Origin: Psammoneis japonica
Lineage: Eukaryota
Reading direction: 5' to 3'
DNA length: 58,902 nucleotides
Assembly (NCBI GenBank): GCA_008632985.1
Contig: QPGO01000059.1
Location: forward strand, 372,001 to 430,902
In this document: piece after piece, positions 1 through 58,902 of the stretch
How positions within the stretch are numbered: position 1 is the stretch's first letter
Layout: every line of letters begins with the position of its first letter
Made by a program: the position numbers and the translations under genes
The notes under the pieces: model-generated
What the model saw: the letters and a program-made list of their open reading frames with translations, nothing else
The model's database searches: none
What the model was told of the DNA's origin: nothing

Positions 1-334
1 ATGAATAGGCACGGTGGCGTGTGCTTCGCCAAAGTGTCAACACTTGATTGAAAAAGATTTATCGCGGACATCTGCAGTATCAACTTGCACGTATAACTGC
101 AAAAGAGATAGTCAGAGTGTTGTCATATTGAATATCTAGTCGTCTTCTAATTTATATACATATTCTATCATTCTCAAGCAACAGGGATACGTCACTCTTC
201 TTCGAGACTGAAGAACCTCAGAATGAAACTTGCTACCGCACGTTCGAAGATATCCGAAGCTCGTTCGAAGATACAAAGGTCCAACAAAAACCCTTGAGCA
301 CGTAGTCTCCGCTGTGGAACCAATCAGGGAGATT

Positions 335-523
335 TCACTCTTCGTCATGGTAGACGAGAGAGCAAGTCGTGTGGTCGCAGGTTCCATGTCCTTGCACGTA
401 GGCGTTGATCTTGTCCACGTTCACACCGCATGCGTGGCAGGTCCACACTGGGGTGGCTAGGCTGATCCCGTCAGTGTTCTCCATTGTGGCTTCAGTGACT
501 TCGATTGGCTTGGTTGACACCAT
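335..523 (-). CDS. Possible small Cys/His-containing protein (MVSTKPIEV...CHAC...CDHTTC)
   Basis: Short ORF with a CxxC motif downstream of a TGACGT-rich promoter-like stretch; no family recognised. Confidence 0.25.
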   Translation of the reverse strand: MVSTKPIEVTEATMENTDGISLATPVWTCHACGVNVDKINAYVQGHGTCDHTTCSLVYHDEE

Positions 524-625
524 CTTCCTGTACGAATGATGCGTTTTGAGCTTTTCACGTCTCTTGAAAAAGTGAGGCGACATCAGCATCTGACCGCGAC
601 GACATGGCTGGAGGGTGTGTAATCG

Positions 626-665
626 TGACGTCGATGATGACGTCGATGATCAAACCTGACGTGGT
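626..665. promoter_or_regulatory. Cluster of three TGACGT (bZIP/aureochrome-type) motifs, two within a tandem 12-mer
   Basis: gtgacgtcgatgatgacgtcgatgatcaaacctgacgtgg; intergenic location. Function is inferred only. Confidence 0.3.
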
Positions 666-874
666 CTAGCCAATGAAAATGCAGTGAATTTCTCTCAGAA
701 CTGTTTTCGGTTGGGGGACCTCGAACCGGTAAGGTTAGTTCATCTTCTTTGCCAACAGGTCACTAGGAACTAGACCAAAACATGTTCCCTCAAACCCTTT
801 CCGTAAGTTCTCTATTGTAGCTAGAGAGTAGAGCAAGCTCTGAATCTGTCGGTTCTCATTGGCAATATGGTTCC

Positions 875-3800
875 CTAATCGAAATGTCTTGAACGCGTGT
901 ATTGCCACAAAGCTGCTCTCTCCGCGAATTTCCCTGACGACAACGCCAGCTGGTCCAAGCCCTCTTCAAGCAATGAAGTAGAACTGTGACGAAAACTGAT
1001 GTCAAGACGTTTCCCAATCATTAGACGGTTACCATTCTCATCTGTCAAATCACTAGTCACGAGTCGATGGTATGTGCGTGAAAGTGGGTAGAGGAGATCC
1101 GGGTTTGTGCTTGGAAGTGGGGCCACATCATGTCGAAAGCTATCCATGGTAGGGTACGACCCCCACTCCAACAGACGCGTTTTGTTTCGAAGCAAGTTCC
1201 ATGAATAATCCGAATCGGTGGAAACGAAGATATGAAAGTCGGTATCTTGTAGGTTTTGTTGTACAGAAGCTTGTTTGAGAAGCTGTAAGACGACCTTCAG
1301 AGCATCATGACAGGCATATAGTGAACAACGATTCCTCGACGGGCGCAAGTACGGGAAACCCACAAGAATTGTGCCATCCGTGAAGTTGGACCCTCCTTCT
1401 ATACCAGGCATGATTTGTCCAAAGCTAGATTCGGCGGCTAAGCGAAGTCGTGTTGAAAACTCTGCGCCTCCCTGGCAAACTTGAGGAAAGTAAATAGACA
1501 CTCCTCCCGTACGTCGAATTCCACGCACACGATCAATGTCGTCAGGTGGATAGGCACGTCCTGAAACAAAGATTTCGAGGCACTCAACAGACGACTCATT
1601 TTTTCTAAGATGCTTGACTTGATATGTCGACTGGTGAATCGCTGCAATAAGACCCGTACTGTTTGAATCTACTTGCTCTGGGCGCTGCAATACTTCGTTG
1701 GTATCTGATGCCATTGGATAAGTTTCGTCATGGGTCCAAGAATTTGCTAGGTCAGTTTGTTTCGGAGCATTTTGAGTCGCCCCATATATGAACTTCATTC
1801 CATCCAGAGCTCGCCCATTCCGGATTGCGGCATACAGAGTAGAAACGTTGACATCGTACTCCGCAGCTGCGGCCCGTACACTCGGGAATTCTTCCAGAAT
1901 GTTCCCAGAGTCTTCCGATACAAGCAGCACACTGCGTTTTCTTCTCGGGGAACTTCTTCGCAAGAGCGCGTCCGACAATGAGGTTCCAGGGTCGCCAATG
2001 TAAGTCCCCAATCGCATCTCAAGGACTTTGTTGGATGCGAGAAGCAAGGCAGGATTTTCAGTAACCACGGCTGATGCGGTTCGGGTGCGTGCCTGCAAAG
2101 CCATCGACTTGGCTTCGTAGTCCAGGGCAGCCTGAATCATTTTCAACTTGGGCAAGAAAGATTTCTCGACGCTTTGGATCAGTGTTCTGGGAGATTTCTT
2201 TACCAATTCACGCACCTGGCTTTTTGAGAGTAGCAGCTGTTCTGTAAAGAAACGGAGTTTAGGTTCGAGACCACGCTTCCAACTAGCGGTAAGGATTTGC
2301 GGGTATCGCACGACCATTTCGCCTAGATCTTTCTTATCCAAGCCAAAGCCTTCCATAATGGCTCGAACTTTCATTTTCAGGTTGTTGTGGAGTGAGAGAC
2401 CCATTATGGAAGGGGAAGTGACCACAATCTTAGAAACATGTTCGGAGGGAATTTTGAGTTCTTCCTTGAGAAACTTAAGTTTGGGACGAAGAGATTGGTC
2501 CACGCTGTATTGGAGGAGCGACGGCTGCTTCAGGACGGCTTTACGAAGATCTGGAGGACTCATTCCCACTGGTGGACAGCGACAATGACGTATAGGTGAG
2601 CAGTATTAGAAGCAGATAACTCGTACGTGAGAAAAGGCTGCCACTGAGAGCGACAAAGCCCCTTACCTTCGTCATAGAAGAAAGCCAACCGTAGCTCCAA
2701 TCCAGCATCTGCTCTATTGACAGACATACCAATGAGTGACGGCATTCTCAACAGCACCTTGCGCAGCTCAGAGGAAGAGAACCCAACTCTCGATTCTAAA
2801 GCATCTAGTGTTGATCTTATCTTTGATTCTGCCTTGTACGAGCTCAGACGTGTATGGGTCTGTGTAAGAGGACAAAGGAGAAGATCGATGTCAGTGCAAC
2901 ATAACATAGCCATGCACCGAATGCAATTTTTCCTACCTTTATCATTGAAAAGACTTCACTTGGCCGAATCTGGAGTCGTTTGCGTAGATACGTAAGGTCT
3001 GATTCTCGAAACGCGTCGCTCACTGGGCCATGATCGATTAGTTCCCAACTTGGCTCTGTGTCACAACAAACAAGGCTTGGAAACGCGTCCAGAACAATTG
3101 AAATCTGTTCCCAACTAACCCCAAGACTGTGGAGCAAAGCCATTGTCCATACATCCGATGCTGTAGCCCCCGTCAAATGCACGTCAAGCTCAGCTCGTGC
3201 TTCTTCAAACAGTTCAAAAGGCAACTCAACATTTTGATAGAAGAACAGAATGGACGGCTTCATCGCATCGTCGTGATGGATCGATAGAAGCTGTGGGATA
3301 ACTCGGATAGCATCCGTTGCTTGTTGGACTGTGAAGCCAGCACCATATCCCATACTTGATAGCCGAGGCCCTAAGACAAACGAGAAAAAACAAGCAAAAG
3401 GTAAGAATCAAAACGCAAAGGGAGGCTGCGCTTGGAATTGAGTCCGATCAACTTACAGTCAATGGTACAAAAATCAGTTTTCTTCTTCCTTGTCTTTTTC
3501 TGTTTGGTTCTTTCGTGTATTATTTCTTCAGGTGGTGGCTGTGGTGAAAGTAAGAATTGGACACGTTCTTCAACATCGTCATAATCGTAGAGACAAAGCT
3601 GGGGAAAGTTTGCAAGGACACGACGCGCTGCAGCATAATCCATGGTCAACCCTTGCGGTAATAGGGACGCTGATTTGTCCCCGCGTGTCAAGAGATCCAT
3701 GATGCGATCATAATTTCTCTTTACGGTTGCTTGTGTATGAACTAAAAACCGTCGCTTCCCAACGCGGTCGTCCAGCATGGCTGCAATCTGTTCTTGTCCA

Positions 3801-4576
3801 GCAACAGGAATGGCACTTCCCATTGTGATTTCTTGATTGCGGCGCCGGGATGAGGATGCCATCCGCTGTCCACCATTCGACCCTGCAAGGGATGATAAGA
3901 ATAAAAGCGTTTCGTACGCTGTTCTAGTGTGCTCGCTTGTTACCTCCTGGAGCGTGACATTTGATATTTTGTAGTTTCCGTTTGCCGTGTTTATTATTCC
4001 TCCTCGATAGGCTGTGCCCTCGAGTGGACCGCCACCAGACACAATGAATCGATGAATTTCTGCTTCGCCCACTTGAAAGCAAGCTTCAGGCAACTGGACC
4101 ATTTTTAAATTTGAAAATTCCGCCAAGGCGTCATCTAGAAACTGAAAGGATGCAACAACCTCATCGCAATCGTCATCAGGACTGCAAAACAAATTCGATG
4201 CTGTGCCATTCCAATAAAACGACAATCTTCCCCTTCGCGGACGATACACAACATGTCTTTGAAACAGATGTGAATATCTTAGGCATAGAGCCTCTTTCGA
4301 ATCATCCATGTTGCCTGCTGTTCCGTCCGTTTCTTGCTGAGATCGTTTCTTTTTCTTCGATCTATCCATTTCTGTTGTACGTTTTCTCTCTTTCTTTTTT
4401 GTTCGTGGCCTCGTTTGTTCGTCATGACTGCGTGTAGCAAAACAGGGTGGAAGTGCTGACTTTTTTGTTTTAACGATTGGCGCAAATGCACCAGTGTAAA
4501 ACGTCGGCGACAGACATGCGAGGTGAAGGGCAAGCACGCTCCAACAAAAGCCGAGACTTTGAAGCAACATTTTCAA
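875..4576 (-). CDS. Probably plastid-targeted mTERF-family protein with NUMOD1-like HTH and degenerate RNase H-like C-terminal domain; exons 4576-3457, 3370-2937, 2859-2667, 2568-875 (~1146 aa)
   Basis: Three GT-AG introns join four ORFs in frame (3441 nt). Signal peptide + GAFAP; many mTERF repeats (PSLLQYSVDQSLRPKLKFLKEEL, YPQILTASWKRGLEPKLRFF). Confidence 0.85.
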
Positions 4577-5033
4577 TGCGATGTTCAGCTCATGTAACTA
4601 CGTAAGAAGAAGGGCATTGAATGAGGAGAAGTTCAGTTCATATTCAGCTTCAACACTTCCTCTGTGGCCTCACATCGTCTCACAAAAAAGTCAAAAGCTA
4701 AAAACAAAAGATCGGCTTCATTACGTATTGACTTTAGGCGTATCAACTGTCTCAGGATTTTTGCTCGAGCGATAGATAGATAGATCGTCACAAAGATCCT
4801 TGGACCATAATGTCGATGCCTTGGCTACTATTTAACCTTTCGATTTTATCAGTATGCTACTCAAAACACACATCTCTCCGCCAGAGTTTGCTTGTGCTCC
4901 GCAGTGTGTTTTTCACGCGACGCAAGGGTGGTCCTGATCTCCATTCTATTTTGACGGAGCAGCTCAGCCGAGAGAGACTAAAGTCCAGAATCACTTGCAG
5001 GAATTTTCTTTGGACCAGAAGAGTGACATATAA

Positions 5034-6212
5034 TCATCTTTTGCCGACACATTTGTTTGCTTGATTACAACGAGCTGATTCGCACTCTTCATCAATGGTA
5101 CACTTGAATCCCAGGCTCCAGCCAGCAATTCCGATTGGAAACGTGCCGTTGGAATTGAGACGTGACAGTTGCTCAGCATAAACGCCAGCCCCATGAACAC
5201 CAATCAAGGTTAAACCGCCAGCCCATTTATCAGAAGGAACATAGTATGATTCGTCAGGGCGAAAGTAAACTACATTGTCCAGGTCTTCTCCGAGAACTAT
5301 GGCATGTCCCAGTTGACCCAAGTCTCCAGTTGGGTCGTACAGGAACGGAACAGGATCATATCTGATCTCTTCATTGCTATTCACAATGGTATTAATGAAT
5401 CGATACATGCGACTCTCATCGAGCGGATCGCACGTGCCCTTCATTGTTGGCGGCTGTCCAAAGGAAATCACGGCGGGCTTCAAATCGTTCATGTATACCG
5501 CAGCTATTTGGGCCACAGCCCCACCTTGGCTCGAACCTGTCATTATCACCTCACACGATTTGCACTTTGCAACGCAGTTTCGAATCTCGTCCTCCACTTC
5601 ATGTCGAAAGGAAGGATTGGCATACGCGTTGCGATAACCCTGACGGGCAGGACAGCAGTTTGTATGATTTGTTGCGGCACAAACATCCTCAGCGATTCCA
5701 GGGTCTAGGTTTTGTGCCCAATCCATTAATGAAGCTTTTGTCTCTCGAAAAGCGGCAAAGCACGTGTTGTTCCTTTGAATGACAAGTGCTGCATCGGGTT
5801 CGTCCACAAACAAAAGTGCGTCAGGGAACTTGGGCAGTACCTCGTTTCCTTTGACAGCGTAAGATAGTTCTGCAGCTAGCAAACTCATTGAAACAAACTT
5901 TCTATCCAATTCATCAATAGCTGGTGGGATACGAAACGGCGATGGTGGCTTAGTAGGAGGTGTGCTAGGCTGCGAAGTAGGAGCCAGTGTGTTGGATGTA
6001 GTCTTAGGAGTATTCTCGTCATTGACTAGGGGTTGCTTTGTCTTTCCGCCACCAACAGAAGAAATGACAACGATAGGGATGGTGACGGCAATCACGACGA
6101 CAAGAAGTACTAGCGCACCCAACAGCAGCCTTGTTCGCCGTCGATGGGTTTTCGGTCCCGCATTCTCGGTCGACGAGAATTCTTCTTTCGTATCGGATGA
6201 GTTTTCCGTCAT
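5034..6212 (-). CDS. Class 3 lipase / alpha-beta hydrolase with N-terminal membrane anchor
   Basis: TM segment, P/T-rich linker, AAFR lid region, GSSQGG nucleophile elbow, SFGQP, DPVP motif. Confidence 0.8.
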   Translation of the reverse strand: MTENSSDTKEEFSSTENAGPKTHRRRTRLLLGALVLLVVVIAVTIPIVVISSVGGGKTKQPLVNDENTPKTTSNTLAPTSQPSTPPTKPPSPFRIPPAIDELDRKFVSMSLLAAELSYAVKGNEVLPKFPDALLFVDEPDAALVIQRNNTCFAAFRETKASLMDWAQNLDPGIAEDVCAATNHTNCCPARQGYRNAYANPSFRHEVEDEIRNCVAKCKSCEVIMTGSSQGGAVAQIAAVYMNDLKPAVISFGQPPTMKGTCDPLDESRMYRFINTIVNSNEEIRYDPVPFLYDPTGDLGQLGHAIVLGEDLDNVVYFRPDESYYVPSDKWAGGLTLIGVHGAGVYAEQLSRLNSNGTFPIGIAGWSLGFKCTIDEECESARCNQANKCVGKR

Positions 6213-6837
6213 TTAATGCGATGTAGTGGCCGTGGATGTCAACGCCAATCTACCTAGAGCGTTCCGAAGCCTGAAACCAAGGCTCTTACAACTACAGCAA
6301 CGCCGTCTTCGTTTCCCTTGCATGTTCGATACATGAGGGATGAATGAGACGAGGTGTGGGGTGTCAGGCGTTGGGAATCCGTCGTGGTTTTGGCTTTTGC
6401 CTTTTGCGTAGCGGGAGGCGGGACTTGAGTGATCAAAAAGGTCGCGGACACGATTGCGCAGTCCCGTTTCTTGAGTCGTGCATGTGAAAAGCACTCTATT
6501 TTAGAGAAGCCATAGGGCCTACCGGTACACGGTAGAGGTGTTACTCGTAAAGGGTGATTGTAATACTCACTAGTATACTATCAGCGAAAGAACAATGTGC
6601 TTCGCTTCCCATTTAGACTCTAAAAGAATCGTGGAGTCAGTTGGCAAGGCCAATGAGCCAAAACATGCACCGTAACTCACATCGATTGGAAAGGAAACTA
6701 CGCGCGGTGATCTATCTGCCCTACAGTACTTTATGTACACAGCCCACAATTACCATAGACTTCTCTTGGCTTTCGAACCCCAGAGGCCAAAAAGCAAAAA
6801 AAATTCCCATACCCGACGAAGTGCCTAGTCGGTAGTA

Positions 6838-7638
6838 TCACCCTTCGTCCTGCAACTCTTTGTTCAAGCGTTCAATGCGATCCCTCATTTTTGCAAAATG
6901 AAACGTCCCCCGATTTCCATGAAACGGATCCTGAAACTTTTTCCCGTCCAAAAACAAGTGCTCTTCACAGTTCAGCATGAAGCACTCGGCAAACTCCTGA
7001 AAACTGGACGTTATGAGACTACCAAGCGCTTCTGGAAGCTTCCCACTCTGTGCTAATTCCACCATGTCTATCACAGCAATTCGCAAAGTTTCGTGACGAA
7101 TACAGTGGTTATAGTTCTTCGATTCACTCGAGTATTTTCCCTGATCCTCAAAGCCTGGCTCGTTGAGGTACGGCGATTCATTCATCAAAGATCTGATGCT
7201 CAGCAAGATACTCCCAATCGTGTGAACCGGTGACCAGCTCGGCCCATTCCATGTACCGAGTATACTTAGACAAACCTTGCCATTCTTGTACAAGTTTGGG
7301 TTGAACCTAACGACGCCGCCACCGGTCGTTTGCAGCGTCACACGAGGTGCGTGGTGAGGGTAGTCATTTGGAAACTCAAAACGAAATCGAAAGAATCCAA
7401 ACTCGTATGGAGTATCTTGCGGTCCAATGATGAGCCCATGACAAACGTTGACTTTTTCTTCGTCAGGAATGGCAAAGATACCGTCAACTGGATCTTTGTA
7501 TAGACGCTGAAGATCCGTCCGAATCCTCTTGATACACGCTTTAGACGGGTTCTGGAATCTCAGAACATCGTCGTCCTTTTTGCTTCCTTTCTCCGTGCCG
7601 CTGATCTTTGCGTCTTGATTCGGTGACTCCTCTGCCAT
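6838..7638 (-). CDS. UBE2Z: Ubiquitin-conjugating enzyme E2, UBE2Z-like
   Basis: GPQDTPYEFGFFRF, RFNPNLYKNGKVCLSILGTW active-site Cys, PYLNEPG, IRHETLRIAV; first ATG at 7638. Confidence 0.85.
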   Translation of the reverse strand: MAEESPNQDAKISGTEKGSKKDDDVLRFQNPSKACIKRIRTDLQRLYKDPVDGIFAIPDEEKVNVCHGLIIGPQDTPYEFGFFRFRFEFPNDYPHHAPRVTLQTTGGGVVRFNPNLYKNGKVCLSILGTWNGPSWSPVHTIGSILLSIRSLMNESPYLNEPGFEDQGKYSSESKNYNHCIRHETLRIAVIDMVELAQSGKLPEALGSLITSSFQEFAECFMLNCEEHLFLDGKKFQDPFHGNRGTFHFAKMRDRIERLNKELQDEG

Positions 7639-7955
7639 GATTAAAATATGTTTACGAGTGCTTATTTTCAACTGGATAAAAGGGAAGGACGCGGCGCTGA
7701 TTCGTTGTCGTTGTGCCGCTTGCTCATCGTTTAGGGCCCTATTCGCGGATCATTATCGCGTGCGAAAGGCGAAAGGGTGAGCATTTTATCCGGGTTCTGT
7801 TTGATCCTCGTCTCCCGCGCGGTTCCTCGTCCAAAGTTTCTAGCTAGCTACTGTAGCAGAGACTAAAGAATCTAGAACTTCAAAGAATCTACTATGAATT
7901 GCAAATGAACCGATTGCCCGTAACCGTATGTTGCCACACGCGCGCTGCTCGTAGT

Positions 7956-9736
7956 CTAAACGAGGTCAGCCAGAACAGCAAGAAAGACTAGCAAAGTTGT
8001 GATTCCTGGTACAAGCGGGACTGCACTGGAAGGTGGATCAGAGACTGTTGCTTGGACCGAGGGTGCCAATGTCGAGTCTATTACCGTGCTTGAAGTTGAA
8101 GGGGAAGATGTAGGCTCTGGTGTAACGACAAAAGTGGGTGCTGGTGAAGCCGTCGGTGCAAAAGTCTGGCCTTCAAAAGTCGGGCTTGGGGACGGCTCAA
8201 CGGTTGGGGAAGCAGATGGTGAAGAAGTAGGAGCGGATGATGGTGAAATTGTTGGTGAAGCAGTAGGGGCGGAAGTGGGTACTGGTGTAGCCGTCGGTTC
8301 ATAAGTCTGGCCTTCAAAGGTTGGGGTTGCGGACGGCGCAACGGTTGGTGAAGCAGATGGTGAAGGAGTAGGAGCGGATGTTGGCGAAATTGTTGGTGAA
8401 ACAGTAGGGGCGGAAGATGGCGAAACAGTTGGGTCAACTGTAGGGGCAAATGATGGCGAAACCGTTGCGGTAGCTGTAGGGGCAAAAGATGGCGAAATCG
8501 TTTGGGCCGCAGACGGTGAGAAACTTGGTACCGCAGTGTCGGGGATGTATGTTGGTCGTGTACTTGGTGCCACGGGTGGCGGTGTTATCAACACAAACGT
8601 AGGACTGAAGCTGTAATCGTTCGGGTCAAAAGATGGCTGGTTACTTGGTGCGGTAGGCAAAAATGTTTTCGTGTTTATAAACGATGGCGCCTGGCTTTTC
8701 AAGATGCGTACCGTGGTTGGCGTCGGTGCTGGTGAGGATACTGGTGATATTGCGGCAAGAGAACAATCCCATGTTGCGACTGGCCTCACTGTTTCGTTAC
8801 TGGGGTTCAAAAATACCTTCGACTGCGGCAGCGTATTGACCGTCAGCTCACGAATGGGTTCGTGTGGGTTTGTTTTCATATCGTCTGACTCGTATGTTGT
8901 CCCAGAATCAGTTCCAGCGTCATATGGAGATGTATCAATCACGAATCTCCGGTACCACAAGCCATTCTTATCAGAAGCGTTAAAATCATGGAATCCCGAG
9001 AACCAGTCAGGACTTGGCGCAATCATTGTGATTGCTGACATTAGTGTATGGTCTTTGTCCATTGAAATTCCAGATATTGTCTGTTGTTGGGTGGTTGAAT
9101 GGAACTGATTATCTCCGAATGACGTGCTGAGCACGTCAGAGCCGGCGGCATCTAACTCGTCAATAAGAGATCCAGCAGAACCTCGCTGTTGTTTTCATGA
9201 ACACGAACGCAATTGTAAAGGCATCAGATTGCGAGGCTTTTCAAGTTGAGAATTATTTAGATGGAAACGGCACGTACCTCAGCAACTCTCTGAACTCCGT
9301 TACTTGCTTGAGTGTTGGGTGACCACATTTGATATCCGTCGGAATGCGACACAATCACCATTCGACTCCAATGAGGGTTTCCTGGAAAGTCAGTAGGGTG
9401 GGTTTCGATCATCCATCTGTTGGTGAAGATGCAATCGTATTCGACGGGTTTGGATGTGGGAATTGTACTCGTGTCAATTGTCGTCGCCACAAGAGTTCTC
9501 TTGGAGATTTCAGCACTCGTCACACCCACTGAAGTACATGCATTATTATTTTCTCTCGAGCTTTTGCAAATTCCTTTTGAATTCACTGAGCATAGACCAC
9601 CTTGCGTGCAAGTTCCGAGTAATCCATTGCAGTTGTCATCCTCGCTTCCTTCACAAGCAACTGCGTGGCAGAAAAGAGGATTAACCACAAAAGCACTACT
9701 CACTACAGCCACAAAAAGCAGACTATGATTCGTCAT
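7956..9736 (-). CDS. Secreted/surface Spondin_N-domain protein with PT/PS-rich repeats and hydrophobic C-tail; exons 9736-9278, 9185-7956
   Basis: Signal peptide, HPTDFP..HWS, ASNGVQRVAE, MIAPSPDWFSG, YDAGTDSG; intron 9277-9186 keeps the frame. Confidence 0.85.
8110..8530 (-). repeat. Coding (S/T)PT/APT tandem repeats (mucin-like stalk)
   Basis: Repeated SPSxAPT/PTFEGQT units within the spondin gene. Confidence 0.8.
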
Positions 9737-10033
9737 TGTCGGTACATCGATCAATGCATGTTTTTGCATCTGCACGGCACAACATTGAAAAAAGTGGCAA
9801 TCGCAAAATTTATCTGTCTATCCAACCATTTATAACATTATAAATTCATGATATGCGCGGGCTATCGCCGAATAAAATATTTATGTGGATACGAATATGA
9901 ATAATATAATAGGAAGTTAAAGCACACTAGTCTGAAAGAGATACGCTGGCGAGTGCGTTTTTGCGTTTTTCCTCCGAGCGTTTTGGTTTTGTCAAAGTTG
10001 ACCATGATGCCGCCTGCGGAGAATTGAAAGAGT

Positions 10034-11065
10034 ATGAAGAGCCGCCCCTATCCACCATCTGAGAAGAGCAATGGAGATGCAGCCACCAAGTTGTCTTTGA
10101 TACGGTTCAATCCCATAACGCCAGTAAGAATAGCAATAGCAGCTGTTACTTTTGCAGCAACCTACCAATACTTCTTTCACGAAAATACAGGCGACTCGAA
10201 TGACACGAATCTTTGGAAGAAGCGACTGTTTGGAGAATTCCTAAAGTTGCATCCACTGCAAAAGGGGTTCTTGGCGATACTCATATGGGTATGTGTTGTT
10301 TTTCATCTAGTGGTTGCCCCGATTCCTCAAGACAATACCTATCACTTTTATGCGGATCGGCGAGGATTTCGCTGCGCCTGTGGAAGTGGGGGGTTCTGTT
10401 TTACCGCACAAGATGCACGAGGACGATTCGTTATCCCCAATTGTATGGATATCGTTTCAAGTCTTCCATTTTTGCTAGGTGGATTAACTGGTTTGTTGGT
10501 TTTGGAGTTCTCAGACGACCTTGCCGGAAACGTGTGGCAGCAAACAACTTGTTTGCCAATTCTGTTTGCAAGTACTTCTATGGTCTCTGTGGGATCGACG
10601 TACTACCACTGGCGTCCTAGCAGCAGTACGCTTGTGTGGGATCGCCTTCCAATGACGATTGCCTTCATGTCATGCTTTTGCCTAGTAATGGATGAACGCT
10701 TAGGCGAGAGCGAAAACACAAGTCTGGGGCAGCTCCTATTTTATCCTCTCCTTGTAATTGGAGTGTTATCCGTTGTGTACTGGCACATTACTGATGATCT
10801 TCGACCTTATGCTCTTGTGCAGTTTGTGCCGTTGATATGCCTACCGGTCATGTTGGTCTGCTTTGATGCTCGGTACACTCATCAGGAACATTGGATTGTA
10901 ACATTGCTGCTTTACGCGGTTGCAAAAGTTTTTGAAGAAAAGGACCACGAGATTTACAACTTGACACATGAGATGATCTCTGGTCATTCATTGAAGCATA
11001 TTGTAGCTGGTGTGATGCCCTTTGTTCTAGCACACATGGTTCATGTTCGACGAGAGTTGGTATGA
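10034..11065 (+). CDS. Alkaline ceramidase-like multi-pass membrane hydrolase (CREST superfamily)
   Basis: IPQDxxYHxYAD, GSTYYH, WDRLPMTIAF, DDLRPY, SGHSLKH motifs; multiple TM segments. Confidence 0.8.
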   Translation: MKSRPYPPSEKSNGDAATKLSLIRFNPITPVRIAIAAVTFAATYQYFFHENTGDSNDTNLWKKRLFGEFLKLHPLQKGFLAILIWVCVVFHLVVAPIPQDNTYHFYADRRGFRCACGSGGFCFTAQDARGRFVIPNCMDIVSSLPFLLGGLTGLLVLEFSDDLAGNVWQQTTCLPILFASTSMVSVGSTYYHWRPSSSTLVWDRLPMTIAFMSCFCLVMDERLGESENTSLGQLLFYPLLVIGVLSVVYWHITDDLRPYALVQFVPLICLPVMLVCFDARYTHQEHWIVTLLLYAVAKVFEEKDHEIYNLTHEMISGHSLKHIVAGVMPFVLAHMVHVRRELV

Positions 11066-11202
11066 GGTTGAATGTCATCACTCGAATTGCATGGAGAAGA
11101 GATTGATGTCGTTGGCAGCTTTTAATGCATTCCATCAGTAGAACTGACTCTCTCTATAAGTACTGCATACCGTGATACCTTGTGATTTGGCGTGGTTGGA
11201 AA

Positions 11203-12446
11203 TTATCGATCCCCTTGCTTGCGACAAACTGGACAACTGTCATTCATTCCTCGATAAATGGGTCGATTACTTGTGGTGACGTCTGTACCATATTGATTCC
11301 ACCAATCGAAAAAGCAACTGTAGCAGAAACAATGCGTGCACGCTCCGACTTTCAACGAGTCACCACCGCGTTTGCGACAAATGCCACATTTGCTGCTAGG
11401 TGATTTGGGCAAGACCAGAGCAACGGCTGTTTGCTCTTCCACTCGCTCTTCTCGTTCTCCCGAAGAGCAACCAAGAGCAACAGCCGTAAGATAGTTTCTT
11501 AACGCTCCCACCTCTCCCGCCCTCTGGCCCTGCCGTTCCAGCTGGGGTTTTAGGAATGAGGCTTGCGCATCCGCTAGTAAAGCCATTCCGGGTGGACGAT
11601 GTAGGTGGACGATGTAGGAATCGTCCTTTTTCTTTCTCTTCCACTTCATAGTGCCGGAACAATCGCATGTTTTCTTCCATGGAAGCCCACGTAATCATCA
11701 CGTTCATGCAGCACAGCTTGCGCAATGATTTTCTTGGCGGAAGCAATGTTGCCTTGGGCACGAAACGCCAGAGCGGCACACTTGTGCACGCCTGAGCAAT
11801 AGAGTTCCAATTGCATGCCCATTTCACCCGTGCAAATGGCAAATTCCCAGTTTCCCAATTCGTGCCAAAGCTTGGAGGAAAACATCCGAAGTTCAGTGCC
11901 GATTCAAGTCTCATGAAATTCTTTTGCCTGCAACTCTTCAATTTCGAAGACGAGTCGAACGGCTTGGCCGTAATCTTTCAATCCAAGAACGGCCGTTGCT
12001 CTTCGAGTCATCATTAACAACTTATCGTTTATCGTCAAAAAACTGTGGGCCTTTTTTTGCAAGCACCAATTGTAAAAGTCATGCACCTCTTGATGCTTGT
12101 TGGCCTCCATGTGAATGGATCCCTTCATGAGAAGCGCCGAGTGCAAGGTTGGGTCCAAGAGGAACTCCTCCACTGCAATGGATTGCAAGCTGTTCCCTTG
12201 CAGTGTCTTGTCCAGTTCACAGAGTGACATTTCCAACAACCATTTCTTGATGATCGGATTGGCTTGATGGTGCACCCTGGCCTTGCACACAGTGACCTGG
12301 TTCAAAGCAGTTTGACGGTGGACTGCCACAATGGATTGCAAGCTGTTCCCTTGCATTGTCTTGTCCAGTTCACAGAGTGACATTTCCAGCAAGAACCATT
12401 TCTTGAAGAGATCAGATCGGCTTGATGGTGCACCCTGGCCTTGCAC
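11203..12446 (-). pseudogene. Broken TPR-like + C-terminal RING-finger gene
   Basis: C3HC4 RING (CGIC...CTHCFCYSC...CPVC); helical repeats upstream; in-frame TGA at 11904, frame break near 11646, 13-bp tandem duplication at ~11592-11617; 5' part lies in a TA/CG-depleted domain. Confidence 0.6.
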
Positions 12447-12478
12447 ACAGTGACCTGGTTCAAAGCAGTTTGATGGTC
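12175..12478. repeat. Tandem duplication, ~150-bp unit
   Basis: caatggattgcaagctgttccc...ggttcaaagcagtttga present twice; several of the differences fall at CG sites. Confidence 0.9.
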
Positions 12479-13489
12479 TGCCTCGTCATCACTGGATCAA
12501 CAGAGTGGACAAGTCATTGCAGCAGTGGTGGTGAAGGAACTGCTGCCAGATGCTGTGGTCATGATTTTCACACACAAATTCATCCACAGCAAAATCCATT
12601 CTGATGCAGCACCTTGAGAGCCACAACCAATGGTGTGTCATTGTTTTCCAAAGGCTTCAGGCAGATTCTGCATTTGCTGTTGATCATTGGAAAATCACTG
12701 CTGGGCACCACATGATCTGCTTCTTCTGTTGTCTTGGCTTTGCATCACTCTTGCATTGCACTTTCAATTCTTCCAAGGCAGTTGTGCATCACAGGGGGGT
12801 GCTGCTCTCACTGGTGTGGCCAATGATTGATTTGGGTTGGCACAAACAGTCAGCAACAAGCAAGGTTGCTTCATGACTGTGTGTGGGCTTTTTTCTCATT
12901 TTTGTTGCATTGGCTCTTCCTGCTCTGCTGATGCCACATGCCATGCCAACTTTTTTTTCATTTTTTGAATTTGCTGCAACAGAATGTTTCTTTTAAAGGT
13001 GCGATCATGAAGCAGCGGTGGCCTCAGTTGTTTGCCGCATCACAATTTTTTGCTGCCAGCCCCTCCCCCACCCCCACAACACACACATGCCACTGAGAGC
13101 TGCAGGCATCTCATGATGCACAAAGCAATGTCCTCACTGACTCAACAAGCACAACTCAATTCCAGCACAAATTTGCCACAGAAATGCCTCAGGTGGAAAC
13201 CACCAAACCATGTCACCATGGCAAGAAATCTGTGGGGTCGCCACTTTCTTGGTGGTGTCACATTTAAGAGCCACAGCAGTCAACATCACATTGCATCTTG
13301 AAAACTCACACAAGGGAGAATCAACATGTGAGAGTGCAGTGGGCCAATTGTTGGCTCACATGGTCAAGAAGCAAAAGGCAAAACATCAAATGCTTTGAAA
13401 GCACATCAAGGCACATGCACATGACACAAATCACATGCTGCCACAATGTGTCAGTGTCATGGTGAGTTGTGGCCATTGATGGAGCATGT

Positions 13490-13870
13490 TCAATTTGCAG
13501 CTGCCATTGTCATTGCATGGGAGCAAGTCATGAAAACTTCAAGTGAGTCCTCATCATTTGTGCACAAGCAAGTGAGAGCACTGACTTCAAAGCTCTGCTT
13601 TGCAGACTCTGTTGGATGATGGATGGACAACTCTGCAAATTTGATTGGCTGGGTGGCCAGGGCCAGTCTTGGGTCATCATCTGCAAGGGTCTCTCCCAAC
13701 AGTGCCGGCAGGAATTGGCACTTGATCACTTCTTCCACATTGGCAAAAGAGTCAGCACAATCCTTCGCTGCAGGCTGGGTGTGCTGCCACTCTTTGAGCT
13801 GCAAAGACTTCTGCAGACCAACATGGGCTGTCTGTGGGTGGTGGACCGCCATCTTGGTGAGTCCCTGGAT
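13490..13870 (-). mobile_element. Decayed non-LTR retrotransposon RT C-terminal fragment (CRE/R2-like)
   Basis: HPQTAHVGLQKSLQ..EWQHTQ...VEEVIKCQFLPALLG..RLALATQPIKFAELSI resembles YPQTAY.GL.KSLQ.EWQY...FLPAL...LP.K..GL of such elements. Confidence 0.6.
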
Positions 13871-14888
13871 GACTGAGATTTGCCCCCTGGTCATCTCTGC
13901 CATCTCCATTCATCACCAAAGGCTTCTTCCCCATTCTCCCATGATGAAGCCCAGGCGCAGTGGGGCTGGCTGGCTTTGGTGCTGAAGCTGAGGTCTCCAA
14001 AGCAGTTCTTGGTGTTCTCCAGACTGTGTGCTGGGAGACTGGGATGTTCTTGGAGTTGTCAGTGGGACAGCAACCATTTTGCAGTGCTTGAAAGTCCCCT
14101 GCTGTGGCTGAGCCCTGAGGAGCACACCAAGGAGCAAAAACACGTGCCTGAGAAATGCTTGCTCACCTCATGGATCAGTGTGGGAGAAGGCCCAACCTGC
14201 ACACCACCATGCCCAGTGGGTTGCCCTGCCCAATGCCTTTCTTGCCGAGGAGGAGGGCGAATGATCCGAGGTTTCCCTGGGCGATGATGATCAAGATGCT
14301 CCAGAGCTTTTGCAGCAGTTGAGGACAATCCGAGCACCAGAAGGCCACTCATGCCCAACTGTGAATGGCACAGGCATCCTGTTCTTCTTGTTGAAGCCAT
14401 TGGAGGGAGGCCCATCAACAAAAAGGAACCTGTGGAGCTGTCCTCAAATTTGTGTTGTTCCTTGTGCCTCTCCCGATTTGACCAGAAGTTTTGTCCAGCA
14501 CGAGTGAGTCTCTTCGCCATGAGAGCCCGATGTGCTGCCTTGCTGACCAGTTTGTGAACATGCCGTACACAACGCTTCTCGAAGCAATGCACTGGCTTTT
14601 CCATGACGGAGAAGCCATTCTGATGCGGGCATCAGATCCGCCATGTCCTGCGCTCCCAAACAATCTTCGCGCGACGGTGTCGACGTGACACGATGATGAC
14701 ATCGCTCTTAGAGTTTAGCATGTGGCAGAATGTTGAACTTTCTGCAGACTTTCTGCAGACTTTCTGCGCAAATTACAGTATGAACAAATTTGTTCTCCTG
14801 CATGCGCAATCCTTCAAAAAAAAAGCGAAGGAGAAGCGGGTTCGACTGGACACAAGAAGGTTAAAATCGAAAGGCCTACACATGAGGG

Positions 14889-17213
14889 ATGCGCTTCTTC
14901 ATCATAGGTTACCTCGTGTTTGGTGTCACGAACGTTGCATCATCATCCTCCGCTAAAGCTCATTTCCAGCATACTATCCCTGAAGAAGAACAAGAAGATA
15001 ATGTTGAAGAGAAAGGTTTCTCAGCAGCCGGCACAAGAGATTCAGTCAACCATAACAATTATGCTCACAAAAGCCGTTCCCTTGGAGGGGTTTCTGGGTT
15101 GAAAGATGAGTGGAACTTGTTGGGAAATGAAATTGATCTTGACGAAGGCGATAAACACAAGGAAGTATCGTCGGTTGCCATTTCCGGCAATGGGAAACGA
15201 ATCGCCATTGGAGATTTTAAGAGGCGTGCGCCAATCCAAAAAGCCGGACGGATTCGAATTTTTGAACTAAGCGAAGGGATATGGACACGTGTCGGTCAAG
15301 AGGTTTTCATGGGTGGATCGGGAACCTCCCTTCGATGGACGGATTTTTCCATTGCGCTTTCGAAGAATGGAAATCGCGTCATTGTGGGTGCCATCAATGA
15401 TCATCCGTTAATAGACTACCCTGGGGAAGCACGTGTGTTTGAGTACAATGGAAAATCTTGGGAGCAATTGGGTGCCACATTTTCTGGGAAGCCACTCAAA
15501 GACCGGTTTGGAAAGTCCGTAACAATGTCGGACGACGGGAATCGAATCGCCATTGGTAGTGACGGAGGGCGAGTTGAAGCATACGAATGGAGCAAACAAT
15601 CTTGGACCAAAATGGGCAACAGCTTTGTTGGAGACGACGAGTTCGGATGGTTTGTCAATATGGCTGGAAATGGAAACAGACTGGCCATTGGCGACTTTTA
15701 CTCCATGGGCGGAGCTTTTGAATGGGTCAATAATTCCTCGTGGGTTCCCATGGAGTATGATTTTGGTGGAGAAGATAGCTATGAGTGGCTTTCGGTCATG
15801 TCGCACACGGGAAACCGTTTAGCAATTTCTTCCGTCGGATATGATGAATCAAAGGGATATGTTCGTGTATTTGATTGGATTAAATCAACCTGGGTGCAGG
15901 TCGGGGATGCCATTGTTGGTTGGGAAGAAGGGGAAAATGTTGGTCGTATCTTGTCCTTGTCAGATGATGGGCGGGTTCTGGCAGTTGGATCTCATAACTA
16001 CAATGGAAACCGTGGGCATGTTCGGGTATTTGAGTACAATGGATCCTCATGGAAACTCCTGGGCCAACAAGTGCTAGGTAAATATCGTGACGACAAGGAC
16101 GCATTTACTGGATGGGGTGTAGGGATGTCATTGTCTGGAGACGGAGAACGGTTCGTCGCGGTCGGACGTGACTACGCTAGTATCTATGAGCTTTCAACGG
16201 TTTGTAATTCTCCAACGATCAATAAAAGGAGGGACAAGGGTGTCTTTCTGTGGAACGATTGTTTTTCAAATCAGTGGCACGTTCGCGCCGTTGCCGGTGG
16301 ACGGTCTGGGGTAAGGATCCGTGGTACGTTGGTGCCGGATAAATCAGGTGGCACCAAAGTGAATAAGAAGGTCTCACTTGAGAAAATGGACAAGGTGAAT
16401 CTTCCAGACTTCAATTTCCAGGTTGACAAGAACGACATGGATGGGTTCGATTTCCGCCTAGGCGGCAACGCTTGCTTGACGATCCATTCCTCAAACGATG
16501 TCCCTCTGTTTGTTGGAAAGGACCGTGTGGAGTTTCGTGAATCACTCCGTATCCCTAGCTTAGAGCTATGTGATGGACCGCAACTTGAGTATCTCTTTGA
16601 CTTGGACCTCAATACGGATACCGGGCAACGAGAATGGGATGGCGACCATAATCAAAAACAGGGAAGGACATTTACGAACCCGTATGGCTTTTCGAGCAGG
16701 GCAATCTTTCTTGGTGAGAGCGAACATATGGTTATTTCTCGTGCCAAAAGGCTTCAAATGGAAAGCTACACCATGATGGCATGGGTGCGGTACAAAGACA
16801 GCAGATACAGTAGTGATGGCTCGCAGACGATTGTTCAAAAGGGTGGCGCTCTTTGGCTCAACATTATGACAGATACAGGTCTTGTGAGAGCGGGCGGCTT
16901 TTTTGGCGGGTGTGGTAAAACCAATTCTTTTCGAATGGATAGCACCATACCCGTTCCAAAGGAAACGTGGACTCACGTGGCTGTCACTAACAATTTGACT
17001 GCCATGAAAATCCACATCAACGGAGAATTGGCGGGCGAGAGAAAACTTCCAATGCCGAAACCATACTGCATCAACAATAGACCGTTTAACATTGGGTCCA
17101 CATATCGCCCAAAGGAGTCATGTTGCCACTTTAACGGTCTCATCGACTCGGTACGCGTCTACGACCGGGCTCTGAGTCAAGATGAAATCTGGTCCGATAT
17201 GTTTTGCAACTAG
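14889..17213 (+). CDS. Secreted protein with FG-GAP-like beta-propeller repeats and C-terminal LamG/concanavalin-like domain
   Basis: Signal peptide; repeated S(L/M)SxDGxR(I/L)AIG...RVFE...WxQLG; WTHVAVT...IHING...FNGLIDSVRVYDRALS. Confidence 0.85.
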   Translation: MRFFIIGYLVFGVTNVASSSSAKAHFQHTIPEEEQEDNVEEKGFSAAGTRDSVNHNNYAHKSRSLGGVSGLKDEWNLLGNEIDLDEGDKHKEVSSVAISGNGKRIAIGDFKRRAPIQKAGRIRIFELSEGIWTRVGQEVFMGGSGTSLRWTDFSIALSKNGNRVIVGAINDHPLIDYPGEARVFEYNGKSWEQLGATFSGKPLKDRFGKSVTMSDDGNRIAIGSDGGRVEAYEWSKQSWTKMGNSFVGDDEFGWFVNMAGNGNRLAIGDFYSMGGAFEWVNNSSWVPMEYDFGGEDSYEWLSVMSHTGNRLAISSVGYDESKGYVRVFDWIKSTWVQVGDAIVGWEEGENVGRILSLSDDGRVLAVGSHNYNGNRGHVRVFEYNGSSWKLLGQQVLGKYRDDKDAFTGWGVGMSLSGDGERFVAVGRDYASIYELSTVCNSPTINKRRDKGVFLWNDCFSNQWHVRAVAGGRSGVRIRGTLVPDKSGGTKVNKKVSLEKMDKVNLPDFNFQVDKNDMDGFDFRLGGNACLTIHSSNDVPLFVGKDRVEFRESLRIPSLELCDGPQLEYLFDLDLNTDTGQREWDGDHNQKQGRTFTNPYGFSSRAIFLGESEHMVISRAKRLQMESYTMMAWVRYKDSRYSSDGSQTIVQKGGALWLNIMTDTGLVRAGGFFGGCGKTNSFRMDSTIPVPKETWTHVAVTNNLTAMKIHINGELAGERKLPMPKPYCINNRPFNIGSTYRPKESCCHFNGLIDSVRVYDRALSQDEIWSDMFCN

Positions 17214-17714
17214 TTTGGAGGTAGGTAGATTCCATTGCCGAGATGTCTGCCTTCTGCCCATTCTTGCGATCGCCTCGCTCTAGGGTTCCTTCCGAACATA
17301 TGTGCTTTCAATTAAAGTAATTAACATCGTGAATATCTGATCTTATGCAGCACTTGTGTCCACGGCAGATGCAGCTCGTTTGGGGCCACATTCTTGAAAT
17401 CGACTTCCAGGAGAGAAGAGAGGATGGCTTCCCCCGACATGTGGAATGCTCCAGATGAGCCAAGTGCGAAATAATAACTACTAGCAGAGTGCTTTGAAGA
17501 ATAGAATTCATGTAAAAGAGCGCTCAGGTGATGGAAACGAGGCGGTCGTTTTTGGTCCTTTGTTCCTTGGCGCCCAATTCTTCTCCCCATGTGCAGATCT
17601 GAATGCTTTATCTTCCGAATCTTTTGAACCGCTCGTCCTTCGCTGCTGTTCAACGTGGAATCCACAATCATTCTACTCTACGTACACACATTCTCAGCAT
17701 CTTTCTACATGTCA

Positions 17715-19930
17715 AATTTTTGGCTCAAAAAACTCTGGTTCGCAGCGGCTCGTCCTCATTCATCATTGTTTCATTGACACCATGACATCCAAAAAGAGGT
17801 GTCACTGGCTCCCCTGCAACATCAACTGCAGCGGCACAACTCCCGTCCATGTCTGTTTTCACCCAGCTCCCTTTGAGCTGTGGGACAGAAACGTCAGCAT
17901 TTCAGCAGTTTCCCAGCAGATGAGAGCTGTTGCTCCACTTGCCTCAACAAGAATTGAAGGGACACGAGGCTCAATCCAATGCTTCCATCCAAGTGCTGCA
18001 GTCTTTTGACGGCATTTGCAAGTGACGGCATCAAAAGCATGGCATCACAGCATGCGTTGTGGTGGTTGAAGCAGCCTCCTCTGTCTCATGGCAAATTTTG
18101 ACCTGTTTGTGGGGTCATGTTTTTCAATCTGTGGCAAACAGCCAGTTGTGCAGATGGTGATTTTGTTTTGACTGTGAAAGTTGAGAAGTTTTGTGCTGTG
18201 GGGTTTGACTCCACCCCCCCCCTCAAATGAGAAAAAAATGTTTTGCCATGAGAAATTCCCCCTTTCAGCCATCATTGGAACACCTCTGCCAGTTGTCCCA
18301 ACAAGAGCACAGTTGTCAATGATTGCTTGTTTGCTGTCTTTCCAGCTGCTGTCTGCAATTGCAATTGTTGCACAACTTGGTGTCTCGCTGCTGACAGTCA
18401 CATGGTTTCTTGCCAGGCTGCTGTGCTTCTCAATGTCAGCTGTGCACACCGCCCCTCAGCATCTTTGTGGGTTTCTGCACAATGTCTGGGCCACAGCCAG
18501 CTTTTCATTTCTTGCAGCAATGACATGGCAACACAATTTGTCAAACCTGCACCGGGGGGTCCATCCAAGAAGAGTTGTCAAATGAACAAGGTGCTTGGCA
18601 TTGTTGTGTGCCACGCATTGCGCGCACATTCTGCATGTGATCCTCTGCAAAATTGCCCCATGCTCTCCCATTTTGCAAAGCCAAAGGCCTTTTATTTTGT
18701 GTGCTTGTGAGAACAAAAATGGGCTTGGCATTTTTTCATCATGTTTGAACAACACACCTGAGCAAGCTGGAGAGTTTGTGCATTGACAAAGTTTCCCATT
18801 TTTCTGATGGGGATTGTTGACACATTCATCACCCAACAAATTTGGTGCAGAGCTTGTGTTCAGAATTCTGTGAGCCCAAGCAACGTCACACAGAGTCCTG
18901 CTCAGGGCCAGAGCACACATCCAACAGCAGCTTGGTCAACTCCCCTCTGTGCTGATTCTCCTGTGCAGCTCTGCTGCTCCTCTCTGGGCCAGCAGCAAGA
19001 AAAAATGGCCAAGAACAATGAGAGACTTGCTGGTGGGCAACACTGAGAGCCCTTGGAATGGCCGCCATGTGGCAGAAGAATGCAGAAGAAAGTGGATGAG
19101 GGGCAGACAACAGACTGACAGAGAGAGAGGCTTCTCCAGCTCCCCACCATTGTTGTTGGTGGCAGATGATTGATTGGCAGTGATGGGGTCAGCTGCGGCA
19201 ACCCAAAATGGTGTCAACAGCACTGAAAGTGCTTTGCTCCATTGGTTGTTGGTGTGTTTTTTGCACATCAGTTGCTTGCCCGCTTCACCTGGTGTTTTGC
19301 ATTTTTGTGATTTGGCTCCTCAGCACTCAGCCAAAAGAAACATGAGTTGCAAAAAGTGTGCCACAGATGCCTTTTTTTGGGTGGCAAGGCTGTGTTGCGG
19401 CACACAACAGTCATCCAGAATCAAGGTCTCCATCTGGTGCCTGCTTGCATCTGCAGGCGGAGCAAAATCACCTTCCATTGCAGCAGAAATGTGCTCCACA
19501 CTTCATGCCTGTTGCTTTGAAGAGGTGGCTGGCTCAAATCATCTCAGTCAGAAGGGCAGCTCTCTCTTCCAATTTGCACTCCGATGAGTCCAACCCTTCC
19601 ATCTTTGAACACGCGGCAAGAATCTTCATGACTTGGTCAACTGGGTGACGAAGGGTGCCCCCCTGAGCTCAGCTTGCTGCACAAAAGAGTGGTGTGGGCC
19701 TTGCCACAGTGCTGCAAGCTCAACTGCCTCCCTCGAGCCTGAGCTTCACCAGCACTTGAGCCTCCTTTGTGTGGGGGGTGCCAGCCACCAGCCAACAGTG
19801 CTCATGGGGCCCACACCCACAGCGGCATTTGGGTCCACTCGGGCAGACATCACCAAGGTGCACCTTCATTTTTTGAACAACAACTGCTCCACAACGTGTG
19901 ACATGAGAATGAGGTGTCTGCAGACACACT
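17715..19930. other. TpA/CpG-depleted hypermutated domain 2
   Basis: Roughly one TA seen (tttatt at ~18693) in ~2.2 kb; ends abruptly at ctctactctctagctagctag. Confidence 0.85.
17782..18035 (+). pseudogene. RNASEH2C: Decayed RNase H2 subunit C-like gene copy
   Basis: MTSKKRCHWLPCNINCSGTTPVHVCFHP resembles HxLPCxIxYxGxAPVxxYFxP with Y->C; a downstream frame gives IQVLQSFDGICK*RH, resembling FxxIxxWxH; frameshifted. Confidence 0.5.
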
Positions 19931-20146
19931 CTCTACTCTCTAGCTAGCTAGCAGCTGGTGGCAGGAGAGGACGAACAAAGCAGAGACGACCCAGCCAGGT
20001 GTCCGATGTCCCGCGGCTGACGTCCGCGTTCTCATTTTTCACGAACGACATCCGCGGATCGCAACGCATTCAACATCGCGCTTCACGACAAGAACCAAGT
20101 GTGATGGGTCGATTAATGCTCATTTCACCATTAGACTCTGCTTATA

Positions 20147-21874
20147 ATGACCACCCCTTACACTTCCCCTACTAACTGGAAGCCAGACAAAGTTGCCGTT
20201 ATTACGGACCATCTTGAGTTGCAGCAGCCGTATGACGAGCAAAGTCTGACATCTCTTGTTGAAGATGAGAACACTACTTGCGTTTTGATTCGTGCCAGTA
20301 AGTTCAGTAAAACATTTGGAAGGGGCTCTCGCCCAAACTTCTACTCGCTTCAAGACTTCACACTGGAGCCTCCTCCTCCTTTGAGTGAGATTGACAAGGC
20401 TGTTTGGAGGCGGTTTCACGAGCGTGCTACGAATGCAAAACATAGCGGTTTCTATGGAAGGCACTCCATCCCAGTCTTTCTGACATTGATTCCATGGTCG
20501 ATACTTATGATCATGGGGGATATCAAGGACAAAACTGACGAAGGTGTACCCAGTTGGTTGCTTGTTTCTTTCATTATTTGTACCGTCGTACCATTTGTCA
20601 CTGGGTTTGTTTCAGGCTCTAAAGAAGAAGAGATTTCTATTAAAGCGGAACAAAGAGTAGTTGACAAGATGAAACAAACCTTTGCCATTGAAGGATATGA
20701 TGTGGAACACGTTGCTACTCCCCGGTGCCGAGGAAAGTGTATCTCGTGCAGCTATGTGATGTTCCACCGTCGTGCATCCAAGTTGATCGACCCTTCAGCC
20801 GACGCTGTCGCCCCCGATGATAGTATGTTCGATACGTTTGAATCTTACTACTGGTCGCGATTGGAAGGAGCATGGAAACTGTCTAATAGCTCCTTTCGTG
20901 AAAAGGGTGATCAATGCCCTGATTGGTGCGTCAACATTCCAAAGAACACTGCTAGGATCAGAATATCTGGTGCTTCCCGTCCAGATACTTTCACCCATTC
21001 TAGAAGCGCTAGCGCGAACTTCTGCTTTGGGCTTTGTTCAAAGGATTATCAAGTCTTGGGTCAGATTGAAGGAAACTGTTTAGTTTTCGGAAGCCGCAAA
21101 GACATGGAAGATTTGGTCGAGAACGCCAATCTCAGTGAGGAGGCAAAGGAGAAGCTCGCTCAAGTGATTGATTATCACGAGAAGGAGAAGAGTTTCTATC
21201 CTATTGGAGAGAGTTCAAATGGTGCTGCTTTCTTCCGCAACAAGAGTGGAGGGAGTGTATGGAAAGTAGACAGACTCAAGCTGGTACAATATCATGACTT
21301 AATTGACGAACACCTTTCCACTACAGACATTCTTGAAGGCGTTCTTGACGACAATGACAAGTGCGAAAGAGAATGGTTTGAATATGAAAAGTTTTTAGAG
21401 AGTCCAGAGGACCTCGTGGAGATATCCGAGTTTGTAGGAGCGGCGGACAACGCAACCCTTTTCAGTCTAGAAAACAGGTTCAAGTGGACGTTTGCGGTGC
21501 CTTTCCCGGCTGCCATTATGTTCTTTTCCTGTGGTGCCACCGCAGACTCACTGCAAACCAAGTATGTTCTTTGGGTAACAGGCTTTTGCGCCATGGCCAG
21601 TAGCATCAGCGTATGTCTGCTTCAGTGGCGTCTTAGGAGATCTCACCAATGGGCGATTTTTTGGTCGGCGATGTATCTGATGTGCCTGTTGATCACATTA
21701 TTTGGTCTCGTCATCAAATGGAAAGAGCTCATTTTGCATGCGAAGGTCCCCTTTGTAGTGTCTGTCATTGCATTTCTCGGTTGTTTCTTAGCGTTAGCGG
21801 TTGCCAATCTGCATTGGTGTTTCCAGTGGCGAGACGCTCTGCGACGAAACCATCCATCTGACGGTCGTCGATAG
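20147..21874 (+). CDS. Hypothetical multi-pass membrane protein (575 aa)
   Basis: Long ATG-initiated ORF with normal composition; 2 N-proximal and ~4 C-terminal TM segments. Confidence 0.7.
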   Translation: MTTPYTSPTNWKPDKVAVITDHLELQQPYDEQSLTSLVEDENTTCVLIRASKFSKTFGRGSRPNFYSLQDFTLEPPPPLSEIDKAVWRRFHERATNAKHSGFYGRHSIPVFLTLIPWSILMIMGDIKDKTDEGVPSWLLVSFIICTVVPFVTGFVSGSKEEEISIKAEQRVVDKMKQTFAIEGYDVEHVATPRCRGKCISCSYVMFHRRASKLIDPSADAVAPDDSMFDTFESYYWSRLEGAWKLSNSSFREKGDQCPDWCVNIPKNTARIRISGASRPDTFTHSRSASANFCFGLCSKDYQVLGQIEGNCLVFGSRKDMEDLVENANLSEEAKEKLAQVIDYHEKEKSFYPIGESSNGAAFFRNKSGGSVWKVDRLKLVQYHDLIDEHLSTTDILEGVLDDNDKCEREWFEYEKFLESPEDLVEISEFVGAADNATLFSLENRFKWTFAVPFPAAIMFFSCGATADSLQTKYVLWVTGFCAMASSISVCLLQWRLRRSHQWAIFWSAMYLMCLLITLFGLVIKWKELILHAKVPFVVSVIAFLGCFLALAVANLHWCFQWRDALRRNHPSDGRR

Positions 21875-22716
21875 AGCTCAGCAATGACGCATTCAAAAAA
21901 GTTCATCGTACATGGTATAAGATTGCCATGCCATACCTCTTTCGCTAGGGAGGAGAGAGTGGCACCCCTAGAAAGGTGATGACAATGGATTGGGCGCGCA
22001 ATGATGGACTTTTGGTTGTGGCCACCAGCTCGACTGAACCGACCACTCCACGTCAATAAAATAAGAAAGCAAGCTTCTCTCTAGAGAGGCCCGACGACGT
22101 TAAGAATTTGCTCTGTTTCTTCTCTGTTTCACTTTTTATCCACCGATTGCTCCTGTTGGGTGTCGGTGACATGCTTGCTCCGGAGGTTCTAGTGGCCAGT
22201 GGAGGATGGACGATTGCCCGGTGACTTCGATGACATTCGATCCCATGCCGCCCATAACGTCTAGTGTTGCAAGCCAGTTGTGAGAGAATCAATCATCGTC
22301 AGTGCATTAACGTGCATCTCAATCATCCATGCAAGCATGTGCATCGTAGTTCGCAGTGCGGCGCGGCCAAGTTCAAAAGCGCAATTTCGCTTGTGACATT
22401 CCTTCTCGTCCAGCGCAGAGGCAAGGAAAGAAACAAGAAAACAAGCCTCGAGGTTCGAAAGGATAGGAGCGCTTATGCATGGAGCCCCCGACGTGCCGTT
22501 GTCATTTCCTACATAAATGGTGACCTTCCAATTTGTGAGCGCATTGTATTTGTGGCGAACCGCCCATATTCAATGTAAATGGATCTGAAGATATTATTTT
22601 AGAATAACAACTTTATTTAGCCGATGAATGTTTCAATGAAAGTCCAACGGTCGGAACTGATCCGTCAACGGAAAATAACATCACTGTAGAGGTGACCTTG
22701 CAGTCCTTGCACAGTG

Positions 22717-23790
22717 ATGCGGATCACAAAATCGAAATGCGCCTCCAGTTCCGCGGAGAAACAAGCCGAGGATTTGCATTTTAACATGTTGAGAGGCAGT
22801 GCATGGGCTGTGGCGTTGGTGCTTGTAGTGAACATCATATTGAGTTTAACTCTTTTCGAGGACAAGAGACCTCCATTTTCATATTCGGCGTCTCTGGAAA
22901 TCGACGGAGCCAAGCCAGTGAGCCACGTGGCTAATAAGTCTGAAAATGATGGAGTAAAGTTCGTTTTCTTCATGGGTCTTGAAGGAACAGGTCATCATAT
23001 GATCAATAGCCTTATTGAGAGCTCGCCAATAAGAACAACGATACAAAACCTGAGATTAGAGCAAGATTTGATCACGCTGCAAAAAGGTCTGTACGACCGC
23101 AGGAACAAATCTGCGGGATTGTGGAGTCTACCCTGTGATCCGAATGGCGAGTATGGTCCCAACAGACCCATGGAACATGTAGTTGATTTGCTGCAAAAAG
23201 TACAGACTCGTGTGTCGTCTTCCATCAACGCCACCTCTAATGACGTTGCCATCCCCCTCAACTGCATCCTGTTTGCGGGCGGCACTCCCAGCATGTTTAG
23301 CTACCCAATGTTATTGGGCACTTGCCGCCCATTGCAGTACCCAGATGTGCAGTTACTTGAACAAAGCTGTGCGGCTGCCAATGTCACATGTGAGTACGTC
23401 TATCTGCAACGAGATCCATATGCTATCCTACGATCGACCGTAGTGAGTCGCCAATACCAAGCCACAATAAGCTCAGCCATGAAGCTTTACACTGGCCTCT
23501 ACCATACGTTGCAAAGTCAGCTCCACGACATTGCTTCCTCGTTGCTGTTTTGTCACGACTTTGATGATGAACCTAGCTGGGAACTCGGGCGGCTACTTGG
23601 TTGGGAGAACAAAACAGCTTTTGAAACTATGCTTTCCAAAGTGTTTAGGCGTCCACCTCCGGTGAACCAACAAGAGCAAGAAAGGATTGTGCCTTGGGAG
23701 TTGCAGCCCTATATGAAATCACTTTTGCGTGCACATGAACAAACAAAAGACACCTGTCTCGCTCTTACGGCAGACCGTAATGCAAGATGA
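22717..23790 (+). CDS. Type II membrane P-loop/sulfotransferase-like protein (start may be 22786)
   Basis: N-terminal TM, FVFFMGLEGTGHH 5'-PSB-like loop, YVYLQRDPYAILRS 3'-PB-like motif. Confidence 0.65.
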   Translation: MRITKSKCASSSAEKQAEDLHFNMLRGSAWAVALVLVVNIILSLTLFEDKRPPFSYSASLEIDGAKPVSHVANKSENDGVKFVFFMGLEGTGHHMINSLIESSPIRTTIQNLRLEQDLITLQKGLYDRRNKSAGLWSLPCDPNGEYGPNRPMEHVVDLLQKVQTRVSSSINATSNDVAIPLNCILFAGGTPSMFSYPMLLGTCRPLQYPDVQLLEQSCAAANVTCEYVYLQRDPYAILRSTVVSRQYQATISSAMKLYTGLYHTLQSQLHDIASSLLFCHDFDDEPSWELGRLLGWENKTAFETMLSKVFRRPPPVNQQEQERIVPWELQPYMKSLLRAHEQTKDTCLALTADRNAR

Positions 23791-24093
23791 AGCAGAGCGG
23801 CGGCACGACAAACATCGCAGGAGAATATGCAATCGGAGACTCCTCTATCCCATATAGCGGCTCTGTCTGAAGGTTTCAAGCACTGTGGACTTCGTTCCTG
23901 AATCTCTGGGAAAGTGAATAAGTGTTTCAGGTTCGCAAGAACTTCAATAAGAAGGTTTGAACTCGCGATCGAGCTTGACATATTCTTGGGTCGAAGATCT
24001 TGGCCACACGGATGCAACCTCCGAGTTGGGCAATCTCTTCATGACAGGGGCGGGAGTATTCCAAGGTTGGCATAAATAATCGTACCATTCAAT

Positions 24094-24987
24094 TCAATCC
24101 ATAAAAACAACTCCCTTGACAAGCAGCACCACGGAAAAGCCAAACACCACAACTACGAGCGGAATCTTTTCCAAACAGTCTGCCACGAGTTTACATTTGG
24201 TCAAAAAGACGCAAAGTAAAACAATAATGACAGTTGAAATGGCCGCCCCAATGAGCAACTCTAGAAAACCAAACGTTTTCCCAACAAGCATGGGAACAAA
24301 GAGTGCCAAGTCGTCGAGACTGCCCAAAAAGCAAACAACCGCAAGAGAACGCGAGCCCTTGTCCGAAGGGTGCTCAATAGAGTCGTCCTCAGTGTCAGCA
24401 TTAGTTGCGTCATCAATTTCCAAAGGACTTGTAACAGCAGCAGCAATATCTGCTGTTTCGATATCGTCATTCTGAGGCGGTGGCCTTTCATCCTGTTGCA
24501 TCTCACTACACGTAATAGTTGTATGACTCGCAATTTTTGCAGCCCCGAATTCTTCGTTTTCTAACTCAACTGTGGAGTCCGTGTCTGTCATTTCAATCGT
24601 AGCATAGTCGTTCCTCTCGGTCTCTTCCTCATGTTGCCGATACTTTTCATTGTAATACTCCACCCCGAGAAAAACGGCATACACAAGCAGAGCAAATCCT
24701 GATAGGAGTGTCAAAATTCGATCCGGCGACATTATGCTCTGCTTGTTGCGGCCTTGCATGAAACTTGTCAGTCCCATTTCTCCAAAGGACGAGAGAAGAA
24801 ACGCGAGGCATGTTTGCAAGAGACACACACCGGCATAGGTTAGGGCGTTTTGTGTCCGTTGCGCGTGGGTGAGTTTGGGAGTTAAAAAGGCAGCCAACCA
24901 CAAAACATCGTCTACAGAGGATGTGAGCTTGACGACAATGGCAGCTGAGATGCCGCCGAAAAAGCTGGCAACAGATGAAAACACCAT
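24094..24987 (-). CDS. Membrane protein with duplicated S(V/L)DD motif, CadD/LysE-like transporter
   Basis: Two homologous halves (LTSSVDDVLWLAAF / LGSLDDLALFVPML), ~6 TMs, acidic central loop. Confidence 0.6.
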   Translation of the reverse strand: MVFSSVASFFGGISAAIVVKLTSSVDDVLWLAAFLTPKLTHAQRTQNALTYAGVCLLQTCLAFLLSSFGEMGLTSFMQGRNKQSIMSPDRILTLLSGFALLVYAVFLGVEYYNEKYRQHEEETERNDYATIEMTDTDSTVELENEEFGAAKIASHTTITCSEMQQDERPPPQNDDIETADIAAAVTSPLEIDDATNADTEDDSIEHPSDKGSRSLAVVCFLGSLDDLALFVPMLVGKTFGFLELLIGAAISTVIIVLLCVFLTKCKLVADCLEKIPLVVVVFGFSVVLLVKGVVFMD

Positions 24988-25696
24988 GTTGTTGAGCCAA
25001 GTTTCATAAACAAAATGCAGTGGTGTCCGAGCTCAGAAATTCAGATGCAGTTATTGGTGTTTGGTCGTGTGATTTCATTGATTCATCCCTGCTCAATCAC
25101 AATTGACTATCGAGGATCATAATCTATATCAATAGGAAAAAAGAGGGAACCACCGAACGCTAAGTAAGAAGGGTAGAAGGGAGAAGAATACCGACGCGAA
25201 AATGTTTCCTATGCGTATGCTGCCGCCATTGTGGCGGCAAGAAACACGATCGGTCATGGCCTGCTGTACTACGAAGTTCGTCCATCCATCCGTCTGTCCG
25301 CCTGCCCAACGTCTCCGATCGATTGTCGTCGGATGTGCTAATTCCTAACCTCCGGGAGCGCGCGAGCGCGCTACTCTGTTGAGTGAAAGTACTGCAAACG
25401 AACGTATGTAGAATCCTACATGACAAGTATGGTAGTCTACGTAATCACGCTGTGACGTGTTTTTGCGCGACGCGGCACCTCATCAGCGCAAAAAACTGCA
25501 TGCCAACAACAGCACAGAACAAAATCCTTGCCAGCATCAACGTTGCCAACACAACGATTGACTCGGTGAAACACGAAAAGTCAGTGTCATTTCACAATCA
25601 GAAAGGCCATAATTTAGTCCAGCTGCGGCAAACCTAGAAACTCTTAACCACCGTCATAAAATATTACAAGAAGCAACACACGCGCGCGGCACAATC

Positions 25697-28609
25697 ATGA
25701 AACTCCACTGGATGGCATTAGCAATCGTGTGTGGCACAGCTGCACCGACATTAGCATTCACTACTCCAAATAACCCAAGAACAAGTAATTCATTTCACCA
25801 CACTTCCTTGGCCGCGTCTACGTTGGACAAGCAAGAAGCAGAACCATATGTCAATGGCAGTGGGAAAAAGCCCGAGAACGACGACGACGATGACAAGAAT
25901 CTCTCCTTTACGGACCGCATTGCCAATTCGGGTGTCGCTTCGGCTGCAGCCGTAGCAACTGCTGCGGTGAATGCAGCTGTATCCATGAAGTCGCTCGAAG
26001 CACCCGACGTTCAAAAATCCTACATTTCCTTGGACCGCACCTCGAACGAGTTGGACCAAGACGGTTTGCCGCTTGCCTATGATAAAGATTTGATTGAAAA
26101 GTTTTGGGCAAAGGAAAAAGGAACTCTCAACAAACGATGGGGATACTTTGTAGGAAAAGCAGTGCCTTTTTTGACCAGACTTACCACTCTTTTCATTCGA
26201 GATGGAAAAATTAAAGATGAATACATTGCGGAGCTTAGCGAACAGGCGAGAATCGATTTACAAGATTTAGGCCCTACTTTTATCAAGGCGGGTAAGTTTT
26301 GATTGTTCTATCATCAGATAAGACCCGCGTCTCCTGTTGCTCACTCTGCTCCCTTGCTCATCATGCCTACTCTCAGGACAAATGATGAGTGTGCGCCCAG
26401 ACGTGTTACCTCAGGTAAGTCAAGGTAGATCTATCGTCAGACCTGGCCCGCGTCTGGTGTGGCTCACTGTGCTTTTTTTGCCCATCCTTTCTGTTCATAG
26501 GCAACACTGGATGAATTGACAAAACTCCAGGATTCTGTAGTGCCTTTTGAAACTTCTGTTGCTGTGGAACAAATCGAACGCGAATTGGGTGGCCCGCTTG
26601 GCCAGTTCTTTACATCTATTTCAGAAGAGCCCGTGGCTGCTGCATCACTTGCGCAAGTTTACTTGGCAACGCTCAATGACGGAAAGGATACAAAGGTTGC
26701 CGTAAAGGTACAGAGGCCAGATGTTCTCAACACGGTATCAAAGGATTTGTACATTCTCCGAAGAGCCGCAGAAGTCTTTCAGGGATTAGTGGAACGATTT
26801 GCGCCACAGCAAAGAACAAACTACGTTGCGCTCTTGAATGAATGGGCGATTGGATTTTACACTGAATTGGATTTTAACAATGAAGCACAGAGTCAAAAGA
26901 AACTTCGAAACATGCTACGCGACAATAATATTCAAGGTGTGACTGTTCCGGCCGTATACGAGGAACTGTGTACGCGTCGCATCTTGGTGAGCGAATGGAT
27001 GGAGGGGAAAAAGCTGAGCGAGTCTACGCCAGAACGGATTGCCGAAGTGACACCGTATGCGCAGGAAGCTTTCTTGACACAATTGTTTGAGGTGGGATTT
27101 TTCCATGCCGGTACGTCAAGTCGTTCGAAAAGTTAAACGCTCTTGCTTTATCAATTGTGTCTGACGCCTATTTCTCTCTCGATACTTTCAGACCCTCATC
27201 CAGGAAATATCCTTGTGTTGGACGAACCAACGGAGGAGGGACATGAATTGGCTCTAATTGACTGCGGACTCATGGCAAGTATCGATGAAAAGGATCGTGA
27301 CAACATGATTTCTGCTGTGATTCATCTCGCCAACAAGGATTATGCCAGTCTTGTAGACGATTTTATGAAGCTCAAAATTTTACCAGAAGATTCAGACCGA
27401 GCGGCGATCATTCCTCTCATGGACAAAGCGCTTAGTCCGTATGTAAAGGGCGGTGGAGCGAAGAAGTACGAGGAAGAATTGAAAAAGCTTTATGGAATGG
27501 AAGACGGTTCCATGCAAAGTCAGGTTGGAGGATTCCAGGCAATGACACAGGATGCCTTGACAGTTCTCAATGATATCCCTTTCAGTATCCCGCCGTATTT
27601 CGCAATACTGGGCAGGGCCATCGTTACTTTGGAAGGCGTTGCTCTCACCGGCAACCCAGACTACGGAATCATCATGGAGAGCTATCCCTTCATCGCCAGA
27701 AAGCTACTTAAAGAGGATCGTCCTGAGATCCAAAGAGCGCTACAGGAAGTTCTGTACAGCTCGGATGGCGATGGGAAGGAACTCAAAATTTCTAGGTTAT
27801 TAGCTCTACTCAACAACGCGTCAGGTGCTGTCGCCACAAAAGAGGGAGCTGCTTTTGTCGATCTAGATGCAGTTCCTGAGGACGGCTTGAGTCTCTCTGG
27901 AGGGTTGAAGTTCTTGCTGTCAGACAGGGCAGAGAGTTTGAGAAGCCTCTTGGAGGGTGAGGTTGACACCATCGTGGACATTTTGAGTCGTCAATTGATC
28001 CGGAAAGGTTTTAGTGATGCTATTGTTGCGCTCACCCCGCCGAGACCGCCCAGCATTCCTTTCTTGGGTGATATCTTGCCGCCTACACCCAAGTTGGATG
28101 AAGTGCCACTCCCACTGCTTCTTCCAGGAGTGGGTATCGACGGCGCGAACCAACCATCAATCGGATTGTTGACGCTAAAGGAATTCACTGACATTGTTGC
28201 CCCGAAGTTATCTCAAGACGAGGAAATCTTTGCGCTCGGACTTGGCGATGCGGCAGAGGAGTTCTTTGGCGAGCAGGTTGCGGAATTTGTTCGGGGAGAA
28301 GGTCTTGTCAGTTCTAACACCGTTCAGCTGGCGTTGGGAGCAGTGCGTTCTGGTGCTCTGGGACAAAATGAAATTTTGAATGGGGAGACGGCTGAGAGAG
28401 TCCTCGAGGCTGCAGGAAGTGTTTTATCATTGCTACAGAGAAGCTCTCACGACGGGACAGCCACCAAACTCGAGAAGACGCTCAACGACGCCATGTCACA
28501 GCTCGATGAGTCTGAGCGAGCCCGACTGGACACAATCATGCTGGAATTGACACAAAGGAGCCTTTCACGAGCAGTTGAACGACTCTCTGAGGTAGAAAGG
28601 CTGATTTAA
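25697..28609 (+). CDS. Plastid-targeted ABC1 atypical kinase; exons 25697-26291, 26377-26414, 26501-27110, 27192-28609
   Basis: LGPTFIKAGQ, PVAAASLAQVY, VAVKVQRP, ELDF, FFHADPHPGN, IDCG; three in-frame GT-AG introns; signal peptide + LAF. Confidence 0.92.
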
Positions 28610-28824
28610 CATACGAAAGAACGCTGAACATCATGCTGTTGTGTTGCCAGAAAACAATAAATAAATCTTCATACTAAATCTGACGATACAGAAGACGGCT
28701 TGCCATTCATTGTTTTCCATCACCGCTGCTTAGCTGTTTTTCACTGTTCCCCCCTCGTCCCGAATGTGCTTTTTGAAATTTACTTGTTTCCGTTGCAGGA
28801 CATCGGTGGGAACACTTCATGGAC

Positions 28825-30354
28825 TCACTTGCATATCCGATCCCTGCATTCCTCCTCTCTGCTCTTCTCGAGCTCTTCAACCTTAGTCTCCCACGAAGCC
28901 GTTCGGTTGAAGAAGACTCCGAACGGCTTGTAATAGTGGTAGGGCACGGCTTCTCTCTTCCACTTCTTTACAAAGTTGTCATAAAGCTTTCGCATTGTGT
29001 TGAGCTCGTTTCCTTTCGGGGTATTTATGATGTTTGACAACTCCAGGGGGTCTTTTGTAGTGCGATAAAATTCCTCAGTGGGCTCAAGGCCATCGCCCGC
29101 CCACGGCCAGTTAATGTACTTTTTGAACTTCGTTACCACCCCTAGACTGAGAACCTGCCCAGGTCCCCACACATTTATCAGTGGTAGGGCTCGATGAGTA
29201 ATGTTTGACGGGTTATCATAAAGGGGCAATAAACTCTTCCCATCCAATCCATTTGGCTGTTGAACTCCCGCCAGCTCCATGATGGTGGGGGCGAAGTCGA
29301 CGTTGCCCGTCAATGCGCTACACCTTAACTCCTTGCCGCTGTTGTCATGCCTGGGATCATACATGATCAGCGGCACACGGGACGATTCTTCATAGGGGAG
29401 AACCTTTCCTCCAAAACCATGAGAGCCAGCAAAAAAGCCATTGTCTGAAGTGAAGATAACCACCGTGTTGTTTGCCACTCCGTGCTTCTCGAGTGCCTCT
29501 CTTACCATACCTATCGCAACGTCCACCGCATAGACTTGTTGGTGGTATTTTGCCATCACCTTGTCATACTGGGTGGAGTAACCCCAGTCTTCAAATTGCG
29601 TATATTGCCTTCCCTGACGAGACTGTTCTGACAAGTGCTCCCCTGCCTGGCGCCCAAAGTTGCCTGGCTTGCGAAAGGTCTTGCCTTTGTAGACTTCGTC
29701 ATCCAGTGGATCGGGTTTGGGCGGCCTGTGGGGCGCCTTGAAGCTGATGGATAAACAAAATGGCTTGTTAGCCTTGCTTGCTTCCTCGACAAAATCAGCA
29801 CCAAATGCCCCATAGGCCCTCGTAGAGTGAGGATACTTTTCAGCATACTTTTTCATTGATTTGTTCTCGCTAGTCACATAGCTTGTCTGCCCCTTGCTCG
29901 CACCCCATTTATCAAAATCGTTCTCTGGAACCTGACCGTTTTCGTAAGCACTATCCGCCACGGTGAACCCGATCTTGCCCGCCATTGCCGTTAAATACCC
30001 AGCCCTCCGTAGTAATATGGGATACGACCGTCTCCAGTGTCTCTTTAACAATGGTGTTGGGCCAAGCAAAGTGTTGAAGTTGCAGCCAGTACGAAACTCA
30101 TACTTGCCAGTCATGATATTTGCTCTACTGGCCATACATATTGCTGTTGTGACATAGTGGTTATCAAATACCATGCCATCCCTTGCAAGAGCATCCATAT
30201 TTGGTGTCTGAACATCCGGATTTCCGTAGGCGCCCACCGAGAAGGTGGACTGATCGTCGGTGAGGAAAAAAACAATGTTCGGTCGCTCGTCTGCATCAAC
30301 GGTGAAGATCCAGAGGGACAAAACAAGTAAGTATATGAGGGAAGGCTTCATCAT
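28825..30354 (-). CDS. Secreted formylglycine-dependent sulfatase, bacterial-like
   Basis: RPNIVFFLTDD, CMASR (CxxxR), AGKIG, FKAPH, FTSDNG, GKVLPYEESSRVPL; intronless. Confidence 0.9.
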   Translation of the reverse strand: MMKPSLIYLLVLSLWIFTVDADERPNIVFFLTDDQSTFSVGAYGNPDVQTPNMDALARDGMVFDNHYVTTAICMASRANIMTGKYEFRTGCNFNTLLGPTPLLKRHWRRSYPILLRRAGYLTAMAGKIGFTVADSAYENGQVPENDFDKWGASKGQTSYVTSENKSMKKYAEKYPHSTRAYGAFGADFVEEASKANKPFCLSISFKAPHRPPKPDPLDDEVYKGKTFRKPGNFGRQAGEHLSEQSRQGRQYTQFEDWGYSTQYDKVMAKYHQQVYAVDVAIGMVREALEKHGVANNTVVIFTSDNGFFAGSHGFGGKVLPYEESSRVPLIMYDPRHDNSGKELRCSALTGNVDFAPTIMELAGVQQPNGLDGKSLLPLYDNPSNITHRALPLINVWGPGQVLSLGVVTKFKKYINWPWAGDGLEPTEEFYRTTKDPLELSNIINTPKGNELNTMRKLYDNFVKKWKREAVPYHYYKPFGVFFNRTASWETKVEELEKSREEECRDRICK

Positions 30355-30391
30355 CGAAATCGAATGCCTTGCGCATCAATGTGAGAAACGT

Positions 30392-30567
30392 CGGGAGATT
30401 GATTGATCGATTGAAGTGTGACGGCGGACGGCGAGGGTTAACGATCTCTTCAATCTTCTGTCTTGATTCCTCCTATTCTATCGGGAGATTTATCGCTCAA
30501 TTGAAGTGCGAAGTGCGACGGCGGACGGCGAGGGTCAACGATCTCTTCAATCTTCTTTCTTGATCCC
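30392..30567. repeat. Imperfect tandem duplication (~90 bp) upstream of the sulfatase
   Basis: cgggagatt...gacggcggacggcgagggt(t/c)aacgatctcttcaatcttct..cttgat present twice. Confidence 0.85.
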
Positions 30568-30569
30568 AT

Positions 30570-32540
30570 CCAGCGACATGCCGCCCCCTTGCACGAGAGA
30601 CCATGATGTTTGGTGTGTGAACATCCAGATTCCCACAGCAGCCCACTGAGAAGGTGGACTGATTTATTGTCGGTGATCGGTGATGGTGATGAAAAAGACT
30701 ATGTTCGTTTCGGTGTGTCGCTCGTCTGCATCAACGGTGCGTGCAGCTGAGTGCCGCTGTGTGACTTGTTGTGCAACTGATGGCCAAAGAAGATCCAGAA
30801 AAAACAAACTGGACAACAGCATTTTGCCTGCTCTGTGGAACAATGAAGGTGGAGACAACAAGAAAGGAGTTTCTGGTTCAGGGTTGCGACATTTCGTCAC
30901 CAACAAGACATTGGGGTCAATGACCAAGAAAAGGTTCTTGACAAAGAAGACCCAAAGCCAACGACTGCACAGCCGCAGTCCGCAAGCAGCAGCAGTGCCT
31001 GGGACAGAGTGGCAAAGAAGATGATCACAAAGCCATTTTTGCAAGCTGGAGCCAACAAGGATGGGAAAATCAAAAGTGGGCCACAAAGACAATTGGGCTG
31101 ATGCAGGTGCTGCTGCTGCTGTGTCTTTGGTGCTGACGGCAATGGCCTGCAGAAGGCTGCCTCCTCCGTTGCTTGAAGAGTGTGCACTTGCAGAGGCACA
31201 GTGACTTGTCAACTGCAAATCATCTTGGGGGCTTTCAAATCCAACTGAGGATGAAAGAGAGCAAATGGACAAGGCAGTGGCAGCACAAAAAGGTTGGCAG
31301 GAGAGCTTTTGCACAGCTGTTGCTGTGTCAACGATGGCCAAAGACGTGCTGTTCCTGCACCCAAGAGAGGCAACGCTTGGCCAGGGCCAACAAGGGAACA
31401 GTCACTTTGACTTTGAGCAATTTGCAAAACTTGGTTTGGCGACAGTGCCAGCAAATCATGTTGCTTGCACCTGCTCTGGACCCCGTTTTGCTCTTGGCAC
31501 GAGCTGTGGTCATTTGGTCAGCTTGGCACAAGACTCAATTTTCAAGCCTTGGTGGCTCTGCCAAAGAGATGACAATGGTGCAGATGAGTGGCTGGGAGCA
31601 TGATGCACAGGAGCAACTTAAAGCATGGGCAGAGCCACAAAATGAAAAGCAAGTGAAAGAGCTGTGCAAGGCTCTGAACTTGCTGTTGAGCAAAGAGGTT
31701 GAAGTGACTGTGGTGCACAGAGTGAAGTGTTGTCACTTTCTTCCAGGGGAAATCAAGCACAGGCCTGTTTCAGGTCTGTCAGGTGTTGCACACAGGCTCA
31801 ACTCCCATCGCTGGCCCATTTTTGCACTCAGCACAACAAACTCCTTCAACATCATTTTCCCCCCAAATTGAAGGGGGCATGAGTGTGCACAAAACTTTTA
31901 TTTTTTTGTGTGCACTCACCTTTCGATTTTTGAAACAATCAAATTTGAAGGAGTTTAACATGCCAAACTGTGCAGAGGATCAAGCTCTTGCGGTGATGGA
32001 TTGAGGATCACCTCCTGGGAGGCTGGAACAGGCTGGCAGCTCGGTCCTCAAACCACTTGCGCATCCAAATGATCTCTGGCAAAATGGGCAAGTTGCTCAG
32101 CTTCTCTGCTCCATTTAAAGCACTTGAGTGGTGGAAGCCAGTGGTGTTGTCATCATTGCTGCCAAAGCTGCAGCTGCCCACATGACAGAGAGTGGGCAGT
32201 GGGCGATGATGTCATCTCTTGCTTTTTGGAAAAATGCGCCTGTCATCAAGGAAGGTGCAGCTGTGGCTGGAGTGGTTGAGGCAAACAAATTGGCAAAAGC
32301 ACTCTTGTGCATGCATCACCTTGATGTCATGTGAGATTGCGGCCCAGCTGGCAAGAGGCCAGAGCCAGGAGAGCACCTTTGTGATTGCCTTGCTCCTCAA
32401 AGAGAGAGAAGCACAGTTCAATGCGGGGTCATCTTTGCAGTTGTTTGCATTGCACATTTCCACCACAAGCTCGTGCCCAAAGTTGGCCTGGAGCCCAAAG
32501 ATGCAAATCACCAATTTTCTGTCTGCCAGCTCTGCTCTCT
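30570..32540. other. TpA/CpG-depleted hypermutated domain 3
   Basis: Few TA remain, nearly all in TTA/TAA context; decayed unidentified ORFs. Confidence 0.8.
30577..30738 (-). pseudogene. Degenerate partial copy of the adjacent sulfatase 5' coding region (30172-30304)
   Basis: gaacatcc(g/a)gat...gcccac(c/t)gagaaggtggactgat...gtcgctcgtctgcatcaacggtg shared; translates TVDADE...NIVFF. Confidence 0.8.
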
Positions 32541-32956
32541 CCCTCTATCCAGTGGTAGAGAGCAGACCTAAAACGAAGGCAACCTGACAGTCGAAATAAA
32601 ATGGCGGGAAAGTCAAACGCGTCGCCGCACGGTGGACGGACGTCACAAAGTCTAAAGTCAACAAAATATAAACATCACGATTCACGATCGAAGGCACAAC
32701 AAAGAACGAGAGGAACCCAATGAAAGTTAAACCTGCGATCTGAAAGACAACTTGAAACTGCCACTCTCACTCTTCGCTTTATTTTAAAAAGGGCTTCACG
32801 AAAACATTTGGGTTGCCAGTGAGTCCTTGTTGTTTTCGTGTTTCCTCCGATCTTCACACGCGCATCGACTCACGTTTCTTACAACGTTGAACGACGTTTC
32901 TTGTTTCTTCCCATCTCCAAAGTAACACATCATCAGCTTGGTTGGAATCATACATC

Positions 32957-33367
32957 ATGGAATGTTGTCACGTTGTTACAGTTGCACTTACAATATTCGT
33001 GTAAGTTCAAAGTAATATTTTGGGTAATGGAAGAAGGTTCACGTTATATTTGCTTCGCTCAACTTGATTGCTTTCTTTCTCGTTTAGACTCTTCTGGGTG
33101 ACCGGGTGGCCCGTTACCCCGGAATTGAAGGGTAGCTGGGGAAACCACTATGAAGAAAAAGACCTGACGTACTATGGTGTCTTGTACTTTCATTATTTCA
33201 TCGGGGCGCTGTTTTTCGTCTTTGTGGGTTTCGGTCTTCTACGGAATTTGCTTTTCAAGGACGAAAAGGGCGGACATCGTCAATTTTCATTCCTACTTTC
33301 GTATTCCTTTCTTGTTGCGTCAGTCATTGGAATGATTTTGGCTTATCGAAGTACTCCGGAGGAATAG
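32957..33367 (+). CDS. Small 3-TM membrane protein (107 aa); exons 32957-33000, 33088-33367
   Basis: GTAAGT...TTAG intron joins MECCHVVTVALTIFV to LFWVTGWPVTP; paralog at 34128. Confidence 0.75.
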
Positions 33368-34122
33368 AGTCACTGAATGATTCGCATTTTGAATTGCTGC
33401 CGTTCATAGTCTATTATTTCTAAAACAATTTCTTTAAAATTTTAATAAAAGCTATTAGCAAGACTATAGAAAAGAAGAGTGCTAGAGAGTATAGACTCGT
33501 GCCAAAGGCTCGAGCTGGCGTTATTTGATAAAGGTAGAGAGTGCCGAGCCTACCGTATCATCTTAGTGCCCGGCGCTAGTAAGTACACTTAACTCGATTC
33601 AACGCATCGTTCTCTGTTCGATACCTGAAGGAATCTACTGCTGAACCGCTGTTACATTAGATTGAAGCACAGGCAATCTAGAGTAGATCTTGCGACCACT
33701 TCCATGTATAAAACAGACAATACTGTAACCTCTCAGGCCCAAAAGGTCAAGGTTCCATTGTGTTCGTTCGGCAAATCTCGAGTTGGTCGTGCACGCGCCT
33801 GCGGTGGGCGCGGTGGGACGACTAAATCCGAGCACGAGGCACGAGGGGTTCACCAAGAACAATAAACGGTGCTATGCTGCGTACCGGTAGGTGACATCCT
33901 CTTCATCGCTGTTTACATCTTACAGCATTCAATTGTTATCACTTGCGGTTCTATACTTGCTCCTCAAACGAAAACAAGTGGCGGTCGCGGTACTCTTCTG
34001 TGAGAGCACCTCTAGTCCTTCTTTTCAATCAACACTGCGATCGAACATCGAACGACGTCGCTCTTCTGCCAAGCGAGAAAGCGCATTTCCTTTGAAGCAC
34101 AACTGCTCGGTCTAGTTTTAAC

Positions 34123-34529
34123 ATGAATTGGGTCCCTTCTTTGCGTGGGTCGCTGTCCTTTTGGCACTTTTTCTCGTCTCAACATGGCCAGTCACGCCCA
34201 GGTTGGACGGCAAGTGCGGCAACGTTTGGGCTGCCAAGAATTTGTGGTATTATGGGATACTCTTCTTCCATTACTTTTTGGGCCTATTGACCTTGTCGTT
34301 TTTCATTATTGGTCTGTTTCGAGACCCGCTCTTTGGAAACTTTGGTGATAACCGACAATTGACGTTTATCTTAGCTTATTCCTTCTTGATTGCATCTTTC
34401 TTCACTGTCTTCTTGGTTCACAAGTTTTCTCCGTTGGAAGAAGAGGAAGATAAAGAGATTGTGAATGCAAGTTTGAATGCTGGTGTTGAGAACCAGGCTG
34501 AAGAAGCTGCCGTTGAAGACATTATCTAA
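34123..34529 (+). CDS. Tandem paralog of the small membrane protein; ATG at 34123 is out of frame by one base
   Basis: WPVTPxLxG.xGN...K.L.YYG.L.FHYF.G...RQ..F.L.YSFL shared with 32957-33367. Confidence 0.65.
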
Positions 34530-34906
34530 AACGTTTGTGGGCTAAACTACTGCTACTTTTACAAGGGCAATCTACTTGATACGTCTGCTGCGAGCTCCAA
34601 GTTTGGTCAGTAGGCCCTACATAGTTCGAGGGACGGTGCAACGTTTACTCTAGAGTATAAATTAAAAAATCTAAAGAAATAGCTTAACTTGAAGTTTAAC
34701 TATGTAGACTAGAGTAAAGCACTCGTACGCAACATGCAAAACCATTATACGCAACATGCAAAACCATCACATGAACGTTGCGAGAGCATACCTCCCAGGT
34801 GGGCATAAAGTCAAATAAATATGCTGCCCTTCGTCATTCCCTTTCTGGTGAGTCTCGTGTTACAAATTTTTATGCATTCATATGTAGTTGTGTAGTCCCT
34901 GCTTTT

Positions 34907-36156
34907 TTACTGAGCCTTTGCGGGAGATTTGACAACCGGAGGCACGACTTCGCGTTCGCCCGTGTAGAGGACTTCTGATTTGTTTGTTTTCAACTGTTGC
35001 AGACGCCCGTCAGCACTGACGCCATTCTCTTCTGCAATCGCTTTGAGCGCAGCGATGGTCTTGACATTCTTTGAATAAACCTTGGCCTCGTCCTTGCTGT
35101 AGCTGTAATCAAACTCCAAAGTCTTCAACAAAACCGGGAGAATGTCTCGCCAGGCCCTCTCGTTGACCTCTTCAATGAGAAGATAGAGTGACTCACCATA
35201 GGTATCATGCGCCTCCCGAGCACCATTAAGTTTAAGCTTGTTTCGGTCCAACTTTTCAGATTGGCCCTTGCTCAACGACTTGTGGTGATCAGCCTTCTTT
35301 TCAGCAGCCTCCTGTAACTTTTCAACCTTACTGCGATAGTGCTTTAATTTCTCTCTGTGGTCTTCAAACTCCATAAGCCTAGAACTTACACGGTCCTTCG
35401 TGATTTTCTGCCATTTCTCAACGTAAACGATAATCTGCTTCTCGTACTGGTCCGCGTACATCTTGGTAAGCTTGTACGATTGTTGGCGTGCAGCGGCAAA
35501 AGAATTTTCGACGTTGAAGAATTCAGGCGGGGCTGTCTTTAAAGGAGCAAAAATCTTGAACTCTCCGTGCGTGGTAACAGAAGTGCCGGAAGAAGGAGCG
35601 ACGGTAGCGTCTTTTCCTTCGTCGTCTCCCTTGGAAGAAGCCTCTTCATCTGTCGCGGCTTTCTCTCCCGAATGATCAGAGTGCGGTTCTGTCTGAAGCG
35701 TCTCTTCGGCTGTCTCAAGAGTTTCTCCTGCTTCGGACTCATTATCCTCTTCTTCTTTCAATCCCGGGTCCGTGTGGTCGACCTGGAAAAGCGGCACCTT
35801 CGCTTCTTCGATGTTGAACACACCAGCGACTTTCTTGATGGGACTGTTTGTGACGAACACCTCAAAGTCTGACGCAGCCTGTGTGAATGCAACGAACAGC
35901 ACTTTTAGTGACATTGGGCTTGGAATCGATTGCTTTGCATTGCTTCTGTAGCACTTTTTCTGACCTTGAGGCTTTTCTCGTTGAGCGCGAGAATCGCATC
36001 GTGCTGTGCTTTCAAACTCGAAAGCAAGCTGTCAAGATTGGCTTGAAGTTCCTCAAAGTTCTTGGCAGCGGAGTCGACATCTGCTTCTATCGTCGTACTC
36101 GTTGCCATGTCCTTCAAAACATCAGCCTTTGCGGTTGTTTTTGGTGAAGATGACAT
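34907..36156 (-). CDS. BAR-domain-like coiled-coil protein; exons 36156-35965, 35878-34907
   Basis: In-frame intron; helical pattern with LKHYRSKVEKL and EKLDRNKLKL typical of BAR helices. Confidence 0.7.
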
Positions 36157-36336
36157 GGTGATGGCTTGGTTCGTATCTCGTATCGCTGATTTTTTTGTGA
36201 TTGATGATTCCAGATTTCACGATCTCGATCGATCCGGTACTCGTACGTTTCTACGTACGCCCGCACTGCTTAGTACAAAATCTACGTACGGCTAAGGACT
36301 GAGCACGACTGAATTCTCTCGCTTGACACACTCCAC

Positions 36337-36529
36337 TCACTCCCCAGCGTTCGGGGTAAAGCAAATGCTCAGACACTAATATATTTTATATACATAAAAT
36401 TTAATACCGATTTATACATACGTAAGCTTACGTACGTAGTTACTCATTACGTAGAAGTCTACGTATATAAAACTATCTACATCTACGTAGACCTCTAATC
36501 TCCCGAACGCTGGGGAGTGAAAGGGTTAT
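36337..36529. mobile_element. Small inverted-repeat element (MITE-like; possible piggyBac-type right end)
   Basis: Perfect 19-bp IR tcactccccagcgttcggg (36337-36355) / cccgaacgctggggagtga (36502-36520); AT/TACGTA-rich core; right side continues aagggtta. Confidence 0.55.
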
Positions 36530-36599
36530 GGGTCCCGAAAAACAGGGTTTGGGCCGATTTCTGGTACAAAACTCATGTAGAAAATTCACGTAGAACATC

Positions 36600-37965
36600 T
36601 TGTTCGTCGTGCGCTTTTCCCGTGCTTTGCGAAAAAGTGGGCCACGACCTCAAGGAATCGATTTCAGTCACAATGGTTGACACTCACTTTGCGCACACTT
36701 GCTTTTTGATGACAAACAAGACAATGTCCACCGTTCAGCAAAATTCCATCATTGGAAAATGTTCGCCGTGGTGGGACCACAGTGAGGTGCCGATCGAATT
36801 TCTGAAAATGGAGCTTTGAAGTGTTCATGCACAGAACAGTGTTGCTCACGCAAAAGTCATCATGCAAAGTGTCGACAGTTTCAGGGAAAAATGATTCCTT
36901 TCACTGATCCATGTGATTTTTGCACCAGCCCACATGTGGCTTGTTGAACGCATGGCATGGCAGGGCCCTGTGAATGCACCGTGACACTTGACACTCACGG
37001 AATCTCGCCATGTGATCAGGTGTCGAGTCATGGAGACATTTCAGAGAAATGGAGTCTTGACAAGATGATCTTGATAAAAATTGCAAGAACACCCACTCTA
37101 GAATCATCAAGCACAAGTGTTCTGGATGTGTTGAAAAGAAGACATTGTTGCCCCTGATGTGGAAGATTTTGCGACTCTTTCTTGCACAGCCGGAACTCTG
37201 TCACCAGCCTCCCTCACCTTTCTGTTTGTCTTGGTCTTTGGAGAAAATCATTCAGTTCATTTGGTTTCTTCAGTTTTGCAATTGTGTTGCATCAGCGCTG
37301 ATGGGTGTCTGTCACATCACAAGTTTGAAGCTTGCATCAACAACTTCTGGTGGGGGCAACCCACAGCTGCTGCAACAAGTGGGCCACAAGAAAAGGCAAG
37401 TTGAACAGCCAGCAGCACACCAGGAAGCCTCACAGGGTTCCCTTTTGGCGGTGCTGACTTGCTGGCTCTTCAACAGCGCTCACTCCAGTGAGTGTCTGAC
37501 ACTGTGTTTGACACTCTTGTTTGGTTTGTGCAACTCTGCTGCATTGGTGCCACCAGGCATCTGTTGCACTGCAAGTTTGAAGACTGCGTTGACAACTTCC
37601 AAGCAACCCACAGCCGCTGCAAGCAGAGCTGGTTTTGAGCTCACTCCAGTGGCAGCAGAAGTGGCAGGTCTGACAACTGAGGCAAATGATGTGGTCACAG
37701 AAGAGTTGACAAGAGTTGCAGGTCTTCTCTGGCACAAAGAAGAAGACCACCTGAGACGAAGTTCTGTCGGGGAGTTTTTGTGTCACAATTTTGTGTTTTG
37801 GCAGTGTGGCAACTGGAAAGCACACAAGAGCACAAGTTTGAACTGTGAAATCAATGGGCAGGAGCACAACAGCGAACGAGGCAATGGGGAGATGATGATT
37901 TTTGCAACCACTCGAAGACTTCATGCTTCATGTGTGGTGGATCGAGCATGCATGTTCACAAAGCG
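36600..37965. other. TpA-depleted hypermutated domain 4 (unidentified decayed element)
   Basis: Only about two TA seen; CpG partly retained; flanks have normal composition. Confidence 0.75.
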
Positions 37966-38185
37966 ACAAATACATCCGGGTTTTGACGATTTTTTGGATT
38001 TCGGATTCGGCGTTTTCGGCTTCGCGAGTGTATGTCTGTGTACGGTACGGTATCTGCAACTCTGCAACTCTACTGTACGGTATTCTCTCTTGAGAGAGGA
38101 GATCCAGCTGTACTTGTCTCACCTCCTTGTTTTGTATAATTTTGTCATTTTAAGACCTTTTTAATATTGTTCGGCGACTAGCAAC

Positions 38186-39078
38186 ATGTTTTCAATCCGA
38201 ACGAGTGCGACGAGGGCTTTGGTCTCGTTGAATCGACCAGGAGGAACCGCATGTGCTGTACGGAGACTCTGGGGGGCACAGTTTTCTTCGTTTGCTCCTC
38301 GAAAGCCATATCGAAAGAACAATCGTCGTCCAAGCAATCGACGAACCGTCAAAAAGGCTGCTGTTGTGACTACAGAATTATCGGAAGATGACGTCCCAAG
38401 CCTTGCAATGGCTAAATCAATGCCGGTTTCTCTGAGAATGATGGACAACACGTCCTTGACCGCAATGGGTGCCAGTGGAAACCACAAGGCTCTCGAGGAA
38501 ATGATAAAAAGGCACATAATGGCGACAGACGAAATCGGCTACCACCAAGCAAGTGAGATTTATGCTGAGATTGAGAAAAAGAATCATGAATGGGAAATCT
38601 TTTTGGCATTTCCATTCCAATCTGCCATTATAGTTCTTTTCACGGCCGGTTGCCTTTCGATTCCGCTAGTGTTTCATCTTCCAACGGTTGAGTTTTTCAA
38701 TGAACACTTTGTTACCGCCGAACACCCTCCAATCAAGGAGCTGGAGACGTCTCTAGAAACAGCAAGTTGGGCATGGAATTGGATGGAGCCAGTGCTAGGA
38801 ACCTCTACGTTTCTGCTTTTGTGCTTGCAGTACATGAGGTGAGTTACTCATTTTCGCTGTTATGGATACGGGAAATGTTGTGATTACAACGCAGTCTCAA
38901 TCTTTGTGTTTGTTGCAGAATGCATTTACGGCACCTTGGTGTGAATCCGTACACTGTTAGAATGAAACGATTGCGCGCACGTCATTTGGCAGATGCATTC
39001 CCTCAGTATAATGAGGAACTTTTGGTTGCATACAGTGAGGCCACGCCATTCTATAACGCCAAAGATTTGTGGTTCTAG
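38186..39078 (+). CDS. Probable mitochondrial membrane protein of unknown function; exons 38186-38838, 38919-39078
   Basis: Arg/Ser-rich presequence, two TM segments, WAWNWMEP motif; in-frame intron (813 nt CDS). Confidence 0.75.
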
Positions 39079-39538
39079 ACAAGTCACAATGTGTACATAC
39101 TGTCACACCTATGAAGTGTTGTGACGCACTGTCAAGTGGGAACTCAAAAAAAACTCATATGTAACATGTTTAAGATTGCATTCTCCCTTCTTTCTGAAGT
39201 TTGAACTCATCATTTCGCCGGATACCGTGCGGTGCTCCAGCCCCCTTGACATTGAATAGTCGCTACTAAATTACCGTATGAGAGCCCTACTATCCGGCCG
39301 GATGTGATGGAGAGACCATGCGAATCAAAATATCAAAATTTGAAAATATCTTGGTATCCTAATAATAGATCTGATAACACTGGATCTTTCTCACAACGTG
39401 ACGACACTACTTGTGCGCTTTCACAAGAGTAGTAGTAGCAGTCCATCAGTAATACTCTGGAGAGAATAGGAAGATACCTCGGCTTGAGTTCATCGCACGT
39501 CAACATCAAAACTTTGCTGTACCCTCTCTAAAAAGACC

Positions 39539-40419
39539 ATGATTCGCAAGCTCCTACTTGTCTTGGCATTTGCAGGCGTCGCCAGTGGCAAAATGATGCC
39601 GCCCAAGTCGTTTCTTTCGTCTTCTGCGTTGTCCGTTCGCGGTGGAGCAGAACCCATCGAAACGGCTGTCAAAGCTGGATCTAGCCTTCTCGACCCACGC
39701 TTGGTAGCTAATGTTGCCATGGGCATTAGCCTGCTTCAAGGCTCATACTGTGTGCTTGCTCCTGTCAAGGCTTGGGAGATGTATGGGTCAGAGAGCGAGG
39801 CAGCGGGATTCACGAGCTGATTATGGAAAGGATCGGGGCCGTGTTAGTTGGCCTTTTCCTGACATCTTACTGGCTCATCTCAAAAGAGAGCAGCGTTTCA
39901 GCTGCAGTTGGTGTGGGCTGTCTTCCGTTTGTTGTTTACTTGGTCAAGAGCATTCTAAACGGAACCGCAAAGACTCTAGGGTACCCTCAAGGCGCTGATT
40001 TGCTTGCATTAGCCATCACCGGAACTGTCGCATGCTTGGGAATGACGGACTCGTCCAAGTTTGGGACAGCTCTGAAGGCCTTTGGATTCTGGAATGCTGC
40101 CAATTGTTTGCTTCTTCTGGTTGAGCGTGCTGATCGTTGCAAATTCTGGGGATCAGAAATCTCCAGCACTGCAGAGACTTTGCAGGCAAGGGTTCTTGGA
40201 TGTTGGATGTTGTCGGCCGGAATCATGCAGCTTGCTCTTGACCAAGGAATGGACAGTCTCAAGGCTTTGGGATTTTCCTGGATTGCCACATTAGCTGTCT
40301 CGGTGACAATTGCCTTCATTGCCAAAGAGGTCGAATCCTTAGAGATTGACAAGATTCCTCACTGCGTCTGGATGGTGGTTGAGCTGGCTGTGAGTGGGAC
40401 GCTGGCCATTTTGTCATAA
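39539..40419 (+). pseudogene. Frameshifted multi-pass membrane protein gene (signal peptide, VRGG motif)
   Basis: Two overlapping ORFs continue each other across a frame break at ~39810; the 3' part is TA-depleted. Confidence 0.6.
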
Positions 40420-42050
40420 AATGAAGGACGTCCGAACACATGTTTCGCAGTTGTGGGGGTCCGTTCAAGAGTGCATTGAACACGTTGAGATCAAGATGGC
40501 TTTAAAAATCAGTGTAGATTTGCATTGTTGAGCACCATTTTAGCTCCGACGCGACCAATCGCCGCCCCCAACACTGCAATGGCACCACACAACCTGCTTT
40601 CCCACCGTTGTCGGTTTGTCGCGTTCTCACCCATGCTTGTCACTGCAGCTCGAAACATGAGCGCAGGAAAGATGAAAATGAGTGAAGTTCCAAACACAGC
40701 ACCAGACATGCTCGCCACGAACGTCAGGTCCTGAACATTTGGCGCAAGGCGGCAACAAAAGACACCAACCCCACCGAAAGGTTTCTGAGGAGTGAATCGG
40801 TTCGTCGTTTCTCCGGGACGTTTGACAAATCAAGAAATCCATCACAAGTTCCAACAAACAAGAGAGGACAGGAGAACACCAGGGAGAGCGCCATGGCAAA
40901 CTGACTGAACTGATGAGAGCATCGTTTGTTGCGCAGTCATTCAGTGTCAACCCCTGCGTTGCTGATCCAAAGGTTGAGAATCCCAGGACGTCACCAGTGC
41001 GTACATTGCCATTGATGTGCCAAACGATGCACTCACGACTCGGTTGAAGCAGCTCAGCGTGTTGTTCTTTAATTCCCTGAAAAAGTTGGGGGCATTGAAA
41101 TGAGCAATGTACGCTGTGCTCAGCATGCAAATGAGAATCAATGAGTTTGGACTCAACGCGCCTGTTGCACCTGTTGAACCAAATGCCGGTTGCACAGTGG
41201 TTGGCAAGTCTGCCAAGAATCGCCCCCCTGGTGTCGCATGGGAACCATCAAAGAATCGAGTGACGACTGCGATCGCGGTGCATGTCATTCCAGATGTGCC
41301 AAGCAAAGAAAATGGAGCCAACAACGACAGATTCTTCACTGGACACAATGGCAAGAGTGCAGCTCCTGTCAATCCAAGCAAGGCCCTTGATTTCGTGACA
41401 TTGATTCCAGTTGCAGCCAGCAGATCCTTGAATGTGTGAGAAAGCACCATGCTGTGCATCAAATTTCCAGCAAAGCAGTCCAGACACGAGGGTGCAGCCA
41501 CAATCCAAGCTGTGCGTGTCCCTCTGGTCTTTTGTCCCAGGCATCAGCGTAAGAGTTGGCTCCTGTGAGCAAGCATGCTCATGCAATCAAGGAAAATGTG
41601 CATGCAGAAATGAAACCCATGACTGCAATGAGGATGATTGCAGGAATGAGTGCACTCGGGGCATCACCGAAAGCGGTGACACCAGCCGGCAAACTCAGAA
41701 TTCCAGCCCCAATGATGCTCTTGACCAGATTGAACATTTCGTTTGGAATGGCAGCTGTTCCTTCTGAAATGTTCTCTGCTGCCATGGCTCCTCCACCTGC
41801 CATGCGTGTCACACTGTTGCTTTCCTTCTTTTTGTGATTTGACCTTGTTGCCAAACAAGCACTCTGCTCCCACCTGCTTGGAGAGCCACATTGACGAGGC
41901 AACGCTGCATCATTGAAACAATGTGTCGGGGCAATGTGTGCAAAGAAAGCAGCAACACGCCAATGGCATCCGTTTTGCAACGTCTCATGGTCGCTCTTCT
42001 TGTTGGCACAATCGCTGATCGCTGAGCGGCAGGAAATTGGCGCAGAAAAA
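39990..42050. other. TpA-depleted hypermutated domain 5 (CpG largely retained)
   Basis: About ten TA left in ~2 kb, mostly TTA/TAA, while many CG survive. Confidence 0.8.
40509..41990 (-). pseudogene. Amino acid transporter (Aa_trans/SLC38-like) pseudogene
   Basis: FNLVKSIIGAGILSLPAG, KNLSLLAPFSLLG, LSTAYIAHFNAP, GAVFGTSLIFIFPALMF spread over several frames; Tyr->Cys/His changes. Confidence 0.85.
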
Positions 42051-42332
42051 AATGGCGGACAAACGTCATCCCGGACGTCCGCCAGACTTGAGACTGTGGC
42101 GCGGAAATCTCGTTTGGAATTTACAGTCCCGGTAGTTGTGTTGTGGGAATGTTCAATTTCGATTGAGCTACTAGTCTACGTTACTTCGTTGCTTGACTCT
42201 ACTCTAGAGTAAAAGTATCGTATCTGTTGGGCATCGTTGTTCATTGATTGGTCTTTTAAACTTATCTTTAAAATGAAATATCTTTTTCAAAAAAAGATGT
42301 GTTCAAAATAATGCAAAATCAAAAGTAGATTT

Positions 42333-42929
42333 TTACCGTCTCAAGACTCGCTGTTGCTGTTGCTGTTGACTATGAATCATCATTTCTACCCATATTGTAT
42401 TGGGATCCAATCGGTCAGTACTAGTACTCTTGTGTCGTCTCATGGAATAAGGACCAACGTTTTTCCTTGTCGACACATTGTCATTGTCGACAATTAGCAA
42501 GACATCCTGTGATTTGCGATTGTGAACAAGCACAGGTTTCTTCATTGTCTTGTTGCTGCTATTCTTCTTTGTCTTCTCGAGAGGCGATGGGTAGTCCATG
42601 ACGGCTTCTGGAACCATCCAGTATCGAACAGCGTCTTGAATATTCGTTGGCAATGATGCTGATGATGATGCTGATGGGTCTTGGTGTCTTTCGCCGTCGT
42701 CGTCATTATTTGTTGTTGTGGATGTTACTTCACTCGCATCGACGGGTTTGTTCTTTCCCAAGCCCAAATCATAACTTTGTCGATTCTTTGCAAAGCGCGG
42801 CAGGGCGGAACTTGAAAGATCATGGTGTGTGTGTGGACTTGAAGAACCAATCACAAAGGCAAACGAGGATGGGAGCGATGTTGCCAAGAGCAACACGGCT
42901 GTCGTCATGATGTGGCTGTTGCGTGTCAT
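42333..42929 (-). CDS. Hypothetical plastid-targeted protein
   Basis: Signal peptide ending SSFAF-V, S/H-rich transit-like region, YDLGLGKNKP and DPNTIWVEMMIH blocks. Confidence 0.65.
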   Translation of the reverse strand: MTRNSHIMTTAVLLLATSLPSSFAFVIGSSSPHTHHDLSSSALPRFAKNRQSYDLGLGKNKPVDASEVTSTTTNNDDDGERHQDPSASSSASLPTNIQDAVRYWMVPEAVMDYPSPLEKTKKNSSNKTMKKPVLVHNRKSQDVLLIVDNDNVSTRKNVGPYSMRRHKSTSTDRLDPNTIWVEMMIHSQQQQQQRVLRR

Positions 42930-43460
42930 GATTGGATGGAAATGAAATGTCCAATGAAAGAGATTCTTGAGTTGTCCTGCTGGCTCAGAGCTTGCGCAGA
43001 TTGCAGATGGGCTGATGAGTTTGTGTGCCTCACGAAAGTATTGTGAAGAATTTCGAAAAAGTCGCCACGACCACTTTCATGACCAACTCATTGCGGTTAC
43101 CCGCGTAGAAAATGTACTGTCTCCTACGTGTTTTGCACAGGAATGACTTCGATGGAAAGCGCGCCAACATTTATTGCGACTCGTTAGACTCGAATTGCTG
43201 CTCGAGCTCGCGAACGAGTTCGAACTTCAAAGAACAAGAATGCACATGAGTTAGTTTGTCTTTCTCAAGAGTAAAGGGCATCCAATAGTGTCCGATACAA
43301 AATTGAAAATGCACAGACAACTTACGAGTTACTAAACAACATTCTACATGGGATCATACTGATGACAATGTATGTAAATTCTCATACAAATTCTACGCTA
43401 GAAAATCTGCGGTGCATCGTCTCACACTTTCACGCATTTTGCGTTTCTTCTCCCGTCACC

Positions 43461-44634
43461 ATGGGTAAATACGTTCAGGTGCGTGTGAAATTTGTATCGC
43501 TGCGTTACGTAATGCATACCGCGAGCATCTGTCATGTTTGATGGAGAGTGCTGCGGTGTTCAATTGGAAGCAGCGGCAGTGACAAATTCATGATGATGCT
43601 TGCTTCGTTGTTGTTGTCGTTGCTCATGGCCGAGAAAATCCGTTCGGGTTATCAGTCCAACTTGAACTGCTCCCACTTTTTTCAAGAATTTTTTGAATTC
43701 TAACCCAACTTAGTGTTTTCCTTCTCTCTACTTTCATATAACTCGGGCATGAACACTTAAACTTCTCATTCATGTCTCTCCCTCGACTCCTTTTGATATA
43801 CCCTACTGCTGTAATTACATCTTTGCGATGCCAACAACGTATTGGATAATGCATTGATTATTATTTTACAAATTACAGGCGCAACGTAAGGGTAAGGGCG
43901 GCATTTTCGTCGCTCACACGCGCACCCGCAAGGGTGCCGTCAAGCTCCGTCCTTTGGACTATGCGGAAAAGCACGGTTACATTCGTGGTGTGGTGAAGGA
44001 AATTCTTCACGATCCCGGTCGCGGTGCTCCCGTGGCCAAGGTGCAGTTTCTCAACGCGTACCGTTACAAGCGCGACACGGAACTTTTGCTCTGTACCGAA
44101 GGCATGTACACGGGCCAATTCATCTACTGCGGTAGCAAGGCTACTCTAGAAGTTGGCAATGTTTTGCCCCTTTCGGCTGTTCCCGAGGGTACGATCGTCT
44201 GCAACATTGAAGCCAAGGTTGGTGACCGTGGCTCGTTTGCTCGCGGATCCGGTGCCTTTGCCGTGGTTGTCACTCACGATGAGGACAATGGCACGACCCG
44301 TTTGCGTTTGCCATCGGGTGGTAAAAAGACGGTCCCGTCCAATGTCCGTGCCCAGATTGGTGTCGTGGCCGGAGGTGGACGTACCGACAAGCCACTCTTG
44401 AAGGCCGGAAACGCCTACCACAAGTACCGCGTCAAGCGCAACTGCTGGCCCAAGATTCGTGGTGTGGCCAAGAACCCCGTGGAGCATCCCCACGGTGGTG
44501 GTAACCACCAGCACATTGGTATGCCTTCCACTGTGTCCAAGGAGCGTCCTGCTGGTCGTAAGGTTGGTTTGATTGGTGCCCGCCGTACCGGACGTCTTCG
44601 TGGAGTCAAGAAGACTGCTCAGGATAAGGATTAA
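43461..44634 (+). CDS. RPL8: 60S ribosomal protein L8 (uL2); exons 43461-43478, 43879-44634
   Basis: [46 protein letters not shown]; strong codon bias. Confidence 0.97.
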
Positions 44635-45370
44635 AACGAATAACAGTAGAGAAACGTTGTTTCTTGGATATTTTTGTAATGGAATGGAGTGTAAGTCGGC
44701 GTAATTGTACGTAGTAATTATTGGGTTCCAACCTGTGAACAACGAATTCGCGAGAAAGAGGACGTCTGACAGACAACCACTCTAGATCTCTAGCTAGAGG
44801 CTATGGGGATGGTCCTACTTCAAACTTACCTACCTGCTGTCGAGACCGTACTACTCTTGGAATTTTCGGAATCCGCTGGCTGATCCAATCAGAATCTGTC
44901 AACACTTATCAACTTGGCGCATGCATACAGTTGCAAGTTGTCATACTGTAATAGATCGTCGCCATGTCAAATGTTCCCGGTGTCGCTAGCTCTCTTGCCG
45001 TGGGGGTTTGTCTGCTACTGATTATGTACAGTTTACGGTACATCATCTTACTTGCAGGATTTCTTCTTTTTGCCTTTGCATACTACTCTGGAGAGATTGA
45101 AAGGGAGAAGGAAGAAGAAGAATTATCAAGGCTTGCAGCGAGGAATGCGTTTCGCGTACCACGCCACCCCACCTATTCTAGCACTTATGCCGCCACGCGA
45201 ATCACAGCAATCTGGGGGAAGTCTCCAGCCAGCTGCTGGCTGAAAAAAGTCTGCTCGTCAGTGCGTTTGGGGGTTTTGCAAGTACAATTTTTACGTACGC
45301 NACATGTGGGCGTGCATTAAAATAGGTCTGGGGGTCAAAAACTCCAAATCGCGACCCCCAAGTGTTCCAT

Positions 45371-45690
45371 ACTACAAATTGCAAAACAATTGCGCGATAC
45401 ACGTGCCCGAAGGTCGAATATCGTTGCCCGAAGCAACATTCTTCCTTCGCGCAGATGTCCATTCTACATTGTACATGGTATTGAAAATCTTATTGTAGTC
45501 GCATGAGTCGTTGAAGTAATTTCATCAATGACCTCTGTGGTACTGTGCTACGTGATCTACACAAATCGGACATTCTCGAATGCTGGTATATTTTCTACGG
45601 TCTCTACGTGCGCGAAGCTCGAATTTCGTGCCCGAAGCAACAATCACCCTTCGGGCACGTGTATCGCGCAATTGTTCAGCAATTCGTAGT
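45371..45690. mobile_element. Foldback/inverted-repeat element fragment
   Basis: 43-bp near-perfect IR actacaaattgcaaaacaattgcgcgatacacgtgcccgaagg (45371-45413) vs 45648-45690; internal tgcccgaag repeats. Confidence 0.6.
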
Positions 45691-45758
45691 AGTTTCAAAG
45701 TCATCGAAAATATCCAAAAACACTTCTAGCACTTGCCGCCACGCGAATCACAGCAATC

Positions 45759-45966
45759 TGGGGGAAGTCTCCAGCCAGCTGCTGGCTGAAAAAAGTCTGC
45801 TCGTCAGTGCGTTTGGGGGTTTTGCAAGTACAATTTTTACGTACGCTAAAGAAAACGAGTCTGTCCAGCGTTCACCAAAACCCCCTAACGCACAGATCGA
45901 CAGACTCTTTCAGTACAAATCCTACATAAAATTCTTCAGCCAGCAGCTGGCTGGAGACTTCCCCCA
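45759..45966. mobile_element. 208-bp MITE with 32-bp perfect TIRs, TG...CA ends and AATC target-site duplication
   Basis: tgggggaagtctccagccagctgctggctgaa (45759-45790) / ttcagccagcagctggctggagacttccccca (45935-45966); aatc at 45755-45758 and 45967-45970. Confidence 0.85.
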
Positions 45967-46259
45967 AATCCAAGAAACAACCACGACCATCTCAAGCACA
46001 AGCACGCCACGAGGGAGGATGCAGAACTGGAGGTGGCAAGAATGAAGCTCTGCGGCTACGAAGGCAGTGATCGATTGAACGTGTACTACAATAGGGAATA
46101 TGACGGCTGGTATGTTGGGCGAAGCAAAATGGGATACTAGGTTGTTCTGCCATGAGCCCACTTTTGTGATGTCCGCCGTATCTTATGTTAGTAGCCAAAC
46201 ATTGCGTCTTAAATTCTAATTCTTTCTTGTATCTACTGGCCGCCTGCTTGGTACTTAGG

Positions 46260-47390
46260 CTACACATCTTCCATCAAAACATCAAAAACTCGATCTAAAA
46301 GCTCTTGTTTTGATCCGGTGCGCTTCAAGTTGCGCTTGCGCAAAATGTCTTGAAGCTGCTCCCGCGTGAGTTCCTTCAAACTGTTCTGGATGGAATCCTT
46401 GATGGGCATGGATTCGGGTACCTTCATAAATTCAATATTATCGTCTTCATAAAAATCACGAGATATCATGTGCAACGACGGTAGGCTATGAATAATGTCT
46501 TGAGCATTGCCAATGGACGGGGACGCTTCCAAGGCTGCCTTGCAACAGAGTTTACATTCCTCCTCTCGATTGCCCATGGCGTCGCTGTGGAGTGCCAAGT
46601 AAACCCAAGCCGACAATTTCCATAACTTGACGTCCAACTCTCGACTCCCTCCAGTGGGAGAGCATGCAATGTTGTAAAGCTTGGCACGAGCGACAATCAT
46701 GTCTCCAACGTTTTGTGCTAGAGACGCAGAAAACATGTCGAGAGCAACTTTGTGAACCTTGCGAGTTTCGCCCATTAATTCTTCATCATCATCCACCTGT
46801 TCTGTTGTATATTGTTTCATTTTCAATCGACACGCATCTCTCCATATCCGTTCTTCACTCGCCACCTGCTGAAAGCGCCCTTCAAAGAAGTTTGCAGCGC
46901 TCTCTAGAATTTCTGCCGCTCGTTCATAGTCCTCTAAATAATACTTGACCATCCCCGCTTGCCACAGGTACGCTTCCGGCTTGTTTTCAAACACTACATC
47001 AAATGCTTCATTGGCTTGAGTCAAATCCATCATTTTCAAGGCTTGCATACCCCGTTCGGTTTCTTCAAACACGAGCCGCTCCACGGCGGATGCTTGTCGC
47101 AAAAAGTCTTGTTGCATTGCGGTGGGATTCATGGGATAATCCTTGGCGTCGGGAATGGCAGACGTTTTTCCAATCACGACATCGTCTTTGCGATCCAATC
47201 GGCGCTTTTCTTCCTTTCGACGTTCTTTTGCAGAGGCACTGAGATTGTTTTCCGAAGAAGAAGAAGAAGATAGTCGCCATGATGTTGTCACGTGTTGTTG
47301 TCTGTGCTGCTTATGGGTATTCACAAAGGCATGACTCACATTCTGGCTCCATACACACAGTATTAGAGGGATTATATATAGCTGAATCAT
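46260..47390 (-). CDS. Plastid-targeted TPR-like protein with C-terminal SAP domain
   Basis: Signal peptide + SHAF-V; PEAYLWQAG..YY, SEERIW TPR-like block; LTREQLQDILRKRNLKRTGSKQELLDRV SAP motif. Confidence 0.8.
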   Translation of the reverse strand: MIQLYIIPLILCVWSQNVSHAFVNTHKQHRQQHVTTSWRLSSSSSSENNLSASAKERRKEEKRRLDRKDDVVIGKTSAIPDAKDYPMNPTAMQQDFLRQASAVERLVFEETERGMQALKMMDLTQANEAFDVVFENKPEAYLWQAGMVKYYLEDYERAAEILESAANFFEGRFQQVASEERIWRDACRLKMKQYTTEQVDDDEELMGETRKVHKVALDMFSASLAQNVGDMIVARAKLYNIACSPTGGSRELDVKLWKLSAWVYLALHSDAMGNREEECKLCCKAALEASPSIGNAQDIIHSLPSLHMISRDFYEDDNIEFMKVPESMPIKDSIQNSLKELTREQLQDILRKRNLKRTGSKQELLDRVFDVLMEDV

Positions 47391-48199
47391 TGTTTTAACA
47401 AACTTCGCTGATGGTGCTTTGGATAGACAACAGCTCCAACGAACGCCATTGCGATGCAGAATTTTGATTTTCGTGCCGAGCGGTTGGATTGGTGGCAGCT
47501 TTCTACGTAATATTTGTGTAGAAACTTACATACGAGAGACGTCGTATCTCTCTATCTAGGTACAGTATCTACTCTATAGGTATGTACAGAGTATCCTTCA
47601 GAGTCTGTCTGTGTCCCGTTTGAATCTCTCCGAGACTTTTTTTGGAACAGTTGTTGAGTTTATTTTTTGAAAAAGCATCTCACATGAATTGCCAATCACC
47701 AACGGTTTTCCTCTTTCCTTGCCATTTTTCAGCTCAGCACCGGAGTGCAGCTCACAACCTAGAGGATAACTCACTTGTTTTTTGTGCTGCTCCACTTTTT
47801 TAAGTGGCGCTGCTTTGACACATCATTCTTTGAACAGCGCCACAGAGAGAGCTCATCGTTGACCGCGATGGATCCCCTGACAAGCAAATGCTTGAAACCA
47901 TCATCTGTGGACAAGTGTCTGGCAAATTCTCTATCTAAGACCTTCACACCAAAAAAGCTTGCATCATGCACCCATGGTTGCATCACCTTCACATCCTGTC
48001 CAGCCAACACTGAATGCTGCCACCTTCTGTGCTCAAGAAAGAGCACCCGGGGCACGGCATCTGCTGCGAGACCTCCATCATGAACAAAGCACTCAATGCT
48101 CTGATGAAAAATGAACAAACCACCCCCCAATGTGTAAAGTGAGTGGCTGTCACAAGTCATTCTTGCTCCTGAGCCTCATCAGAAAGATGTCGCGGACAT

Positions 48200-49400
48200 C
48201 AACGAATTCATGTGGTGACTCTGCATCAGCCCCCCACATCAACCTCAATCGAGTGACAAAGAAGCAGTCTCACACTGCACCCCTTGCTGTGATGATGGCT
48301 GCCATGGAGCATGGTTTCAGCTTGGCTTGGCTTCACATTTTTGCCTGCTTGGTGCATTCAGTGGACATTGTCAAATCAAGATGGGGGGCACGGCAAGCCA
48401 CCAAAACAGCACTCTCTTGCAGCTCCACAAGGGGGTGTGGGGAAAGTGCCGACACATGCTGTCATGCCCTTTGGAGTCATGAACAAGCCCACCACATGTG
48501 TCACATGGTGTGCAGCTTGAAGAACAACTGGGAAAATGAAGCCAAAGTCATGGGCACCACACTTGATGACAGCGGCAGCTCCGCCACAAACATTGACGAC
48601 AATTTTGGATTTGTGGAAGAAGGGTGTGACACAGGCCTGCAACATGTCAAGGCAATCCTTTGTGTTGCCCATGCCTCTGCAACCTGTCTTGGAAACTCAA
48701 GAAACATCTGTTCTTCCCAAAGCTGGTCAAACTTGTGGGTCAGAATCTTGCAAAACTTGGAAACCTTCCAGCACACTCCACACTTTGCAGACTGACTCAA
48801 GCACATCCATGAGCTGGTCAAGAATCATGACTTCAGTCACAAGATCAATGATGCCAAATGGGCTGATGCCCTCAACAGCAAGTTTGAAGACATCAAATCT
48901 GCCACATTGTCTGAGCCACTGCTCCATCAAGTTGACGGCAAAAAAAGTGACCACACCTGCATGCCGACTTTTCAGGGTGGGGGGTGGGGCATGCACTGCT
49001 CAAGCCAGGAGACACAAAGCATCATTGGCAGCTGTGGAAAGAGAAGATGCAGGTTGGAAGTGTGAACTCAACATGCCCCCATCTGGCCTGCACCTCTTTC
49101 CATGCACATTTGGCTCACAATGGTGCAAAGGCATCAAGCGATGCCTCCACTCCTGTGTTGGAGAGGGAGCAGCCCTTAGATGGGGCGATTCACAAAAGTC
49201 CTGCACAGCTCATGGCCATTTGCCAACATCAAAGACTGCCATGGGCTGCATTGGATTGCATGCCATAAAGGCTGCAATCCTGCCATTGTCTCATTGCAAA
49301 TGGAGCTGGCATCATGGCAGTTCACTGTCACCCATCAACCCACTGGCATTCTCATCAATGCCAACTGCTTCTCTCAATGCAGCCAAGAAGTTGACTTGGT
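48200..49400 (+). mobile_element. Decayed Ty3/Gypsy pol: reverse transcriptase + RNase H
   Basis: LNRVTK, TKTA, VMPFGVMN, NIDD, KLKK; LFPCTFGSQWCKG..LHSCVGEG, DCHGLHWI...LQMEL...HQP...NANCFSQ (resembles D..L.WI...HRP...DADYFSR). Confidence 0.8.
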
Positions 49401-49836
49401 CCCATGACCCACTGCCAGCTGAGCATGTCTCCACAGCACAAGAGCAACTGGCACCAGATCTTCCAGCAGCCACACAGGTCAAACCCAAGAATGTGCCCCA
49501 CTTTTGTTGTGATGCAAAATCTGCCAAGTCAGAGAATGTTGCCACCACAGTCCCCACAAACCTGTCCAATCCAAGTGAAGTGGAAGAAGCACCACTCGGA
49601 AAACCTGCTGAGCCAATTGCTCTCCACCCATGTTTCAGCACCATGAAATCATCATTTCAACTGGTGAACCACAATTTGGCACTGCATTGTTTCTCATTCA
49701 GCAACTTCTTCTCATCATGCAAAGACCATCAGATTCATTGACAGTTGTCATTGCTGCCAACTGTGACATGTTTAGTCAAAAAATGTTGTGCAAGACATCA
49801 GACAAGACCCTGTCATCTTGTCATCAGCAGCCCATC

Positions 49837-50268
49837 TCCTGAGTGAACCACATCAAGTGCAGCACCACACAGGAGCTTGAAGGGAGCCATGTGACGCCAC
49901 CAGATCCAGCCAGTGCATCTTCTCAGCTGCAATTTGCTCAGACTCAAGCAACCATCATTTGTGAATTGCAGCACTGGTGGTGCCACCTTGGTGCTTTGCA
50001 CTGCAAGCCTCCTCCATGTTCAAGCACACTGTCTTGTCTCAATTTTGCAAATCCTGAATGAACCACATCAAGTGCAGCACCACACAGGAGCTTGAAGGGA
50101 GCCATGTGACGCCACCAGATCCAGCCAGTGCATCTTCTCAGCTGCAATTTGCTCAGACTCAAGCAACCATCATTTGTGAATTGCGCTGGTGGCACCACCT
50201 TGGTGCTTTGCACTGCAAGCCTCCTCCATGTTCAAGCGCACTGTCTTGTCTCAATTTTACAAATCCTG
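49837..50268. repeat. Tandem duplication, 215-bp unit
   Basis: tgaaccacatcaagtgc...aaatcctg present twice, near identical. Confidence 0.95.
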
Positions 50269-51149
50269 CATGACAGAAGGATGGCACATCACAGAGGATC
50301 ACATCAAATGCACAACAACAGGTGATGCTGTTGATCACTCCACCTCATTCATGATTGGACTTTGCACAGGTGTCACAGGGGAGAAAGTTTCTGTTGACAT
50401 CCTTTGACCAACCCCAACAAAACCATCCATTGTGCTGCTTGACACCCTTGCAAACCCTTCAACTCCAAAAGCTTTGGGACATCTGCTCTGCCTGATGCCA
50501 CAAATGCTGAAGCCAATGATGACAAGTTTGCCCTGGAGACTGTCAATCCCATCCAACCACCATCCCTGCTTGAACTGTGATGGTGGGACAGCCAATCAAG
50601 AAGGGTCCCTGACCCTCCAATCTGTGCAGTGTGGAGGTGTGTGGTGTGGGTCATCCAGCTCCAGCCACTGGCTCAGTCAACAACAATGCACATTCAGTCA
50701 CCTGTTTGACACCCTTTGTCATCAAGATGAAGAATCAAAACCCAAATTTGATGCATCTCTGCTTGTGAGTGTGTGTCTTGTTGGGATTTGGAGAGTGCAA
50801 CCTCACATGCAAGTCATGTGCAGACACATGTCACCTCAATTTGTTGGCAAGTGGCACACTGAAAAAGCAGCCGCACAACTGACTGACACACAGCTGTCAT
50901 CGGTCAAGCTCATTGACACATTCACAGGAAAAAGCTCCAGCCACAACTGCTCAAGCACATTTCCCAATGGCTCAACATCAACCCATCTTCCAAGTCATTG
51001 AACTTGGACCCAGGAACACTGTCAAGATCCTGTGACAAAAAGCATGATGGGCATGCACCAATCTCATCTGACCTGTCCTCAACCAACAAAAAGACAACTT
51101 GCAGAAGATGCACTTCTGCTGTGAGCAACCCACACATGCAGGAAATGTC

Positions 51150-52450
51150 ATCATCAACAATGATGCACTCATTCTCCACAAATCAGTTGACTCTGCAGGA
51201 AATTTTGCAAAGCTTTGAATCACACCAGCCTCTCTTCAGAATGTTGTCTTTGTTGCACTCAACACAAAACCCACAGGCAGTCATTTCAGCATGTGCTGCA
51301 CTTTCCATGACCTTGTCAAACTCCAGCACTGTTGACCCAACATGTGTGAGCACATCACAGACTGGATCAGCAAATGCCAAGGATGCACACTGGCCAGTGC
51401 GTGACACCAGAAGAAATGTGAGCTCGTGCACTCCTTTTTGGTTGATGAAGTGCTCAAACTCATCCATGTGGATGTGCAGCACAATGTTGGACATCAACAG
51501 GGGTTTCATCAAGGTGAAAAATGTCACATGGATGTGGTTGATGGCCTGAGCACATTTGCAGCATCCAAGAAAGTCCAAGGCAAAGTCAATGCCAACAGTT
51601 TCAGAAGAGCCATCATGAAAATTCTCCGGAGCCATGGCCTCTGCCATGCTGTCATCATCAACAAAAACTCCAAGTTCTGTGGAGCATTCATTCAGGCTGT
51701 GTCTCCCTGGCAGGACTTGACCTCCATCAAACATCAGGAGGCAACTGTGACCTGGTGTTGACCAAATGTTGTCACATGCTCCTCAACAAATCCCTCCAAA
51801 TGTTCTGCACTGAACAAGACTCAGTCCACACTGGTGCCAAAGGTGTCCACCTTGCAGCACATGCATGGAGAAGTGCTGCCCCAGTTGTTGGCACTGACTC
51901 ACCAAGCTGACTCCCAGAGCTGCTGTTGGTTGCAACCATCAGTTCCCATTCAAACTGTGCCAATTCAAAGCATGTCAATCTTCAGCCAATGTGACAAGCA
52001 GTTGCACAATCTCCTCTCCAAATGTCAAGAAGCACTCAAAATCCTCATCCAAGAGCATCAAGCCATGTGCCATGAGCACATCAGCAGCAATCACCTGGAT
52101 CCACTGGTGCACTCTGTGTTGGACACTTTGTTTTAGTTCAACAAGCCATCAAATCAGATGCCCAACACAGACAAATCAACAAAATTGTGTTTGACCACAC
52201 TGGCCCATGGAAAATCATTGAAAGGATTCCAGGAGCCTTGCATTGCATCCATCGCTGCAGCAGGACCAAAGCAGAGGACAAAAGGCATGCTTCTCACATT
52301 TCCCCATGCCCTCTGGAGCCAGCTCCTTTCCCTCCTTTTGCAGGACCAGACAACTCCTGTGGACACATCAACAGAGCAATCAAAAAGAAGCACCCTTTTC
52401 TGGAAGCTGGCATTGACTCCCACATGCCACTCCAACCCTGAAAACTTGCT
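51150..52450 (+). mobile_element. Decayed Ty3/Gypsy integrase
   Basis: Zinc-finger-like region (GSHF...PNMCEHITDWISKCQGC), IHVD...VVDGLSTFA...HGLCHAVIINKNSKF core, HTGPWKII GPY/F motif. Confidence 0.75.
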
Positions 52451-54951
52451 GATCTGAGCAGTGCACCACCATCCCAGTCCTTGCCATGTCTCTGGCAAAC
52501 ATGGCGTGCATTGGATCTGCTGTGCACTTTCCAACACTTGCTGATTGTGATGACAAAGAATTTGATGGGGTGCACACTGAAGATGAGCTCTTGCCAGCAG
52601 CAATGGATCATTGCAAACCTTCATTGAATCCTGTTTTCATTGAGACACTTGAAGGCATCAAGTCCATGATTGGACTGTTGCCTGCACACTGCACAGCAAA
52701 ACTGCAAACTGTCCCAGTTGGTGCCAAATCCAAATCACAGCTCATGTCTTGCATTGTCTGGAGCAAGCACGCAGAGCATTCTTCATCTGCAAATGACCGA
52801 GATTTCAAATTTTTCACAAAACTTGTCAAAACACAACAACAACGGCAACCACAAATGCAACGTGCTCCATCAATGACCACAAACTCACCATGACAATGAC
52901 ATGTGTTGATGGCTTGCAATCAACTTCACATGCACATGCCTTGCTGTGCTTTGAAATTGATTGAGTGCTGTGAAAACAGCTGAAATGGTGGTGTTCAATG
53001 TTTTGCCCATCACTTTTTGACCACACAAGTCAACAACAAGCCCGCTGTGCTCTCGCGTGTCAATTCTGCCATGCATGAGTTCACAAGATGTGATGTTGAT
53101 TGTTGCAGCTCTGGAAGGCAACACAGTTGAGAAAACAGTGACCACAGAGTGGTCGCCATGGTGGGGTGGTTTCCAGGAATTTCTGGCTGTGGCAAACCAA
53201 TGGCAAATTCACACCAAACTGAGTCATGTGCCCACCATTGCCAGTGGCAGGGCTGGCAGCAACAACAAATCATGACTTGGCAGGAAAAACAACTGAGCTT
53301 CTCAGAGGGCAAAATTTGTGTTGAACTCTTCATGCAACATCCACACAATGTCCAGCTCAATGCTTTGAACCAGACTTTTTGGAAAGAATGTCACAAACTC
53401 AATGGACAATTTGCCCTCCATGACAATTTTCATCTGCTCAAAACACCTCCCAACAAGTGCCAGCAAAAAGCACCTCATCATCTTCTTGCAATGGGCCCAT
53501 GTTGTTGATCATGCAGATGTGTGCCTCCACTGCAGACCCTTCAATTTTGCCATGATCAATGGCCAGCAGATGATGCATGGTGTCAAGCAAGTGTCCTCCA
53601 AAGAATGAGCATCTTGTCAACATTGTCTCAGCAATGCAAGAACAAACCCCCAAGCAAGCAGCCATCCCATCCACAATTCTCACATCACATGAATGCACAG
53701 CAACAAACTGACCATTGGGGCCCCACCACAGAAGCCCACGCATCTGCTGTCCTTGCTCATGAGTGTGTGCACAACTGTTGAATGTTGAGCTGTCACAAGC
53801 CATTGCACTTGAAAGCTGAGCTCTCAAACAATTGGTGAGCTCTGAATGAACTCCCACATCTCTCAAAATCTTGTCTTTCTCAAATTTCATTTCGTCAGTC
53901 AAATTCAGTGCTGATTTGGTGCCAAAACCATGCCCCAGCAAGCCCAAAATGGGTGCCCCAAATTTTTTTTTCTTTTTCAATCAATGCCCTTCAGGTTTTT
54001 GTGACCATGCTTTTCCTCCTGGCCTGTCACATCCTTTTTCAATGTCCCCATGGTGCTCTCTCTGCTCTTCTTTTTAACACTGTTTGGGAGGCATTGTGAA
54101 AATTTTGTGGGGAAAAGGGCAGAAATGAAACAGTGCTGTTTGCAAATGTGCCAATTTGTGGAAAAACGCTCAAATGGCTTGAGGGCAAAGAGTGCAGCTG
54201 AGAGCTGCCTCACCATGCAAACAATGCAACAATGGCCAAAATGCCGCCATTCATTGAAGGCAATGGAGGAGGTGGAGAGGCATCCAGGCCTGTTCCAGCT
54301 CCAGGTGCTCCGCTTTTCATCACGCTAGATTTTCTGTGCAGTTTTCAGCACCAGACATTTTTGTCTCCACCCGGCAGAGCTTGCACTTTTTGGCTTTTTG
54401 TGAACATCAATTGTTTGAATGACGCAACATGTTTGTCATGTCAGTGCTCATCTGCAACAACTGAGGTGCATGTTGTGTCACAGGAAGAATCGTGTCAGTT
54501 GGCATTTAATGTTTTTCTGGTGATGCGCAGAACAATGCTGACTTCTGTGAACACGTGCCATCCACCCAACACACACACCAGCCATGATGCAGCACACCAC
54601 TGTCACCACTCCACAACCCCCTCTTCTGCTCCTTTCATTTCAAAGTTGTGTCATTGTTGTCACAACACGATTGCAGCTCTAAGGAGTGGCTGTTGTTGCA
54701 GACAACACCATCTCTTCATGTTCCCTTGTTTCAAATTCGGCAAGTTGATTCATCGTGTTTTTTTTGCACGTCACCGTGCGCGTGCATTTTTCTGGTTGCT
54801 TCTCACGTCTCGTTTTATGGTTGTTTCGCACCAGGGCCTTCGGAATTTCTACAAAACTCAAGTGTTCCCCCAAACATTCTCCAAGTGACAGTTGCCACTG
54901 GAACAAACTTGTCTTGGTTTGTTTTCACTGTGATGCTTGCTGTTTGCACTT

Positions 54952-55180
54952 TTCAGCATCTGGAGCTGCCTCAGAGGCTGCCTCTGTTCATCCGCATCAC
55001 TTTTGCGGTGACTGATGTTGGCCCCATCTCTGGAGTGCATTTGTCATGCAAGCGGGAGTGCAGCTTGCTGTTTGATGCTTTCCAGCATCTGGAATTGCCT
55101 TGGAGGCTGCCTCTGTTCATCTGTGTCACTTTTGCGGTGGCTGATGTTGGCCCCCTCTCTGGAGTGCATTTGTCGTGCAC
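54952..55180. repeat. Direct repeat, ~100-bp unit, ~129-bp period
   Basis: cagcatctgga...gaggctgcctctgttcatc...ctctggagtgcatttgtc present twice. Confidence 0.9.
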
Positions 55181-56329
55181 AAACAGGAGTGCAAAAGCAA
55201 TGCAATTGCCATGGACATGTTGGCCAAAGCAGCCTCCCAGCAGCATCCCATTGGCGGCAGTTCCCCTCAAGCAAACGATGACTCTTCCAGCACATTGAAG
55301 GTTTCCTTTTGCATCCAGCATTGCATCAAGGCACTCAAGGAACATTGCCCGCCACAGGGCAAAGCCAAAACTTGGTGCACTGTGCCTCTTCAAGATGCAG
55401 TTGATCCCCTTGCGTGCCCTCAAGGTCTTGCAGATTTGAGCGTCTTGACCACGGAAGATTGTGGAGCCAAGAAGATGAGCCCTCTCTTTCATGTTCTTCA
55501 TCACAAGAATGGCTTCAATGGGTTCAACAGTGCCAAAACACGGAACATGTTCCGCAACACTGTTGTTGGCTGGTTTTGTAAAAAAAATTTAATGCTGAGA
55601 ATCGACTGCAACCAAACCAATGCATCAAGGACAAGAGCCAGCACCTCTTGATGTTGGTTGTGGTGCCATCAGGAACGTCAATGAGGGATGCCATGAAGGA
55701 CAAGCAAAACATTGCCGCTGTTTTGATGCACCGTGTCATGACAAACATTGGCCTGCTTGTTGATTGCATCCTCCGTGTGACAGAGTCTCAGGTTGTGGAG
55801 GTTGGGATGGGCAATGAGAGACTGTTGATTGCACCATCGAGTCAAGGTGTTTGTCCTTTTTTGACTGGACTTGCCCAAGCCATTTGCTGTGTTGTTGTCA
55901 AGAGATGGATGCACACCTTCATTGTCAGAAGACATTGAAGTCTCATCACATGGGAGAGATGGGTTTGAGGACATCATGGACACCATGAGCAATCGTTCCA
56001 ACCTGGCGAATGTCCACAAGCACTGGAGTGGGGTCATCTCATGCAGAATGACAGAGGCAACACTGGTTGCCCTGTGTGCAAAGGAGACGGTTGCTCCAAT
56101 GGCTCTGCAATTGTTTTGGCATTGTGCCTCGCTCCAGCCCAGAGTGTCAGAATGTCGCAACAGAGATTTGCAGCAATGAAGACTGTTGGGAGCAACCACT
56201 CAATGAAGGAGGATGCATTGCTGATCATTCGTGCAATGCCAAGCACCAATTCCACAAGGCATCTTTGGTCAACATTCAAAACCTGGAAACGTGCGATGAC
56301 AAAAAGTTGACCAAAGATTTGAGGATCCA

Positions 56330-58700
56330 TTGTGGCTGCCTTTTGACAATGTCATGCACAAAAGTTGGTGGCAAATTAAGTCTCCAAAGGGAATGAAGAA
56401 CCATTTTGAAATGTTGGCTTTGAAGGGGTTGCATGTCAAGCTCCACTGTGAAACAAGACATCCCGTTTTATCTGCAAAACAACACTGGGGTTCAATCTGC
56501 AACCATCGCTCTGTTCAAAACGAAATCGCTCAGAGGAAGCAGGTGGATGAAAAGCTGCGTCGAAAACCATGCATCAGCCATAAGAAGTTGAAGAAGGCCA
56601 ATGTGGACGACAGCAACGATTGTGTTTTTCATGACAAGTGTCACAAAAGGGAGAAGCTTGAACAGTCAGACGATGACATGGAGGAAGATCCCCACATTGC
56701 CAAACTTCCCACCAACGTAAAATGCAAAGTGCTCACAAGTTGCATGATTGGCTGCCGGAAGGTTTTCTCATTTGGGCCATGTGACCCCAATGAGACACTG
56801 CCATCCGAGGCATTGTTTGACATTGTTGCAGGTTGGTGGCACAACCATGTGTTGCAGATTGACACTGGTGGTGAGTGCAAAGGCTGTCAGTGTCCGCCGG
56901 ACAAGCGGTGCAAGCCTCTCAAGCCACAACAATGCTCCGAGTCAGTGGAGGCCATCACCAAAGACAAGCACATCTTTGAAGTTCACTTCCCCACCGGACC
57001 AAGCAGGAAGGACTGCAGCAAAGAGCTGCTTGCTCACCTTGCTGATTGGTGCAAGGCAGCTCCAGGACTTGCATGGCACAAGTTTTGCAGAAGGATTCAT
57101 TGCCATTGTCACATGGATCACGCCAGTGTCTGTGATGCAAGGATGAAAGAGTTCGAGGAGGAAAAGGAAGAGGGAAAGGAGGGCACTGAAGCAATGGATG
57201 ACCTGCAAAAGGCCAAGGCTGGCACTGCAAGGTTGCAACTGCGAGACAAAAACCAGGAGGAGGAAGATGGGGCCATGGATCAATCAACTGAGGAAGAGGA
57301 GGAAGATGATGGTGTGCAAGATGAAATCCAGGAGAAGCAAGATCCAGGTTGGTCCATGGATGAATCGACTGAGGACGAGGAGGAAGATGATGACCAGGAA
57401 GAAGTTTCTGAAGCCAAGGCTGCAGAAGACTTGGCACTTGGAACACAAAGGTGGAGAAGAGGGAGAGAGTGGGAGACGCTGCATGCAGACGTGCAAAACA
57501 GCTCATGAAAGAACAACTGGAGCACAAAAGGATGAGGATCTCATTGGCCTTTGCAGCTCCAGGCCAAAACCAAGGGCAAAAGGAGCCACTTCATGGCATT
57601 GGTTGAGCAAAGAGCAGCAACACCAAGAAGAAAGGGATCAAGTTGAGTGTGAGCACAAAGACACTCAAGTGATGTTGTGGGCTAAAAAACTCATTTGGAT
57701 TGATCCAAGTTCATGGAACAGCAGGCATCAGCATCCTTGCAATTCCGAAGGAGCTGTTCCTCACTTGTTTGGTTTTTTGCTTTGAAGGAAAAAACGAGGG
57801 CGTCATGTTGTGGGAAAATTGGTTTGATGTGCGATGCAATGAAATGAATGGCCATCCCATGAACATGTGTGCGGCCTCATCACACATGCAAACACAAACC
57901 AAACGTTCCCTGCCAACTCAATCAAAAATGCAGAAACAAGATTTAGGACAAGGTGGAGTCAATTTGCAACCCACCACAGATTGCCAAACTGAAGAGATTG
58001 GCTGAAGCAGAGACTCAAAACCTTCCACCTGTTGGGCAGGGAGCTGATTTCATTGGCCACAGCTTGGAGGGGAACCGTCCTGTGCATGTAACCCTGGATT
58101 GGGCTGAGTGCAATTTCAAGTTTCGGTTTGTAGATGTGTGGAAAGATTTGAAAGAATTGAAGCCATCGGATGGTTGTCACTCCTTGCCGGAAGGAAACGT
58201 GTTGATGCCATTGAACAGTGACTTGCCAATGAGCGCCCACCTGTGAAATTCCTGCAAGGACAAAATGACACTTGCATTTTTTCCTCCCTGGCCAGTGTTC
58301 TTGATTGTGCTGGCAACGTGGAAATGAGAGACTGCATTGCTTCTCACATTCAAACATCTGCCAACTGTGCCGACACTGACAACAAGTGCACGTTGTTTGC
58401 AAAGCACATGTTGAATGGTTGTTTGAAGGGAAAATTCCTGCCTGCAAACTCAAACATCAAGTTTTGTGGCAGTGTGGATTGAACGATTTCCTTGGAAGCG
58501 GGTGGTGAATTTGATGTGACAACCTGGCAATGATGACTTCATGACTTTGTGCCATCTTGTGAACAACCACTGCATTGCCTTGCACCGTGGTTGGATCTTT
58601 GATTCCAACACCCTTTTGCATTGCCAGCAAAGGACATTGGATGCTTGAACTGTTGTCTTGGGAACAAGGAACATGAGGTGGAGTGCGTGGCAAAAAAGCA
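56330..58700 (+). pseudogene. Decayed large ORF with acidic tract and C-terminal Cys-His-Asp (papain-like?) module
   Basis: E/D-rich region at 57150-57420; FLQGQNDTCIFSSLASVL ... NNHCIALHRGWIFDSN across frames. Confidence 0.4.
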
Positions 58701-58902
58701 TCTGCAACAAGTGTTCATGGTGTGCCAGTTTGAGCTTCCTGGGGTGGTGCAGCAGCAGTTGTGTGGAAAAAGGAAAGCTTTTGTGTTGGATGGTTAATCT
58801 GGTTGCACAATGTAAAGTGACAATCACAGTGTTTGTTTGCTTTCCCATTGCCATTTTGTTGATCAGACTCGTCACTGTCACTGTCCCCTGCTGCACTCTT
58901 GC

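Follow-up and report, generated by a model that had tools for sequence, protein, structure and literature searches.

We describe six sharply bounded blocks of diatom nuclear DNA in which TA dinucleotides are nearly absent and CG dinucleotides are depleted within the same boundaries. Our comparisons support a domain-restricted conversion of TpA to TpG or CpA, together with CpG to TpG or CpA, in transposon remnants and a pseudogene. It is likely that these domains underwent saturating, context-specific transition hypermutation while residing in the chromosome. Judged from aligned homologues, the loss is mutational and not a native composition. An earlier reading of this DNA from its letters only (the sequence-only reading) knew of no described system of this kind. 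That statement is outdated, because a 2026 preprint by Mettrop et al. reports that integrated viral DNA of Bigelowiella natans undergoes TpA>TpG/CpA hypermutation de novo (bioRxiv 10.64898/2026.01.13.699255).

Six blocks depleted in TA and CG

The window, that is, the whole stretch of 58,902 nt that was analyzed, contains six blocks with sharp edges that total 20.8 kb (20,826 bp), leaving 38,075 bp outside. Block edges were set from TA-free gaps. The TA-depleted, sharply bounded blocks of the sequence-only reading are thus confirmed as six, with edges about 50-300 bp from those it had proposed. Its description of the signature holds for the loss of TA, but CG is lost too, which it had mentioned only as background CpG decay. 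Segments and features are as follows, with observed/expected ratios abbreviated o/e.

B1, 12074-14566, no strand: TA-free, CG-poor; TA 2 (o/e 0.013), CG 25 (o/e 0.16)
B1 inverted fragment, 13199-13532: homologous to 52817-53178 in B6 (tblastx summed E = 1.5e-22)
B1 tandem duplicate, 12176-12319 and 12329-12477: units differ at CG/CA, TG/CG and CG/TG sites
B2, 17707-19934, no strand: TA-free, CG-poor, two sharp boundaries; TA 1 (o/e 0.007), CG 30 (o/e 0.22)
B3, 30701-32546, no strand: TA-free, CG-poor; TA 4 (o/e 0.035), CG 30 (o/e 0.26)
B4, 36592-37971, no strand: TA-free, CG loss intermediate; TA 2 (o/e 0.021), CG 34 (o/e 0.43)
B5, 40011-42122, minus strand: decayed copy of an amino-acid transporter gene (Aa_trans); TA 10 (o/e 0.077), CG 90 (o/e 0.67)
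B6 (whole), 48136-58902: reaches the window end; split into B6a and B6b
B6a, 48136-53710, plus strand: putative 5'-truncated Ty3/Gypsy-type pol remnant; TA o/e 0.013, CG o/e 0.10
B6a tandem duplication, 49837-50273, plus strand: two units of ~215 bp, 95.6% identical, differing at TG/CA, CA/CG and TG/TA sites
B6b, 53711-58902, no strand: TA-poor, CG-reduced repeat that continues past the window end; TA o/e 0.051, CG o/e 0.32
B6b tandem duplicate, 54935-55062 and 55063-55193: three CA/TG double differences

With flanking DNA as the expectation, the blocks contain 42 TA versus ~843 expected (o/e 0.03) and 335 CG versus ~1097 expected (o/e 0.27), and TG and CA stand at o/e 1.81 and 1.78. Outside the blocks, the corresponding values are 1542 TA (o/e 0.58), 2005 CG (o/e 0.96) and o/e 1.17 for TG/CA. 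The remaining 12 dinucleotides hardly shift between blocks and outside DNA, and the combined deficit of TA and CG (~1563) is balanced by the surplus of TG and CA (~1642). Because TA and CG both end as TG/CA, GC content stays near 48-50% (0.48-0.50 in blocks versus ~0.47 outside). TA-free runs reach up to 1941 bp; at the TA density of outside DNA, a run of this length has a chance of ~7e-35. Edges of TA loss and CG loss coincide to ~50 bp, the genes flanking the blocks are spared (TA o/e ~0.58), and CG o/e varies by block from 0.10 to 0.67.

A Pfam domain was recognized only in the B5 transporter, and five of the six blocks have no surviving Pfam domain. For B2, B3 and B4, a transposon identity was not found with Pfam, with Atlas (for the B4 ORF) or by comparison with Gypsy proteins. 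Specifically, B2 had no match to Pfam and no significant match to Gypsy proteins, B3 had no match in the Pfam search, and the B4 ORF at 37061-38164 gave weak retroelement-like leads only (Atlas, score 0.79). The "LINE-like" label formerly given to B1 was not confirmed. All four peptide strings quoted by the sequence-only reading were located, at 49357-49377(+), 52196-52210(+), 13823-13840(-) and 41594-41608(-). The ancestral motifs that it had quoted for comparison were replaced by alignments to database homologues.

Copy number differs among the affected segments. In contigs of sequencing run X1, B6b is high-copy from ~54273 onward, with a summed depth of 1000-5000 versus ~59 for single-copy DNA. 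B6a is near single-copy in this run, and single-copy at 80% likeness or more. Another high-copy repeat, at ~45000-46300, retains normal TA and CG, so copy number alone is insufficient for targeting.

A probable Gypsy remnant gives the direction of change

B6a shows the most complete erasure. It contains regions resembling reverse transcriptase (RT), RNase H, integrase and a C-terminal region, and its left edge is the truncated end of the transposon fragment. Its assignment as a probable Gypsy remnant rests on weak homologues of the RT-RNase H region and on a tblastn alignment that runs colinearly along residues 189-1823 of an intact polyprotein, P0130.

Aligning B6a to P0130 gave 1280 codon columns. 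Where P0130 has tyrosine (49 columns), B6a reads CAY (His) at 19, TGY (Cys) at 10, Phe at 7 and other codons at 13, and never Tyr. Where P0130 has arginine (66 columns), Arg is kept at 6, and B6a reads CAN at 28, TGA at 4 and TGY at 2. In contrast, control pairs of intact Gypsy-family proteins keep 54.7% of Tyr and 55% of Arg, with Tyr replaced by His at 8.8% and by Cys at less than 1.6%. These comparisons bear out, in quantity and against real homologues, the earlier claim that TAY had become TGY or CAY, and they show the direction of mutation. Intact relatives lack this pattern. Because Tyr has only TAY codons and all 49 columns are non-Tyr, the pol gene has been destroyed, not recoded.

Inferred single-step changes, for which ancestral states were taken from homologues at 30-69% identity and not from a family consensus, are concentrated at TpA and CpG. 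In B6a, a T lies 5' of 37.5 of the 68.5 A>G changes and an A lies 3' of 38 of the 61 T>C changes, as the proposed enrichment of A->G at TpA would have it; G>A changes have a 5' C in 56 of 83 and C>T changes a 3' G in 10 of 18. A->G at TpA on one strand is indistinguishable from T->C at TpA on the opposite strand.

The strand symmetry claimed by the sequence-only reading applies to B1-B5 and B6b but not to the Gypsy pol segment at 48136-53710, in which CA exceeds TG (779 versus 587, p = 2e-7). One tally states symmetry for five of the seven segments, with the CA bias in B6a only. This excess is unaccounted for under a strictly symmetric process acting in situ.

A decayed transporter gene copy

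Block B5 confirms that a pseudogene is affected as well, in that the transporter copy carries TA loss, stops and frameshifts. Matches to Pfam Aa_trans are spread over three frames, identity to diatom permeases is up to 69%, and all named homologues are diatom proteins, which agrees with the diatom origin supposed by the sequence-only reading. The tblastn alignment contains stops and frame changes, and transversions are also present. Among 10 conserved Tyr columns, B5 reads Tyr at 3, TGC at 2, CAY at 2, Phe at 2 and Trp at 1. The copy keeps 216 of 294 conserved residues, yet ~87% of the expected TA is gone; the TA rate is therefore far above background. With TA nearly gone and CG loss partial, B5 is the youngest block. 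Its domain is wider than the coding region, extending ~320 bp 5' of the probable start Met (~41803) and ~510 bp 3' of the final codon in the alignment (40524).

Tandem duplicates, relative rates and a protected context

Tandem units inside the blocks differ by adjacent TG/CA double changes, plus sites with CG or TA in one unit versus TG/CA in the other. In a repeat outside the blocks, units differ by mixed transversions. Outcomes in the duplicated units were independent, a given site having ended as TG in one unit but as CA in its partner.

The ratio of logarithmic (ln) decay of TA to that of CG is 5.6 in B5 and 4.2 in B4, from which we infer that the TpA process was ~4-6x faster per site than CpG decay in these two youngest blocks. 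Around surviving TAs, 48 of 94 flanks carry T on the 5' side, versus 681 of 3096 outside (OR 3.7, p = 2e-9), which suggests that the process disfavors TA with a 5'-flanking T (TTTA/TAAA).

Read support

Contigs of run X1, at a k-mer depth of ~59, come from a sample shared with the assembly, which may itself have been built from this run; their support is therefore not independent. The TA-free blocks recur in these contigs at 6-18 differences from the window per 1.3-2.7 kb, and to this extent the reads support the assembled bases. For a 6.2-kb contig, all 17 differences from the window were listed. At 39747-41890, in or beside B5, 10 of 11 differences are exchanges of TA/CG versus TG/CA, as opposed to 0 of 6 elsewhere on the contig (Fisher p = 6e-4), and difference density is 5.1/kb versus 1.5/kb. 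Seven of the differences in or beside B5 are of the CG type, and at six of these X1 has CG and the window TG/CA. At least 13 variable places occur in the high-copy family of B6b.

A proposed mechanism and its alternatives

The targets would comprise remnants of transposons, one high-copy repeat and a single dead copy of a gene, in each case together with flanks of a few hundred base pairs. Two conversions took place within common boundaries, one of TpA and one of CpG, each yielding TpG or CpA. Either one turns a self-complementary pyrimidine-purine dinucleotide into TG/CA, which would no longer be a substrate. We propose that the TpA process is active and targeted, and that it responds to the state of the domain, be it silent chromatin or DNA methylation, and not to copy number alone. 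As the most likely chemistry, and in line with the proposal for B. natans, a candidate enzyme would deaminate adenine at TpA, giving hypoxanthine, while 5-methylcytosine would be deaminated at CpG. TA is contained in every Tyr codon, in TAA and TAG stops, in TATA-type promoter elements and in AATAAA-type signals. The effect would be irreversible inactivation.

Adenine deamination is one candidate only, and oxidation of thymine at TpA would give an identical footprint. Under the same targeting, a TET/JBP-type dioxygenase would oxidize the T of TpA, and the resulting 5-hydroxymethyl- or 5-formyluracil would mispair with G and yield T>C, with oxidation or deamination of 5mC at CpG alongside. 5-Formyluracil is mutagenic, and dinoflagellates have 5hmU at TpA. 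A TpA>TpG change on either strand reads as TpA>CpA on its complement, which makes the base that is hit indistinguishable; both targets would be 5-methylpyrimidines in a self-complementary YpR step, and one enzyme acting on such pyrimidine-purine steps would explain the common TA and CG boundaries. However, nothing in the present data points to thymine modification, and the four- to sixfold difference in rate between TA and CG in young blocks is fitted equally well by two activities. In addition, the sole published proposal, in the B. natans preprint, is an ADAT2-like DNA adenine deaminase (bioRxiv 10.64898/2026.01.13.699255). We therefore regard a thymine lesion as unlikely.

Editing outside the chromosome is improbable. 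Here, ADAR-like A->I editing of transposon dsRNA, or a deaminase acting on first-strand cDNA, would be fixed by reverse transcription and integration, so that blocks were hypermutated on arrival. B6a is a retroelement whose sense-strand excess of CA has the polarity expected from A/C deamination of minus-strand cDNA, and differences between tandem units could arise on one edited molecule. Moreover, ADARs favor a 5' U (bioRxiv 10.64898/2026.01.13.699255). Against this, B1-B5 and B6b are strand-symmetric, ADAR leaves the CpG>TpG/CpA loss with common boundaries unexplained, and the B5 domain takes in DNA upstream of a start codon. The signature-type differences between the window and X1 at single-copy B5 imply that change occurred after insertion. 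Near-100% removal of one dinucleotide is also beyond ordinary ADAR hyperediting. In B. natans, the mutations arose de novo in chromosomal single-copy DNA of mutation-accumulation lines sequenced with Illumina (bioRxiv 10.64898/2026.01.13.699255).

We give slightly less credence to a passive property of silent chromatin, in which biased repair or replication at flexible YpR steps in late-replicating methylated heterochromatin, plus ordinary 5mC decay, would act with no dedicated enzyme. The chromatin-like domain boundaries shared by TA and CG changes agree with it, but the retention of residues in B5 despite its TA loss does not, and we know of no comparable TA loss in methylated heterochromatin of plants or animals. 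The B. natans rate, ~1000-fold over background and on in some lines only, likewise suggests regulated activity (bioRxiv 10.64898/2026.01.13.699255).

Very improbable is a sequencing or assembly artefact, in which the heavy base modification of silent chromatin, 5mC at CpG plus another modified base at TpA, would lead to systematic miscalls and the real DNA would keep TA and CG. The only runs containing the stretch come from one sample, and long-read consensus errors at methylated CpG could mimic the six CG-type differences in which X1 has CG. Nevertheless, a k-mer depth of ~59 is not expected of error-prone long reads, and the X1 contigs show few differences, as against a shortfall of TA and CG that runs to hundreds. 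The frameshifts, stops and transversions of B5 are typical of real decay, P0121, another Gypsy ORF in a different public assembly, is Tyr-free and Cys/His-rich, and the signature is also found in the Illumina lines of B. natans (bioRxiv 10.64898/2026.01.13.699255).

The least credible alternative, that these elements lacked TA and CG natively or on arrival (perhaps as an escape from a TA/CG-sensing defense) and that no resident copy was mutated, could in principle apply to a B6b family amplified already TA-poor, but it conflicts with the 29 of 49 Tyr positions that read exactly CAY or TGY, with the 3.6% Tyr of intact P0130, with the like change in a host-type transporter copy, with duplicated units that resolved one site to TG versus CA, and with the disappearance of Pfam domains from five of six blocks.

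Chromosomal hypermutation, our preferred reading, can be extended to a wider proposal that we consider rather doubtful. A heterochromatin-guided DNA-editing defense of diatoms, ancient and SAR-wide, would erase TpA and methylated CpG from silenced DNA by means of one dual-specificity deaminase or one 5-methylpyrimidine-modifying enzyme, recruited by readers of methyl marks. Deaminase-SAM-Tudor proteins, reportedly described by Iyer et al. in 2011 as restricted to stramenopiles, would be natural candidates. Given that the signature is also present in a rhizarian, this defense, if true, would parallel fungal RIP across SAR while shifting base composition the other way.

Comparison with known systems

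Fungal RIP, a genome defense, produces C>T changes mainly at CpA, creates TpA, lowers GC, and is triggered by duplication before meiosis. As in RIP, context-specific transitions riddle repeats or duplicated genes in bounded domains and destroy coding capacity. Unlike in RIP, TpA is destroyed here and GC is unchanged; with TpA removed and CA enriched 1.8-fold, C>T at CpA was rejected as the process. A duplication trigger would suit the B5 gene copy and high-copy B6b, but B6a is single-copy and the high-copy repeat at ~45000-46300 is unmutated.

The blocks also resemble the 5mC-driven CpG decay of vertebrates and plants, in which CpG>TpG/CpA changes in silenced transposons turn Arg CGN into CAN or TGN. 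Such CpG changes inside a presumably silenced element are found here, but they account for the CG half of the signature only, and TA is lost faster. In another diatom, transposons are described as carrying DNA methylation and repressive H3K9/K27 marks (PMC4504042).

ADAR hyperediting and APOBEC3 likewise leave deaminase-driven clusters of transitions in mobile elements. Their substrates are RNA or cDNA in transit, and their editing is partial and strand-polar, whereas here non-retroelement DNA and flanks are hit, most blocks are symmetric and one dinucleotide is almost wholly removed. ADAR editing fixed by reverse transcription fits poorly, because the flanks of the B5 gene are included, CA exceeds TG only in B6a and the coupled CpG loss is no product of ADAR.

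The closest precedent is B. natans (bioRxiv 10.64898/2026.01.13.699255). The products, TpA>TpG/CpA, are identical, and the A:T>G:C transitions at TpA are seen here through homologues and not through an ancestor. Both cases involve bounded domains of foreign or mobile DNA, here with spared neighboring genes (Gypsy in B6a, the repeat in B6b and the dead gene in B5). According to the preprint, TpA-depleted, CpA+TpG-enriched clusters are also found throughout the B. natans genome, and reverse-transcriptase and DDE domains are overrepresented in them. The host here is a diatom (a stramenopile), and B. natans is a chlorarachniophyte (a rhizarian). The preprint describes giant-virus and virophage insertions as targets, whereas the DNA affected here comprises remnants of LTR retrotransposons, one high-copy repeat and one dead copy of a gene. 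Mutations were seen de novo in B. natans lines, whereas here they are known from the sequence of one sample. Erasure is near-complete here (TA o/e 0.01-0.08), in contrast to a Rho of 0.45 in a giant-virus region of B. natans. CpG, of which the main text of the preprint makes no mention, is lost here within the same boundaries as TA, and surviving TAs lie in TTTA/TAAA contexts. What is new here is therefore the lineage, the near-saturation on transposons, the loss of CpG in the same domains and the protection of TTTA.

Depletion of TA and CG in six blocks

A 500-bp sliding scan resolved six blocks in which the observed/expected ratio (o/e) falls to 0-0.1 for TA and to 0.03-0.5 for CG and climbs to 1.7-2.1 for TG/CA, with GC content steady at ~0.48. 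Block limits were defined by TA-free gaps.

Limits of the six blocks (window positions)
B1: 12074-14566
B2: 17707-19934
B3: 30701-32546
B4: 36592-37971
B5: 40011-42122, minus strand, transporter copy
B6: 48136-58902

Dinucleotides inside and outside the blocks (counts, with o/e in parentheses)
Inside, 20,826 bp: TA 42 (0.03); CG 335 (0.27); TG o/e 1.81; CA o/e 1.78
Outside, 38,075 bp: TA 1542 (0.58); CG 2005 (0.96); TG o/e 1.17; CA o/e 1.17

The remaining twelve dinucleotides hardly shift between the two compartments. When outside frequencies are scaled to the blocks, a deficit of ~1563 TA plus CG is matched against a surplus of ~1642 TG plus CA. The longest run without TA extends for 1941 bp, which has a probability of ~7e-35 given the TA density outside, and the onset and end of TA loss lie at most ~50 bp from those of CG loss. 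The scan and the dinucleotide counts thus bear out the six-block TA depletion claimed in an earlier, sequence-only reading, and the four peptide strings cited there are all present where that reading placed them.

Two other intervals have low TA (o/e ~0.2), normal CG and only moderately elevated TG/CA: 42500-43250, within an ORF at 42333-43076 (minus strand) and covered by contigs of sequencing run X2, and 35500-36250, within an ORF at 34907-36031 (minus strand). Both look like ordinary low-TA genes rather than hypermutated blocks.

Contents of the blocks and neighboring genes

The window is eukaryotic and gene-dense with few introns, and its genes include those for mTERF, a lipase, an E2 enzyme, spondin-N, an ABC1 kinase and ribosomal protein L2/L8. 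We searched 127 six-frame pieces of the blocks (at least 80 amino acids each) against Pfam, which gave Aa_trans in B5 only, plus a sub-cut-off match to OTT_1508_deam; five of the six blocks had no Pfam domain match. The OTT_1508_deam match (50981-51235, minus strand; E = 0.003; 17.9 bits against a 27-bit cut-off) runs antisense to Gypsy pol, and we regard it as a chance match of Cys/His-rich sequence, ~0.4 of which would be expected over 127 queries. It is also disfavored by the clade's absence from those listed for stramenopiles in a table of Iyer et al. (2011, PMC3239186).

B5 is, on its minus strand, a decayed copy of an amino-acid transporter gene, with Aa_trans matches in three frames and with stops and frame changes in tblastn. 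Its 259 homologs in the database reach 69% identity, and all matches with a named organism are diatom (Seminavis, Trieres, Corethron, Skeletonema, Cyclotella, Cylindrotheca, Nitzschia and other genera). The host is therefore a diatom and not Bigelowiella; this assignment is drawn from the B5 matches, the sulfatase gene described below having given chiefly bacterial ones. The depleted domain passes the likely start codon by ~320 bp on the upstream side and the last aligned codon by ~510 bp on the other. Because it exceeds the coding part in both directions, the target is the domain, not the coding sequence. At 40650-40686 and at 41721-41755, the similarity of X2 contigs to B5 spans only ~35 bp each, beyond which the contigs continue into unlike sequence containing TA and CG; they probably derive from an intact transporter paralog elsewhere in the genome.

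The left part of B6 (B6a, 48136-53710, plus strand) is, judging from weak homologs and a colinear alignment, a 5'-truncated Ty3/Gypsy pol. Pfam recognized no Gypsy pol domain in it. A library-wide HMMER search of a representative library with its 406-aa Gypsy ORF as query returned eight matches only, all weak and to RT-RNase H, and a word-index search with the same ORF gave no match among 2315 candidates. The cluster of one of these weak matches contains an intact polyprotein of 1847 aa (P0130), with which B6a is colinear over residues 189-1823. Since the alignment starts at residue 189, the left edge of B6 corresponds to the end of a truncated element. When P0130 was used in a single-protein scan of metagenomes, 15 patterns matched and no relative was confirmed.

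From ~54273, the right part of B6 (B6b, 53711-58902) is a separate high-copy repeat with a summed contig depth of 1000-5000, compared with ~59 for single-copy sequence. An inverted fragment in B1 is related to positions 52817-53178 of B6. Neither Pfam nor, for B2, comparison with Gypsy proteins gave an identity for B2, B3 or B4, and an Atlas search with the B4 ORF (top score 0.79) yielded retroelement-like leads only. Self-BLAST and a transition-blind seed search with purine/pyrimidine encoding detected no long repeats between blocks other than B1/B6 and local tandem units.

Adjoining B3 is a sulfatase gene (28825-30375, minus strand; Pfam Sulfatase and SGSH_C) whose best matches are mostly bacterial, at 58-69% identity. 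Named matches include Verrucomicrobia (among them Roseibacillus, Puniceicoccaceae and Akkermansiaceae) and the planctomycete Novipirellula, and the gene looks like a bacterial acquisition of the diatom. With normal TA and CG, it is not hypermutated.

Direction of change

Tyrosine is encoded by TAY codons only. We therefore compared codons of B6a with the residues of P0130 over 1280 columns, P0130 being a relative of 25-46% identity and not the ancestor.

Window residues at P0130 Tyr and Arg columns
Tyr, 49 columns: 0 Tyr, 19 His (12 CAC, 7 CAT), 10 Cys (5 TGT, 5 TGC), 7 Phe, 13 other
Arg, 66 columns: 6 Arg, 17 Gln and 11 His (all 28 CAN), 4 TGA stops, 2 Cys, 7 Lys, 19 other

Intact proteins of the Gypsy family, by comparison, retain Tyr in 54.7% of columns, with 8.8% His and <1.6% Cys, and Arg in 55%; for transporters that are intact, changes from Tyr to His and from Tyr to Cys are each <1.4%. 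Substitutions in B6a were inferred along codon paths of a single step that lead from the residue in the homolog to the codon in the window.

Inferred substitutions in B6a and their contexts
A>G with 5' T: 37.5/68.5
T>C with 3' A: 38/61
G>A with 5' C: 56/83
C>T with 3' G: 10/18

The enrichment of A>G at TpA that the sequence-only reading had proposed is thus seen in these paths, as measured against a relative of such moderate identity. B5 is younger than B6a: 216 of its 294 conserved columns are intact, and its 10 conserved Tyr columns now hold 3 Tyr, 2 TGC, 2 CAY, 2 Phe and 1 Trp.

Internal duplicates provide a comparison within the window. Tandem units in the blocks exhibit adjacent double differences in which TG of one copy faces CA of its partner (one such double in 49837/50052, three in 54935/55063); other differences between them set CG or TA against TG/CA. 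The control, a tandem repeat that lies within a normal gene (8132/8273), carries mixed transversions and no TG/CA doubles. Such doubles imply that a single ancestral TA or CG was resolved separately in each unit. On the basis of homolog codons, internal duplicates and mass balance, it is well supported that the loss of TA and CG is mutational and in the proposed direction.

Read support and possible differences between haplotypes

The stretch is present in three runs only, all of one sample, which may be the source of the assembly; read support is consequently not independent. Contigs of run X1 carry the TA-free blocks at a k-mer depth of ~59, which indicates accurate reads. They differ from the window at 17, 18, 6 and 6 positions over 6.2, 1.7, 2.7 and 1.3 kb, respectively, far fewer than the hundreds of lost TA and CG, and so cannot restore them. 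Run X2, which covers neighboring genes, has no contigs for B6 and hardly any for B5; lack of cover does not signify silence.

In the 6.2-kb contig of X1, 11 of the 17 differences lie at 39747-41890, that is, in B5 and its left margin, and 10 of these 11 exchange {TA, CG} with {TG, CA} (3 TA-type, 7 CG-type), versus none of the 6 differences in the rest of the contig (Fisher p = 6e-4). These differences look like allelic divergence in which the signature process acted after the haplotypes split. Of the seven CG-type differences, however, six are CG in X1 against TG/CA in the window, an outcome that could also stem from consensus error of a long-read assembly at methylated CpG; each direction is seen among the three TA-type differences.

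In the left margin of B5 (39700-40010), the window and X1 differ at 39747 (TA/TG), 39753 (TG/CG) and 39801 (CA/TA), all of the signature type. The three sites are 200-260 bp beyond the edge of the TA-free block, in sequence whose TA density is still normal. The domain may be expanding, or may vary with haplotype.

An ORF in another public assembly has the same character. The 230-aa P0121, from a Logan assembly, contains no Tyr, 7.4% His and 5.2% Cys, and is 31% identical to the window Gypsy ORF (aligned part 48986-49660). Judged by this composition, P0121 was evidently called on TA-free transposon DNA.

Clues to mechanism

In every block, TA depletion exceeds CG depletion. The ratio of ln-decay for TA to that for CG, relative to outside, is 5.6 in B5, 4.2 in B4 and ~2 in older saturated blocks, which indicates that TA loss is faster than CpG decay and separable from it, despite common boundaries. 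A 5' T on one or other strand is overrepresented among the surviving TAs (n = 42; 48/94 flanks, compared with 681/3096 outside; odds ratio 3.7, p = 2e-9), as is a TT flank, at 30/94 compared with 240/3096 outside. TTTA/TAAA sites are thus either protected or places where new TAs arise. Surviving CGs in the blocks exhibit no flank bias.

Copy number is insufficient as a trigger, because a high-copy repeat at ~45000-46300 (summed contig depth 3600-4800 versus ~59) is unmutated, with TA o/e of ~0.75 and normal CG. This repeat is short and surrounds an assembly gap (N at 45301), with direct repeats at 45176-45300 and 45724-45846 and inverted repeats at 45209-45247 and 45932-45970; it escapes hypermutation. 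What sets the target may thus be length or chromatin state and not copy number.

No imbalance between CA and TG is seen in B1-B5 or B6b, and an excess of CA is seen on the sense strand of B6a (779 CA, 587 TG; p = 2e-7). This excess may reflect native retroelement composition, editing in part on minus-strand cDNA, or transcription-coupled editing. T>C before A on the opposite strand leaves the same footprint as A>G after T. Biased T:G mismatch repair was set aside as a cause, because CpG is lost, not restored, in the same domains. As leads to an enzyme, Iyer et al. (2011, PMC3239186) describe deaminases that are confined to stramenopiles and carry SAM and 1-22 Tudor domains as fusions, as well as a clade of Rossmann-fused CDD/CDA-like deaminases; both are candidates.

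Implications and comparison with known systems

Until a 2026 preprint on one chlorarachniophyte, Bigelowiella natans (bioRxiv 10.64898/2026.01.13.699255), no programmed A:T>G:C hypermutation was known for chromosomal DNA. The sequence-only reading, which knew of no described system of this kind, is superseded on this point. According to the preprint's main text, 231 of 302 new single-nucleotide mutations in mutation-accumulation lines fell in one integrated giant-virus region and one virophage region, at ~1000 times the genomic rate and in some lines only. Nearly all new mutations in those regions were A>G or T>C, and these GC-biased changes were all on TpA. The same text reports 124 clusters in which TpA is depleted and CpA+TpG overrepresented, with low-TpA genes enriched for reverse-transcriptase and DDE domains, and proposes an ADAT2-like DNA adenine deaminase. 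A full-text literature search, with most subscription journals beyond its reach, found no report of TpA hypermutation in diatoms or other stramenopiles.

A saturated footprint on diatom transposons implies that the TpA process is not limited to one alga or to viral insertions, and it ties the process to domains that lose putatively methylated CpG as well. The question now reaches a group with transformable model species. Protection of TTTA/TAAA would be an extended sequence preference that a candidate enzyme must reproduce, and a natural adenine editor of double-stranded DNA with a TA preference would be of interest to genome engineers. There are also consequences for annotation. TA-free DNA lacks TAA and TAG stops and therefore gives rise to long, spurious ORFs with no Tyr and an abundance of Cys and His, and the TA-free state conceals transposons from Pfam and BLAST; as a result, repeat content and "orphan genes" are mis-estimated in such genomes. 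Tyr-free ORFs, in protein databases too, and windows with low TA and high TG+CA are cheap markers for finding more cases.

Among known processes, ADAR- or APOBEC-type editing in transit fits the window poorly. Ordinary decay of 5-methylcytosine accounts for the CG half of the signature only. Fungal RIP is a functional analogue with the opposite outcome, in that RIP creates TpA. The B. natans system has the same footprint (TpA to TpG/CpA), and the window differs from it in its diatom host, in being near saturation, and in its targets, which are remnants of LTR retrotransposons, a family of repeats and a defunct gene copy rather than giant-virus and virophage insertions. In addition, CpG is lost in the window within the boundaries of TpA loss, whereas the main text of the preprint does not treat CpG, which its supplements may cover. 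The best description of the window is therefore a diatom case of the newly reported hypermutation at TpA, with CpG decay coupled to it in the same, putatively silenced domains.

Follow-up and report, generated by a model that had tools for sequence, protein, structure and literature searches.

A copy of a diatom amino-acid transporter gene (Aa_trans) in Psammoneis japonica was probably killed recently, within a 2.1-kb tract that appears to have been hit by two distinct transition processes acting at the level of DNA, one of them on TpA and the other on CpG, both yielding TpG or CpA. About nine in ten of the TA dinucleotides, and between a tenth and half of the CG dinucleotides, have been converted. 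The direction of these changes, their strand symmetry, their confinement, their confirmation in sequencing reads and the different extents of the two losses are direct observations. All positions given below are those of the window, that is, the whole stretch of 58,902 nucleotides that was analysed.

The gene and its lesions are located as follows.

40509..41988, minus strand: Aa_trans (amino-acid transporter) pseudogene, from the ATG at 41986-41988 to the TGA stop at 40509-40511, without introns
41579..41581, minus strand: in-frame TGA (CGA>TGA) at a residue that is Arg in 100% of the orthologs; also present in the read-derived contig
41530..41533, minus strand: frameshift at four consecutive A, with 'ADAWD' on one side and 'KTRG' on the other; no gap is seen here in the read-derived contig
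after 40747, after 40907 and after 40985, minus strand: three one-base gaps relative to the read-derived contig, the window being one base short at each

The identity of the gene is clear from several searches. Its two largest ORF pieces match PF01490 just below the cut-off of 25.6 bits (24.3 and 24.4 bits; E 1.5e-5 and 1.4e-5), and a database search with one ORF piece returned 259 diatom homologs (best E 4e-71, 69% identity); all 120 of these 259 that were listed carry PF01490, and all the named relatives of the transporter are diatom proteins. In tblastn, the copy aligns colinearly with an ortholog of 483 residues, from residue 14 to 483, with no introns seen, in agreement with the earlier note on this DNA, which had described a full-length Aa_trans copy. 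That note had also taken the target for an ordinary host gene as opposed to a transposable element, and the 259 diatom homologs bear this out, as does the tract itself, in which Pfam finds no viral or transposon domain. Separately, a 35-base segment of the transporter matches (31/35) a contig in run X2, which holds a GT..AG-spliced contig; this match hints at another member of the family, and it is the only place where the transporter is touched by an X2 contig.

The transporter copy is dead, having no intact reading frame. In the window, it is broken at five places, by one in-frame TGA and four frameshifts; when an N is placed after 40747, 40907 and 40985, the stretch 41531-40512 becomes one open frame. 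The conserved start codon (ATG 41986-41988) is in a different frame from the core, and one more frameshift may sit in the poorly conserved N-terminus, after the start codon. Comparison with public reads refines this picture. Of the words sampled from 36000-43500, 89% are present in run X1, for which no library type is on record; it may share its source sample with the assembly and is therefore not a fully independent check. The stretch 37782-43500 is covered by an X1 contig of 7461 bases, at word depth 59, which departs from the window at 17 substitutions and by four insertions of one base each. Those after 40747, 40907 and 40985 coincide with frameshifts that had already been deduced, and the fourth, after 39801, joins two ORFs of the neighbour gene, in ordinary DNA. 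Because its insertions mend the deduced frameshifts and join the neighbour ORF, the X1 contig is more accurate than the window. In the same contig, the sequence is still free of TA, and the TGA and the frameshift in the run of four A are still there; this frameshift is a real lesion because the contig shows no gap at it. The lesions that survive in the reads are one nonsense codon and one or two frameshifts, and the window overstates the decay of the gene, because three of the five frame breaks are absent from the reads.

The tract in which the gene lies, and its surroundings, comprise the following features, the first three of which have no strand.

40011..42121: TA-poor tract, with 10 TA in 2111 bases; wider than the earlier note gave
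40542..42121: core of the tract, with 4 TA (o/e 0.043), 73 CG (o/e 0.71), TG o/e 1.76 and CA o/e 1.49
42122..42335: TA-rich spacer that ends the tract and adjoins the next gene (42336-43076, minus strand)
39488..40419, plus strand: convergent neighbour ORF, in two pieces in the window, which lacks one base at 39801 that the reads have

The right border of the tract is abrupt: 572 bases without a single TA give way, from 42122 on, to about one TA per 9 bases. On the left, the final 410 bases of the neighbour ORF 39488..40419 fall within the tract; a homolog search with the ORF 39730-40416 gave no match. Dinucleotide counts over 40509-42050 in the window yield 6 TA (o/e 0.06), where about five had been noted before, and 65 CG (o/e 0.66), so that many CG are indeed retained, and the CG-rich strings quoted in support of this are present in the sequence. 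Over the same interval, the o/e is 1.78 for TG, 1.54 for CA and 1.66 for the two combined. As the baseline, we used 19 ordinary ORFs of the same window, which contain 34.4±6.2 TA, 53.8±9.0 CG and 149±12 TG+CA per kb. Measured against these, 40509-42050 lies at z=-4.9 for TA and z=+4.8 for TG+CA, and the probability of finding 6 or fewer TA, given this baseline, is 3e-16. The CG content departs from the baseline by only z=-1.3 in the window, or -0.8 in the reads, and is inside the range of ordinary genes. TG+CA amounts to 184-201 per kb across the whole tract 40011-42121, compared with the 149±12 of the ordinary ORFs. The corresponding o/e values are 0.52 for TA and 1.20 for TG/CA in the ordinary ORFs, and 0.04-0.06 and 1.5-1.8, respectively, in the tract.

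The direction of change can be read from the conserved codons. The read-through translation of the copy, with X at the breaks, was aligned with 80 full-length orthologs, the 233 columns with a conservation of 70% or more were used, and each mismatch was classed by the single-base change that yields the present codon, with the neighbouring bases considered. There are 43 mismatches at these 233 columns. TA>TG/CA changes account for 17 of the 43, with 9 to TG and 8 to CA on the coding strand, and CG>TG/CA changes for 9, the stop included, with 5 to TG and 4 to CA; the only nonsense codon of the copy is itself such a CG-type change (CGA>TGA). The remainder consists of 10 transversions, 4 other transitions and 3 multi-step changes, with none of the four reverse types represented and, specifically, no CA>TA or TG>TA among the 43. 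Of the 10 conserved Tyr columns, 2 are kept, 4 have become Cys (TGY), 2 His (CAY) and 2 Phe; three Ile (ATA) are now Thr (ACA), and, of two Leu, one is now Pro (CCA) and the other Ser (TCA). The 8 conserved Arg columns include 3 that are kept as CGA, 1 TGA, 2 Cys, 1 Gln and 1 Lys.

In the orthologs, Tyr is kept in 93% of the cells of the conserved Tyr columns, and Tyr>Cys/His occurs in 2 of 800 cells. The same classifier, applied to 20 intact orthologous CDS from metagenome contigs, finds a mean of 0.85 TA-type changes (maximum 4), 0.75 CG-type changes (maximum 3) and 1.4 reverse-type changes; the pseudogene, in the control-matched classifier, has 17, 8 (plus the stop) and 0. Across 63 orthologous coding DNA stretches, the TA o/e is 0.73±0.15, with a minimum of 0.40, the CG o/e is 0.82±0.18, and the TG/CA o/e does not exceed 1.41. 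The pseudogene is far outside these stretches for TA (0.06) and for TG/CA (1.66), and inside them for CG (0.66). With that minimum among the orthologs, and with 2 of 10 conserved Tyr kept here, the parent was not naturally poor in TA, and the TA loss is mutational as opposed to inherited.

How much of each dinucleotide was lost depends on the baseline. For TA, the loss comes to 89% relative to the genes of the window itself, 91% relative to GC-matched orthologs, and 83-84% relative to the lowest baseline. For CG, counts against the mean baseline give a loss of 20-22% in the window and 11-13% in the reads; the mass balance of the TG+CA excess gives about 39%, which is above the count-based estimate; and the ceiling, reached if the parent had the highest CG density of any ordinary ORF, is 44-49%. 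By whole-sequence counts, therefore, the two dinucleotides were not lost in similar proportions (83-91% versus 11-49%), and the loss of TA exceeds that of CG even when the baselines are those that weigh most against this result (Fisher p=4e-4). At the level of codons, the losses are indistinguishable, 6 of 8 for Tyr versus 4 of 7 for CGN Arg (p=0.61). Because the CG density of the tract is within the ordinary-gene range, the case for CpG decay in it rests on the nine codon changes.

The reads also bear on the CpG sites of the tract. Among the 8 substitutions between window and reads within the tract, 6 show CG in the reads in place of a TG or CA of the window, and a seventh creates a CG in the reads, which brings the CG count of the region in the reads to about 72 (65 in the window); one further site in the tract is CG in the window and CA in the reads. 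Window and reads differ at 7 of 96 CpG sites in the tract versus 1 of 157 in the flanks (p=0.005). These differences could reflect heterozygosity or long-read miscalls at modified cytosines, and they point to unstable or modified CpGs in the tract.

The age of the copy can be gauged from the changes that belong to neither signature. Such non-signature mismatches amount to 17 of 233 (7.3%), compared with 9.3±4% for functional orthologs relative to the family consensus; divergence is thus at the level of functional orthologs, with no detectable excess of ordinary mutation. Because there is no such excess, both signature processes appear to have run far faster than background mutation, and the gene was probably functional until shortly before hypermutation or until hypermutation itself. 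The description of the pseudogene as young is in keeping with all this: the copy is full length and colinear, with 7.3% non-signature mismatches and few lesions in the reads.

The transporter tract is not alone in the window, where six sharply bounded domains are nearly devoid of TA and have TG/CA close to twice the expected level. In domains 1 and 6, as the earlier note had it, both dinucleotides are largely gone, CG standing at o/e 0.16 in domain 1 (2 TA and 25 CG in 2492 bases), at 0.11 in domain 6a (6 TA and 38 CG in 6064 bases) and at 0.33 in domain 6b (18 TA and 91 CG in 4902 bases), with TA at the floor. Two further blocks have lost TA and kept CG, namely 30492-30990 (CG o/e 0.79), which partly duplicates the adjacent host sequence, and 36592-37000 (CG o/e 0.78), a high-copy repeat with a read depth of 1500-4400 versus 59. 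The remaining blocks have CG o/e of 0.11-0.33 with TA at the floor, and CG loss reaches 70-90% in the older blocks. The converse pattern, CG gone and TA kept, occurs in no 500-base window. Tandem copies within domain 6 differ by adjacent TG-versus-CA pairs, the mark of a single ancestral TA or CG that was resolved independently in each copy once it had been duplicated, and, of the 20 listed differences between the domain-4 repeat copies in the reads and those in the window, 15 are at TA/CG<->TG/CA sites. There is also an internal duplicate, 30180-30470 and 30481-30740, which is too short for counting the fates of TA and CG.

As for the content of these blocks, a Pfam search with the 116 stop-free ORFs of at least 110 aa found no family in the other TA-poor domains, and one with 150 of the 156 ORFs of 55-109 aa in the TA-poor domains (six 55-aa ORFs were left out) gave one weak match. 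This match, to an OTT_1508-like deaminase (E 0.003, 17.9 bits, cut-off 27), was dismissed as a chance hit in Cys-rich mutated sequence. The window as a whole has a eukaryotic, diatom-like character; among its ordinary ORFs are ones with mTERF, lipase, UQ_con, Spondin_N, sulfatase, ABC1 and ribosomal L2 domains.

The scenario that we favour involves two processes. The first would convert TpA to TpG or CpA on both strands and would be near completion, with some 85-90% of the ancestral TA removed; its chemistry may be enzymatic deamination of adenine, or a modification of thymine, at TpA in silenced chromatin. The second would be the ordinary decay of CpG to TpG/CpA, most likely through deamination of 5-methylcytosine in silenced DNA, and would have taken about a tenth to half of the CG here, versus 70-90% in the older blocks. 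Enzymes, trigger and sequence of events are all inferred. That the changes were made in DNA is indicated by the equal hits on the two strands (9:8 and 5:4), by the extension of the tract beyond the coding region and by the lack of an A-tail. That the CG loss is a process of its own is argued by analogy: in Bigelowiella natans, the TpA process brings almost no other change (bioRxiv 10.64898/2026.01.13.699255), so the loss of CG would call for a second cause. The earlier note had proposed that TA erasure precedes CpG decay, is uncoupled from it and is fast or burst-like. The separation of the two, the faster pace of TA erasure and its much further advance are supported; the words "precedes" and "burst-like" interpret a single snapshot and, because CpG decay has already begun in the tract (9 of the 43 replaced residues), a strict order of the two would be a reading of that snapshot.

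The same note suggested that residual CG could date the domains, which presupposes that CpGs are equally methylated everywhere. If they are not, there could still be two processes, with CG being no clock: the CpGs of the tract would simply be less methylated than those of transposon-derived blocks, and the tract would not be younger. This is a possibility to be taken seriously, even if we lean away from it. CpG methylation in diatoms is concentrated on transposons, and one of the three blocks that keep CG is a gene of a host family, another, 30492-30990, partly duplicates adjacent host sequence, and the CG density of the tract is that of ordinary genes. However, the read depth of the third of these blocks, 36592-37000, marks it as a high-copy repeat (1500-4400 versus 59), and the CpGs of the tract mutate far above the background, as attested by nine CG-type codon changes versus a control mean of 0.75. 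The excess of CpG differences between window and reads in the tract (7/96 versus 1/157 in the flanks, p=0.005) also runs counter to weak methylation there.

Alternatively, a single mutator might have two targets, TpA, which it hits efficiently, and CpG, which it hits less so, with all the blocks on one trajectory. In its favour, TG/CA is the end point of both losses, the two are confined to the same blocks and share their edges in most domains, and each is strand-symmetric (9:8 and 5:4). Nevertheless, we consider a single mutator rather improbable. Among blocks in which TA is already at the floor, the CG o/e ranges from 0.11 to 0.79, and in the hypermutable regions of B. natans, according to the preprint, 210 of 211 changes are at TpA (bioRxiv 10.64898/2026.01.13.699255).

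Much less plausible is the notion that the gene is intact and that modified bases were misread as TG/CA by the long-read assembly. The window does have four one-base deletions and, at six or seven CG sites of the reads, shows TG/CA, and both types of error are typical of an imperfectly polished long-read assembly. However, the very contig that corrects these errors (depth 59) agrees with the window on the absence of TA, on the TGA and on the frameshift in the A-run, and nowhere in 40011-42121 does it read TA against a TG or CA of the window. The artefact explanation is, therefore, largely refuted.

An origin by retrocopying, whereby an mRNA was edited A-to-I at UpA, reverse-transcribed and inserted, merits a little less credence still. 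The copy is intronless, the tract roughly matches the gene, and ADAR-type enzymes prefer a 5' U, as stated in the Discussion of the preprint (bioRxiv 10.64898/2026.01.13.699255). However, RNA editing on one strand would give only TA>TG, whereas TA>TG (9) and TA>CA (8) are nearly equal on the coding strand. There is, moreover, no A-run after the stop, the tract continues past the start codon on its upstream side and also enters the neighbouring ORF, and the orthologous loci in metagenomes are mostly intronless, too. Finally, a functional gene that is naturally poor in TA, owing to codon bias or selection, is refuted by the stop and frameshift, by the retention of only 2 of 10 conserved Tyr and by a TA o/e far below the minimum of 0.40 among the 63 ortholog stretches, even if, in ordinary genes of the same window, up to 267 bases can pass without a TA and the TA o/e can be as low as 0.32.

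The two-process scenario can be set against several known systems. Repeat-induced point mutation (RIP), known from Neurospora and other ascomycetes, converts CpA to TpA, so that TA rises, and acts only on duplicated sequence. The tract resembles its products in the local, dinucleotide-specific transition hypermutation, the sharp borders, and the missense and nonsense changes spread through a gene copy; the outcome is the opposite, in that TA falls, CpA and TpG rise, and A:T pairs are hit. Deamination of 5-methylcytosine converts CG to TG/CA, with CGA>TGA as the classic nonsense change and Arg>Cys/Gln as the classic replacements. The CG>TG/CA changes of the tract, which include CGA>TGA and Arg>Cys/Gln, are strand-symmetric and have their strongest counterpart in the old repeat blocks, fit this process; the TA loss is unexplained by it, and the CG-type changes are the minor class here, 9 versus 17 codon changes, and the greater part of the CG is still present. 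ADAR-type A-to-I hyper-editing of double-stranded RNA shares the A>G change with a 5' T/U neighbour, whereas the changes in the tract are fixed in genomic DNA, fall equally on the two strands and are also found outside the coding region.

The closest parallel comes from mutation-accumulation lines of B. natans. As reported in the preprint by Mettrop et al. (bioRxiv 10.64898/2026.01.13.699255), 210 of 211 changes in an integrated giant-virus region are TpA>TpG/CpA, arising de novo, in some lines only, at a rate about 1000 times the background; the hypermutated viral region is single-copy, the authors propose an adenosine deaminase, and some of the TpA-poor genes carry host-type domains. The TpA signature is thus already in print, outside diatoms (bioRxiv 10.64898/2026.01.13.699255). 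In the literature searched, subscription journals being outside its coverage, we found no report of TpA hypermutation in diatoms, and the B. natans preprint only. The two cases have in common TpA>TpG/CpA changes on both strands, sharply delimited regions, and depletion of TpA with enrichment of CpA and TpG. They differ in the host, which is a diatom (a stramenopile) here and a chlorarachniophyte there, and in the degree of erasure, which is near-complete here (TA o/e 0.04-0.06), compared with a Rho of 0.45 in the B. natans viral region (bioRxiv 10.64898/2026.01.13.699255). The target here is a transporter of a host family, whereas in B. natans it is foreign DNA, an integrated virus; CpG decay accompanies the TA loss here, whereas the preprint makes no mention of CpG; and B. 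natans has a measured de novo rate, whereas the diatom case is known from a sequence snapshot.

What the present analysis adds is a demonstration, codon by codon and with controls, in a host gene that can still be recognised, together with its confirmation by reads and bounds on both losses, along with the separation of the TA process from CpG decay inside one stretch of DNA of a stramenopile. There is a practical warning for annotators of diatom genomes: in TA-free tracts, TGA is the only stop codon, which results in long spurious ORFs and Cys/His-rich pseudo-proteins. The locus is also a concrete, datable test case for the enzyme involved, for the way in which loci are marked, and for the question of whether host genes are collateral or deliberate targets. 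Tentatively, it may be proposed that diatoms and chlorarachniophytes share an epigenetically targeted, repeat-independent, TpA-directed form of DNA editing that can destroy marked loci, ordinary host genes as well as viruses and transposons, orders of magnitude faster than the decay of 5-methylcytosine. If this is true, each silenced block would carry two independent clocks, with TA recording the onset of silencing and CG its duration.

Within the TA-poor domains, the sharply bounded blocks of the window in which TA is almost absent and TG and CA are enriched, several short tandem duplications stand out:

49837-50273, short tandem duplication
12176-12477, short tandem duplication
54935-55193, short tandem duplication

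In four cases, the copies of such duplications are distinguished by adjacent TG-versus-CA pairs, which shows that conversion continued and was still under way after the duplications had arisen. At window 36502-37003, the depth of the read contigs rises to 1500-4400, compared with 59 in the flanks, and variant contigs are numerous; this segment is therefore a high-copy repeat. It contains no TA but has retained CG (observed/expected ratio 0.78), and its copies vary chiefly at sites where TA or CG is exchanged with TG or CA.

The few TA dinucleotides that survive are not randomly distributed with respect to sequence context. These were counted over the following TA-poor domains, pooled:

12074-14565
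17707-19933
30492-32545
36592-37970
40542-42121
47937-58902 (domain 6)

Across all of these, TTAA accounts for 11 of the 39 survivors (28%), whereas its share of TA in ordinary DNA is 4.5%; a T on the 5' side or an A on the 3' side is present at 32 of the 39. The mutator may favour certain flanking bases, which would produce this skew, or, alternatively, the surviving TA may have been newly formed from TG or CA.

Domain 6a (window 48000-54000) presents another facet, namely, a strand asymmetry, with 838 CA to 635 TG and a GC skew of about -0.15, of a type that is absent from the other TA-poor domains. Also within the hypermutated domain 6, at 50981-51235 on the minus strand, the profile of OTT_1508-like deaminases is matched weakly (E 0.003; 17.9 bits, against a cut-off of 27). 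The match is probably due to chance in mutated Cys-rich sequence, though curious in view of the suspected chemistry.

Comparison with a contig from public run X1 exposes two kinds of differences. The window is one base short of the read contig at each of 39801, 40747, 40907, and 40985. All four of these deletions, including one that lies in ordinary DNA, break an open reading frame; the assembly therefore contains one-base deletion errors or haplotype differences. Within the tract that holds the dead Aa_trans transporter copy, nearly all differences fall at CpG sites (40127, 40647, 40985, 41007, 41126, 41175, and 41890), the reads showing CG where the window has TG or CA at six sites and the opposite at one. 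The cause is either CpG decay present in the heterozygous state or the miscalling of modified cytosines. The only N in the window (45301) lies between the two copies of a direct repeat (125 bases, 98% identity; 45176-45300 and 45724-45846), with inverted matches of 38-44 bases close by, an arrangement that possibly marks an assembly gap or a collapsed repeat.

At window 38836-38917, a contig from another run, X2, jumps over 80 bases bounded by GT..AG; this run is therefore RNA-library-like, and the skipped segment is an intron, which belongs to the gene at about 38100-39190. A further X2 contig, of 1193 bases, whose sole match in the window is 41721-41755 (31/35 identical), hints that the transporter family includes a further member that is expressed.

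Follow-up and report, generated by a model that had tools for sequence, protein, structure and literature searches.

A derived tandem duplication in a TpA- and CpG-erased retrotransposon remnant of the diatom Psammoneis japonica, probably followed by further CpG decay

The window, by which I mean the whole stretch of DNA analysed here, comprises 58,902 nucleotides of Psammoneis japonica (GenBank assembly GCA_008632985.1, contig QPGO01000059.1, positions 372,001 to 430,902 of the forward strand), and all positions below are counted from its first letter. Its genes are closely packed, those for mTERF, lipase, E2, sulfatase, ABC1 and ribosomal L2 being among them, and it is interrupted by islands, at 12-14.5, 18-20, 31-32.5, 37-38, 40-42 and 47.94-58.9 kb, from which the dinucleotide TA has been almost completely erased. 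In these islands CG is scarce as well, and TG and CA have roughly doubled. Within these islands, which have sharp borders, the observed/expected ratio of TA is 0.00-0.11, against 0.4-0.85 elsewhere in the window. Such a confinement to particular regions, with an ordinary remainder, is also found in TpA hypermutation of the kind described in the alga Bigelowiella natans. In the island at the end of the window, which holds the tandem pair that is the subject of this study (Table 1), the ratios per kb are 0.00-0.09 for TA, 0.05-0.41 for CG and 1.6-2.3 for TG and CA; the part from 47940 to 54000 contains 6 TA and 38 CG, against 1473 TG and CA steps taken together.

Table 1. Features of the window referred to in the text (positions of the window, forward-strand numbering)
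Feature	Position	Strand	Remarks
Amino-acid transporter pseudogene	40524-41773	-	in a separate TA-erased island; second polarity test
TA/CG-erased island with the tandem pair	47940-58902	.	to window end; last dense TA at 47936
Degenerate pol, Ty3/gypsy-type retrotransposon	48126-53772	+	stops and frameshifts throughout; tblastn of P0129-P0137
Longest open frame of the island	48521-49738	+	406 codons; remnant of the RT connection/RNase H part of pol
Tandem copy 1	49837-50051	+	215 nt; 0 TA, 1 CG
Tandem copy 2	50052-50263	+	212 nt; 1 TA, 3 CG
Unit-edge difference	49843 G / 50058 A	+	transition outside the TG/CA-TA/CG class
CAT (His) common to both copies	49888-49890 and 50103-50105	+	
CG common to both copies	49895-49896, partner 50110-50111	+	
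3-bp insertion in copy 1	49968-49970	+	GCA repeated
CA versus CG difference	49973 A / 50185 G	+	
TG/CA double difference	49981-49982 TG / 50193-50194 CA	+	
CA versus CG difference	50026 A / 50238 G	+	
TG versus TA difference	50046-50047 TG / 50258-50259 TA	+	copy 2 context T-TA-C

The pair lies in a dead pol gene. Seven full-length pol proteins align collinearly with the plus strand of the island over their residues 20-1659 (tblastn), and three of them, P0129, P0131 and P0133, carry RT_RNaseH_2/RT_RNaseH and Integrase_H2C2 domains, with RVT_1 also recognised in P0129 and P0133 (Pfam). The domain order of the relatives, RVT_1, RT_RNaseH_2/RT_RNaseH, Integrase_H2C2, is that of a pol of the Ty3/gypsy type. 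The 406-codon frame exceeds in length all frames of 300 Markov simulations. A word-based homologue search with this frame gave no relative; a full phmmer search gave eight weak ones (E 1e-9 to 7e-4), all with RT_RNaseH domains, and a profile made of these eight recovered the full-length polyproteins. Pfam had found no match in 48-59 kb (scans of 134 of the window's 157 frames with 100 codons or more, then of 26 island frames with E values allowed up to 10) and was silent until unmutated relatives were used, which illustrates how TA-erased islands conceal transposon genes from domain searches. With only some 190 nt of island upstream of pol, this copy of the element looks truncated, and self-comparison revealed no long direct repeat pair flanking 48.1-53.8 kb, so that the LTRs and gag of a complete element are not seen here. 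Viral contigs scanned with the island frames yielded no relative, hence no sign of a viral origin. Seven related elements on metagenome contigs are ordinary in composition, with observed/expected ratios of 0.54-0.91 for TA and 0.68-1.30 for CG, and the depletion therefore belongs to this copy and not to the family. The closest relative of the 406-codon frame, P0121, is a public prediction of 230 amino acids that lacks tyrosine and abounds in Cys, His and Trp, and in these respects it resembles a prediction from another TA-erased copy of the same element family.

The surroundings of pol contain two repeats of their own. In the remainder of the island, at 53969-58902, the contigs of a public run (Logan contigs; X1 below) reach a depth of 1160-4400, except in one bin (660), and many of them are divergent, which marks this part as a high-copy repeat family. 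An open frame of 402 codons at 56300-57505, with an acidic tail, has no Pfam, viral or other match, and a search of the ESM Atlas with one unexplained host frame gave no usable match. Outside the island, at 45176-45969, lies a short repeat family. Its direct copies, 45176-45300 and 45724-45846, align over 125 columns with 0 mismatches and 2 gap columns (98.4% identity by blastn), inverted pieces lie nearby, and a single N stands at 45301. The summed X1 contig depth of the family is 3300-7200, against about 51 next door, while its TA and CG contents are ordinary (observed/expected 0.68 and 1.01). Provided that depth is a measure of copy number here, being present in many copies is not by itself enough to bring about TA erasure.

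The two copies of the unit stand head to tail, with 215 nt from one start to the next and an identity of 95.6% over 225 columns (repeat search, self-comparison and MAFFT); the output of Tandem Repeats Finder lacks the 49837-50263 pair. The match between them extends to 50273 by way of TCCTGnnTGA, a short and imperfectly conserved direct repeat that the units carry at their ends and that makes the edge difference ambiguous. The copies are separated by six substituted bases, all of them transitions, and by one 3-bp indel, and the TA of copy 2 is the sole TA of the pair as well as of the interval 50001-51000. A first-pass annotation of the window had reported this 215-bp pair, and both the pair and every difference it listed are confirmed to the base. 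It had further characterised the copies as differing essentially only at TA/CG sites. As a description this is true, since five of the six substituted bases and four of the five events fall in the TG/CA-versus-TA/CG class, but as a sign of enrichment it is weak. Bases inside TG or CA make up 51% of copy 1 and 48% of copy 2, and any transition in this half of the unit produces TA or CG. When six random transitions were placed on copy 1 in 200,000 trials, at least five of the six bases fell in the class with a probability of 0.127, at least one TG<>CA double arose with a probability of 0.035, and a double together with at least three singles with a probability of 0.012 (0.002 with transversions allowed at 1 in 3). 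The enrichment of the class is thus real but only modestly beyond chance, the pair alone is statistically weak, and its three single differences fit ordinary transitions in a sequence that is half TG and CA.

The place of the unit within pol is well defined. Copy 2 corresponds to residues 615-684 of P0129, after one 1-nt frameshift that both copies have in common, and frame-corrected copy 2 with the sequence downstream of it matches residues 615-732 at 41% identity (E 2e-28). These residues belong to a linker, the RNase H domain of P0129 ending at residue 433 and the integrase zinc-binding domain starting at residue 1002. The stretch of the window between its matches to residues 580 and 664 of P0129 should measure 252 nt but measures 469, and the excess of 217 equals one unit. 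In all six related pol proteins aligned here the unit is present once, so that the adjacent head-to-tail copies represent a derived tandem duplication, which arose when the gene was already dead. Metagenome contigs had no match to an exact 24-mer of the unit.

In order to establish the direction of change in the element as a whole, the conserved columns of the pol alignment can be used, 253 of 504 of which differ from the relatives. Among the differences explained by a single step, TA>TG/CA is seen 36 times (+1 ambiguous) and TG/CA>TA not once, while CG>TG/CA is seen 43 times (+1) and TG/CA>CG once; the rest are 32 other transitions, 70 transversions and 68 differences needing two or more steps. 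Twenty conserved tyrosine columns now read His in 13 cases, Cys in 5 and Phe in 2, and none has remained Tyr. The amino-acid transporter pseudogene, whose named relatives are all from diatoms, points the same way: 77 of its 303 conserved columns differ, with 13 (+1) TA>TG/CA against 0 in reverse and 6 (+1) CG>TG/CA against 1 in reverse, and its frame is broken by stops, one of them a TGA at a codon that reads Arg in 40 of 40 relatives. A:T>G:C transitions at TpA, the mark of hypermutation of the B. natans kind, are hence found both at the level of the element and in the pseudogene, and the presence of the latter in an erased island means that host-derived DNA is affected too. The first-pass annotation had named TG as the ancestral and TA as the derived state, the polarity of repeat-induced point mutation (RIP), as the finding that would count against it. 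This was not found in outgroup copies, and in the conserved columns of neither pol nor the pseudogene is there a single case of it. Selection against TA and CG, as opposed to mutation, was considered and ruled out, in view of the conserved Tyr and Arg residues that have been replaced and of the many stops and frameshifts in the gene.

The two losses do not always go together. In the transporter pseudogene TA is nearly erased (observed/expected 0.06-0.11) and CG merely mildly depleted (0.53-0.70), showing that they can be uncoupled. The pol island has, moreover, a strand asymmetry from 47940 to 54000, with 838 CA against 635 TG, more C than G and more A than T, where the other islands are symmetric. 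Conserved Arg codons of pol have become Gln or His in 17 cases against Cys or stop in 4, and conserved Tyr codons His in 13 against Cys in 5. Detectable single-step events number 18:19 for TA>CA versus TA>TG and 36:8 for CG>CA versus CG>TG, the latter count being biased by what is visible at the protein level.

The first-pass annotation had proposed to polarise each change in the pair by means of other copies, and the related pol proteins, which here are 25-41% identical over 101-118 residues (one further relative 21% over 92), do so for the two CG sites. The column of 49973/50185 has Arg in four of the six relatives, Lys in one and Gln in one; copy 2 reads CGC (Arg) and copy 1 CAG-CAC. Judged from this column, CGC is clearly the ancestral state, which would have become CAC in copy 1, the GCA being repeated afterwards. 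The insertion itself is derived, as its GCA codon is absent from copy 2 and from every relative. In the column of 50026/50238 the relatives have Arg in two of six, Gln in two, Lys in one and Glu in one, and none of the six has His; the CGC of copy 2 is probably ancestral and the CAC of copy 1 derived, with two of the six relatives behind it. Copy 2 retains CGC (Arg) at both places, 50184-50186 and 50237-50239. The six relatives polarise neither the TG/TA nor the TG/CA site. At the former they have Leu three times and Gly, Ile and Val, compatible with neither Tyr nor Cys, and the DNA of two distant relatives (L001 and L002), with AGA for Arg and TTA in the Leu column, leaves the TA site unpolarised as well. 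At the latter they have Ser four times, Cys and Arg once each and Tyr never, by which an ancestral CGC or TGC would be slightly favoured over TAC. The difference may, as the first-pass annotation had it, have passed through one CG or TA that was resolved on opposite strands. The unit-edge column, with Leu in five of six, is not polarised by the relatives either.

By my own count of sites, which takes three CpG positions in each of two copies, 2 of the 6 CpG site-copies were lost after the duplication, and of some 404 other base-copies 1 changed (Fisher P = 0.0005). This would put CpG decay after the duplication at roughly 100 times the rate of other sites, with a wide error. The greater part of the erasure is older. 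The copies have 51-55 TG/CA steps in common, as well as a CAT (His) codon where four of the six relatives have Tyr. This codon records a TA>CA change older than the duplication and, together with the common steps, it indicates that most of the erasure predates the duplication.

I therefore set out the following history, which I consider likely and which draws on sequence comparison: a derived duplication of about 212 nt in a dead pol, mostly after the erasure, with CpG decay then continuing in copy 1. The element lies inside a domain in which transitions have converted almost all TpA, and the majority of CpG, to TpG or CpA. Most of this erasure of TpA and CpG would have come first and the duplication second, probably by slippage or unequal exchange at the imperfect direct repeat. 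After the duplication, copy 1 would have lost two CpGs (CGC to CAC) and then gained its GCA slippage insert; one dinucleotide would have become TG in copy 1 and CA in copy 2 by way of a short-lived CG or TA; and one TG/TA difference, in either direction, as well as one ordinary transition at the unit edge would have been added. The CpG losses could be ascribed to deamination of methylated cytosine in silenced transposon DNA, and the TpA losses to a context-specific A:T>G:C process as in B. natans. The pair is, in this sense, a small dated sample in which the order was erasure, duplication and continued CpG loss, and it illustrates what an internal control of such size can and cannot prove.

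The first-pass annotation had gone further, in that it took both erasure of TpA and erasure of CpG to have continued after the duplication, by which the TG/TA site would be a TA lost in copy 1. For CG this is borne out by the two losses in copy 1, as polarised by the outgroups, but for TA the pair does not demonstrate it, and I give the full claim about an even chance. The context of the TA speaks in its favour. Surviving TAs of the islands stand in Y-TA-R in 28 of 53 cases, against 278 of 1542 (18%) in the background (P = 2e-8), and in R-TA-Y in only 3 of 53, which points to a process that, on the edited strand, prefers those TAs whose next base is a pyrimidine; the surviving CGs have no flank bias. 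With its context T-TA-C, the TA of copy 2 is such a favoured target, and copy 1 shows the expected product, TGC. The scarcity of TA from 47940 to 54000 speaks for it too: near equilibrium, 6 TA against 1473 TG and CA would require TA to be lost about 250 times as fast as it is gained from TG or CA (about 40 times for CG), the alternative being a recent sweep. The same equilibrium cuts the other way, since gains of TA then equal its losses; copy 2 may just as well have gained its TA from TG as copy 1 may have turned a TA into TG, and a single unpolarised site proves nothing. The pair has one such site, and its outgroup column (Leu, Gly, Ile or Val), like the DNA of L001 and L002, is of no help.

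Differences outside the pair are provided by X1. It may come from the same sample as the assembly, and the differences between the two may be alleles, strain differences or, less likely, errors. Over the island the X1 contigs are 98.9-99.8% identical to the assembly and equally TA-free, and in 48-52.6 kb they have a word depth of 58-84, compared with 48-51 at the neighbouring gene; two further runs, X2 and X3, have no cover of the island. The X1 contigs break off at 49873, which lies 30 bases beyond 49843, and begin anew at 50208, 30 bases short of 50238. An assembly by 31-letter words would break at just these places if the reads contain two copies with different letters at 49843 and 50238. 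In one X1 contig, whose depth of 24.7 is about half that of its surroundings, 48923 is linked to 54287 through 37 other letters; this contig may be an allele or paralogue without 5.4 kb of the element, the tandem pair included.

Between 48212 and 49873 (1.66 kb) X1 has 18 letters other than the assembly. Among the 16 of these 18 differences that are listed, there are three TG<>CA doubles (48627-8, 48698-9 and 49121-2), two TA<>TG/CA singles (49085 and 49177), two CG<>TG/CA singles (48936 and 49330), three other transitions, one transversion and a two-base change near a contig end. The TA<>TG/CA singles again favour continued erasure of TpA, though all four singles together are about what a transition divergence of 0.4-0.5% predicts for 401 TG/CA steps. 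The doubles are not: with 18 random changes in the same interval, three doubles occurred in none of 200,000 trials and two in 0.09%. At least three doubles, set against this chance expectation, mean that a CG or TA intermediate was rewritten within the time separating X1 from the assembly. They point to a very short-lived intermediate, CG or TA without telling which, and they are the strongest sign of a fast recent process, from outside the pair. Older paralogous pieces carry the same signature, with 13 TG<>CA doubles in about 350 columns between 13.2-13.5 kb and 52.8-53.2 kb, 16 in five older paralogous island pairs, 17 in six pairs when the tandem pair is included, and 0 in four background pairs. 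The contention that both mutation classes far exceed the background rate rests mainly on evidence from outside the pair, namely the X1 doubles and the ratio of 6 to 1473.

The contrary null, by which the hypermutation was over before the duplication and all differences of the pair are ordinary transitions that mostly created TA or CG, is improbable. It gains from the chance probability of 0.13 for five of six bases in the class, from the agreement of the four X1 singles with ordinary divergence, and from the three TA/CG states of the pair all lying in one copy, but, to judge from the Arg residues of the relatives, CG is clearly the ancestral state at one site and probably so at another, so that these are losses and not gains, and both the double of the pair (P = 0.035) and the three doubles of X1 speak against it. 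Very unlikely is a RIP-like process, in which the duplication itself triggered mutations in both copies. Transitions with a dinucleotide context in repeated, transposon-derived DNA would suit it; however, the direction is the opposite one, TA being destroyed rather than made, just 6 of 212 bases have changed, and the erased state was already common to both copies. Furthermore, 48-52.6 kb is fully erased at an X1 depth like that of the neighbouring gene, whereas the repeat of very high depth at 45.2-46 kb is not. That TA and CG were miscalled in the assembly, for instance through modified bases in long reads, and that the copies differ by consensus noise, is hardly credible, as the independent word-based X1 contigs are equally TA-free, have CA for TG no less often than TA or CG where they depart from the assembly, and agree at their ends with the copy-specific bases, and as the changes ruin conserved codons in a pattern that includes frameshifts and stops.

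The likely history given above, duplication in an erased pol followed by CpG decay in copy 1, can be set beside several known systems. CpG decays by deamination of 5-methylcytosine in methylated transposons, and diatom transposons are methylated. Like this process, the changes at the locus turn CG into TG or CA at an elevated rate per site, far above that of other sites (43 (+1) against 1 in pol, and the losses of copy 1), may pass through a CpG intermediate to give doubles, and leave surviving CG with no preference for flanking bases. The rate ratio estimated from the pair, about 100-fold with a wide error, is higher than that of mammals, which is roughly 10-fold. RIP, known from Neurospora and other ascomycetes, is likewise a transition hypermutation with a dinucleotide context that ruins transposons. 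It makes TpA from CpA by C>T transitions and so enriches TpA, where here TpA is removed, the polarity is opposite and TA is almost absent; and it needs duplicated DNA and a sexual cycle, where here a region with single-copy-like depth is erased. Editing of retroelements by deaminases, such as APOBEC on cDNA or ADAR, would agree with transitions that fit deamination of C and of A and with T as the preceding base, ADAR on double-stranded RNA preferring U before the edited A (as cited in 10.64898/2026.01.13.699255). Unlike in such editing, what separates the tandem copies, and likewise the alleles, came about in situ once the element had been integrated, and a pseudogene of a host gene is affected.

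The closest counterpart is B. natans, the sole subject of a TpA-specific report in the literature searched, in which no description of TpA hypermutation in diatoms was found (PMC4504042, retrieved as a candidate, matched only by the word 'Tpase'). In this alga, integrated DNA of giant viruses and virophages undergoes TpA hypermutation to TpG or CpA. Of the 231 new mutations in two such viral regions, 230 changed A to G or T to C at TpA; the rate was about 6e-7 per site per generation, compared with 3.5e-10 for the baseline, and an ADAT2-like (ADAT-like) adenine deaminase acting on DNA is proposed (Mettrop et al., bioRxiv 10.64898/2026.01.13.699255). As far as the available part of that preprint goes, the two systems have in common transitions at TpA to TpG or CpA, the confinement to silent foreign DNA, a long-term depletion of TpA with enrichment of CpA and TpG, and the possibility of a single-copy target; transposon-type Pfam families are enriched among the TpA-poor genes of B. 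natans, a likeness to the retrotransposon described here. They differ in the host, a chlorarachniophyte there and a diatom, hence a stramenopile, here; in the targets, which here are a retrotransposon and a host pseudogene; and in degree, the erasure of TA being near-complete here (observed/expected 0.00-0.05), against 0.45 in the virus region of B. natans. Strong CpG loss accompanies the loss of TA in the diatom, while the available part of the preprint reports none. Its rates, about 1000-fold above background, furthermore come from de novo mutations, whereas the process here is known from sequence comparison, with no polarised TA event in the pair.

It is possible, though I would put it forward with more doubt than confidence, that diatoms share the TpA-directed A:T>G:C editing of B. 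natans and that it is still active here, striking both repeats and single-copy remnants where they lie. Such editing would prefer TA followed by a pyrimidine and would work alongside, or through the same machinery as, a very fast CpG decay; new TA and CG would be rewritten within the time that separates alleles, and the TG/CA and TA/TG sites of the pair would be its latest footprints. If this is true, an old DNA-editing genome defence would be common to the stramenopile-alveolate-rhizarian group. A TpA-removing mutator, directed at repeats or at silent DNA, that, by the available part of the preprint, has so far been measured in one alga would become a widespread genome defence, with a diatom footprint that is near saturation and carries signs of recent activity, and it would be placed in a group where gene knock-outs are feasible and the enzyme could be sought.
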